A DNA stretch of 32,000 nt, taken from contig JALDRA010000002.1 of NCBI GenBank assembly GCA_031316235.1, positions 74,066 through 106,065 of the forward strand, written 5' to 3'. Source of the stretch: Candidatus Scalindua sp. GTDB lineage: Bacteria; Planctomycetota; Brocadiia; Brocadiales; Scalinduaceae. A program made the translations under genes and the position numbers. Of this stretch, positions 1-32,000 are shown one piece after another (the first letter of the stretch is position 1; the number at the start of each line of letters is the position of its first letter). The notes beneath the pieces were generated by a model that saw nothing but the letters and a program-made list of their open reading frames with translations, did no database searches and was not told the origin of the DNA.

Positions 1-100
1 TGAAGGCAAGAGAAGATATTAGCGTGCTTGAATATTTTTTTCTCATGTTTCTTGTAATAGTAGGGATTACGGTTATAATTCTCCGGTATTTAACATAAGC

Positions 101-202
101 AGTGTTTGAACGATAACTACCCATTCTGCGGCGTTGCTGCAATAATGGCGTAATCCTCACGTACCTGAGTACGCTCCGGTTACGTAATTATTTCGGACCT
201 TG
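101..202 (-). repeat. P-family palindromic element, partial copy
   Basis: agtgtttgaacgataactacccatt...acgtaattatttcggaccttgta aligns by eye with the reverse complement of the full copy at 25805-25953. It ends where MITE-A begins. Confidence 0.6.
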
Positions 203-204
203 TA

Positions 205-370
205 TACTAAAACCGATCTGGTTTTCGGTTTTACCCGTCCCCGCCAGAATGAGTATCACCTGCCGGAAATCAAATCCTGGTGAAGGTATCCCCGAACAAA
301 AAGCGTGCCGGGGACTTTACCCACTCAGTTTTTTTCCGGATTTTATCCGAAAACCATCATACGATGAGTA
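205..370 (-). mobile_element. MITE-A copy (long variant)
   Basis: Starts tactaaaaccgatctggttttcgg and ends ccgaaaaccatcatacgatgagta. Shares both ends and the ggtatcccc-gacaaaaagcg...ggactttac core with 13 other copies. No ORF of its own. Confidence 0.8.
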
Positions 371-438
371 TGTATGAAAGAGGAACATCCCGATTCTTTC
401 CTGAATTTATCTGTTGGTTCTCCTGCTCGAATTTTCGC

Positions 439-466
439 TTGACTTTTACACTAATTTATGTACATT
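439..466 (+). promoter_or_regulatory. candidate sigma-70 promoter for the ABC/hppA operon
   Basis: TTGACT (439-444), 16 nt, TACATT (461-466), about 100 nt upstream of the first ORF. Motif match only. Confidence 0.3.
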
Positions 467-567
467 TACTCCACATCGCCAAAAAAACACAGGATTAACG
501 AGTTTTATCGATTGTTACTTTATCGCCTGTGTGTACATACCACATGTGTTTTTCATAATTTTCAAAT

Positions 568-1473
568 TTGCTTATAAAGGGCTCGAATTCTTTGGATAAA
601 ACTTTAGCCATAAAGACAAAAAATTTGACCAAGGTATACAGGAGTTTTTTCGGCAGAAAAAAGGTACTGGCATTAGATAACTTGAACATAGAGGTCGAAG
701 TTGGTGAAATCTTTGGACTGCTCGGACCGAATGGCTCAGGGAAAACAACTACGATGAAACTCCTTCTGGGATTAATTTTCCCGACTAAGGGGAGCGCCTT
801 TCTCCTGGGAAAAGCAACAAATGATATAAAAACGAAAAGCAGAATCGGATTTCTCCCGGAAGAATCCTGCTTTTACCGGTTTTTGAATGCAGACGAAACT
901 CTTGATTTTTATGGACAACTGTTCAATATCCCTAAAAAAGAGCGAAAGATGAGGGCAAATAGACTCATCGAACTCGTTGGGCTGGAATTCGCCAGGAAAA
1001 GACCTTTGAGACAATATTCAAAGGGAATGTTGCGAAGAATAGGTATTGCACAGGCATTGATAAATGATCCCGACCTGGTTATTCTTGATGAACCAACGAG
1101 TGGACTCGATCCTATAGGTACAAAAGAGACCAAAGATATTATTTCGGAATTAAAAAAGCAGGGAAAAACAGTTCTCCTCTGCTCCCATCTTCTCTCAGAC
1201 GTTCAAGACGTATGTGATCGGATTGCGATCCTTGAAAAGGGCACATTGCAGATTTCAGGGACCATCGAAAATCTCCTTTGCCATAAAGACCTGGTAGAGA
1301 TACTGCTTCGTAATATATCCGATGAAACAATTGAAGAGATTAAATCGCTTATTACTGAAAAACGTGGTGAAATTGTATCAATAAAGCACCCTTCAAACAC
1401 CCTTGAAAATCTGTTTTTAAAAATAGTGCAGGAGCGAAGATCATCTTCCGGCACTATCGTCAACAGGCAGTAA
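568..1473 (+). CDS. ABC transporter ATP-binding protein
   Basis: Walker [13 protein letters not shown] signature [15 protein letters not shown], Walker [14 protein letters not shown]-loop CSHLL. The start is a TTG and uncertain; an alternative TTG lies near 592. Confidence 0.93.
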
Positions 1474-1536
1474 AACAGAACGAACTGCCAATTTTTCATA
1501 GTACCACTATACGGCAAAAGCTGAAATAAGAATAAA

Positions 1537-1671
1537 TACTCATCTCATGCTGGATTTCGGAAAAAATCCGAAAAAAAACGGAGCGGGGAAAGTCCTCGAC
1601 GTCTTGTCCGGGGATACCACTAACAAGACTTTGGTTTTTAGAAAAATCTAAAAAACAGATCGGTTTTCGTA
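1537..1671 (+). mobile_element. MITE-A copy in the ABC ATPase-permease intergenic spacer
   Basis: tactcatctcatgctggatttcgg...cagatcggttttcgta, followed by TA. Same family as 8438-8573 and 26641-26776. Confidence 0.8.
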
Positions 1672-1721
1672 TATAACGTATATAATCTGAATATGTGCAC
1701 CACTATAAATAACTGAACTCC

Positions 1722-3011
1722 ATGCAACAAACGCTCGTTATAGCAAAGCAAACGTTTAAAGAAGCAGTTCGAAGCAAGATTCTGTACATTTTTATAGCGT
1801 TTGGACTGATTACCATTTTCTGCTCCGCATTTATGCCGGTTGTGAGCGGTGAAAAAATGAAAATTGTGGAATCGGTATGCCTGCGTTCAATCACCTTTTT
1901 TGGAATGCTGGCTGCGATGCTGCTCGCCTCATCTTCTATTCCATCGGACATAGAAGATAAAGTGCTCTGGACGATAACCACGAAACCTGTCAGTCAATAC
2001 AGCTTTATCCTTGGTAAAGTTACCGGCTTTGTGTATGTGATAGGGCTGTTAGTTTTGATATTGGGGTGTGCCAGTTATGTATTGATAAAGGTTATGGCAT
2101 CATTACAGACGGGTAGCGAGTACCAGGGTTTGACAGCACGGCAGATGTTTGAGCCGTCGCACCTGAAAATAACCGGAAAATCTGCAAAAAAGAGCGGAGA
2201 TGTTCATTGGATCGAAGGTGAGAAGGATGGTGCCTCATCCTGGTTCTTTACAGGATTAACGAATCATACCGCTTCTGATACCATTGAGATTGAGATAAAC
2301 ATGCTTGTAGAAAGCAGAAACAACCGCAGCAAAAAGATCCCCGCAAAGGTAAAGGTTGTTAACCACTATACGGGGGAATCGCACAAAGAAACGATAACGG
2401 TTTCAAATAATAAAGCTTCTGCCTTTCGCCTGGGCAGTTACACCCCGGGAAGAAGTGGAAATTTAACCATCGTGATCACACCGGAAAATTCCGGTGATTT
2501 TCTTGGAATGAGGTCTGAAAGTCTCAGACTCTTTCTCGGAAAAAAGAGTTTTGAATACAATTTCATCAAGGGGCTTACCGTTATTTCTGCCCAATTTATA
2601 TTAATGGTAGTAATTGCAACATTAGGGTCCACTTTTTTTTCCCTGCCCGTCAACATTCTTTTCTGTCTATTTATTTTCTTTTGTGGTAATATCACCGATT
2701 TCATGCATGACCTCTCAACGGTTATCAATATTACCGCTTCAGACGAACACAACCACGATCACGGAATATCGGCTGTTGTAAAAAAACCAGGCATCTTTGT
2801 AGTTTTCGTGAATAGTATTATCACAACACCATTGAAAACTTTAAGTTACATACTACCGAACTTCAAAAATTTCACTATTGAAAATTATTTTGTTGAAAGC
2901 ATCAACATTCCTGTTAAAAAAGTATTCTTCAGTTTGAGTTATATGTTCCTGTATATCATATTCTGTTTACCCATATCATTCATAGTCTTTAAAAAAAGGG
3001 AATTCGCTTGA
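1722..3011 (+). CDS. ABC-2-type transporter permease-like membrane protein with a large extracytoplasmic loop
   Basis: Hydrophobic segments at the N-terminus (aa ~20-130) and C-terminus (aa ~290-425) flank a ~150-aa hydrophilic region. Follows the ABC ATPase on the same strand. Family call is by architecture only. Confidence 0.7.
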   Translation: MQQTLVIAKQTFKEAVRSKILYIFIAFGLITIFCSAFMPVVSGEKMKIVESVCLRSITFFGMLAAMLLASSSIPSDIEDKVLWTITTKPVSQYSFILGKVTGFVYVIGLLVLILGCASYVLIKVMASLQTGSEYQGLTARQMFEPSHLKITGKSAKKSGDVHWIEGEKDGASSWFFTGLTNHTASDTIEIEINMLVESRNNRSKKIPAKVKVVNHYTGESHKETITVSNNKASAFRLGSYTPGRSGNLTIVITPENSGDFLGMRSESLRLFLGKKSFEYNFIKGLTVISAQFILMVVIATLGSTFFSLPVNILFCLFIFFCGNITDFMHDLSTVINITASDEHNHDHGISAVVKKPGIFVVFVNSIITTPLKTLSYILPNFKNFTIENYFVESINIPVKKVFFSLSYMFLYIIFCLPISFIVFKKREFA

Positions 3012-3020
3012 GATTTTTAC

Positions 3021-3854
3021 ATGAAAAAATACTCTTTGCCAAGGGTGGTGATTTCCATCACCATTATGATATCTTTGCTTTTTGGTCTCTCTTTCCTGCA
3101 AACTGAGATTCACTCTCTGAGAAGAGGAACACAGGGAGATTATTTAGATTTTGATCCGACAGAAACAATACCCATAACCCTTTTAGGCAGCTTCAGAGGA
3201 GTTCTTGTTGATTTCTTATGGATCAGGGGTATTGCAAGGCATCAGGAGAAAAAGTATTATGAACTGCTTGCCATAAACAACCTTATTGCAAAACTGCAAC
3301 CACATTTTCCATCTATCTGGATATTTCAAGCCTGGAACATGTGCTATAACATTGCCCACGAGTGGGAATCTCCAGAGGATAAGTGGAAATGGATCAGGGC
3401 AGGATTAGCATTCGCAGAGAAAGGCGCCGAGAAAAATCCTACAAAAGGTGAGTTGTTTTTCGAGATTGGATATATCTATTTTCACAAATTTGATGCAAAA
3501 ACAATCGAGTTTGCCGACTATTATCGAAAAAGACTCAAGGAAGATGAAAACAGGGACAATTATGAGCAGGCCTTGTACTGGGTAAGAAAATCGTTACAAT
3601 ACGGCCTGACAACTCATAATAGACTTGCGGTTGAAAGGACGTTGTGTTATATATTGTGGAGAGCGGCACTTCGAAACGAGAAAGAGGGCGATTTACCTGC
3701 AGCTCTGGACTACGCAGAAAGGGCACTGAAGGAATGGAAAGAGTATACCGTGAGAAATCCGGACGATCCTGACGAAAGAACGAACGAGATCATAGCAACT
3801 ATTACAAACAAAAATTTACAACTTAAACAACAGATTGAAAGGTACGAAAGATGA
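3021..3854 (+). CDS. membrane-anchored helical-repeat (TPR-like) protein, function unknown
   Basis: N-terminal hydrophobic anchor VVISITIMISLLFGLSFL followed by an alpha-helical, W/Y/E/K-rich body. Lies 10 nt after the permease stop, and its stop overlaps the hppA start (ATGA at 3851-3854). Confidence 0.7.
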   Translation: MKKYSLPRVVISITIMISLLFGLSFLQTEIHSLRRGTQGDYLDFDPTETIPITLLGSFRGVLVDFLWIRGIARHQEKKYYELLAINNLIAKLQPHFPSIWIFQAWNMCYNIAHEWESPEDKWKWIRAGLAFAEKGAEKNPTKGELFFEIGYIYFHKFDAKTIEFADYYRKRLKEDENRDNYEQALYWVRKSLQYGLTTHNRLAVERTLCYILWRAALRNEKEGDLPAALDYAERALKEWKEYTVRNPDDPDERTNEIIATITNKNLQLKQQIERYER

Positions 3855-6226
3855 TAAACATGCTTCAAAAACGGAAGCTCTTTTACGCGGTTTTGATTTT
3901 CTTTGTTATGGCATTCACAGCGCAGGGACTCTTACATGCTGCCTCTGCAAAGGAGTATTCAAAGAGGTTGGACCAAATGCAGCAGAACGTAACAAAAGAG
4001 GCCTCCAAAACCGACAGTGCCGGGTCAAAGTCAGCGGAGGGTGAATCCGGTTCAATCCCCCTGTTATGGTGGTTCGCACCGTTTGGAGCTCTTTGCGCAT
4101 TATTTTTTGTACGTAAATTTTACAAAGAAGTGATGGCTTTCCCTGAAGGCGACAAGAAAATGGTTGAAATAGCCGGGCATGTTCGCGATGGTGCCTATGC
4201 CTATCTCAAGCAGCAATACAAGGTTGTCTTCATATTTTTTGTATTTGTGTTCATTTTGCTGTTATTTATATCCTACGGATTAAAAGTTCAGTCTACGTTT
4301 GTACCATTTGCCTTTCTTACAAGTGGCTTTTTCTCAGGTCTTGCAGGTTTCCTGGGAATGAAAATCGCCACAAACGCAAGTTCGAGGACTACTGAAGGAG
4401 CAAAACAGTCATTGGATTTAGGCCTTCGAATAGCTTTCCGGAGTGGAGCCGTAATGGGTCTCATCGTTGTGGGTCTGGCCCTTTTAGACGTGTCCGTATG
4501 GTTCTACATACTTCGTCAATTTACCGACATTACCCTTACCGAAATGGCAGTAATACTCCCCTGCTTTGGAATGGGTGCCAGTTTACAGGCTCTTTTTGCC
4601 AGGGTAGGTGGCGGTATCTTTACAAAGGCTGCCGATGTTGGAGCTGACCTTGTGGGTAAGGTCGAAGCCAACATCCCGGAAGATGATCCAAGGAATCCGG
4701 CAACCATTGCTGACAATGTGGGAGACAATGTAGGAGACGTAGCCGGAATGGGTGCGGATCTGTATGAATCATATTATGCCTCAATTTTAGCCAGTGCAGC
4801 ACTGGGCGTCGCCTGTGGCCTCGGTATTGCGGGCCTTGTGTTGCCAATGTGTCTTGCGGGAATAGGCATTATCTTATCTATTTTGGGCATCCGGGTCATA
4901 AAAACAAAAGAGGGTGCATCACAAAAGGAGCTCTTGAAATCATTAGGAAAAGGGGTAAACTTGAGCTCGATCCTGATCCTGGTCACTTCTGCAATTATCA
5001 TAAAGTTTTTGCTTCCCGGCCACTTCGGCATTTGGGGTTCGATTGCCACGGGTTTGGTTGCCGGAATCATAATAGGAAAGGGTACAGAATATTTTACTTC
5101 AGCGGACCATGGCCCTACAAAAACTATTGCAAGTCATGCGAAAACCGGTGCTGCAACCCTCATCATTGATGGGGTAGCTACCGGAATGTTATCTACTGTT
5201 ATTCCTGTAAGTGCAATCGCAATTGCTATTATTTTGAGTTTTGCATTTGCAGGTGGCTTTTCAGATACGGCAATGGGGCTTTATGGAATCGGTGTTGCTG
5301 CAGTTGGAATGTTGTCAACACTTGGAATAACCTTGGCAACTGACGCCTACGGCCCTATTGCTGACAATGCCGGTGGTAATGCCGAGATGAGCGAACAGGA
5401 ACCGATTGTAAGAAAAAGAACTGACGCACTCGATTCACTGGGAAACACTACTGCTGCTACCGGAAAAGGGTTCGCGATTGGATCTGCTGCTCTTACTGCG
5501 ATGGCACTCCTGGCAATATATGTTGAAGAGGTAAAAATAGGGCTTGAACGAACAGGTTTACACGTAGTTGAGATTGCGGGACGTACCATAGACACCGCTT
5601 CTCTTCAGATAGGTGACCTGATGAATTACTATAATGTCACCCTCATGAATCCCAAGGTACTCGTCGGTCTCTTTCTCGGGGCAATGATATCATTTACCTT
5701 TTGTGCCCTGACAATGAAAGCTGTCGGCAGGGCTGCAGGAAAGATGGTAGAAGAGGTAAGAAGGCAGTTCAGAGAAATACCGGGAATTATGGACGGCTCG
5801 GGAAAGCCCGATTATGCTGCATGCGTTGCCATAAGCACAAAGGGTGCACAAAGAGAAATGATGATTCCCGCTCTCCTGGCCATGGTTTTCCCGATCGTTG
5901 TTGGCTTGATCCTGGGGGTAGCCGGGGTCATGGGTTTGTTAGCAGGCGGTTTAACAACAGGATTCCTCCTGGCTGTGTTCATGTCAAACGCTGGCGGTGC
6001 CTGGGACAATGCAAAGAAATATATTGAAACCGGGCAATTCGGCGGAAAAGGGTCAGAGGCACACAAAGCTTCTGTAGTTGGTGATACGGTTGGAGACCCT
6101 TTTAAGGATACATCAGGCCCCTCTTTAAACATCCTTATCAAGTTGATGGCTATGGTATCCGTAGTATTTGCAGGTTTAATAGTCAAGTTTTCACCAAAGA
6201 TTGGTGCTTTACTCCATATTAATTAA
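3851..6226 (+). CDS. hppA: membrane-bound pyrophosphate-energised cation pump (M-PPase), K+-dependent-type motif
   Basis: Motifs GGGIFTKAADVGADLVGKVE, DNVGDNVGDVAGMGADL, GNTTAATGKGFAIGSAAL (Ala rather than Lys after GNTT) and DTVGDPFKDTSGPSLNILIKL, with about 16 hydrophobic helices. Carries an extra ~70-aa N-terminal extension. Confidence 0.97.
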   Translation: MINMLQKRKLFYAVLIFFVMAFTAQGLLHAASAKEYSKRLDQMQQNVTKEASKTDSAGSKSAEGESGSIPLLWWFAPFGALCALFFVRKFYKEVMAFPEGDKKMVEIAGHVRDGAYAYLKQQYKVVFIFFVFVFILLLFISYGLKVQSTFVPFAFLTSGFFSGLAGFLGMKIATNASSRTTEGAKQSLDLGLRIAFRSGAVMGLIVVGLALLDVSVWFYILRQFTDITLTEMAVILPCFGMGASLQALFARVGGGIFTKAADVGADLVGKVEANIPEDDPRNPATIADNVGDNVGDVAGMGADLYESYYASILASAALGVACGLGIAGLVLPMCLAGIGIILSILGIRVIKTKEGASQKELLKSLGKGVNLSSILILVTSAIIIKFLLPGHFGIWGSIATGLVAGIIIGKGTEYFTSADHGPTKTIASHAKTGAATLIIDGVATGMLSTVIPVSAIAIAIILSFAFAGGFSDTAMGLYGIGVAAVGMLSTLGITLATDAYGPIADNAGGNAEMSEQEPIVRKRTDALDSLGNTTAATGKGFAIGSAALTAMALLAIYVEEVKIGLERTGLHVVEIAGRTIDTASLQIGDLMNYYNVTLMNPKVLVGLFLGAMISFTFCALTMKAVGRAAGKMVEEVRRQFREIPGIMDGSGKPDYAACVAISTKGAQREMMIPALLAMVFPIVVGLILGVAGVMGLLAGGLTTGFLLAVFMSNAGGAWDNAKKYIETGQFGGKGSEAHKASVVGDTVGDPFKDTSGPSLNILIKLMAMVSVVFAGLIVKFSPKIGALLHIN

Positions 6227-6293
6227 GTAATGTACAGAAACAGAAGTTCTTGTTTTTTTATTTATTATCAGGTGCTGTCTGCACACTATTACC

Positions 6294-6545
6294 ATGGACG
6301 ATGAATCAATTAAATTAACCAATGATGTACCATGTCCCAATTCAGACTGTCGATATGATCATCATTCAGAAGGTGCTAACTTCTGCATGCTTTGCGGCAC
6401 CTTGCTCTATCAGAGGTGCGGAGACTGTCTGTCGGCAAACCCTCAATATGCGAAGTTCTGCTACTATTGCGGTACAAGTTTGTTAGAACTCAGGGAAATG
6501 CAGGAGCATGATGAAGAAAGAGACGATGAGGATGATGACGTGTAG
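6294..6545 (+). CDS. double zinc-ribbon protein with an acidic C-terminal tail
   Basis: Cys pairs CPNSDC...CMLCG...CGDC...CYYCG. The tail is EHDEERDDEDDDV. Confidence 0.7.
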   Translation: MDDESIKLTNDVPCPNSDCRYDHHSEGANFCMLCGTLLYQRCGDCLSANPQYAKFCYYCGTSLLELREMQEHDEERDDEDDDV

Positions 6546-6575
6546 TCCTCTCGTCAGAAATAACTGTTTTATTAA

Positions 6576-6619
6576 CGCTGTCTGGTTCGACTAATTTTCA
6601 TAGTGCGGACCAGACAGCG
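6576..6619 (+). other. 11-bp perfect hairpin between the zinc-ribbon gene and rsfS
   Basis: cgctgtctggt (6576-6586) pairs with accagacagcg (6609-6619) around a 22-nt loop. No T-run follows. It covers the GTG that opens the rsfS ORF in the track. Confidence 0.6.
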
Positions 6620-7055
6620 CAACAATCGCACTATTTCCAGCAATTTACCCTGTTTATTCGTCATTGGCCAATGTGCTGGGGATACGATATTTTTAACAAT
6701 CAGGAGACTCCATACGTTAGATTCGAAAGATATAGCAATCACGTGTGCCAAAATTGCTGATCAAAAAAAGGCACAGAACATCATTGTACTCGATGTAAGC
6801 AAATTAACCTTTTTCACAAGATATTTTGTCATCTGTACGGGCATTAACCAGAGACAGCTTCATGCCATATCTGATGAAATGGCAAAAGAACTGAAGAAAC
6901 TCTCGGTTGAAAAGCTGAGTAGTGAAGGTTATCGGGAAGCAAAATGGATACTGCTGGACTTTGGTGATGTTGTGGTACATCTATTTGGAAAAGAAGAGCG
7001 GAACTACTACGAGTTAGAACTGCTCTGGGGAGACGCACCCAGGATTGAGTGGTAA
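6603..7055 (+). CDS. rsfS: ribosomal silencing factor RsfS (iojap family)
   Basis: NIIVLDVSKLTFFTRYFVICTGINQRQLHAISDEM...WILLDFGDVVVHLFGKEERNYYELELLWGDA. The conserved domain begins near 6717, and the true start upstream of it is uncertain. Confidence 0.9.
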   Translation: MRTRQRNNRTISSNLPCLFVIGQCAGDTIFLTIRRLHTLDSKDIAITCAKIADQKKAQNIIVLDVSKLTFFTRYFVICTGINQRQLHAISDEMAKELKKLSVEKLSSEGYREAKWILLDFGDVVVHLFGKEERNYYELELLWGDAPRIEW

Positions 7056-7252
7056 AACAATACCCTCTCCACCAACACTCCATTCACATTCTTTCGCAGA
7101 TTAAACAGATTTCACAGATAATGAATGCAGATTGAAGAGTGCAGAGTGAAACAGCGAATAAAAATAGTCCTAAACAATGTTTACTACAAACTTAAACATT
7201 TTTAAACTTAATCCATGTGTTTGCATGTTTGACCTTTGACCTTTCAGTTTTT

Positions 7253-7408
7253 AGCTTATCAGCTATGAGCCCTGAACCTCTGAACCTTGAACCCAGAACC
7301 TCTAAACGCTTAACCCTGAACCCAGTACCCAGAACCTCTGAACCCGGAACCCTGAACCTCTGAACCTCTGAACCCTGAACCCTGAACCCTGAACCTCTAA
7401 ACGCTTAC
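7253..7408 (+). repeat. heptamer/octamer tandem array (forward type)
   Basis: Run of tatcagc, tatgagc, cctgaac, ctctgaac, ccagaac and ctaaacg units. Cannot hold a reading frame. Ends 29 nt from the stop of the convergent protease gene. Confidence 0.9.
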
Positions 7409-7436
7409 CTATTAAGGTGCCAAGAGAGAAGGGCTT

Positions 7437-8093
7437 TCAGCTACCCAGATTCTGCTTATTCTTCAGCAGTTTTTCACATATTTTACAAAAGTCAGAACCT
7501 TTTTTATCCGTATCATCCAGAGTACTTGAAAAAAACATTACGCAATAGTCATTCCCACAGTGACGCAACCCATACGTGTGCCCAAGTTCGTGGACTGATT
7601 CTGTAATCACCCTTTGATTAAACAGAGTGATATCTGCAGGTAAATTATAGAACTCCTGTCGCAACCTGGTTAAGGAAATTATCGAAACCCGATTTTTTAA
7701 ATCTGCTTCCCCAAAGACAAAGGTAAGTTCAGGTACATACAGATCAACATCGACAACCCCTAAAACTCTCCCATAGTCAACCAGTTCCAATTCTTCCAAT
7801 TTTTTGAGAATTTTAGTTGAGCAGTACTGTTTTCGTCTCTTATGGTAGGCATAATCGAGATCATGAGACAAGATAAAGATATCGACTTTTTCATTGAGCA
7901 CGTCTTCAAGTATCACCTTCGCATAAAGCATGATTCGTTTATCTATAGTACCTATCTGCACCATGCATATTTTTTTTCTCATCTCTTTTTTCCTGGCATA
8001 ACTTGTTTCTATAAATATAACCCCTGCCAAAAGTAAACATATAAACACAACGAAAATCCTGCTTGAATATCTCATGGTAAAATTCATTAACAT
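7437..8093 (-). CDS. archaemetzincin-like zinc metallopeptidase with an N-terminal signal/anchor
   Basis: HELGHTYGLRHCGNDYCVMFFS...DFCKICEKL matches the archaemetzincin signature HExxHxxGxxHC-x4-CxM...CxxC. The N-terminus carries the hydrophobic IFVVFICLLLAGVIFIETSYA. Confidence 0.85.
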   Translation of the reverse strand: MLMNFTMRYSSRIFVVFICLLLAGVIFIETSYARKKEMRKKICMVQIGTIDKRIMLYAKVILEDVLNEKVDIFILSHDLDYAYHKRRKQYCSTKILKKLEELELVDYGRVLGVVDVDLYVPELTFVFGEADLKNRVSIISLTRLRQEFYNLPADITLFNQRVITESVHELGHTYGLRHCGNDYCVMFFSSTLDDTDKKGSDFCKICEKLLKNKQNLGS

Positions 8094-8169
8094 ACCTGGG
8101 GTATGAATCTAAAAACAGAAGCAGAAAAACCTGCCGATTTACGGATCAAGATCTGGATAAGATAAGTCC

Positions 8170-8191
8170 GGGGCCAGGGGCTGGGGCTGGG
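8170..8191 (+). other. G-quadruplex-type motif
   Basis: GGGGccaGGGGctGGGGctGGG: four G-runs (4,4,4,3) with 2-3-nt loops, about 80-100 bp upstream of the protease gene start. Confidence 0.5.
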
Positions 8192-8197
8192 TTTGTA

Positions 8198-8222
8198 TAC
8201 TCATATTGTAATGGTTTTTGTA
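8198..8222 (+). mobile_element. solo MITE-A terminal repeat
   Basis: tactcatattgtaatggtttttgta equals the left end of MITE-A without the body. Similar 25-bp solo ends lie at 11438-11462, 16664-16688, 24097-24122, 25664-25689, ~29326-29350 and 31821-31845. Confidence 0.6.
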
Positions 8223-8379
8223 TATCACGCCACGGCGCTAAGAACGCAAAGAATAAAAACATTTAAAATCTTTTATACTCAACTTTTTCTCCAAAATAGT
8301 AGACGCATCAACCACAACCATGCCTATTTCATTTTCTGGCGATCTCTGCGGCTTTGCGAGAAGCTATTTTTTTGATATA
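8223..8379 (-). pseudogene. GxxExxY-family gene remnant (internally deleted) with its conserved flanks
   Basis: The reverse complement reads tatatcaaaaaaatagcttctcgcaaagccgcagagatcgcc...atgaaataggcatggttgtggttgatgcg...tttattctttgcgttcttagcgccgtggcgtgata. The start encodes (M)..NEIG.VVVD, typical of GxxExxY N-termini, and the rest of the ORF is missing. Confidence 0.55.
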
Positions 8380-8437
8380 AAACAATTCAAGCAAACCCCT
8401 GCACTGAAATTCCAAAAACCATTTTGCAATGGGTATA

Positions 8438-8573
8438 TACTCATCTCATAATGGTTTTCGGATAAAATCCGAGATAAAATTGAGCGGGTACAAGTCCTCG
8501 ACACTTTTTGTCCGGGGATACCTTCACCAAGATCTGGTTTCCAGCAAAACCGAAAACCAGATCGGTTTTAGTA
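8438..8573 (+). mobile_element. MITE-A copy (136 bp), flanked by TA/TA
   Basis: tactcatctcataatggttttcggataaaatccgag...aaaaccgaaaaccagatcggttttagta, with TA at 8436-8437 and 8574-8575. Confidence 0.85.
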
Positions 8574-8624
8574 TACCTGAGGATAAGGGAATTATTACCG
8601 GAAAGCCCAGGCACGTATTTCCGT

Positions 8625-8849
8625 TCAAGTACTCTTAATACCGGTGCCATGTGACTTGATTATTTCAATTGCCTGCGATTTAGTAAATCCCTCATTGCGC
8701 AATGATGAATAAAAATTATACATAAGTTTTGCAAGGATATCCTGTAAGTCACTGCACTGGGGGAGTATCTTTTTCAAAAAAGCGAGACCTTGTTCTACCT
8801 CAATTTGTTCCATTAAATGATCCAGATTGTCCTCTCTTTTGTATTCCAT
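8625..8849 (-). CDS. small hypothetical protein (74 aa)
   Basis: ATG preceded by GAGGT 8 nt upstream on the minus strand. Helical, non-repetitive sequence with no recognisable family. Confidence 0.5.
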   Translation of the reverse strand: MEYKREDNLDHLMEQIEVEQGLAFLKKILPQCSDLQDILAKLMYNFYSSLRNEGFTKSQAIEIIKSHGTGIKST

Positions 8850-9196
8850 GGATTATACTACCTCATAAATAAATGACCTTAATTACTATCCTTCACAGAG
8901 TTCTTCACCAAAGGCAGATGCTGCAGAGCCATCAAGCCTGATGGCTACATCTTGTATGTCAAATGATAGAACTATACTATATTTACCCAATAAGTCAAGG
9001 TTTTTTTATCTCTCCTTAAGACACCGGGGAATATATGTTTCAGGAAATTTTGGGGAATTATTACAAACAAAACCAGTAGTGTCCACTCTGCAAGAGACCG
9101 GCATAAAAATTTATCCAAATATATTTTCTAAAAGAGACGAGATAGCGTATAATACTGATCTTAAAAAATTATTCTATGACTATCGGTTGCAGCACA

Positions 9197-10405
9197 ATGA
9201 AATACGATTTCGATCGTCTGATCTCACGGAAAAACACGGGCTGTATGAAGTGGGACGGTGCAAAGGCTCTCTTTGGTAATACGGATGTCATTCCAATGTG
9301 GGTAGCCGATATGGATATTCCTATTGCTCATCCCATCACCGAAGCAATGAAAGAGAGAGTGGAACACAACATCTTTGGTTATCCGGTGCATCATCCTGAA
9401 TCTGTCATGGAATCCATTATATATAGAATGCAGAAATTGTACAGTTGGCAGATTCTGCCGGAATGGATTGTTTTTACACCCGGTATTATCCCGGCACTCT
9501 ACACCTCGGTTCGGGCTTTTTCTCGCCCGGGAGATGACGTTATTCTTCAGGGGCCAGTTTATCACCCCTTCTGGTCAGCCATCAGGGATAATGGGTGCCA
9601 TGTATCTGAGAACCGTCTCTTACTCAATGATTCACACTATGAAATTGATTTTGATGATCTGAAAACCAAGTTTGGTACAAGAAGCGGCAGGCCCTCCGCA
9701 CCTTCACGTGCACGTTTACTGATTTTATGTAGTCCACACAACCCGGTAGGTCGGGTATGGACCGAAGAGGAGCTGACAAAGATCGGAGAAATTATCACAG
9801 GAAACGGAGCAATCATAGTTTCAGATGAAGTACACAGTGAACTTCTCTTTCGTGATGCCAGACATACGCCGATTGCTTCATTATCTGAGGAATTTGAGCA
9901 AAATTCCATTACGTGCATTTCTCCAAGCAAGACCTTCAACCTTGCCGGATTATATGCATCAGCCATAATTATTCCTAACGCCAGATATCGCAGGAAATTC
10001 CAAGAGGCCCGCAAAGGGATTGTACCGGGACCGAATGTATTCGGATTAACAGCAATGGAGGCCGCGTATAAACATGGAGACGAATGGCTGGAACAATTAT
10101 TGGTATATCTGAACAGTAATCTGGAATATTTACTCGACTATTTTGAGAGGAGAATCCCTGCAATAAGGGTTATCAAACCAGAGGGGACCTACCTGGTATG
10201 GTTAGATTGCCGTAAACTGGGATTCGTCCCCGAAGACCTGAAAAAATTCCTGACAAATGATGCAGAAGTTGGCCTTGATGAAGGCTCCCTTTTCGGACCA
10301 GGTGGTGCCGGTTTTGCGAGGATGAATATTGCCTGCCCCCGTTCAATTTTGACAGAAGCATTGAAGAGGTTAGAGTCTGCGGTTACTAGACTGAAACCAT
10401 TATAA
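9197..10405 (+). CDS. PLP-dependent C-S lyase / aminotransferase class I-II (MalY/PatB family cystathionine beta-lyase-like)
   Basis: N-terminus MKYDFDRLISRKNTGCMKWD, PLP-lysine motif SPSKTFNLAGL, plus SPHNPVGRVW and DEVHSEL. The track ORF opens at 9176, but the MKYDFD start at 9197 fits the family better. Confidence 0.9.
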   Translation: MKYDFDRLISRKNTGCMKWDGAKALFGNTDVIPMWVADMDIPIAHPITEAMKERVEHNIFGYPVHHPESVMESIIYRMQKLYSWQILPEWIVFTPGIIPALYTSVRAFSRPGDDVILQGPVYHPFWSAIRDNGCHVSENRLLLNDSHYEIDFDDLKTKFGTRSGRPSAPSRARLLILCSPHNPVGRVWTEEELTKIGEIITGNGAIIVSDEVHSELLFRDARHTPIASLSEEFEQNSITCISPSKTFNLAGLYASAIIIPNARYRRKFQEARKGIVPGPNVFGLTAMEAAYKHGDEWLEQLLVYLNSNLEYLLDYFERRIPAIRVIKPEGTYLVWLDCRKLGFVPEDLKKFLTNDAEVGLDEGSLFGPGGAGFARMNIACPRSILTEALKRLESAVTRLKPL

Positions 10406-10459
10406 GATGAGTATAACCACAGCCTGAGCTGCAGGGTATGATAAAATAGGGCCGGATAC

Positions 10460-10497
10460 AAAAAAAAGCCGGCATACTCTCATGCCGGCTTTAATTT
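10460..10497. terminator. bidirectional rho-independent terminator between convergent genes
   Basis: agccggcat (10467-10475), loop actctc, atgccggct (10482-10490). Preceded by an A-run and followed by ttaattt. Confidence 0.8.
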
Positions 10498-10546
10498 GAA
10501 ATTAAAATAATGCTCCTTTTTTTCTCTTACAGACCCCCCCTGCTCA

Positions 10547-11281
10547 TCAGGGAGTTTCTGTTTCTTCAGGTGTTATAATGTCAAGCAGTTCAACCGTAAA
10601 AATCAACGTCTGACTGGGACCAATGCTTGGCGGGGCATTGACTCCATAAGCCAGTTCAGAGGGAATATAAAGCTCACTTTTACCCCCGACCTTCATAAGC
10701 TGTAACCCTTCTATCCACCCTTTGATAACCTGGTTTAATCCAAATTCTGCAGGTTGATTACGCTTGTATGAGCTGTCAAACTCCTTTCCATTAATCAACG
10801 TACCCCGATAATGAACCTTGACGACATCTGTCTCTTTCGGACTGGCACCTTTTCCCTCCGTTATGACTTTGTACTGCAGACCAGAATCGGTGACCTTGAC
10901 TCCTGATTTCTTCTTGTTGGTTTCAAGAAAAGCTTGTCCCAGTCTGGTGTTTTCATCACTTGCCGCCTTTTGTGCTGCCTGGGCTTTCTCTGTTGCCTCC
11001 TCTTGAAAAGCTGTCATGACAGACTCTATCTCTTCCTGCGACATTGCCAACTCGTTTCCCTTTACGATATCATTCAACCCTTTTAGAAACAGATCTTCAC
11101 TTACTTCCAGCTCATTCTGTTTACAGAAACCACCGATCTGAGTACCGATGATATAGCTCATTTTTTGAGACTCCGACCACTTGGCCGAGGCACTTGCAGG
11201 TGCAGCCTCATCTTCTGCAACAACAAAACCCGATAAAATAAACACCATTGAGGCTGAAAGTAACATAATTTTTCGTATCAC
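10547..11281 (-). CDS. periplasmic FKBP-type peptidyl-prolyl cis-trans isomerase (FkpA/Mip-like)
   Basis: Signal peptide MIRKIMLLSASMVFILSGFVVA, a helical N-domain, and the FKBP core VKVHYRGTLINGKEFDSSY...FGLNQVIKGWIEGLQLMKVGGKSELYIPSELAYG. Confidence 0.93.
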   Translation of the reverse strand: MIRKIMLLSASMVFILSGFVVAEDEAAPASASAKWSESQKMSYIIGTQIGGFCKQNELEVSEDLFLKGLNDIVKGNELAMSQEEIESVMTAFQEEATEKAQAAQKAASDENTRLGQAFLETNKKKSGVKVTDSGLQYKVITEGKGASPKETDVVKVHYRGTLINGKEFDSSYKRNQPAEFGLNQVIKGWIEGLQLMKVGGKSELYIPSELAYGVNAPPSIGPSQTLIFTVELLDIITPEETETP

Positions 11282-11462
11282 AGTACACTCCTTATGCAGA
11301 TAATTTTTTAAAATGTAATCGGAATCTCTCTTGCTCCGAATATACGATTAGAACACATTATTACAATATTTCAATAATTATTTCAGATGTTCATAAATCT
11401 CGCGACTTAATATGCCAGGAACAATTAAATCCTTGTATACGAAAACCATTATCTGATGAGTA

Positions 11463-11688
11463 TACATCAAAAAAGAGTCTCTCGCAAAGCCGCAGAGATC
11501 GCAAGGAAGAATGAATGAAAATGAAACAGGCAGGGTTGTGGTTGATGAGTCTATTGTTTCATATAATATTTTACAAAAAGAATTGGATCTCCAATTCAAA
11601 GCTTAATGATTTACGAATAGTAGGAGATACAATAGGTAAACAACTTTCAAGTCTCATAAATTCAATAAAGAAAACAATTACGAAATAA
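11463..11688 (+). pseudogene. chimeric remnant: GxxExxY 5' flank and start joined to the 3' end of a four-helix-bundle gene
   Basis: tacatcaaaaaagagtctctcgcaaagccgcagagatcgcaagg...ggttgtggttgatgagtctattgtttc runs directly into ttttacaaaaagaattggatctccaattcaaagcttaatgatt...acaattacgaaataa, which matches 21476-21595. Confidence 0.7.
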
Positions 11689-11820
11689 CCCTGAACCATC
11701 AGCCATGAGCTATGAGCTATGAGCCATCAGCCATAAGCCATGAACCATCAGCCATCAACCCTGAACCTCTGAACTCAGAACCTTTGAACCTCTAAACGCT
11801 TAACCATGAACCATCAGCCG
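11689..11820 (+). repeat. heptamer tandem array (forward type)
   Basis: ccatgagc, tatgagc, catcagc, cataagc, catgaac, cctgaac and ctctgaac units. Confidence 0.9.
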
Positions 11821-11859
11821 CATTTATTTGCTTTGCGTTCTTCGCGTCTTGGCGTGATA

Positions 11860-11966
11860 TACTAAAAACCAAAGCCCGGCTGCTGGTATCCCCGGACCAG
11901 GCACCGAGGACTTTACTCTCTCCGTTTCTCCTCGGATTTGGTCCGAAAACCATTATAAGATGAGTA
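11860..11966 (-). mobile_element. MITE-A copy (107-bp variant)
   Basis: tactaaaaaccaaagcccggctgctggtatccccggacc...ccgaaaaccattataagatgagta, flanked by TA on both sides. Preceded by the GxxExxY 3' flank tttgctttgcgttcttcgcgtcttggcgtga. Confidence 0.8.
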
Positions 11967-12082
11967 TACTACCCGGATACAAGGCAAGTAACAATTTCAT
12001 ATCTGAAATACACCCATGTACCTGAAGACTGCTGGGTAATTACAGGAACGCAGTAAATGGATAGTTTTCGTTACACTTACTA
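11967..12082 (+). repeat. P-family element, 5'-truncated copy
   Basis: cccggatacaaggcaagtaacaattt...gcagtaaatggatagttttcgttacacttacta. Its last bases contain the TAG stop (12080-12082, minus strand) of the giant gene. Confidence 0.6.
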
Positions 12083-15000
12083 ATTAGCGTCATATAGCAC
12101 TTCATTAGAATAACCACTTTCATTACCGGAACTGTTATAAGCAGTTACTGCAAGGTAATACGTTACGCCGCTTACAAGATCAGACAAGTCATATGTCGTT
12201 TGATTACCCACATCAATAATATCGTCATAATTGCTGCTTGAAATCCCATAGTATACTTTATAACCAGCAATGTCTTCCTCCGTGTTTTCATCCCAGGCAA
12301 GTATATCTGAATTCGTATCTAATACCGTTATCGTTACATCCTGATAATCGGTTAATTCACCATCACTGACAGTGACTGTGACGGTATGGCCACCGGCGTC
12401 TTGAGCAGTTGTTGTGTAAGCACTTGAAGTCATCCAGCCGGAATAGGTATATGTCAGCGGATCATCATCCGGATCTGAGGCTGTGGGATTAAGGGTTATG
12501 GTCACTCCTTCGTTTACTACAATAGAGGGTATTGCGTCAAGTACCGGAGCACGATTTATGTTAGTAACCGTTACTGTAACAGACTGAGAATCCGATGCTG
12601 AACCGTCACTGACCGTTACCGTTACGGTATGATCACCCGCATCATTATAAGAGGTCGTGTAACTTGCAGAAGTCATCCACCCGGAATAGCTGAATGCCAG
12701 CGCATCGCCATCAGGATCTGTTGCCGTAGGATTAAAGGTCACCGTATCACCCTCATTCACCGTGATATTGGTTAATGGATCCAGCACAGGCGCATTGTTC
12801 AATCCAGCCTCTTCCTGCTCTACTATTACAACGGTATACATGCTCTTCCCGGCACCTTCATTACCACCCAGTGTAATCGTCCCTGAAATCACATTACTCG
12901 CATATAAGCTTAAGGTTGTATCCGTTGTTACAAGGTCTTCACCTATGTCAGTATAGGAGGATTCCAACCAGGATGGTTTCGGAGTTATGCGGTCATCATG
13001 AGCAACATACACGATAACGTCCTTATTGACATCAAAACTCAAAAATGATGAAGAGCTGGAGGCCTTGTCGTTGTTTGCCGTCTTGATGTAGGTGACACCT
13101 TCCATCCATACGGGTATTGCACTATAGGTATATCCACGGTCAATGTATACCAATCCACCCTTCTGTAATCCATTTTCAACGATCTCATAGGCCTGGTTAC
13201 TTGAGACAGTAAGGTTGGTAACAGATAGATCTGGTTCTGGTGTTATGTCCACATTGTTGACCGTTACCGTAACAGACTGAGAATCTGATGCTGCTCCGTC
13301 GCTGACGGTTACTGTTACGATATGATCCCCCGCATCATCATAAGAGGTGCCATAACTTGCAGAGGTCATCCACCCGGAATAACTGAAGGTCAATGGGTCT
13401 CCGTCTGGATCGCTGGCTGTCGGGGCAAGAGTTACCGTATCACCCTCATTTACCGTAACAGCCGTAAGATGGGCAAGTACCGGTGCCTGGTTAACATTGT
13501 TGACCGTTACCGTAACAGACTGGGTATCTGATGCTGTCCCGTCACTGACCGTTACCGTCACCGCATGATCACCCGCATCATTATAAGAGGTCGTGTAACT
13601 TGCAGAAGTCATCCACCCGGAATAGCTGAAGGTCAATGGGTCTCCGTCTGGATCGCTGGCTGTCGGGGTAAGGGTTACCGTATCACCTTCATTAACCGTG
13701 ATACCAGCTATATGATCCAATAGAGGAGCGGCATTCACATGAGCCATAACGTCAACTACCGTTATTGTTACGTCCTGAGAATCGATTGAAGCACCATCAC
13801 TTACGGTTACTGTTACTGTGTGAGTTCCTGCATCGTTATAATTAGTTGTATAGCTCCTTGAAGTCATCCAGCCGGAATAACTGAAGGTCAAAGCGTCTCC
13901 ATCTGGATCAGCAGCTGTAGGGGTAAGGGTTACCGTATCACCTTCTTCAACAATTACAACATTTTCCAGATCCTGTGCAACAAAAGATACTTCACCAGAG
14001 TAAATACTTTCATTACCTGATGAATCGTATGCGGTCACTGCCGCATAATAGGTTTCACCACTTATGAGACCAGAAAAGAGACAGTATGTCTGAATTCCAA
14101 CATCAGTATGAGAACCATAATTTCCGCTTGCAGTCCCATAGTAAACTTTATAACCGGCAAGATCCTCTTCATTGTTAGGATCCCAAAACAATGTACCTTG
14201 AATATCTCCGCCAGTTCCAGAAATCGGATTGAGAACAGGTGCACGATTAACATTATTCACCGTTATCGTAACAACCTGGGAATCTGATGCTGTCCCGTCA
14301 CTGACCGTTACTGTCACAGTATGATCACCCGCATCATCATAAGAGGTCGTGTAACTTGCAGAGGTCATCCACCCGGAATAGCTGAAGGTCAGGGTGTCTC
14401 CGTCTGCATCCGTTGCTGTCGGGGCAAGGGTCACCGTATCTCCCTCATTTACCATAACAGGCGAGAGAGTGGAAAGTACCGGTGCCTGGTTAACATTATT
14501 CACCGTTATCGTAACAACCTGGGTATCTGATGCTGTACCGTCACTGACTGTTACGGTCACAGCGTGATCACCCGCATCATCATGAGTTGTTGTGTAACTT
14601 GCAGAGGTCATCCACCCGGAATAGCTGAAGGTCAGGGTGTCTCCGTCTGCATCCGTTGCTGTCGGGGCAAGGGTCACCGTATCTCCCTCATTTACCGTAA
14701 TCCCACTTAATGGATCCAGCACGGGTGCATTGTTCACTTCCGCCACTTCCTGCCCTACTATTACGAAGGTATACATGCTCTTCCCGGAACCTTCATTACC
14801 ACCAAGAGTAATGGTTCCTGAAATCACATTACTCGCATATAAGCTTAAGGTTGTATCCGTTGTTACAAGGTTTTCACCTATGTCGGTAAAGGAGGATTTC
14901 AACCAGGATGGTTTCGGAGTTATGCGGTCATCATGAGCAACATACACGATAACATCCTTATTGACATCAAAACTCAAAAATGATGAAGAGTTTGAAGATT

Positions 15001-15826
15001 TGTCGTTGTTTGCCGTATTGATGTAGGTGGCACCTTCCAGCCATACCGGTATTGCACTATAGGTATATCCACGGTCAATGTATACCAATCCACCATTCTG
15101 TAATCCATTTTCAACGATTTTATAGGCCTTGTTACTTGAGACAGTAAGGTTGGTAACAGAAACATTTGGCACTGGCGTGATGTCCGCATCATTAACCGTT
15201 ATCGTTATACTTTCCGAATCTGTCTCTTTACTGTCACTTACGTGAAAGGTTACATTAGAATATGTTCCTGCCTGACTATAGGTTGGCGTCCATGAAAATG
15301 TTCTGCTGTTTTCATCAAAGCTCGCACCACTGGGGAGATTGCTTGCCGTATAAGCAAGTGTATCTCCTTCTGGATCTGTAGCGGAAATAATCAAGTTTAA
15401 TGCCTGGTTTTCATTAACAGTTTTATTGCCGATCGCTGTTAATACCGGGGGAGAGTTAACTGATGTCAGATCGTTATAAACCACCTCATTAGAGTAAGTG
15501 CTTTCATTACCGGAGAAATCGTATGCCGTTACTGCCAGATAATAATCATTCCCGTCTCCAAGACCCGTAAGTGTGTAACTGGTCTGATTACCAACATCTT
15601 CATGAGAATTATAATTCCCACTTGACGTTCCGTAGTGTACTTTATAACCGGCAAGGTCATCTTCACTGTTTGGGTCCCATAATAACATATCAGCTTGCGC
15701 CGAACACAAATTGGATGTATTGATCAAAATCGCAAGGGTTAGTACGACAAAGGATATGATAGTGGAAATGGAGCAACGAAAATGGAGTGTTCTTGCAAGT
15801 TGCGATAAGACATTTTTTTGTGACAT
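12080..15826 (-). CDS. giant secreted repeat protein (FN3-like plus cadherin/He_PIG-like Ig repeats, adhesin-like)
   Basis: Signal/anchor at the N-terminus. Three FN3-like modules (WDPN.EDDLAGYKV.YG...YY.AVTAYD.SGNES.YS.EV), one He_PIG/cadherin-like module, seven ~83-aa repeats (EGDTVTL.PTA.D.DGD.LTFSYSGWMTS.SYTT..DAGDH.VTVTVSDG) and two ~150-aa modules (DRGYTYSAIPVW.EG.TYI.TANNDK...VIVYVAHDDR). RBS is aggagatactgtc before the ATG. Confidence 0.92.
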   Translation of the reverse strand: MSQKNVLSQLARTLHFRCSISTIISFVVLTLAILINTSNLCSAQADMLLWDPNSEDDLAGYKVHYGTSSGNYNSHEDVGNQTSYTLTGLGDGNDYYLAVTAYDFSGNESTYSNEVVYNDLTSVNSPPVLTAIGNKTVNENQALNLIISATDPEGDTLAYTASNLPSGASFDENSRTFSWTPTYSQAGTYSNVTFHVSDSKETDSESITITVNDADITPVPNVSVTNLTVSSNKAYKIVENGLQNGGLVYIDRGYTYSAIPVWLEGATYINTANNDKSSNSSSFLSFDVNKDVIVYVAHDDRITPKPSWLKSSFTDIGENLVTTDTTLSLYASNVISGTITLGGNEGSGKSMYTFVIVGQEVAEVNNAPVLDPLSGITVNEGDTVTLAPTATDADGDTLTFSYSGWMTSASYTTTHDDAGDHAVTVTVSDGTASDTQVVTITVNNVNQAPVLSTLSPVMVNEGDTVTLAPTATDADGDTLTFSYSGWMTSASYTTSYDDAGDHTVTVTVSDGTASDSQVVTITVNNVNRAPVLNPISGTGGDIQGTLFWDPNNEEDLAGYKVYYGTASGNYGSHTDVGIQTYCLFSGLISGETYYAAVTAYDSSGNESIYSGEVSFVAQDLENVVIVEEGDTVTLTPTAADPDGDALTFSYSGWMTSRSYTTNYNDAGTHTVTVTVSDGASIDSQDVTITVVDVMAHVNAAPLLDHIAGITVNEGDTVTLTPTASDPDGDPLTFSYSGWMTSASYTTSYNDAGDHAVTVTVSDGTASDTQSVTVTVNNVNQAPVLAHLTAVTVNEGDTVTLAPTASDPDGDPLTFSYSGWMTSASYGTSYDDAGDHIVTVTVSDGAASDSQSVTVTVNNVDITPEPDLSVTNLTVSSNQAYEIVENGLQKGGLVYIDRGYTYSAIPVWMEGVTYIKTANNDKASSSSSFLSFDVNKDVIVYVAHDDRITPKPSWLESSYTDIGEDLVTTDTTLSLYASNVISGTITLGGNEGAGKSMYTVVIVEQEEAGLNNAPVLDPLTNITVNEGDTVTFNPTATDPDGDALAFSYSGWMTSASYTTSYNDAGDHTVTVTVSDGSASDSQSVTVTVTNINRAPVLDAIPSIVVNEGVTITLNPTASDPDDDPLTYTYSGWMTSSAYTTTAQDAGGHTVTVTVSDGELTDYQDVTITVLDTNSDILAWDENTEEDIAGYKVYYGISSSNYDDIIDVGNQTTYDLSDLVSGVTYYLAVTAYNSSGNESGYSNEVLYDAN

Positions 15827-16002
15827 GACAGTATCTCCTATTTGTAGCCCAGCAACGACAGGTTAAAGAGATACTGTATTGCCTGGCAGCTTTGCAACCG
15901 TATCCTAAAATAGAGGACGTAGGCCTAAGTTTTGCGTCCTGCCCTTTCGAACAGTTTGCCTTTTTCAGGTTTTTATTAGATTTTTGTTATTTCTCAGTTA
16001 TA

Positions 16003-16139
16003 TACTAACACCAATCTGGTTTTAGATTTTTCTAAAAACCAAAGCCTGGTTAATGGTATCCCCGGACAACCAGGTGCCGAGGACTTTACTCATTCCGTTT
16101 TTTCTCGGATTTTATTTGAAATCCATTATATGACGAGTA
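16003..16139 (-). mobile_element. MITE-A copy (137 bp), flanked by TA/TA
   Basis: tactaacaccaatctggttttag...ggtatccccggacaaccaggtgccgaggactttac...tgacgagta. Confidence 0.8.
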
Positions 16140-16224
16140 TAAATTCGTTTTCATGTCTCGTAGCATAAGTTGTTAACGTTACGCAAATGTAATGCCTCAA
16201 CAAAACTTACCGTGACAAGTATAT

Positions 16225-16375
16225 AATTGTTCTTGAAGAGATACCGTGTGGTGGAACAAAGACTTTCCAGATACAAGGCGCGTAATAATTTGATAACCTG
16301 AAGTTAATCATGTGCTTGAGGATACTGGAATTAATAACGCAGCGCAGTAAATGGATCCTTTTCGTTCAAGCACTA
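16225..16375 (+). repeat. P-family palindromic element, full-length divergent copy
   Basis: ...ccagatacaaggcgcgtaataatttgataacc...gcttgaggatactggaattaataacgcagcgcagtaaatggatccttttcgttcaagcacta aligns with 25805-25953. Confidence 0.65.
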
Positions 16376-16690
16376 TAGAAAACAGCTGATCAAATAAACA
16401 TTTTAACAGCACATTTATTTGTTACTAAATATAGAGGGTAAGTTGATTTTATAAACACCATGATGCTTTATTAGTTATTGCCGCTTGGTTTTTGTCTTAT
16501 AGCGGTAAGAAAATATTTAATGCTTAAAAACTTTGGTTACCTGGTATTATCGTGACAATCCCAAAAATCATTAGCAAGAAAATAACAAACTTCAAGATCA
16601 AAGAGTTCAGCAGTTAACGGATGTTGAAGGATTCAGGATAGAGTTGAATGCTCACAGGATGTGTACGAAAACCATTATCCGATGAGTATA

Positions 16691-16886
16691 AAACTCACAA
16701 TGACATGATTTGTTTCGATATACCCATTGTGAATTACACCGGTAAAAAATAAGTTTTGGGAAAAACTCAATTGCTGGTGCGGGCAGAGTGGTAAACCAGA
16801 GACGTCCCTTCAAACTCTATAGCAGCCGGTAACACAGTCCGTTTTATCAGAAAAATTTAAAAACATTCATTCGCAGATTACACAGA
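16691..16886 (+). repeat. conserved non-coding leader of the four-helix-bundle cassette (copy 1 of 3)
   Basis: aaactcacaatgacatgatttgt...caattgctggtgcgggcagagtggtaaaccagagacgtcccttcaaactctatagcagccgg...cattcattcgcagattacacagag. Paralogous to 20968-21163 and 26231-26426. Confidence 0.8.
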
Positions 16887-16925
16887 GCTCATGGTTGATA
16901 GCTCATAGTTCATAGCTGATGGTTA
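16887..16925 (+). repeat. reverse-type heptamer arm immediately upstream of the cassette ORF
   Basis: gctcatggttgatagctcatagttcatagctgatggtta, identical to 21164-21202 and 26427-26465. Confidence 0.9.
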
Positions 16926-17150
16926 ATGATGGAGAAAATGTGTGAAACAAAGTTTAGTTTTGAAGATTTAGATGTCTGGCAAAAATCTATAGATTTTGCA
17001 GTGAGTGTTATTGGCATTGCAGATACAATGAATTCTGATCGCAATCATTATAGATTGATAGAACAATTAGAATCATCCCCAACATCAATTTCAGCAAATA
17101 TTGCTGAAGGTAAATGGCGTAATTCAATAAAGAAAACAATCACGAAATAA
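16926..17150 (+). pseudogene. four-helix-bundle protein gene with a 168-nt in-frame internal deletion
   Basis: Identical start MMEKMCETKFSFEDLDVWQKSIDFAVSV. The sequence jumps from ...cgtaattc to aataaagaaaac, and aattc is present at both breakpoints in the intact copy. 74 instead of 130 codons. Confidence 0.75.
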
Positions 17151-17401
17151 TTATCAACCATCAGCCATCAACCATAAACTTCTGAAGGCTGAACGCTTAA
17201 ACATAAACCATAAACCATGAGCCCTGAGCCATCAGCCATCAGCCATCAGCCATGAACCATGAGCTTTAATCTTTGAGCCTTTGGCTTTGTTTGTTTTTAT
17301 ACTTTTTAGATTTGACCCATTGCCCTTTCAGCCTTTAACTATGCCATGAGCTATGATCCATCAGCCATCAGCCATGAACCATCAGCCATGAACCATGAAC
17401 C
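17151..17401 (+). repeat. heptamer array with an embedded ~80-nt unique core
   Basis: Forward catcagc/catgaac units on both sides of the core gagctttaatctttgagcctttggctttgtttgtttttatactttttagatttgacccattgccctttcagcctttaacta (17262-17342), which recurs at 29683-29762. Confidence 0.85.
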
Positions 17402-17583
17402 AGGTGCAAAATAACAGGTGGCTGCCTGCTGTCATGACAGTACAACTGGGGCAGAAAACGAGGTTATAAACGATGTAGTTGATACGACAAGTCGCAGTTT
17501 ACAAAACCAGATAGTTGCTGATTTTTCGAAATTGTGCATGATGTTATTTATCCAACTGTTGAGCCTTAAACCTGGCAGCTTGT

Positions 17584-18225
17584 TCACGGTGTTACCATCA
17601 CTGATACCGTGGCCTCATTTGAAGTAGAACCAAAATTGTCACGGACCGTATACCTGAAAGTATCGACACCTGAGTACCCTGATTGAGGAGTGTACGTTAT
17701 CGTACCGTCCCAATTATTTACTAACATACCGTTGGCCGCAAAGCTCAGGATAACTACCGTAAAAGGATCAACATTGCCGTCGTGATCTATGTCATTGGCA
17801 ATAACATTAATGCTGACGGGAGTATCCCCATTTATTGCTATAGAATCGTCAACTGCAATCGGTGGTTGATTCCCAATGATATCGTTTGTATATTGCACCT
17901 CATTAGAGTAAGCACTTTCCCTACTGTAAAAATCATACGCAGTGACAGCAAGGTAATATGTCTCACCAATTGCAAGATCATCAAGCGGGAAACATGTCTG
18001 GGTAAAAACATCTATACCCGTTTCATAATTCCTGCTTGCTTTTCCATAATATACCTTGTAACCGGCAAGGTTCTGAGGAGGTGGAGAGTCCCAGACTAAT
18101 GTTCCTCCAGCTGACAAAATATCAGAATTGCAAAGAGAAATAATTGTTATTAAGAGTATGATATAACAAAAAAACTTTGTTCTCTTAATTGGTAATACAT
18201 CTTTGGTAAGCATTCGCAGGATCAA
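17584..18225 (-). CDS. secreted FN3-like plus cadherin-like domain protein
   Basis: FN3 module WDSPPPQNLAGYKVYYGKASRNYE...YYLAVTAYDFYSRESAYSNEV, then NQPPIAVDDSIAINGDTPVSINVIANDIDHDGN...YTPQSGYSGVDTFRYTVRD. The track start is a TTG, and the ATG at 18213 (MLTKD...) is more likely. Confidence 0.85.
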   Translation of the reverse strand: MILRMLTKDVLPIKRTKFFCYIILLITIISLCNSDILSAGGTLVWDSPPPQNLAGYKVYYGKASRNYETGIDVFTQTCFPLDDLAIGETYYLAVTAYDFYSRESAYSNEVQYTNDIIGNQPPIAVDDSIAINGDTPVSINVIANDIDHDGNVDPFTVVILSFAANGMLVNNWDGTITYTPQSGYSGVDTFRYTVRDNFGSTSNEATVSVMVTP

Positions 18226-18253
18226 AATTCACCGTTACAGATTAAAATCAATG

Positions 18254-18293
18254 CAAAAAAGGATGCAGAGCCCTTATAATGCCCTGCATCCTT
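18254..18293 (-). terminator. rho-independent terminator of the PEP-CTERM gene
   Basis: On the minus strand: aaggatgcag, 15-nt loop, ctgcatcctt, followed by tttt. Located 49 nt after the stop. Confidence 0.75.
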
Positions 18294-18307
18294 CCTAAAC
18301 TACTACT

Positions 18308-18360
18308 TACTATCAGCTATCAGCTATGAGCTATGAGCTATTCAGCTACCAGCTATTGAA
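18308..18360 (+). repeat. short heptamer array overlapping the 3' end of the PEP-CTERM gene
   Basis: ctatcagc, tatcagc, tatgagc, tatgagc, tattcagc, taccagc. The last codons of the gene (..SSIAGS*) and its stop are read from this array on the opposite strand. Confidence 0.8.
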
Positions 18361-18989
18361 CTAACGTTTTTATTCATCTTTTTCTTTCTCACAACACCCA
18401 TACCGACTAAACCTGTCAAACCCATTCCGAGAAGTACCAGTGTGGTTGGTTCAGGGACAGGGGGAGTACCGTTCGGGTCAGTGCCGGTGCCGGGATCGGT
18501 GCCGTCTTCCCAATTGAGGCTAAAAATTGACCTGCTCAGCTTAAGATATCCGTCTCCGAGATTTCCATTGGCAGTAATAGATACTGCAAGGGGTGAACCC
18601 GCAGTCCAAGGGTTAAAAATAGAAGGGCTAAGGCTGAAATTAGAAATTGAAGGATTCGAGCTGAAACCAAAACGACTAAAGCTAAAGCCACCACCAGCAT
18701 TTAAGTTCCCCACTGAGCGACCAGAAACTGAAACGATATCATTATAACCATCAACATAATAACCTTCAATACTAAGCGTTGCGCTGTTTACTATATCATA
18801 CGGAACTTCAAAATTCCCAGGGGTTGCATGGGCATAGTTAAAAGTATCGCCATATATCCATTTAGCAATGGGGCCCTCACCAATTTTTATTCCCAAACTT
18901 TGAGTATCAGTAAAAGTTAAAGCACTAACGTTCCTCGCCATTCCAAAAACTAACATCATTACACATAAAAAAAGTAAAGATTTTTTCAT
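18342..18989 (-). CDS. PEP-CTERM sorting-domain protein (putative exosortase substrate)
   Basis: Signal peptide MKKSLLFLCVMMLVFGMARNVSA. C-terminus VPEPTTLVLLGMGLTGLVGMGVVRKKK has the PEP motif, a TM helix and a basic cluster. RBS AAAGGA lies 7 nt upstream. Confidence 0.9.
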   Translation of the reverse strand: MKKSLLFLCVMMLVFGMARNVSALTFTDTQSLGIKIGEGPIAKWIYGDTFNYAHATPGNFEVPYDIVNSATLSIEGYYVDGYNDIVSVSGRSVGNLNAGGGFSFSRFGFSSNPSISNFSLSPSIFNPWTAGSPLAVSITANGNLGDGYLKLSRSIFSLNWEDGTDPGTGTDPNGTPPVPEPTTLVLLGMGLTGLVGMGVVRKKKMNKNVSSIAGS

Positions 18990-19107
18990 TTGTTATCCTT
19001 TCTGTTAAAAATTAATAAAATAAAAGCCGTTTGTTTTTCAGTTAATGTGACATGCAAACTTTCTCGCATTTAATTAACCTTGTTAAGCATCTTCGCTCAT
19101 ATACTCT

Positions 19108-19123
19108 AGCAATGCACATGCCA
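19108..19123 (-). promoter_or_regulatory. sigma-54 (-24/-12) promoter of the PEP-CTERM gene
   Basis: The minus strand reads TGGCATgtgcaTTGCT. GG and GC are separated by 10 nt as in the TGGCAC-N5-TTGCW consensus. About 120 nt upstream of the ATG at 18989. Confidence 0.75.
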
Positions 19124-19187
19124 TATCACATAACTCATTGTTTTCATGATGGATAGCGTAAGAAATCATAAAGAGAAAATTTCTAAA

Positions 19188-19205
19188 TGTAAAAATCTCT
19201 GACAC
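19188..19205. promoter_or_regulatory. upstream box 1 (TGT-N11-ACA type), candidate enhancer-binding site
   Basis: tgtaaaaatctctgacac, one of three related 18-mers upstream of the sigma-54 promoter. Confidence 0.5.
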
Positions 19206-19320
19206 CAAAACAGCCTTTTTCATAAAGTTTTTTGATAAGATTTTCCCAGGGAGTGCCGTAAGTGTCTATTTTGGCAAGAGTAAGATAAACAGCGTGACAA
19301 ATATGGTATCAAAATAATAG

Positions 19321-19338
19321 TGTAAAATATTCTGACAC
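19321..19338. promoter_or_regulatory. upstream box 2
   Basis: tgtaaaatattctgacac. Confidence 0.5.
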
Positions 19339-19443
19339 ATACTTAAGGGAATTGGGGAGAATTACAGATAAATGACATGCGTGCTTATTGCTAAGTATAT
19401 ACTATAAAGTAGCTTGCGTTATCTTATTATCTCCAGTAGAATA

Positions 19444-19461
19444 TGTAAAATTTCCTGACTT
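19444..19461. promoter_or_regulatory. upstream box 3 (degenerate right half)
   Basis: tgtaaaatttcctgactt. Confidence 0.4.
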
Positions 19462-19462
19462 C

Positions 19463-19535
19463 AGGAGTTTAGGAGTTCAAGGTAGAACGGTTCACGGTTG
19501 CTGGAAGATGAAGCTGATAGCTGATAGTTCAAAGG
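19463..19535 (+). repeat. reverse-type heptamer arm
   Basis: aggagttcaaggtagaacggttcacggttgctggaagatgaagctgatagctgatagttcaaagg, the complement of the gaacc / catcagc unit types. Confidence 0.75.
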
Positions 19536-19684
19536 ATAACGGATAAAGATTTATAGGATTTGATTACTTCTTTAACCTCGAGCTGTGAAGCTAAAGCCCG
19601 TAGGCTCTGTTCAACCGAACGCGGTTAGTTGTGTTAGCTTCATTATTTTGGCCGGTGTGGGTTTATGCCCCTGTAGTTTTTTTC

Positions 19685-19740
19685 AATTCTTCAACCCGTG
19701 AACTGTAAACATGGAACCAATCAGCCTGGCTGACCCAAAG
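19685..19740 (+). repeat. forward-type heptamer arm closing the 19463-19740 unit
   Basis: aattcttcaacccgtgaactgtaaacatggaaccaatcagcc. Confidence 0.65.
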
Positions 19741-20111
19741 ATCATGATAATGGTTGCATACTCAAGAGAGGGGAAACTTCATTACCATCATCCAAATCAT
19801 CGCTTCATTTCCGTTTCGTATTACGTGCATATTTCGTTTATCATTCCTGGTATTTGAAATTTGAAACCAGAGTCCCGGACATTTACCCTGTCTTCCAGTA
19901 TCGAACTTCAAGCCTTTGAGTCTTTGCGTGATTATACTTTCGAATATTATGCATTTACTGTAGTTGATTATCATTTTCCAAAGATCTCTCTGGTACCTGT
20001 TTTCAATATCAGCAATTCTCTTTATTGCACAACACCTCTCTTTTTTGATCTTCAGAACTCTATATATTCTCAGTAGCGTCCGGTTAGAAATTTGCACGTA
20101 CGGCTTTAGTC

Positions 20112-20185
20112 ATACCCGAGTGCTTTCATCGGGTATCCAGAGGTTTGTGGATCCTGGATTCCCGCTAAAAACATGCGGGAATGAC
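20112..20185. repeat. double-hairpin palindromic element
   Basis: atacccga/tcgggtat (20112-20136), tccag/ctgga (20136-20158) and attcccgc/gcgggaat (20158-20182). The outer halves gtcatacccga...gcgggaatgac are themselves inverted. Confidence 0.6.
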
Positions 20186-20225
20186 ATCTTTTGAACAATA
20201 AATATATCAAGCAAAAACCTAACCG

Positions 20226-20330
20226 GACAACGCTGATATATTCTCCCTTTTCCTGGCAAAATACTTCTATAACTTTTTCATCCGGGGTTGCCAACCAATA
20301 TTTCCACACACCTGATCCCTTTATTCCACA
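20226..20330 (-). pseudogene. possible C-terminal remnant of a Uma2-family (DUF820) endonuclease
   Basis: Reads ..GSGVWKYWLATPDEKVIEVFCQEKGEYISV, resembling the GV.EYW.VDP..k.vevy....g.Y end of Uma2 proteins. A stop lies just upstream and no N-terminal part is present. Confidence 0.3.
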
Positions 20331-20469
20331 TTAAGAATCCAGGATTACGAGACACACTTTGATGCTCTATTGAAAAAACAACAACTTGCTCCTTTTATAT
20401 AAACATGATTTTCCTGTATAATGCTTCAGGCAGGCAGAAGTTTGAAAATGGCACAGAACATGCATAATA

Positions 20470-20600
20470 TATTAAAACCGATTTAGTTTTTTCTAAAAAC
20501 CAACGCCTGGTTGCTGGTATCCCCGGACAAAAAACGCCGAGGACTTGTACTCGCTCCGTTTTTTCCCGGATTTTATCCGAAAACCATTATAAGATGGGTA
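20470..20600 (-). mobile_element. MITE-A copy (131 bp)
   Basis: tattaaaaccgatttagttttttctaaaaaccaacgcctggttgctggtatccccggacaaaaaacgccgaggac...ccgaaaaccattataagatgggta, flanked by TA/TA. Confidence 0.8.
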
Positions 20601-20744
20601 TACATCAAAAAAAAGTTTCTCGCAAAGCCGCAGGGTTCGCCAGGAAAAATGACAGAAAATGAAATAGGCAAGGTTGTGGTTGATGAGTCTATTGTTTTAG
20701 AGGAAAGTTTTTATGCTTTGCGTTCTTCGCGTCTTGGCGTGATA
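20601..20744 (+). pseudogene. GxxExxY-family gene remnant (5' flank, first ~19 codons and 3' flank)
   Basis: tacatcaaaaaaaagtttctcgcaaagccgcagggttcgccaggaaaaATGacagaaaatgaaataggcaaggttgtggttgatgag (MTENEIGKVVVDESIVL) is joined directly to ttttatgctttgcgttcttcgcgtcttggcgtga. Confidence 0.65.
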
Positions 20745-20824
20745 TACTAAAAGCAAAGTCTGGTTGCTGGTACACTCATTCAGTTTTTCTCGGATTTTGT
20801 CCGAAAACCATTATAAGATGTGTA
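20745..20824 (-). mobile_element. MITE-A copy (80-bp internally deleted variant)
   Basis: tactaaaagcaaagtctggttgctggtacactcattcagtttttctcggattttgtccgaaaaccattataagatgtgta. Near-identical copies lie at 21660-21739 and 26009-26088. Confidence 0.75.
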
Positions 20825-20856
20825 TATTTAAGATCCTGCGTAAAAAAAAACAGGTA

Positions 20857-20965
20857 TACTAAAACCGATTTGGTTGTCGGTTTTACCGGAAACAAAATCT
20901 TGGTTAATGGTATGCTCGCTCAATTTTATCTCGGATTTTATCCGAAAACCCTTATGAGATGAGTA
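20857..20965 (-). mobile_element. MITE-A copy (109-bp variant)
   Basis: tactaaaaccgatttggttgtcggttttaccggaaacaaaatcttggttaatggtatgctcgctc...gagatgagta, flanked by TA/TA. Confidence 0.8.
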
Positions 20966-20967
20966 TA

Positions 20968-21163
20968 AAACTCACAATGACATGATTTGTATCGATATAC
21001 CGATTGGGAACTCTCCCTGTAATCAATACGTTTGGGGCGAAACTCAATTGCTGGTGCAGGCAGAGTGGTAAATCAGAGACGTCCCTTCAAACTCTATAGC
21101 AGCCGGTAACACAGACCGTTTTATCAGAAAAATTTAAAAACATTCATACGCAGATTGCACAGA
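20968..21163 (+). repeat. conserved non-coding leader of the four-helix-bundle cassette (copy 2 of 3)
   Basis: By eye about 7 mismatches in about 200 nt versus 26231-26426. Confidence 0.85.
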
Positions 21164-21202
21164 GCTCATGGTTGATAGCTCATAGTTCATAGCTGATGGT
21201 TA
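21164..21202 (+). repeat. reverse-type heptamer arm (left arm of the cassette stem)
   Basis: gctcatggttgatagctcatagttcatagctgatggtta, ending one base before the ATG. Confidence 0.9.
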
Positions 21203-21595
21203 ATGATGGAGAAAATGTGTGAAACAAAGTTTAGTTTTGAAGATTTAGATGTCTGGCAAAAATCTATAGATTTTGCAGTGAGTGTTATTGGCATTGCAGA
21301 TACAATGAATTCTGATCGCAATCATTATAGATTGATAGAACAATTAGAATCATCCGCAACATCAATTTCAGCAAATATAGCTGAAGGGAAAGGACGTAAT
21401 TCCAAAAAAGAATTCATCCAATATCTATATATTGCACGTGGCGCACTATTTGAAACAATTACTTTTTTAACTATATTTTACAAAAAGAATTGGATATCCA
21501 ATTCAAAGCTTAATGATTTACGAATAGTAGGAGATACAATAGGTAAACAACTTTCAAGTCTCATAAATTCAATAAAGAAAACAATTACGAAATAA
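21203..21595 (+). CDS. four-helix-bundle protein (23S rRNA intervening-sequence protein / Avd family), intact copy
   Basis: 130 aa. FEDLDVWQKSIDFAVSV...HYRLIEQLESSATSISANIAEGKGRNSKKEFIQYLYIARGALFET is the characteristic pattern of this family. Confidence 0.88.
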   Translation: MMEKMCETKFSFEDLDVWQKSIDFAVSVIGIADTMNSDRNHYRLIEQLESSATSISANIAEGKGRNSKKEFIQYLYIARGALFETITFLTIFYKKNWISNSKLNDLRIVGDTIGKQLSSLINSIKKTITK

Positions 21596-21649
21596 CCATA
21601 AGCCATGAGCTATGAGCCATCAGCCATCAGCCATCAGCCATCAGCTATG
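21596..21649 (+). repeat. forward heptamer array (right arm of the cassette stem)
   Basis: ccataagccatgagctatgagccatcagccatcagccatcagccatcagctatg. Together with the TAA stop it is complementary to 21164-21202. Confidence 0.9.
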
Positions 21650-21659
21650 TGGCGTGATA

Positions 21660-21739
21660 TACTAAAAGCAAAGTCTGGTTGCTGGTACACTCATTCAGTT
21701 TTTCTCGGATTTTATCCGAAAACCATTATGAGATGAGTA
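21660..21739 (-). mobile_element. MITE-A copy (80-bp variant) 31 nt upstream of prsK
   Basis: tactaaaagcaaagtctggttgctggtacactcattcag...ccgaaaaccattatgagatgagta, flanked by TA/TA. Confidence 0.8.
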
Positions 21740-21769
21740 TATATTAACCGGACACTACTGTATATAAAG

Positions 21770-23935
21770 GTGACGAAAAATGAACATTTTATTGAAACCG
21801 ATATGCTTATCAGATTAATTTCAACAATCCCCATCATCAATGCGTGCTTGTGTCTTGGGCTAGGCGTGTTTACGCTCTCACGAAATCCGAAACGTACATC
21901 GAATATCGGATTCTTCCTGGGAATGCTCAGCCTTGCCATCCTCAACGCAGGAGATGCTACCCTGCTTTTGGGCGGGAACTCATACAGGATGGCTTTTAAT
22001 GGTATGAGACTCTCAATTGTGGGACAGTCTCTTTTACCTCCATCTCTCCTTCTTTTCTCAGTTGTATTTGCACGGAAAGAGCACAGGGCCGCTCTCATCC
22101 GCTGGCTGCCCCTCCTCGTGATAACGGCAGCAGCCTCGTTTGTATTTATATACTTTCTTATAACAAACGTGTTTGTTACCATTTCTCTTTTTAACCTGGC
22201 CGGAGACAAGGGCAGCTCTTTATACCTGGATGATACGCGGCTCATATTCGGCCCCATTGGTTACTACTTTTATATCTATTTTATTATTGGAACACTTTTA
22301 TGCCTCACAAACCTGGAAAGCACCTTCCGTTCGTCAAAAGGGATAAACCGTTTTCAGATAAAGTATGTTATTTTCTGCTTAGGGGGCATTCTCTTCTTTT
22401 TTATCTATCTTGCAAGCCAGATCTTACTCTTTTCAAATATAAGTATTCAGTTGATCCCTGCAAAATCACTAGTAACATTGATTTGTACCGTAATTATGAC
22501 ATTTTCAATTGTAAAACAGAGACTTTTAGATGTTGACATTTTTGTCTCCAGATATGTCGTATACAATTCAGTTGCTATTATCGGGACATGCACGTATCTT
22601 CTGGTGTTAGGAGTTGCTGTTGAGGCAATAAAGTTTTACCACCTCCCCTTTCATTATTTTATTAAAATACTCCTGATCTTTGTCTCGCTGTTTATTCTTG
22701 TTATTCTCCTCTTTGTCTCAGGACTTAGAAGAAAAATCCAGCTTTTTATTAACCGACATTTTTACAAGCACAAGTATGAGTTTCGAGATACATGGATGGA
22801 GACAATCGTAAGGATAAGTTCAAGAAACTCGATTGATGATATCTGTAACACCTTATTAGAAATGATTTCTCAACTGATGGGCGCTCAAAATGTAACTGTA
22901 TGGCTCTATAATTCAGCCAAACAGAAGTATACTGTTTTTCTGATGAATGACAAAAACGAAAAAAATAGTATTGGAGAAGGGCATGCCCTCATTGGAATCA
23001 TGAGAGAAAAGGGAGCCCCCTTTATCGTAAATGAACACTACGGCCGGCTATCTGGCAAACCAGATGGTGTAAAAGAAATTGAGGCAGTTATGAACTCAAC
23101 GAAAGCAGTGTTATGTTCACCAATGGAAGCAGCAGGTGAGCTTGTCGGCTTTATTCTCCAGGGAGAAGATATAGGAGGAGAATCCTACAGGGTTGATGAT
23201 TTTGAATTACTAAAGGCGCTCTCAACCCAGGCTGCTGTTCAGATAAAGAATATCCGTCTGGCTCAAGAACTCTCTACCGCAAAAGAGGTGGAGATGTTTC
23301 ATTGGTTGTCGTCCTTCGTGATGCATGACCTGAAAAATCTGACCAATTCACTATCTCTTATCACCCAGAATGCCCGGCATAACCTCGGCAATATCGAGTT
23401 CCAGAAAGATTCGGTCAAGACAATTGAATCCACCGTTAACAGGATGCAGGGATTAATTGATAGACTCTCTTCCTTACCCCGGGGGATAGAGCTGAAACGC
23501 GAATCAGTGGATCTGAAAACCATAGTCGAACATGTTCTTCAACAAGTAAAGCGTGACAAGAGAAAAAACATTTCCCTTGAAACAGAAATAGATAAAACCC
23601 CAATTGCCAGTATTGATCCTCACGCAATTGAAATGGTAATGATGAATCTTATTAATAACGCCTGTGATGCCATTGAAAGTGAAGGAAAGGTAGAATGCGG
23701 AATATGGGAAGAGAACAACGTTATCAAGGTGTCAGTGACCGATAATGGAAAGGGGATTTCCGATGCATTTATTGATACTTTTTTATTTAAACCTTTTAAA
23801 TCATCCAAAAAAGGTGGATTTGGAGTAGGACTTTTTCAATGTAAAGCCATTGTAGAGGCTCACAACGGAAGGATAGAGGTTAAAAGTAAGGAAGGGGTGG
23901 GCACAACTTTTACCATCAGTTTGCCTCATGGTTAG
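21770..23935 (+). CDS. prsK: PEP-CTERM-system sensor histidine kinase (PrsK type)
   Basis: N-terminal half with at least 8 hydrophobic segments and a central GAF-like region. H-box SFVMHDLKNLTNSL, N-box MNLINNACDA, G1 DNGKGI, G2 GGFGVGL. Immediately upstream of prsR. The start is a GTG at 21770 or the ATG at 21803. Confidence 0.85.
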   Translation: MTKNEHFIETDMLIRLISTIPIINACLCLGLGVFTLSRNPKRTSNIGFFLGMLSLAILNAGDATLLLGGNSYRMAFNGMRLSIVGQSLLPPSLLLFSVVFARKEHRAALIRWLPLLVITAAASFVFIYFLITNVFVTISLFNLAGDKGSSLYLDDTRLIFGPIGYYFYIYFIIGTLLCLTNLESTFRSSKGINRFQIKYVIFCLGGILFFFIYLASQILLFSNISIQLIPAKSLVTLICTVIMTFSIVKQRLLDVDIFVSRYVVYNSVAIIGTCTYLLVLGVAVEAIKFYHLPFHYFIKILLIFVSLFILVILLFVSGLRRKIQLFINRHFYKHKYEFRDTWMETIVRISSRNSIDDICNTLLEMISQLMGAQNVTVWLYNSAKQKYTVFLMNDKNEKNSIGEGHALIGIMREKGAPFIVNEHYGRLSGKPDGVKEIEAVMNSTKAVLCSPMEAAGELVGFILQGEDIGGESYRVDDFELLKALSTQAAVQIKNIRLAQELSTAKEVEMFHWLSSFVMHDLKNLTNSLSLITQNARHNLGNIEFQKDSVKTIESTVNRMQGLIDRLSSLPRGIELKRESVDLKTIVEHVLQQVKRDKRKNISLETEIDKTPIASIDPHAIEMVMMNLINNACDAIESEGKVECGIWEENNVIKVSVTDNGKGISDAFIDTFLFKPFKSSKKGGFGVGLFQCKAIVEAHNGRIEVKSKEGVGTTFTISLPHG

Positions 23936-24029
23936 ACGAAAAGATAAGCATCAGTAACTTTTTGTTACCATGGATCATTTATATACCCCGCAAGCCGCAA
24001 AGCTATTTAGAAAGTTATACGAAATTTGT

Positions 24030-24096
24030 CATTATCGTTTTTTTTACTTTTCCTTTGCGATCCCTGCGGCTTTGCGAGAAACTATTTTTTGATGTA
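24030..24096 (-). pseudogene. GxxExxY cassette 5'-flank remnant
   Basis: The reverse complement reads tacatcaaaaaatagtttctcgcaaagccgcagggatcgcaaaggaaaag... A solo MITE-A end follows at 24097-24122. Confidence 0.5.
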
Positions 24097-24186
24097 TACT
24101 CATCAGATAATGGCTTTCGGATATCAACGATAGACAGACCGGATCTGCCGAAGTATTTACGCCTTCGTTAAGGCACATTAATTAAT

Positions 24187-24232
24187 TAGTGCGCAAACGA
24201 AAACCTAGTGTTTGAACGAAAACTACCCATTT
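24187..24232. repeat. P-family element remnant forming the prsR 5' leader
   Basis: tagtgcgcaaacgaaaacctagtgtttgaacgaaaactacccatt matches terminal parts of the P element. It ends 13 nt before the prsR ATG, just ahead of the RBS aggagagg. Confidence 0.5.
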
Positions 24233-24245
24233 TATAGGAGAGGTA

Positions 24246-25595
24246 ATGGAAAAATCTAAAATCCTTGTCATAGAAGATGATGATGGGATCAGGACCCAGA
24301 TGAAATGGGCCCTGAATAAAGAGTACGATGTTTTGCTTGCCCCGAACACGAAAGAAGCTGTCAATATAATGGCCCGGTGTTCACCTCCTCTTGTTACCCT
24401 GGATCTTGGCCTTCCTCCTGACCCTGAAGGAACAGATGAAGGGTTTCGGCTCCTGCAGGAGATATTGAATATCTCCCCCTTCACAAAAGTCATTGTTGTA
24501 ACCGGGAACCCGGATAAAGAGGCACCTTTGCGCGCGGTATCAATGGGGGCTCATGATTTTTTTACAAAGCCGATTAATCTTGAGGAACTTAAATCTGTTG
24601 TAAAGAGAGCAGATTATGTCCAGGGACTCGAGAGTGAGCACAAGTCTCTGCAGGCGCAGCTGGGAGCCGATTCTTCCCCTGATATTATTGGTACCAGCAG
24701 TGAGATGGAGGATATATTTACTGCTATCCGAAAAGTATCCACAACTGATGTCCCCGTCCTCATAACAGGTGAAAGCGGTACCGGGAAGGAACTGGTTGCA
24801 AGGGCCATACATTTACAAGGCCAGAGGAAAAGAGGCCCCTTCATTCCCATCAACTGTGGGGCAATTCCGGAAAAGTTAATGGAGAGTGAACTTTTTGGTC
24901 ATGAAAAAGGTGCATATACCGGGGCACATGTACAAAGGAAGGGAAAGCTTGAACTGGCAGACAATGGAACGGTGTTTCTTGATGAAATTGGAGACCTCCC
25001 ATTACCGTTACAGGTTAAGCTGTTGAGAGTTCTCCAGGATCACAAACTTGAAAGAATTGGCGGTAGAGAGATGATTGATCTGGAAGTCAGGTTTCTTGCT
25101 GCAACAAATAAAGACCTGGAAGAGCTGGTCAGAAATGGAGAGTTCAGAGAAGATCTTTATTACCGGCTTGCTGTTGTGTCGATTAAAGTCCCTGCTCTTC
25201 GTAAAAGAGGTGAGGATGCCCTCATACTGGCAAAGAGTTTTTTAAAGAAATATGGAAAAACAAACAAAAAACCCATGAGACTGGGTGAAGATGCTGTCCA
25301 GGCAATAAAAAAGTACTCATGGCCGGGTAATGTAAGAGAACTTGAGAACAAGATCCAGCGGGCAATTGCTTTTACCGAAGGAGGGCAGATATCCGCCTCA
25401 GATCTTGGCCTTACTCCCTCCACAAATGAATTTTCATTGAATCTTAAAACAGCGAAAGAGCGTTTAGAGACGGATTACATTAAAATGGCTCTGGTCAAGT
25501 GTGGCGGCAATATCAGCCACGCAGCTCAGGAAATGGGTATCTCAAGGCCGACGCTTCATGGGCTTATGAAAAAATACCGTATCGAGACAAAATAG
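24246..25595 (+). CDS. prsR: PEP-CTERM-box response regulator, sigma-54-dependent transcriptional activator (PrsR type)
   Basis: Receiver domain [19 protein letters not shown]...[18 protein letters not shown]...[11 protein letters not shown]+ domain with GESGTGKE, the sigma-54 contact loop GAYTGA, and RED/R-finger. C-terminal Fis-type [28 protein letters not shown]. Confidence 0.93.
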
Positions 25596-25689
25596 CTGAA
25601 GAACTTTAATGTAAAATAATTGCAGAAACAAAGCCGGAGGGGTCACCTATTTGCTATTTGTTTTACTGAAAACCATTGTCAGACAAGTA

Positions 25690-26008
25690 TATATCAAAAA
25701 ATAGTTTCTCGCAAAGCCGCAGAGATCGCAAAGAAGAATGACAGAAAATGAAATAGGCAATGTTGTGGTTGATGAGTCTATTGTTTTACAGGAAAAGATG
25801 TATATAGTGCCTGAACAGAAACCCTGTGGTTGAACGAAAACGGCCCAGATACAAGGTGCGTAATAATTTTGTAACCGAAACTTACTAAAGCACTTGAGGA
25901 TTAAGAAATTATTACAGCAACACAGTAGATGGGTAGTTTTCGTTCAACTACTATATAAAAGATTTTAAATGTTTTTATGCTTTGCGTTCTTCGCGTCTTC
26001 GCGTGATA
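25690..26008 (+). pseudogene. GxxExxY-family gene remnant split by a P-element insertion
   Basis: tatatcaaaaaatagtttctcgcaaagccgcagagatcgcaaagaagaATGacagaaaatgaaataggcaatgttgtggttgatgag... then the P element, then aaaagattttaaatgtttttatgctttgcgttcttcgcgtcttcgcgtga. Confidence 0.65.
25805..25953 (+). mobile_element. P-family palindromic element (~149 bp), reference full copy
   Basis: Ends tagtgcctgaacagaaacc and ggtagttttcgttcaactacta are inverted. The internal arms gcgtaataatt/aattattacagc are also inverted. Flanked by TA, with an uninterrupted paralogous site in 8223-8379. Confidence 0.7.
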
Positions 26009-26088
26009 TACTAAAAGCAAAGTCTGGTTGCTGGTACACTCATTCAGTTTTTCTCGGATTTTGTCCGAAAACCATTATAAGATGTGTA
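26009..26088 (-). mobile_element. MITE-A copy (80-bp variant)
   Basis: Paralogue of 20745-20824. Confidence 0.75.
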
Positions 26089-26119
26089 TATTTAAGATCC
26101 TGCGTAAAAAAAACAGGTA

Positions 26120-26228
26120 TACTAAAACCGATTTGGTTTTCGGTTTTACCGGAAACAAAATCTTGGTTAATGGTATGCTCGCTCAGTTTTATCTCGGACT
26201 TTATCCGAAAACCATTATGTGATGAGTA
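26120..26228 (-). mobile_element. MITE-A copy (109-bp variant)
   Basis: Paralogue of 20857-20965. Confidence 0.8.
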
Positions 26229-26230
26229 TA

Positions 26231-26426
26231 AAACTCACAATGACATGATTTGTATCGATATACCCATTGGGAACTCTCCCTGTAATCAATACGTTTTGGG
26301 CGAAACTCAATTGCTGGTGCAGGCAGAGTGGTAAATCAGAGACGTCCCTTCAAACTCAATAGCAGCGGGTAACACAGACCGTTTTATCAGAAATATTTAA
26401 AAACATTCATTCGCAGATTGCACTGA
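26231..26426 (+). repeat. conserved non-coding leader of the four-helix-bundle cassette (copy 3 of 3)
   Basis: See 20968-21163. Confidence 0.85.
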
Positions 26427-26465
26427 GCTCATGGTTGATAGCTCATAGTTCATAGCTGATGGTTA
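26427..26465 (+). repeat. reverse-type heptamer arm
   Basis: Identical to 21164-21202. Confidence 0.9.
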
Positions 26466-26996
26466 ATGATGGAGAAAATGTGTGAAACAAATTTTAGTTT
26501 TGAAGATTTAGATGTCTGGCAAAAATCTATAGATTTTGCAGTGAGTGTTATTGACATTGCAGATACAATGAATTCTGATCGCAATAATTATAGATTGATA
26601 GAACAATTAGAATCATCCGCAACATCAATTTCAGCAAATATACTCATTTCATAATAGTTTTCGGATAAAATCCGAGTAAAAACGGAGCGAGTAAAGTCCT
26701 CGGCGCTTTTTGTCCGGGGATAACTGCAACCAAGATTTGTTTTTCAGAAAAACCGAAAACCAAATCGGTTTTAGTATATTGCTGAAGGGAAAGGACGTAA
26801 TTCCAAAAAAGAATTCATCCAATATCTATATATTGCACGTGGCTCACTATTTGAAACAATTACTTTTTTAACTATATTTTACAAAAAGAATTGGATCTCC
26901 AATTCAAAGCTTAATGATTTACGAATAGTAGGAGATACAATAGGTAAACAACTTTCAAGTCTCATAAATTCAATAAAGAAAACAATTACGAAATAA
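26466..26996 (+). pseudogene. four-helix-bundle protein gene disrupted by a MITE-A insertion
   Basis: Reads as the intact copy up to ...tcagcaaata, resumes at ttgctgaagggaaaggacg, and ends at the same acgaaataa stop. The 136-bp insert plus 2-bp duplication introduces a stop (ORF 26466-26654). Confidence 0.9.
26641..26776 (+). mobile_element. MITE-A copy inserted in the four-helix-bundle gene, with TA target-site duplication
   Basis: gcaaaTA[tactcatttcataatagttttcgg...caaatcggttttagta]TAttgctgaagg, compared with the uninterrupted gcaaatattgctgaagg at 17095-17111. Confidence 0.92.
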
Positions 26997-27140
26997 CCAT
27001 GAGCCATAAGCCACGAGCTATTAGCTATGAACCATCCGCCATGAGCAATGAGCAATGAGCTATTAGCAATGAACCATAAGCCATCAACCCAGAACCTCTG
27101 AACGCTGAACCATCAGCTATGAGCTATCAGCCATGAGCCA
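26997..27140 (+). repeat. forward heptamer array
   Basis: ccatgagc, cataagc, cacgagc, tattagc, tatgaac, ... ccagaac, ctctgaac. Confidence 0.9.
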
Positions 27141-27179
27141 CATTTATTTGCTTTGCGTTCTTAGCGTCTTGGCGTGATA

Positions 27180-27286
27180 TACAAAAATCAAAGCCTGTTT
27201 GCAGTTATCCCCGGACAAATGGCACCGAGGACTTTACTCGCTCTGTTTGTTCCCGGAGTTTTCTAAAAACCATTACATGATAAGTA
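27180..27286 (-). mobile_element. MITE-A copy (107-bp variant) 61 nt upstream of the sugar-transferase ORF
   Basis: tacaaaaatcaaagcctgtttgcagttatccccggacaaatggcaccgaggactttac...cattacatgataagta. Preceded by the GxxExxY 3' flank, as at 11821-11859. Confidence 0.75.
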
Positions 27287-27346
27287 TATTTTGACCAATA
27301 GCTGCTCTGAAAACATCCGCCCATCATAAAAGAAAGAGGATTAAAA

Positions 27347-28658
27347 ATGCTGAAGTTAATCTGGTTCTTGAAAAGAGAAAAAAAATTAAACAGGATAGAC
27401 CATAAGAAGTTACAAGTTGACTTCCATTCCGAAAAAACATTTAAACAGATCCTTGTGCGGGAATGCGTTCGCTGTGACAGAAACGGACATAGATTTTCTC
27501 TTGTGATCTTTGAAGTTGTGGAAAAGACCCGGGAAGCCTTCGAGAAACTTGTGAGAATACTGCATAACCGACAGAAACGTTTGTGTGATGAATATGGTTG
27601 GTATAATGACCGGCATATCGCTGTGATTCTGTGTGATACAGACAGACAAAGTGCGCTGTGTTTCGCTGAAGATATTCGTGAAAAGGCTTCTTCCAATGGA
27701 CAATCAGTTAAATTTGCCGTTTATGAATATCCGGACAACTGGCAAGACATATATTCCAGGAGTGGAAGTTTACAGAAACCCCATTTTAATGGAAGTATTA
27801 AAAAAAGTGAGATAAAAAATCCAGATAGATCAAGGTTTTACGCAGGAAAAGACGAGAGACGATCACCTGAGGTTTTCTCCGTACTCCGTAACAACCAAGA
27901 TCTGGACCACTCAATACCCGCCATAAAAATTCCTGGTTCTTTTAACTGTGGAACACCGGCATTGAAACGCGTGATTGATGTTATCGGTTCTCTTGCAGGT
28001 CTTGTTCTGTTGTTACCTCTCGTTGTTTTGCTATCTCTTGTTATCAAGATTGTGTCTCCCGGAGGGCCAGTTTTTATCAAAGAGGAGCGAGTAGGGTTTT
28101 TAGGCAAAAGGGTAGCCTTGTGGAGATTCCGCACGATGAATGCCTGTAACGACGATAGAAAAAAGAGCAGCACCAGTCCGGGTTGCTGATTGGAACAGTG
28201 TGGTATACTAAAACCGATTTAGTTTTATAATTTACTAAAAACCAAAACCTGGTTTCAGTGATACTTGCTCCGTTATTTCTCGTATTTTGTCCGAAAACCA
28301 TTATAAGATGAGTATATAAAAGGAGGGTGAAAGTGTTACTATGGAAACTGCAAACGAAGAAATACGTTTAATACCATTAGGCAGCATAATTTGTAAACTG
28401 CGCATTGATAAATTACCACAGTTAATCAATGTGCTCCTTGGGGAATTGAGTCTTATAGGGCCGAGTCCGGCGACTCCAAACCAGATAAGAGAAGATCATC
28501 CCTGGCACAGGGAGCGTTTCCATGCTATTCCCGGACTGATCGGGTTACACGATACTCGTGAAAAGAACCAACTCCCCTTTGACGAGATAATGCGTAAAGA
28601 CATTCGGTATGTACGCCAACAGTCATTGTGGTTTGACATAAATATTTTAAAGAAGAGA
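27347..28658 (+). pseudogene. degenerate GGDEF-like domain fused to a sugar-transferase (PGT) domain, fragmented and interrupted by MITE-A
   Basis: ORF 27347-28189 has RFSLVIFEV...GWYNDRHIAVILCDTDRQSA (GGDEF-like topology with the motif replaced), then KRVIDVIGSLAGLVLLLPLVVLLSLVIKIVSPGGPVFIKEERVG...FRTM, then a stop. After the MITE the matching C-terminal half continues in another frame: IRLIPLGSIICKLRIDKLPQLINVLLGELSLIGPSP. DK replaces the DE dyad and PSP replaces PRP. Confidence 0.6.
28206..28314 (-). mobile_element. MITE-A copy inside the sugar-transferase reading region, flanked by TA/TA
   Basis: tggTA[tactaaaaccgatttagttttataatttactaaaaaccaaaacc...ccgaaaaccattataagatgagta]TAtaaaagg. Confidence 0.85.
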
Positions 28659-29309
28659 GTGGTCTCCAGGGTTTCACGAATCAAGGATGATTTTTTCTCC
28701 AGAAGTGTATATGTCACAGCAAAGCCGCGGATCGATTCATTTCTGGCAATTTCTGGTATCATACTGTTCCTGCCGCTCTTTTTTTTAGTAGGAGTTTTAA
28801 TAAAAATAACCTCAAAGGGACCTGTATTTTATTCACAGGAAAGGGTAGGTATAAACGGTAAAATATTCGAGATAATTAAATTCAGGACAATGCATTTTAA
28901 TGCAGAAGATGAGTTTGGTCCAACATGGGCAAAGAAGAATGATCCACGAATAACCCTTTTAGGCAGAATTCTCAGAAAGACACACATAGATGAACTACCT
29001 CAATTTGTTAACGTGATTCAGGGAGATATGAGTATTGTCGGCCCAAGACCAGAGAGACCGCATTTTGTAAATAAATTTATAAAAGATATTCCGGGATATA
29101 CAAACCGTTTAACCGTAAAACCAGGCATAACGGGCCTGGCGCAATGTTACTATAAATACGATGAAACCTTACGAGACGTTGAGAAGAAAATTCAGTATGA
29201 CACTTTTTATATAAAGAAGATGTCCTGGTTGCTTGACTTCAAAATTCTTTTATTAACATTACGGGTCAGCCTCTTTGGTGAAATGCAATATAGAGACCAG
29301 GGTATGTAA
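28659..29309 (+). CDS. polyprenyl-phosphate glycosyl-phosphotransferase (bacterial sugar transferase, EpsB/WbaP/PglC-like), intact unit
   Basis: FLAISGIILFLPLFFLVGVLIKITSKGPVFYSQERVGINGKIFEIIKFRTM...NDPRITLLGRILRKTHIDELPQFVNVIQGDMSIVGPRPERP...KPGITGLAQ. The frame is open from 28341, so it continues from the C-terminal fragment of the upstream degenerate unit. GTG 28659 is only a candidate start. Confidence 0.8.
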   Translation: MVSRVSRIKDDFFSRSVYVTAKPRIDSFLAISGIILFLPLFFLVGVLIKITSKGPVFYSQERVGINGKIFEIIKFRTMHFNAEDEFGPTWAKKNDPRITLLGRILRKTHIDELPQFVNVIQGDMSIVGPRPERPHFVNKFIKDIPGYTNRLTVKPGITGLAQCYYKYDETLRDVEKKIQYDTFYIKKMSWLLDFKILLLTLRVSLFGEMQYRDQGM

Positions 29310-29415
29310 AAACCACGCTATTTTTCCCAAAAACCATTATCTGATGAGTATATATCAAAAAATAGTTTCTCGCAAAGCCGCAGAGATCGCGATGAATATC
29401 TACTACATCTTTACC

Positions 29416-29890
29416 CCATGAGCCATCAACCCTGAACCTTGAACCTCTGAACCCAGAATCTCTGAACGCTGAACCCAGAACCTTGAACCTTGAACCTCTG
29501 AACCCAGAATCTTGAACCTCTGAACCCAGAACCTCTGAACCTCTGAACCCAGAACCTCTGAACCTCTGAACGCTGAACCATCAGCTATGAGCCATCAGCC
29601 GTCAGCCATGAGCTATGAGCTATCAGCTATCAGCCATCAACCATGAGCCATGAGCCATCAGCCATCAGCCATCAACAATGAGCTTTAATCTTTGAGCCTT
29701 TGGCTTTGTTTGTTTTTATACTTTTTAGATTTCACCCATTGCCCTTTCAGCCTTTAACTATTCCATGAGCCATAAGCCATAAACCTCTGTACGCTGAACC
29801 CAGAACCTCTGAACGCTTAACCATGAGCCATCAACCTCTGAACGCTTAACCATCAGCCATGAGCCATGAGCTATGAGCCATCAGCCATCC
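29416..29890 (+). repeat. largest heptamer/octamer array (~475 bp) with the embedded 80-nt core
   Basis: Blocks of cctgaac/ctctgaac/ccagaac (29430-29580), catcagc/catgagc (29580-29680), the core (29683-29762, equal to 17262-17342), then mixed units to 29890. No ORF. Confidence 0.9.
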
Positions 29891-30014
29891 TCCCTAAGCC
29901 ACCACTTTACACCTTTATGCTGCTTGAACTAAGATTAAGTGATTTGAAAATACAATACGGAATCAATGTTCATAATTTCTTGTAAAACTGTTTTCTTTTG
30001 AACGGAACTAATTT

Positions 30015-30920
30015 TTGCCAAATACGTTAGCACATTTAGGTTTACAAGGATTGACGAGTCGAACCTTTCTGAAGGATGCAGATTATAAGTGGATTTATAT
30101 AGGCTGCATCGTCCCTGATCTTGCCTGGATATTGCAGCGTGTTACAAAGTTTGGCTTTTCCGGTACAGATCCTTACGATCTCCGATTGTACGTGATAATA
30201 CAATCCTCATTCTGTTTTTGCCTGCTTCTAAGCGCTGCCATTGCTGCTCTTTCTTTGAATTATTGGAAGACTTTCGTAATTCTTGCTTTTAATTCATTTC
30301 TTCACCTGTTTCTCGACGCATGTGAGACTAAATGGGCCAATGGGGTTCATTTTTTGGCTCCCTTTAATTGGCACTTGTTAAATTTCAGTTTTTTTTGGCC
30401 CGAAAGCCTTCCTACTTACCTGCTGACCATCTTTGGCCTTGGTTACCTGGTCTGGAACTGGCGGCGTGCAGCTGCAATTCCCATTAACATAACATGGTGT
30501 TCTGCCTTACGCCTATTTGCTCTCATTACACTTATTTTGGCTTACTTTGGCCTCCCTTTTTTTCTCCTAGACGGTCCGGGAGAAGCAGACAATCACTTCG
30601 TGAAAACCTTACGCAATCGCTCTGAACGGCCAGGTAGGCAAATAGAGCTTGACAGAAATTATTATCTCCATGATAAATCCGGGGGTACCATTCGTACATT
30701 TACCGGAGAAGAGTTGACAGTAATTGGTCTGAAACTTGATCACTCGAATCTTTTGTCAGTAAAGGGAAATTTTGTGGCACAAGACAAAATCAACGTTAAC
30801 CAATATCATGTTCACTCAAAATGGATAAGAGACCTTTCTTCCTATTTAGGTCTGTTCCTTGTGTCTCTATTAATTATCTACTCGTTGATAAGGCAGAAAT
30901 TCAGGAAACTCTGTCTGTAA
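30015..30920 (+). CDS. membrane protein, possibly DUF457/YdjM-like metal-dependent hydrolase with a C-terminal extension
   Basis: TTG start. N-terminal TLAHLG...VPDLAW and HLFLDACETKWANGVHFLAPF resemble the His/Asp pattern of membrane-bound YdjM-type hydrolases, and several TM helices are present. Family call is tentative. Confidence 0.55.
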   Translation: MPNTLAHLGLQGLTSRTFLKDADYKWIYIGCIVPDLAWILQRVTKFGFSGTDPYDLRLYVIIQSSFCFCLLLSAAIAALSLNYWKTFVILAFNSFLHLFLDACETKWANGVHFLAPFNWHLLNFSFFWPESLPTYLLTIFGLGYLVWNWRRAAAIPINITWCSALRLFALITLILAYFGLPFFLLDGPGEADNHFVKTLRNRSERPGRQIELDRNYYLHDKSGGTIRTFTGEELTVIGLKLDHSNLLSVKGNFVAQDKINVNQYHVHSKWIRDLSSYLGLFLVSLLIIYSLIRQKFRKLCL

Positions 30921-31058
30921 AATTTGCGTAATCTGCGGATATATTTGAAAGAGTAAGTGTTCAAAAGTTTATGATCCCCGTTCATGGTTGCCCCCTTTAT
31001 ATTATTAATATAGTGATCCACAAACCGAATACCAAAACTCTATGCTGAACTATGTAAG

Positions 31059-31199
31059 AGGTTAGATTCCAAGTTCACGGTTCAAGGTTAGTGAAGAATA
31101 ATGGATCTCGATGAAAGTTCAACTCTCAAAGGTTCTGTTTTCCAGTTTTTTAATTCTTGAACCATTGAACCACTGAACTGTTAACCCGGAACCCCTGAA
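31059..31199 (+). repeat. small inverted heptamer unit with a ~65-nt payload
   Basis: Reverse arm aggttagattccaagttcacggttcaaggtta (31059-31090) and forward arm ttgaaccattgaaccactgaactgttaacccggaacccctgaa (31155-31199). Confidence 0.65.
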
Positions 31200-32000
31200 A
31201 TGTGTTCATCAACGTTCAATGTTTATACAGTGCATGTTGGTTTTATAAACAATTTAAATTATGGATAGACTTGCTGCATATCATTGTGTTCGTATAATCG
31301 CTACATTGGTTATACGTTAGAATATTTCTTAAGAGAGGCTATATGTACGGCAAAAAATTTGCGACATGTTGTTTGAACGGAAACCTTGTGGAGTTGAAAG
31401 GGCGGAGCTATGTCTGTTTTCTGCTCGTTTGGGCTAAAAAAGTTTAATGAACGGGATATAAATTTTTCTCCCAATTCCAGAAGAATAGAACTCCCGCATC
31501 AAAATCTCCGTACAAATTTGTAAATACACAAGAAGGAGGTTCTCTCCTTCTTACGAAAAACAATAGGCTTTGTTGCTATATTTTGGCAGGAAGGCAGATA
31601 GTTACAAGAGAGAAACTTGAAGTCTTATCAATTGCATCAGATCAGAATATTGAAGATGGACTTCCAATCGAAGAAGTTATCAAAAAACTTATAGATAAGG
31701 GGAAAAAGGAAGATCATTAAAGAATATGATAGGGAAATAGTATTTTCCTTCTCTCTTTAAAAAAGGATAGCATCCCACCCTTATTAGGCAAGTATCGACA
31801 TTATATCTGATTTAAAAGTATACTCATTTCGAAATGGTTTTAGGTGTTTGCACCAATTATTTGGAAATTCTCAGTCAATAAAGAGGAGATATCTTGCTTG
31901 TATTTTTTGCTCTTTCTGAAAAAAGATTTACACGCTTTTTTGAATTCATCATACGTTACATAGTATCACTACAGCGACATTTTTTTCTTGCGCCTTTTGA

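Follow-up and report, generated by a model that had tools for sequence, protein, structure and literature searches.

The question raised by this locus is why copies of one long composite repeat stand between the gene modules of a surface region, and whether these repeats built the region, regulate it or are tolerated in it. The window, i.e., the whole stretch of 32,000 nt that was analysed, contains at 11.4–29.9 kb a PEP-CTERM-type adhesin/EPS island of the marine anammox planctomycete Candidatus Scalindua. The initial annotation reported four copies in one orientation, separated by a giant adhesin-like gene, FN3-cadherin and PEP-CTERM genes, prsK-prsR and sugar transferases, and these modules lie between the copies as described. 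We consider it likely that the repeats came late, were duplicated as blocks and now are for the most part dead stacks of small selfish elements around a cassette resembling a 23S rRNA intervening sequence (IVS), and that they are not the footprint of module assembly.

Repeat Copies and Their Parts

All features are displayed in Table 1. Repeat blocks were found in the window in two ways, by self-BLAST and by a repeat search, both of which gave colinear blocks that go beyond short motifs, so the direct repeats of ~1.1–1.6 kb that had been claimed are borne out. In the self-BLAST, copies C and D match between 20571-20706 and 25661-25795 (88%), 20704-21379 and 25968-26642 (97.3% over 676 nt), and 21375-21664 and 26776-27065 (92.4% over 290 nt), while B matches C (16666-17134 and 20943-21412, 93.8%) and A matches D (11566-11968 and 26874-27288, 83.7%). 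The order of parts given earlier is seen in C and D, and the leaders of these two prsKR-flanking copies differ at 7 positions, in agreement with the previous count by eye. All four copies were recovered with refined limits, and a fifth one without an ORF was added, the spacer of which (29622-29785) is 89% identical to 17203-17366 of copy B. The constant orientation holds for the ORF-bearing copies but not for the partial pieces, which are inverted, nor for MITE-A; moreover, a single orientation of four out of four (or five out of five) copies has a two-sided p = 0.125 (or 0.06), which is not significant.

Table 1. Repeat copies, their parts and the prsK and prsR genes in the window.
Feature	Positions	Strand	Remarks
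Partial composite (remnant + MITE-A), inverted	8212-8579	-	Housekeeping spacer; in sister strain too
Copy A, truncated	11433-11968	+	Self-BLAST; full unit at orthologous site of sister strain L021; includes MITE-A 3' end piece
Copy A, 5' remnant	11465-11559		
Copy A, deletion junction	11559/11566		
Copy A, ORF 3' third	11566-11688		All that is left of the ORF
Copy A, downstream heptamer array	11689-11819		
Copy A, right end	11820-11968		'..GGCGTGA' flank + MITE-A
MITE-A upstream of copy B	16001-16141		
MITE-B upstream of copy B	16207-16382		Palindromic
Copy B	16652-17407	+	~93% identical to other copies; includes MITE-A 3' end piece and leader
Copy B, upstream arm	16888-16922		
Copy B, ORF	16926-17150		170-nt internal deletion
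Copy B, downstream arrays	17153-17407		~90-nt spacer
MITE-A, full-length	20466-20602	+	Directly left of copy C; alignment
Copy C	20571-21747	+	Intact ORF
Putative GxxExxY-gene 5' remnant	20603-20706	+	5' UTR + ~20 codons (MTENEIGKVVVDESIV...)
'..TTTGCGTTCTTCGCGTCTTGGCGTGA' flank joined to 5'-collapsed MITE-A	20708-20826	+	
MITE-A, 115-nt deletion variant	20853-20967	+	Adjoins leader
Leader, lineage-specific, ~195 nt	20968-21164	+	
Upstream heptamer arm (CTCATGG/CTCATAG/CTGATGG) x5	21165-21199	+	Ends 3 nt before ATG
Four-helix-bundle ORF, 130 aa	21203-21595	+	Intact; TIGR02436 / PF05635
Downstream heptamer arm (CCATGAG/CTATGAG/CCATCAG)n	21596-21649	+	Starts directly past stop codon
Copy C, right end	21650-21747	+	Truncated flank + collapsed MITE-A
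prsK, XrtA/PEP-CTERM system histidine kinase	21770-23935	+	TIGR02916, 408 bits (cut-off 300)
5' remnant, inverted	24026-24131	-	prsK-prsR spacer
prsR, sigma-54-dependent PEP-CTERM-box response regulator	24246-25595	+	TIGR02915, 579 bits (cut-off 502.6)
Copy D	25661-27290	+	Parts ordered as in copy C, plus MITE-B and inverted MITE-A
Copy D, MITE-B	25796-25967		Palindromic
Copy D, ORF	26466-26642, 26776-26996		Split by MITE-A
Copy D, inverted MITE-A	26643-26775		
Copy D, downstream array	26997-27140		Longer
Copy D, right end	27141-27290		Flank + full MITE-A
Fifth copy, ORF-less	29322-29936	+	MITE-A 3' end piece, remnant 5' UTR, heptamer and 22-nt-period arrays

MITE-A is a ~143-nt family, the terminal inverted repeats of which are imperfect (TATACT...GGTTTTCGG / CCGAAAACC...AGTATA); it includes deletion variants and is represented in the 32 kb, in both orientations, by no fewer than 14 copies or fragments. 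One insertion, into the ORF of copy D at a TATA site, is datable. MITEs are found at shared positions inside the colinear repeats, and therefore the blocks were copied after the MITEs had landed, as had been proposed for the whole unit. The block ends fall at MITE-A 3' ends, and this could instead reflect MITE-assisted movement or inter-MITE recombination. The element at 20708-20826 recurs at 21650-21747 with 95.9% identity, therefore direct repeats of ~98 nt bracket the ORF module of copy C. The GxxExxY label of the 5' remnant is plausible but unproven, as the HMM search gave no support for it; the 3'-flank motif of the remnant also borders intact GxxExxY ORFs in a Scalindua-like contig (L030). 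The leader matched no Rfam family, promoter-like sites are not in excess in it, and no such sequence was found upstream of the homologues in Kuenenia and L030.

The Heptamer-Armed Cassette

The ORF of copy C belongs to a family named "23S rRNA intervening sequence protein" (TIGR02436, 103.7 bits, cut-off 24; PF05635, 100.5 bits), and its sequence matches PDB 2gsc with E = 2e-11. The downstream arm of this copy is the reverse complement of the upstream one, the two are predicted to be able to pair as a ~38-bp stem with the whole ORF looped out, and the MFE fold of 21150-21660 is closed by them (z = -4.85, 0 of 100 shuffles as good). The same holds in many other bacteria, among loci picked by similarity to the window protein (36–79% identity), which cover one branch of PF05635. 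The inverted-complementarity score, taken on the two 100-nt flanks of each ORF, had a median of 22 in 45 related loci vs. 9 in 168 control ORFs of the same loci and exceeded the control 95th percentile in 38 of the 45 (p = 7e-21), while the median number of between-flank base pairs in MFE folds was 28.5 in 48 related loci and 6 in controls (p = 1.6e-15). The heptamer itself varies by lineage (AGCTGAA/AGCTCAA, GAGAGCA, GTTAACC, GGTGACT, GGTTTCT, CTCATGG), yet in every case the downstream arm complements the upstream one.

In Kuenenia, a 581-nt insert consisting of arm, ORF and arm is located between a glycosyltransferase gene and an epimerase gene, whereas at the empty site of a relative (neighbours 76–78% identical) the genes overlap by ATGA and the heptamers are absent. 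This difference between occupied and empty sites shows that the arms come together with the ORF, as part of the cassette. Heptamer arms and four-helix-bundle ORF make up a single unit that is organised like a 23S rRNA intervening sequence but lies outside rRNA; previously the parts and their order had been listed correctly, while their unity as an IVS-like element went unrecognised. Neighbouring genes lie on the cassette strand in 20 of 20 loci (17 with both neighbours called, 3 with the upstream one only), many of them encode glycan-synthesis enzymes, and two more close paralogues with the same arms are located in glycan or PEP-CTERM-type EPS operons. Judging from these loci, co-oriented placement inside polysaccharide operons is usually the setting of the cassette. 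From a reading of their sequences, not checked by HMM, some neighbours are fatty-acid and housekeeping genes.

It could be supposed that the cassette is a functional glycan/EPS accessory, i.e., that the protein or the heptamer stem, alone or together, would control or insulate transcription units, with the repeats as regulatory punctuation in the form of processing sites, terminators, mRNA stabilisers or length-variable heptamer switches. Such a role is consistent with the co-orientation within polysaccharide operons, with arms that adjoin the start and stop codons exactly, with downstream arrays that vary from 7 to ~20 units among the window copies, and with the position of the intact copy C, which directly precedes prsK, shares its strand and ends 22 nt before its first possible start (GTG, 21770). 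It also agrees with a dN/dS of 0.12 between the copy C ORF and its Kuenenia homologue, which points to purifying selection on the protein between genera; because of this value, the intact ORF may have a host function. However, we find the accessory role quite unlikely as an explanation of the locus because of the following reasons: three of the four ORFs are destroyed, only that of copy C being intact; two copies, A and B, run antisense to the neighbouring genes; the corresponding loci of relatives do without the cassette; and the unit shows no enrichment of promoter-like or terminator-like sites. In addition, the family is also present in rRNA, in cas operons and by the fatty-acid and housekeeping genes mentioned above, which suggests tolerance over a glycan-specific role.

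Relatives, Recombination and Origin of the Repeats

The comparison with the sister strain L021 covered 20 kb, at 96–97% nucleotide identity in housekeeping genes and orthologous flanking DNA. A full, IS-bearing copy is present there at site A only, the spacer orthologous to site B is without a copy, and the prsKR region was not found within these 20 kb. It is hardly credible that the repeats are an artefact of assembly in which collapsed or chimeric sequence was placed repeatedly. The contig does come from a MAG, and errors are common in regions rich in repeats, but the copies differ by 1–7% and have distinct indels, MITE insertions and deletions, the composite is found again, between the same unique flanks, at the orthologous site in the independent L021 assembly, and same-arm cassettes occur in complete Kuenenia genomes and many other assemblies.

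The prsK and prsR genes are bracketed by repeats, with prsK outside the repeat unit, and the bracketing copies C and D, in direct orientation and with blocks 97–98% identical, have exact runs of 113, 103 and 67 nt in common. Such runs are more than enough for RecA-dependent recombination, and the repeats flanking prsKR are potential substrates of RecA-mediated deletion or amplification, as had been suggested; the suggestion is feasible, but no event was found. It has to be considered whether the repeats are recombination modules that excise, amplify and shuffle prsKR and other modules, or scars of a cassette-wise assembly of the island. Besides the exact runs, this is favoured by island content that differs between strains otherwise 96–97% identical, and by leader and ORF sequences of A, C, D and the sister-strain copy that are 98–99% alike, i.e., closer than the orthologous DNA of the strains, which could reflect ongoing gene conversion. 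On the other hand, none of the structural differences resolved in the window and the sister strain has a junction between two copies, since they comprise a deletion in copy A that shows microhomology and filler, the loss of sequence between AATTC repeats in the ORF of copy B, the MITE insertion in D and the IS insertion in the sister-strain copy. Furthermore, no transposase, integrase or reverse transcriptase was found among the window ORFs scanned (all of at least 150 aa and several shorter), and the exact PrsK of the window is on no other contig on record, its cluster being one sequence from one contig.

In L001, a Scalindua further removed from the window genome, the order adhesin, PEP-CTERM gene, prsK, prsR is conserved in the absence of any composite, and prsKR is likewise retained without one in two other relatives, L028 and L029. 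Therefore, the modules were not assembled through the repeats, the proposed assembly footprint does not stand, and the repeats are later arrivals in already existing intergenic gaps. The structure of the island does vary between close strains. Taking both sides together, we regard recombination modules or assembly scars as unlikely.

In the explanation that we prefer, that of selfish-element stacks, the stem of the transcript is probably subject to processing or to structural isolation, which would let the cassette occupy operons and spacers at little cost; RNase III processing, and any role of the cassette at the RNA level, are inferred by analogy with rRNA intervening sequences. The cassette became embedded in the lineage-specific leader, MITE-A copies and putative GxxExxY relics, and blocks of this stack were then copied recently into several island spacers, probably through recombination or segmental duplication and not by transposition, after which the copies decayed until one of four ORFs was left intact. 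The leader plus ORF of A, C, D and the sister-strain copy are 98–99% alike, against 96–97% for the orthologous flanking DNA of the two strains. The parts are of unequal age, with 5' remnants 85–92% alike and leader plus ORF 98–99% (A, C, D) or ~93% (B), so that gene conversion or repeated re-insertion would fit as well as simple block duplication. Against this explanation speak also the antisense position of copies A and B, which departs from the usual arrangement in the family, and the purifying selection on the protein mentioned above. The locus would then be punctuated since junk is tolerated between transcription units, the repeats having neither built nor regulated the modules.

Comparison with Known Systems

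Like integron gene cassettes and composite transposons, the elements are small promoter-less ORF units at many sites, with direct repeats around genes, but integrase and an attC-type single 3' site are missing, and the block ends carry neither transposase nor IS. The MITE-A terminal inverted repeats, deletion variants and both orientations resemble MITEs and nested MITE clusters of repeat-rich bacterial genomes, whereas the 1.1–1.6-kb unit carries an ORF, is not itself bounded by terminal inverted repeats and is copied as colinear blocks that hold several MITEs. Cyanobacterial STRR and the TAACTGA repeats of Beggiatoaceae are intergenic tandem 7-nt repeats, strand-biased and often adjoining start codons; unlike them, arrays of the type found here are complementary pairs around one gene family and travel with it. 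Avd of diversity-generating retroelements is a homologous pentameric four-helix-bundle protein, and the related structure 2gsc is a sequence match of the window ORF, but reverse transcriptase, template repeat and variable repeat are absent near this ORF, and we know of no heptamer-array bracketing of Avd genes.

With the S23p-encoding 23S rRNA intervening sequences of the Leptospira, Coxiella and Xanthomonas type, the cassette shares the family (PF05635/TIGR02436), tandem heptamers directly 5' of the start codon, a long terminal inverted-repeat stem around the ORF, frequent decay of the ORF and variable heptamer copy number (PMC4990558). In Coxiella, 2–3 tandem heptamers precede the S23p ORF, which is decaying, and a 28-bp terminal stem is cut by RNase III (PMC4990558); S23p genes are also found inside cas operons (PMC3936711) and in CPR rRNA insertions (PMC11270868). 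Unlike the 23S rRNA intervening sequences, the cassette described here is located in spacers and operons of protein genes, mostly in glycan loci, its arms are whole heptamer arrays on both sides, with RNase III excision presumed here by analogy, and in the window it sits within a larger duplicated block.

Results

The composite repeats of the island are nested stacks with a cassette of intervening sequence (IVS) type at their core, and their blocks were copied as units. Self-BLAST of the window, together with a repeat finder, returned colinear direct-repeat blocks and not just shared short motifs, as the initial annotation had proposed. Copies C and D, which flank the PEP-CTERM two-component regulator genes prsK and prsR (prsKR), align at 88% (20571-20706 vs. 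25661-25795), at 97.3% over 676 nt (20704-21379 vs. 25968-26642) and at 92.4% (21375-21664 vs. 26776-27065); copies B and C align at 93.8% (16666-17134 vs. 20943-21412), and copies A and D at 83.7% over 418 aligned positions (11566-11968 vs. 26874-27288). Across leader and ORF, copies C and D differ at 13 of 631 gap-free positions, exactly seven of them in the leader, which is the number first counted by eye. Copy D carries two additional insertions, a palindromic element of about 170 nt (25796-25967) and an inverted MITE (26643-26775). The parts of the composite differ in age, as the 5' remnants are 85-92% alike, and leader plus ORF are 98-99% alike in copies A, C and D and about 93% in copy B. 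An assembly artefact was considered as the source of the repeats and rejected, since an independent assembly shows agreement.

Only copy C, among the ORF copies A-D, has an intact ORF. Copy A retains codons ~80-130, with microhomology and filler at the deletion junction, copy B has lost 170 nt of its ORF between two AATTC repeats, and the ORF of copy D is split by a MITE. The spacer of the ORF-less copy E is 89% identical to that of copy B, and this spacer also holds CTTTGAG/CTTTCAG-like units, the arm type of other lineages. The repeat orientation, described at first as constant, is so for the ORF-type copies (four or five), but not for the partial pieces, which are inverted, nor for MITE-A. 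A replication-strand cause was rejected, because four or five copies pointing the same way are not statistically remarkable and both MITE-A and the partial pieces occur on both strands.

Coordinates of features in the window and, where stated, in the sister strain L021
Feature	Position	Strand	Remarks
Composite copy A	11433-11968
Composite copy B	16652-17407
Composite copy C	20571-21747
Composite copy D	25661-27290
Composite copy E	29322-29936		ORF-less; same orientation as other copies; 5' remnant, long heptamer and 22-nt-period arrays
Inverted partial composite pieces	8212-8579; 24026-24131		Latter within prsK-prsR spacer
MITE-B copies	11968-12082; 16207-16382; 25796-25967; L021 10712-10822
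Tandem arrays outside ORF-bearing copies	7215-7400; 18310-18337; 29410-29564		C-rich strand on + in all
Adhesin	12080-15826	-	1248 aa; Big_9/PKD/cadherin/FN3
c-di-GMP-I riboswitch	15882-15970	-	RF01051, 62.3 bits (gathering score 35)
FN3-cadherin protein	17584-18225	-
PEP-CTERM protein	18342-18989	-
Sigma-54-like -24/-12 match	19108-19123	-	One mismatch
Sigma-54-like -24/-12 match	20449-20464	+	One mismatch
Polyprenyl glycosylphosphotransferases	27347-29309	+
ORF of first sugar transferase	27347-28189		N-terminal part and start of Bac_transf domain
MITE-A in first priming sugar transferase	28204-28319		Splits the gene
ORF following this MITE-A	28341-29309		Remainder of split Bac_transf domain, then in frame a second complete Bac_transf (two matched stretches)

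MITE-A has a consensus of about 143 nt with the ends TATACT...GGTTTTCGG and CCGAAAACC...AGTATA, and it has the features of a MITE, being short, non-coding and multicopy, with terminal inverted repeats and a target-site duplication. Its alignment comprises 14 copies, one from another Scalindua species, and copies lie on both strands and also in L001, a more distant Scalindua. There is a deletion variant of 115 nt, and a 5'-collapsed variant that is in every case joined to a '..GGCGTGA' flank. Insertion at a TATA site is seen when the ORF of copy D (occupied) is compared with that of copy C (empty), the length of the duplication being ambiguous. A second element, MITE-B (~115-175 nt, arms GTTGAACGAAAAC...GTTTTCGTTCAAC), has copies that are 70-75% alike and gave zero Rfam matches.

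The putative GxxExxY remnants (MTENEIGKVVVDESIV..., ~20 codons, 31-34 aa) gave no Pfam or NCBIfam match at E <= 10 (TIGR04256/PF13366). Each of the eight occurrences of the 5' motif in the window and the sister strain is such a remnant, and their 3'-flank motif, CTTTGCG..GCGTGA, also flanks intact GxxExxY-motif ORFs in a Scalindua-like contig (L030) that carries the cassette as well; the label is plausible but tentative. One intact GxxExxY-motif ORF of that contig (1493-2130) has the same direct repeat of about 60 nt on both sides (CTTTGCG..GCGTGAGAAAATTCC..GTGATTTAGTGGC), and genes of this small family may likewise move as cassettes bounded by repeats. The tandem arrays outside the ORF-bearing copies include 7/8-nt GAACC-type units with a 22-nt super-period, and one of them separates two convergent housekeeping genes; the arrays may be cassette relics or an independent repeat class.

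Profile searches confirmed the gene modules that had been described between the copies. PrsK (TIGR02916, 408.3 bits, cut-off 300) and PrsR (TIGR02915, 579.1 bits, cut-off 502.6) are encoded by adjacent genes, as in an XrtA/PEP-CTERM pair. The riboswitch lies in the 5' leader of the adhesin gene, in a stretch kept in L001 (5807-5900, 86%) that is also part of an aligned block in L021; control of the adhesin by c-di-GMP is probable, and it is unrelated to the composite repeats. The adhesin gene has internal repeats of ~243 nt and ~1 kb (Big_9/PKD units, 64-93% alike), its L021 counterpart (10820-13983, two ORFs called) differs in length at 80-92% identity, and the repeat number appears strain-variable from this comparison. 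The sigma-54-like match at 19108-19123 precedes the PEP-CTERM gene by 119 nt, within sequence conserved in L001 (19109-19404 vs. L001 9540-9832), and could be a candidate PrsR-dependent promoter, the number of such matches being not above chance (at least two in 18 of 100 shuffles).

The sister strain L021 (independent assembly, ENA ERZ25039603) is 95.9-97.3% identical to the window in the housekeeping genes left of the island. It carries a single full composite, where the window has copy A, with an intact ORF and 98.7% identity to copy C across leader and ORF; therefore, copy A of the window is a deletion derivative. The leader of the L021 composite is interrupted by a 2.45-kb element with a DDE_5/DruA transposase gene; this element (7340-9790) encodes a 687-aa protein, sits ~27 nt into the leader and has terminal inverted repeats AATAGCACTACAGCGAC. 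At site B of L021 the composite is absent, and the gene content departs from that of the window after the cadherin gene, so the view of the island as structurally variable stands. Compared with the divergence of the strains the copies are young; most are dead, and they vary from strain to strain.

L001 (prsKR at 82-83% nt identity) retains the order adhesin, PEP-CTERM gene, prsK, prsR, with zero four-helix-bundle ORFs in 22 kb and just one MITE-A, between prsK and prsR. Two further relatives have prsKR beside other genes, without the composite, and the nearest recorded relatives of PrsK do not exceed 83% identity and have other gene contexts. Since relatives have the same genes without composites, the composites are late arrivals in pre-existing spacers. 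By the refuting condition that the initial annotation itself had set, the idea that the island was assembled cassette by cassette fails, with the same module order in L001 and prsKR in the two further relatives both free of composites.

The 130-aa ORF of copy C scores 103.7 bits against TIGR02436 (cut-off 24) and 100.5 bits against PF05635 (cut-off 33.8), and its sequence matches that of the pentameric four-helix-bundle structure PDB 2gsc (E = 2e-11). Its upstream arm consists of five heptamers (21165-21199; CTCATGG, CTCATAG and CTGATGG types) ending 3 nt before the ATG, and its downstream arm of reverse-complement heptamers (CCATGAG, CTATGAG, CCATCAG) starting directly after the stop codon. 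In the minimum free energy (MFE) RNA fold of 21150-21660, the arms close the structure with a stem of ~38 bp (-127.7 kcal/mol, z = -4.85), and MFE folds give 36 cross-flank pairs in copy C vs. a control median of 6. The leader and the palindromic element have zero Rfam matches, and in copy C promoter-like and terminator-like sites were no more frequent than expected by chance. Between Scalindua and Kuenenia the cassette ORF is under purifying selection (dN/dS 0.12, dS 0.70).

Scanning of metagenome contigs for relatives of this ORF gave 80 loci with 36-79% identity. Flank complementarity was scored by local alignment of the upstream 100 nt with the reverse complement of the downstream 100 nt; the median was 22 in the 45 loci with enough flank vs. 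9 for 168 other ORFs of the same loci (Mann-Whitney p = 7e-21), and 38 of the 45 were above the 95th percentile of the controls. Pairing was assessed in MFE folds of 80 nt + ORF + 80 nt, in which the median of flank-flank base pairs was 28.5 (48 loci) vs. 6 in 141 random windows of equal length (p = 1.6e-15). The heptamer unit is lineage-specific, with AGCTGAA/AGCTCAA in many loci, GAGAGCA, GTTAACC, GGTGACT, GGTTTCT or GCTCGTG in others, and CTCATGG/CTGATGG in anammox bacteria; in each lineage the downstream arm complements the upstream one, which amounts to covariation at array level. The homologue in Kuenenia (84% identity in amino acids, 84.7% in nucleotides) and two further paralogues (85% and 79%) likewise have arms of the anammox type. 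The DNA identity of 84.7% between the cassette ORF (21203-21595) and its Kuenenia counterpart (L022 4010-4387), set beside only 82% for prsK between two Scalindua species, may be a sign that the cassette passed horizontally from one anammox genus to another, or of unusual constraint. In open-access papers we found no description of complementary heptamer arrays around non-rRNA members of the family, although curators or the subscription literature could hold one.

In the Kuenenia locus L022, a 581-nt insert (3899-4479) made up of arm, ORF and arm separates a glycosyltransferase gene from an epimerase gene, whereas in the empty-site relative L111 (3455-3535) the same two genes (78.5% and 76.4% identical) overlap by ATGA and heptamers are absent. 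Therefore, the arms arrive together with the ORF. Called neighbours lie on the strand of the cassette in all 20 long-flank loci (both neighbours in 17, the upstream one only in 3), at gaps of mostly about 20-200 nt. When ten of the neighbours were compared with Pfam, each proved to carry a domain for glycan synthesis or sugar modification (epimerases or dehydratases, DegT aminotransferase, family-2 glycosyltransferase, Wzy_C, flippase, carbamoyltransferase, GFO/IDH/MocA oxidoreductase); further neighbours resemble housekeeping genes, judged by eye only. The Kuenenia copy and that of locus L118 are within glycosyltransferase operons, and the L119 cassette has a Wzz/GNVR gene on one side and a TPR gene on the other, within an exopolysaccharide (EPS) locus of PEP-CTERM type. 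The presence of cassettes in an EPS island is therefore typical of the family. PF05635-type proteins are also known from cas operons (PMC3936711) and rRNA insertions (PMC11270868). In two unrelated metagenome loci (L060 5010-5475; L061) the cassette with its arms directly adjoins a tRNA gene.

Among the window ORFs scanned (all of at least 150 aa and several shorter ones) there was no transposase, integrase or reverse transcriptase, the sole transposase seen being the insertion inside the composite of L021. An integron cassette array or a composite transposon was accordingly rejected, as the scanned ORFs include no integrase with attC and no flanking IS with a transposase. A diversity-generating retroelement, suggested by the Avd context, was rejected too, with no reverse transcriptase ORF and with repeats that are whole-block copies instead of TR/VR pairs.

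Discussion

At the level of the locus the finding is ordinary: the punctuation of this variable surface-polysaccharide island is recent, decaying selfish debris, and neither a functional feature of the locus nor a trace of its assembly. Blocks may have spread via recombination, segmental duplication or gene conversion, for which the bounding MITE-A ends perhaps served as seeds. The initial annotation had taken the repeats around the modules as recombination substrates, which is right insofar as they are real, colinear and able to recombine; no product of deletion or amplification was observed, and the repeats could be such substrates only potentially. Those around prsKR could mediate its deletion or amplification, because they have exact runs of 113, 103 and 67 nt in common.

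What is worth pursuing is the family-wide stem-and-heptamer architecture and the seamless insertion of four-helix-bundle cassettes into operons. The non-rRNA members have the stem-plus-heptamer design of the IVS, their arms co-vary as arrays, and arms and ORF arrive jointly at otherwise seamless gene junctions. In transcripts the two arms would form a stem that is then processed or insulated, with RNase III as the probable enzyme by analogy with rRNA, and such processing or insulation would keep the cost of insertion low, whether between transcription units or inside them. As a tentative and rather doubtful generalization, heptamer-bracketed S23p/Avd-like genes might be widespread autonomous 'operon intervening sequences', of the same element kind as ORF-bearing 23S rRNA IVS, residing mostly in protein-coding operons (especially polysaccharide loci), tolerated via excision or insulation at the RNA level, and maintained or spread with the aid of the encoded pentamer. 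If true, the rRNA IVS would represent just one special form within a far broader family of mobile cassettes that has so far gone undescribed. The old question of the nature and movement of IVS elements becomes testable in ordinary operons, for which Kuenenia (enrichment-cultivable, with a complete genome) is a good starting system, and annotators gain a means to recognise cassettes and their ORF-less relics.

The closest known system is the IVS in the 23S rRNA of Coxiella, in which an S23p ORF follows two or three tandem heptamers (GACAGAT x2-3) of strain-variable number, RNase III cleaves a 28-bp terminal stem at the first of these repeats, and the element is regarded as selfish with a decaying ORF (PMC4990558). 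Location in an rRNA helix (23S or 16S) is a feature of the IVS that is absent from the cassette: there is no rRNA within the window or in 20 short related loci, and all cassette copies are between protein-coding genes. Because it lies outside rRNA, the cassette is a variant of the ORF-bearing 23S rRNA IVS and not a member of that kind. It is like the IVS in its protein family, in the enclosing terminal stem and in the heptamers placed directly 5' of the start codon.

Follow-up and report, generated by a model that had tools for sequence, protein, structure and literature searches.

A PF05635 gene in a 32,000-nucleotide stretch of DNA from Candidatus Scalindua sp. (hereafter the window) lies between two complementary heptamer arrays, a G-rich one 5′ of the gene and a C-rich one 3′ of it. 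Comparison of homologous loci indicates that this cassette recurs across phyla as a discrete unit travelling with its own type of repeat. The reading we favor, which we consider probable if only by a little, is that of a free-standing cassette of the intervening sequence (IVS) type, whose arms would pair in the transcript and be cut by RNase III. IVS-type elements are known from rRNA; what is new here is an IVS-type element outside rRNA, together with a family-wide link between the gene and heptamer arrays. In the literature we found no inverted heptamer arrays around PF05635 genes outside rRNA, with coverage that was incomplete, such that an earlier description is possible. The original prediction of a free-standing, multi-copy, IVS-like cassette outside rRNA agrees with the contents of the window: five copies or relics in all, of which one is intact, three are decayed and the last is a 3′ tail (Table 1), and, by Rfam, no rRNA gene, the sole match being a c-di-GMP-I riboswitch.

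Table 1. Cassette copies and relics in the window, with their component parts.
Feature	Position	Strand	Description
Copy B leader	20968–21163	+	196-nt non-coding; function possibly promoter or 5′ UTR
Copy B 5′ arm	21164–21202	+	5.6 reverse-type heptamers CTSATRG; stops close all three frames within its 39 nt
Copy B ORF	21203–21595	+	intact PF05635/TIGR02436 four-helix bundle, 130 codons; probable start 21215
Copy B 3′ arm and array	21593–21649	+	about 8 forward heptamers CCATSAG; TAA stop is the first triplet
Copy A	16691–17402	+	leader 16691–16886, arm 16887–16925, ORF 16926–17150 (74 aa), 3′ arrays 17151–17402
Copy C	26231–27140	+	leader 26231–26426, arm 26427–26465, ORF 26466–26996, 3′ arrays 26997–27140
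5′-truncated relic	11533–11814	+	last 51 codons 11533–11685, 3′ arrays 11687–11814; tblastn 82%, E 2e-22
3′-tail relic	29428–29888	+	composite heptamer arrays around an approximately 85-nt spacer; no ORF left

The ORF of the intact copy, copy B, matches PF05635 over profile positions 1 to 105 of 106 (E 8e-29, 100.5 bits against a cut-off of 33.8) and TIGR02436 with E 6e-30 (103.8 bits, cut-off 24). It retains the NIAEG motif and the invariant Q/S/S/E columns, bearing out its earlier assignment to the four-helix-bundle family of 23S IVS proteins. The third ATG is preceded by GGAG (21208–21211), aligns with the starts of homologues and is probably the true start, which would give a product of 126 residues. 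The nearest solved structures found by sequence search are XCC0516 (PDB 2GSC, E 3e-11) and 2RLD. The former was deposited as five chains and has been described as a homopentamer (PMC4990558), and by homology to these two structures the window protein may likewise form a homopentamer of four-helix bundles. An exact-protein look-up of the window ORF found none, PADLOC assigned it to no defence family, and viral contigs scanned with the family alignment held no relatives.

Selection on the coding sequence is evident. Comparison of the copy B ORF with the copy on a related ENA contig (L053, described below) and with the homologue of Candidatus Kuenenia gave dN/dS values of 0.09–0.10, and most homologue pairs fell between 0.09 and 0.17; two near-identical Atribacterota copies gave 0.49, a value that rests on few substitutions only. 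Intact PF05635 ORFs are under purifying selection, with dN/dS of about 0.1. The possibility that ORF copies evolve neutrally, with no intact copies elsewhere, is thus contradicted by the intact homologues and their dN/dS values.

The arms of copy B were found at the positions and with the sequences first reported, and the count of 33 Watson-Crick pairs, 2 G-U pairs and 4 mismatches over 39 positions (21164–21202 against 21593–21631) was reproduced; the first 39 nucleotides of the 3′ array form the partner of the 5′ arm. Both arms show a period of 7/14, as expected of the heptamer units proposed to build them. We folded positions 21140–21670 as RNA and as ssDNA and compared each with shuffles. 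The RNA fold reached -127.5 kcal/mol against a shuffle mean of -103 (z -4.1), a value equaled by none of 100 shuffles, and the ssDNA fold gave z -2.7. The stem appeared in the minimum free energy and centroid structures of RNA and ssDNA alike, which answers the folding check proposed with the original prediction, and the complementarity of the copy B flanks against shuffled flanks gave z=17.

We judged the specificity of the arm by direct comparison with the real arrays of the window. The left arm also pairs at 33 of 39 positions with the arrays at 11693 and 29847, equal to its own partner, and therefore neither the pairing register nor the partner is special. What departs from chance is that the array 5′ of the ORF is reverse-oriented; its units are of the same family as those on the 3′ side, inverted, and the stem is a consequence. 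The ORF had been described as precisely the loop of the stem. The arms do abut the ORF when it is counted from 21203. With a start at 21215, behind GGAG and aligned with the starts of homologues, some 12 nt would probably separate the end of the stem from the real start. If this start is correct, the Shine-Dalgarno sequence lies inside the loop, directly 3′ of the arm.

Reverse-type units occur on the + strand of the window only 5′ of the three cassette ORFs, plus a scrap of 2.5 units at 19514, whereas forward-type units form 13 segments on this strand. Tandem Repeats Finder (TRF) placed period-7 arrays at seven loci, five of which are parts or relics of cassettes. The 5′ arm is identical in copies A, B and C, and the copy B leader is 96% identical to that of copy C and 90% identical to that of copy A, in keeping with the identical left arm and the conserved leader of about 195 nt that had been noted before the ORFs at 16926 and 26466. 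Copy A pairs over 37 nt (81%), and its ORF has lost 168 nt in frame between AATTC repeats; its composite 3′ arrays include a spacer of about 85 nt. Copy C pairs over 38 nt (79%), and its ORF is split by a MITE-like insertion of about 139 nt (26641–26779) flanked by ATAT. The 85-nt spacer is common to the tails of copy A and the L053 cassette and to the array at 29428–29888, which we therefore count as the fifth relic.

The leader is specific to this lineage. It is kept in every copy of the lineage that retains its 5′ part, including the one on L053, and is absent upstream of the Kuenenia homologue. An 18-nt leader word gave three chance matches only in JGI metagenomes. A search of Rfam up to E 1 matched nothing in the leader, which also has no sigma-70 consensus and does not fold stably (z +0.9). 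It may nevertheless supply a promoter for the cassettes of this lineage: because two of the four ORF-bearing copies in the window are antisense to their neighbors, these copies possibly use a leader of their own.

Related genomes point to turnover of the cassettes. Among named organisms, Ca. Kuenenia stuttgartiensis has the closest relatives of the window protein, with 86% identity at the amino-acid level. Its gene, around 3.084 Mb of CP049055.1, has a glycosyltransferase on one side and an epimerase on the other, and the CTGATAG-type units that flank it on either side pair weakly. Contig L053 is syntenic with window positions 4228–15978 at 88–97% identity. At its FKBP/Ig-protein site, it carries a DDE transposase and an intact cassette 99% identical to copy B, at a site where the window has only the 5′-truncated relic. 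No cassette is found on L053 at the site of copy A. The comparison of empty sites suggested earlier thus yielded a relative lacking copy A but no clean empty site, as the interval is too diverged for exact junctions. These differences in presence and absence show close relatives gaining, losing and eroding cassettes. A response-regulator look-up returned only 1.6-kb contigs, which break at repeats.

The association extends well beyond this lineage. We fetched 50 homologue loci from many phyla (24–88% identity), in which 46 PF05635 genes were scored, and used 172 other genes in the same loci as controls. Complementarity was taken as the Smith-Waterman score of the 80 nt upstream against the 80 nt downstream of a gene. 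The median was 50 for PF05635 genes and 23 for controls (Mann-Whitney p 1.7e-17), and scores of at least 45 were reached by 59% of the former and 2% of the latter. Arms at homologous loci thus pair far above the flanks of control genes, and on this comparison the original prediction is not overturned by poorly pairing arms. Identity at lag 7 was 0.46–0.49 in PF05635 flanks against 0.30 in controls, and lags 6 and 8 gave no signal. In the 28 loci with clear stems, the median stem is 32 bp (range 21–59) with 85% Watson-Crick pairs, about 10 nt off the ATG and about 10 nt off the stop. Mismatches in the arms are G:T in 33 cases and A:C in 39, which gives no RNA-specific wobble signal.

The repeat unit itself varies by locus (AGTGATC, CGTGACA, GTGACGG, AGTGAAA, TTGGTTT, AGTTTTT, AAAGCTC, TAGGAGT and others), and array length ranges from 2 to more than 20 units. 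What is kept is the arrangement: in 26 of 27 loci, the unit on the 3′ side is that of the 5′ side in reverse complement. The arrays are also polar in composition, with more G than C in 25 of 28 5′ arrays and more C than G in 27 of 31 3′ arrays. Many units share a GTRA-like core, which contains TGA or TAA. Upstream of the genes, stop triplets number 318 in the sense and 141 in the antisense direction (37 loci against 5; controls 393/350), whereas downstream the counts are 175 and 297 (controls 404/301), so that stops face inward at either end. In 32 of 47 loci, the 70 nt before the gene contain a stop in every frame, compared with 36 of 97 controls. Similarity of units tracks similarity of proteins across host phyla (Mantel r 0.42, with none of 5000 permutations as high).

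Neighboring genes are almost always co-oriented with the cassette (45 of 46 upstream, 36 of 42 downstream) across spacers of mostly 30–110 nt, and the host operons are mutually unrelated. Half of the 20 downstream genes checked belong to sugar-nucleotide or polysaccharide pathways, and the remainder include serS, ACS/CODH, ftsY, nuoE, an ATP synthase subunit, nrd, hisF and a NusG-like gene. The cassette is a guest in host operons. One Atribacterota MAG carries two copies that are 95% identical over 491 nt, with the arrays bounding the homology and no target-site duplications seen at the ends. A Nitrospira genome and a Thermodesulfovibrionales genome (L032 and L045) share cassettes of 80% identity in operons that differ between the two, and orthologous copies at the same sites retain their stems in genomes down to 69% identical.

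In a search of plasmid proteins, nearly all matches came from Nostoc, Anabaena and Calothrix, with Riemerella in addition. All six plasmid loci that we fetched, five of them from the three cyanobacterial genera, have a G-rich heptamer array on the 5′ side and a complementary array on the 3′ side, with complementarity scores of 58–94. The unit pairs (GGTGACA/CTGTCAC, GGAGTAG/TCCCTAC, GGGGAAA/CCCTTTT, GGGTGTR/ACACCCY and GGTTYAA/AACCTTR) indicate that the PF05635 family is tied to STRR-type arrays. The association is widespread; however, it is not universal, since two loci have direct arrays on both sides (L004 and L044), one has an upstream array only (L027), and two loci from a phage collection have a PF05635 gene with neither arrays nor a reverse transcriptase (RT). 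This last pair consists of unverified records resembling a Firmicute chromosome, and gives no contrast with Avd.

Under the reading we favor, the cassette would be transcribed by read-through from the host operon or, in this lineage, perhaps instead from its own leader. The two arrays would pair in the transcript to give an imperfect duplex of about 30–60 bp that closes a loop of about 400 nt containing the ORF with its Shine-Dalgarno sequence. As in 23S rRNA, the duplex would be a substrate of RNase III, whose cut would release a monocistronic message and uncouple the guest from the host transcript. A period of 7 nt, which is no multiple of 3, combined with a stop triplet in most units would close all frames entering from either side, and closed frames would keep ribosomes off the arms. 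One Nostoc array (GGGGAAA) is without a stop triplet, and therefore the idea of frame closing is not universal. By analogy with Avd, a nucleic acid, perhaps that of the arrays themselves, may be what the PF05635 protein binds. Several observations count against this reading: the Kuenenia copy pairs weakly, the arm is not specific for its partner, and the leader has no recognized promoter.

The balance of G:T and A:C mismatches, together with intact genes that have no usable stem, counts against a strict need for an RNA stem, and therefore models based on a DNA hairpin or on protein-binding arrays stay alive. A DNA-level element, in which the arrays are terminal inverted repeats or form an ssDNA hairpin or cruciform in the manner of attC or REP/RAYT and the RNA stem is incidental, is unlikely in our estimate. 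The stem does form in the ssDNA fold, the two mismatch types are equally frequent, and the units are discrete, bounded by arrays and multi-copy, with presence and absence differing between related genomes. Dispersed arrays of a like unit type could also be targets of recombination. Such an element might be recognized by a trans-acting recombinase or by template switching during replication, a suggestion we hold at the same low level. No recombinase, however, was found in or beside the cassettes, and the Atribacterota ends showed no target-site duplications. The polarity from G-rich 5′ to C-rich 3′ and the co-orientation with operons point instead to a strand-specific constraint at the level of the transcript. 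We find it rather improbable that the heptamers are repeated RNA or DNA sites for the pentameric PF05635 protein itself, serving autoregulation or packaging, with the complementarity of the two sides reflecting simply that the same site is used on both. The window arm of about 5.6 units sits well with the homopentamer described for 2GSC, many units conserve the GTRA-like core, and units co-vary with the protein phylogeny, but such co-variation is equally expected from co-inheritance. The wide range of array lengths also counts against this account, which leaves unexplained the inverted, not direct, orientation of the 3′ array in nearly all loci.

That the arrays are generic intergenic filler beside an ordinary small gene, forming a functionless stem, is quite improbable. 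Among the periodic repeats of prokaryotic intergenic DNA, heptamers are the most common, and their arrays have been catalogued as frequent and without explanation (bioRxiv 10.1101/309039). Forward arrays are plentiful in the window, and unrelated arrays match the left arm as well as its own partner does. Coincidence does not, however, account for reverse-type arrays that are confined, apart from the one scrap, to the 5′ side of cassette ORFs, for the large share of array loci that belong to cassettes, or for an association across phyla and differing units that exceeds that of control genes. The original prediction also invoked Avd, the accessory protein of diversity-generating retroelements (DGRs), and in favor of a remnant of a DGR with the ORF as its avd gene, PF05635 is the Pfam family most often found beside DGR reverse transcriptases (PMC10053308). 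The family and the fold are indeed shared, and both proteins are small, basic helical bundles. The rest of a DGR is missing, which makes a remnant very improbable: there is no RT among the 20 longest ORFs of the window, among the 20 downstream neighbors of homologues or among the ORFs flanking the two phage-collection loci. A repeat scan of 15800–28000 found no TR/VR pair, the families there being cassettes, MITE-like units and heptamer arrays, and the sequence search matches 2GSC and 2RLD rather than Avd (4DWL). To our knowledge, avd genes have not been described with heptamer arrays. According to a preprint, Avd forms a working complex with RT and a structured RNA, and this behavior of a relative would also fit a protein that binds the arrays.

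The cassette finds its closest parallel in the IVS of rRNA (Leptospira, Coxiella burnetii, Haemophilus and Brucella), which likewise hold a PF05635 ORF in a stem-loop closed by terminal inverted repeats. In Coxiella, the 23S IVS has a 28-bp terminal stem with three tandem GACAGAT units directly 5′ of the S23p ATG; the number of units varies between strains, and RNase III excises the IVS at the first repeat (PMC4990558). Terminal inverted repeats enclose the rest of the element in copy B as well, as its 39-nt stem, such that a terminal stem and heptamers 5′ of the ATG are common to both. In contrast to an IVS, the window cassette is not inserted in an rRNA helix. It lies in intergenic DNA flanked by protein-coding genes, its homologues lie between such genes too, and it has a 196-nt leader, 3′ arrays extending far beyond the stem and several copies within 20 kb. 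The Coxiella IVS ORF is thought to be unexpressed and IVS ORFs are often decaying (PMC4990558), whereas the intact copies here are under purifying selection.

Other known systems share single traits with the cassette. STRR and TAACTGA repeats are also 7-nt tandem intergenic arrays, often directly upstream of start codons, and head-to-tail intergenic units of this kind are present in the window. TAACTGA repeats, known from Beggiatoaceae, cyanobacteria and Bacteroidetes, lie upstream of start codons and, in one orientation, place stops in all three frames (PMC4679880). They are, however, described as direct repeats by many unrelated genes rather than as an inverted pair around one gene, and our search of the literature on STRR and TAACTGA repeats found no link to any gene family. 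Integron cassettes likewise combine a promoterless ORF with a foldable imperfect palindrome, co-oriented in a transcribed array. They differ in having an integrase, of which there is none among the window ORFs, and a single attC; here the halves of the palindrome flank the ORF and the arms are tandem repeats. The intercistronic stems cut by RNase III in phage T7 early mRNA and in rRNA operon spacers are likewise long imperfect duplexes separating co-transcribed units, but they belong to the host transcript and not to a portable gene cassette. We also considered the cassette as a MITE and rejected this, as it encodes a selected protein and shows no target duplication at the Atribacterota ends; the MITE-like element of the window sits inside copy C.

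The IVS protein S23p (TIGR02436) has been known since 1993 and its structure since 2006, and it is still without a function. The cassette joins this old puzzle to a second one, the unexplained STRR/TAACTGA heptamer repeats. The gene with its inverted arrays is a conserved portable unit in Planctomycetota, cyanobacteria, Bacteroidota, Nitrospirota, Atribacterota, Campylobacterota and CPR, and the anatomy it shares with the rRNA IVS excised by RNase III gives both puzzles a concrete model. There are consequences for annotation. PF05635 genes have been noted in cas operons and near DGRs with the repeats unmentioned (PMC3936711, PMC10910872, PMC10053308), and cassettes lying in cas, nuo, atp, nrd, CODH/ACS and polysaccharide operons have so far been read as functional partners. 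More tentatively, and as a possibility about which we are doubtful, PF05635 genes and intergenic heptamer arrays, the STRR type included, might be two halves of one widespread system: a portable operon guest that carries, maintains and leaves behind its own arrays, with an Avd-like protein that acts on them, either as a binding protein or as an aid to a polymerase or RT in copying them. If this were true, many "orphan" heptamer arrays would be relics of cassettes, as two arrays in the window are.

Between rsfS and the M54 peptidase gene, the window's TGAACCC array (7266-7395) exceeds its counterpart (~3046-3059) in the related, 97%-identical contig L053 by ~12 units. The difference is an array-length polymorphism among close relatives. 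L053 also carries a DDE_5-family transposase gene (7589-9652, with matches to the DruA and Mom domains too) directly upstream of an intact cassette, whereas at the equivalent site of the window no more than a truncated relic is left, which amounts to a ~3.1-kb deletion relative to L053.

The cassettes of the window are embedded in an apparent PEP-CTERM / exopolysaccharide locus (17584-29309), and the features of this neighborhood are collected in the table. A c-di-GMP-I riboswitch stands directly upstream of the gene for a large Ig/PKD/cadherin-repeat protein. The ORF of cassette copy C is interrupted by a MITE-like element of ~139 nt (26641-26779), which has the ends TATACT...AGTATA, an internal TCGGA-loop-TCCGA hairpin and ATAT on each side. 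This element appears to have been recently mobile, and it has intergenic relatives elsewhere in the window.

Features around the cassettes and the spacer in their 3′ tails (window coordinates unless L053 is named)
Feature	Position	Strand	Remark
c-di-GMP-I riboswitch	15882-15970	-	62 bits, E 4e-10
Gene for 1248-aa Ig/PKD/cadherin-repeat protein	12080-15826	-	
PEP-CTERM protein	18342-18989	-	In 17584-29309 locus
GAF histidine kinase	21770-23935		In 17584-29309 locus
Sigma-54 response regulator	24246-25595		In 17584-29309 locus
Bac_transf sugar transferase	27347-28189		In 17584-29309 locus; domain match covers the start only
Bac_transf sugar transferase	28341-29309		In 17584-29309 locus; match covers the whole domain
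Relatives of the MITE-like element	16001-16144, 20462-20970, 21650-21744, 25661-26233, 27143-27290		Families D6, D8, D10; intergenic
~85-nt spacer in 3′ tails	17262-17342, 29684-29762; L053 10412-10490		GCTTTAATCTTTGAGCCTTTGGCTTTG...CCCTTTCAGCC

At one Omnitrophota locus (L004, 2330-3040) the PF05635 gene sits within a long TTAGGAA/TTAGGAC array that has the same orientation on both sides, and a stem is therefore impossible. The ~85-nt spacer of the 3′ tails has, in its own right, the look of a degraded array built from CTTTGAG/CTTTCAG units, the unit type that flanks the Flavobacteriia homologues (L005-L008). A reverse-type array of 2.5 units (AGCTGAT AGCTGAT AG) at 19514-19534 has no ORF relic beside it and may be a remnant of a 5′ arm. 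In the Kuenenia-type copies (L003, L054 and L010), the sequence just 3′ of the stop codon runs from a short reverse array through a loop of ~14 nt into a forward array (ctgatagctgatggctgat-tttagatgtaaaat-ccatgagccatgagccat) and resembles an "empty" array hairpin that encloses no ORF. L003 (CAZXCP010000073.1) is binned as "uncultured Ignavibacteriaceae"; its PF05635 coding sequence is identical to that of Ca. Kuenenia stuttgartiensis (L054, CP049055.1) and the gene neighbors are the same, and the contig is probably mis-binned.

Across 20 homologous loci, the immediate downstream neighbor of the PF05635 cassette is a sugar-nucleotide or polysaccharide gene in half (10/20): an epimerase/dehydratase (n=4), a hexapeptide acetyltransferase (n=2), DegT, UDP-glucose dehydrogenase, a Wzz-type kinase and a cytidylyltransferase. 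Downstream of the Lutibacter cassette lies a NusG-like gene. In the two copies from Atribacterota, the 3′ array is followed by the shared sequence TATATTTAAAGAGGGAGGA (L026 ~3390-3421, L028 ~1600-1640), directly ahead of the ATG of a downstream host gene that differs between the two. The cassette may supply a ribosome-binding site to the gene it lands before.
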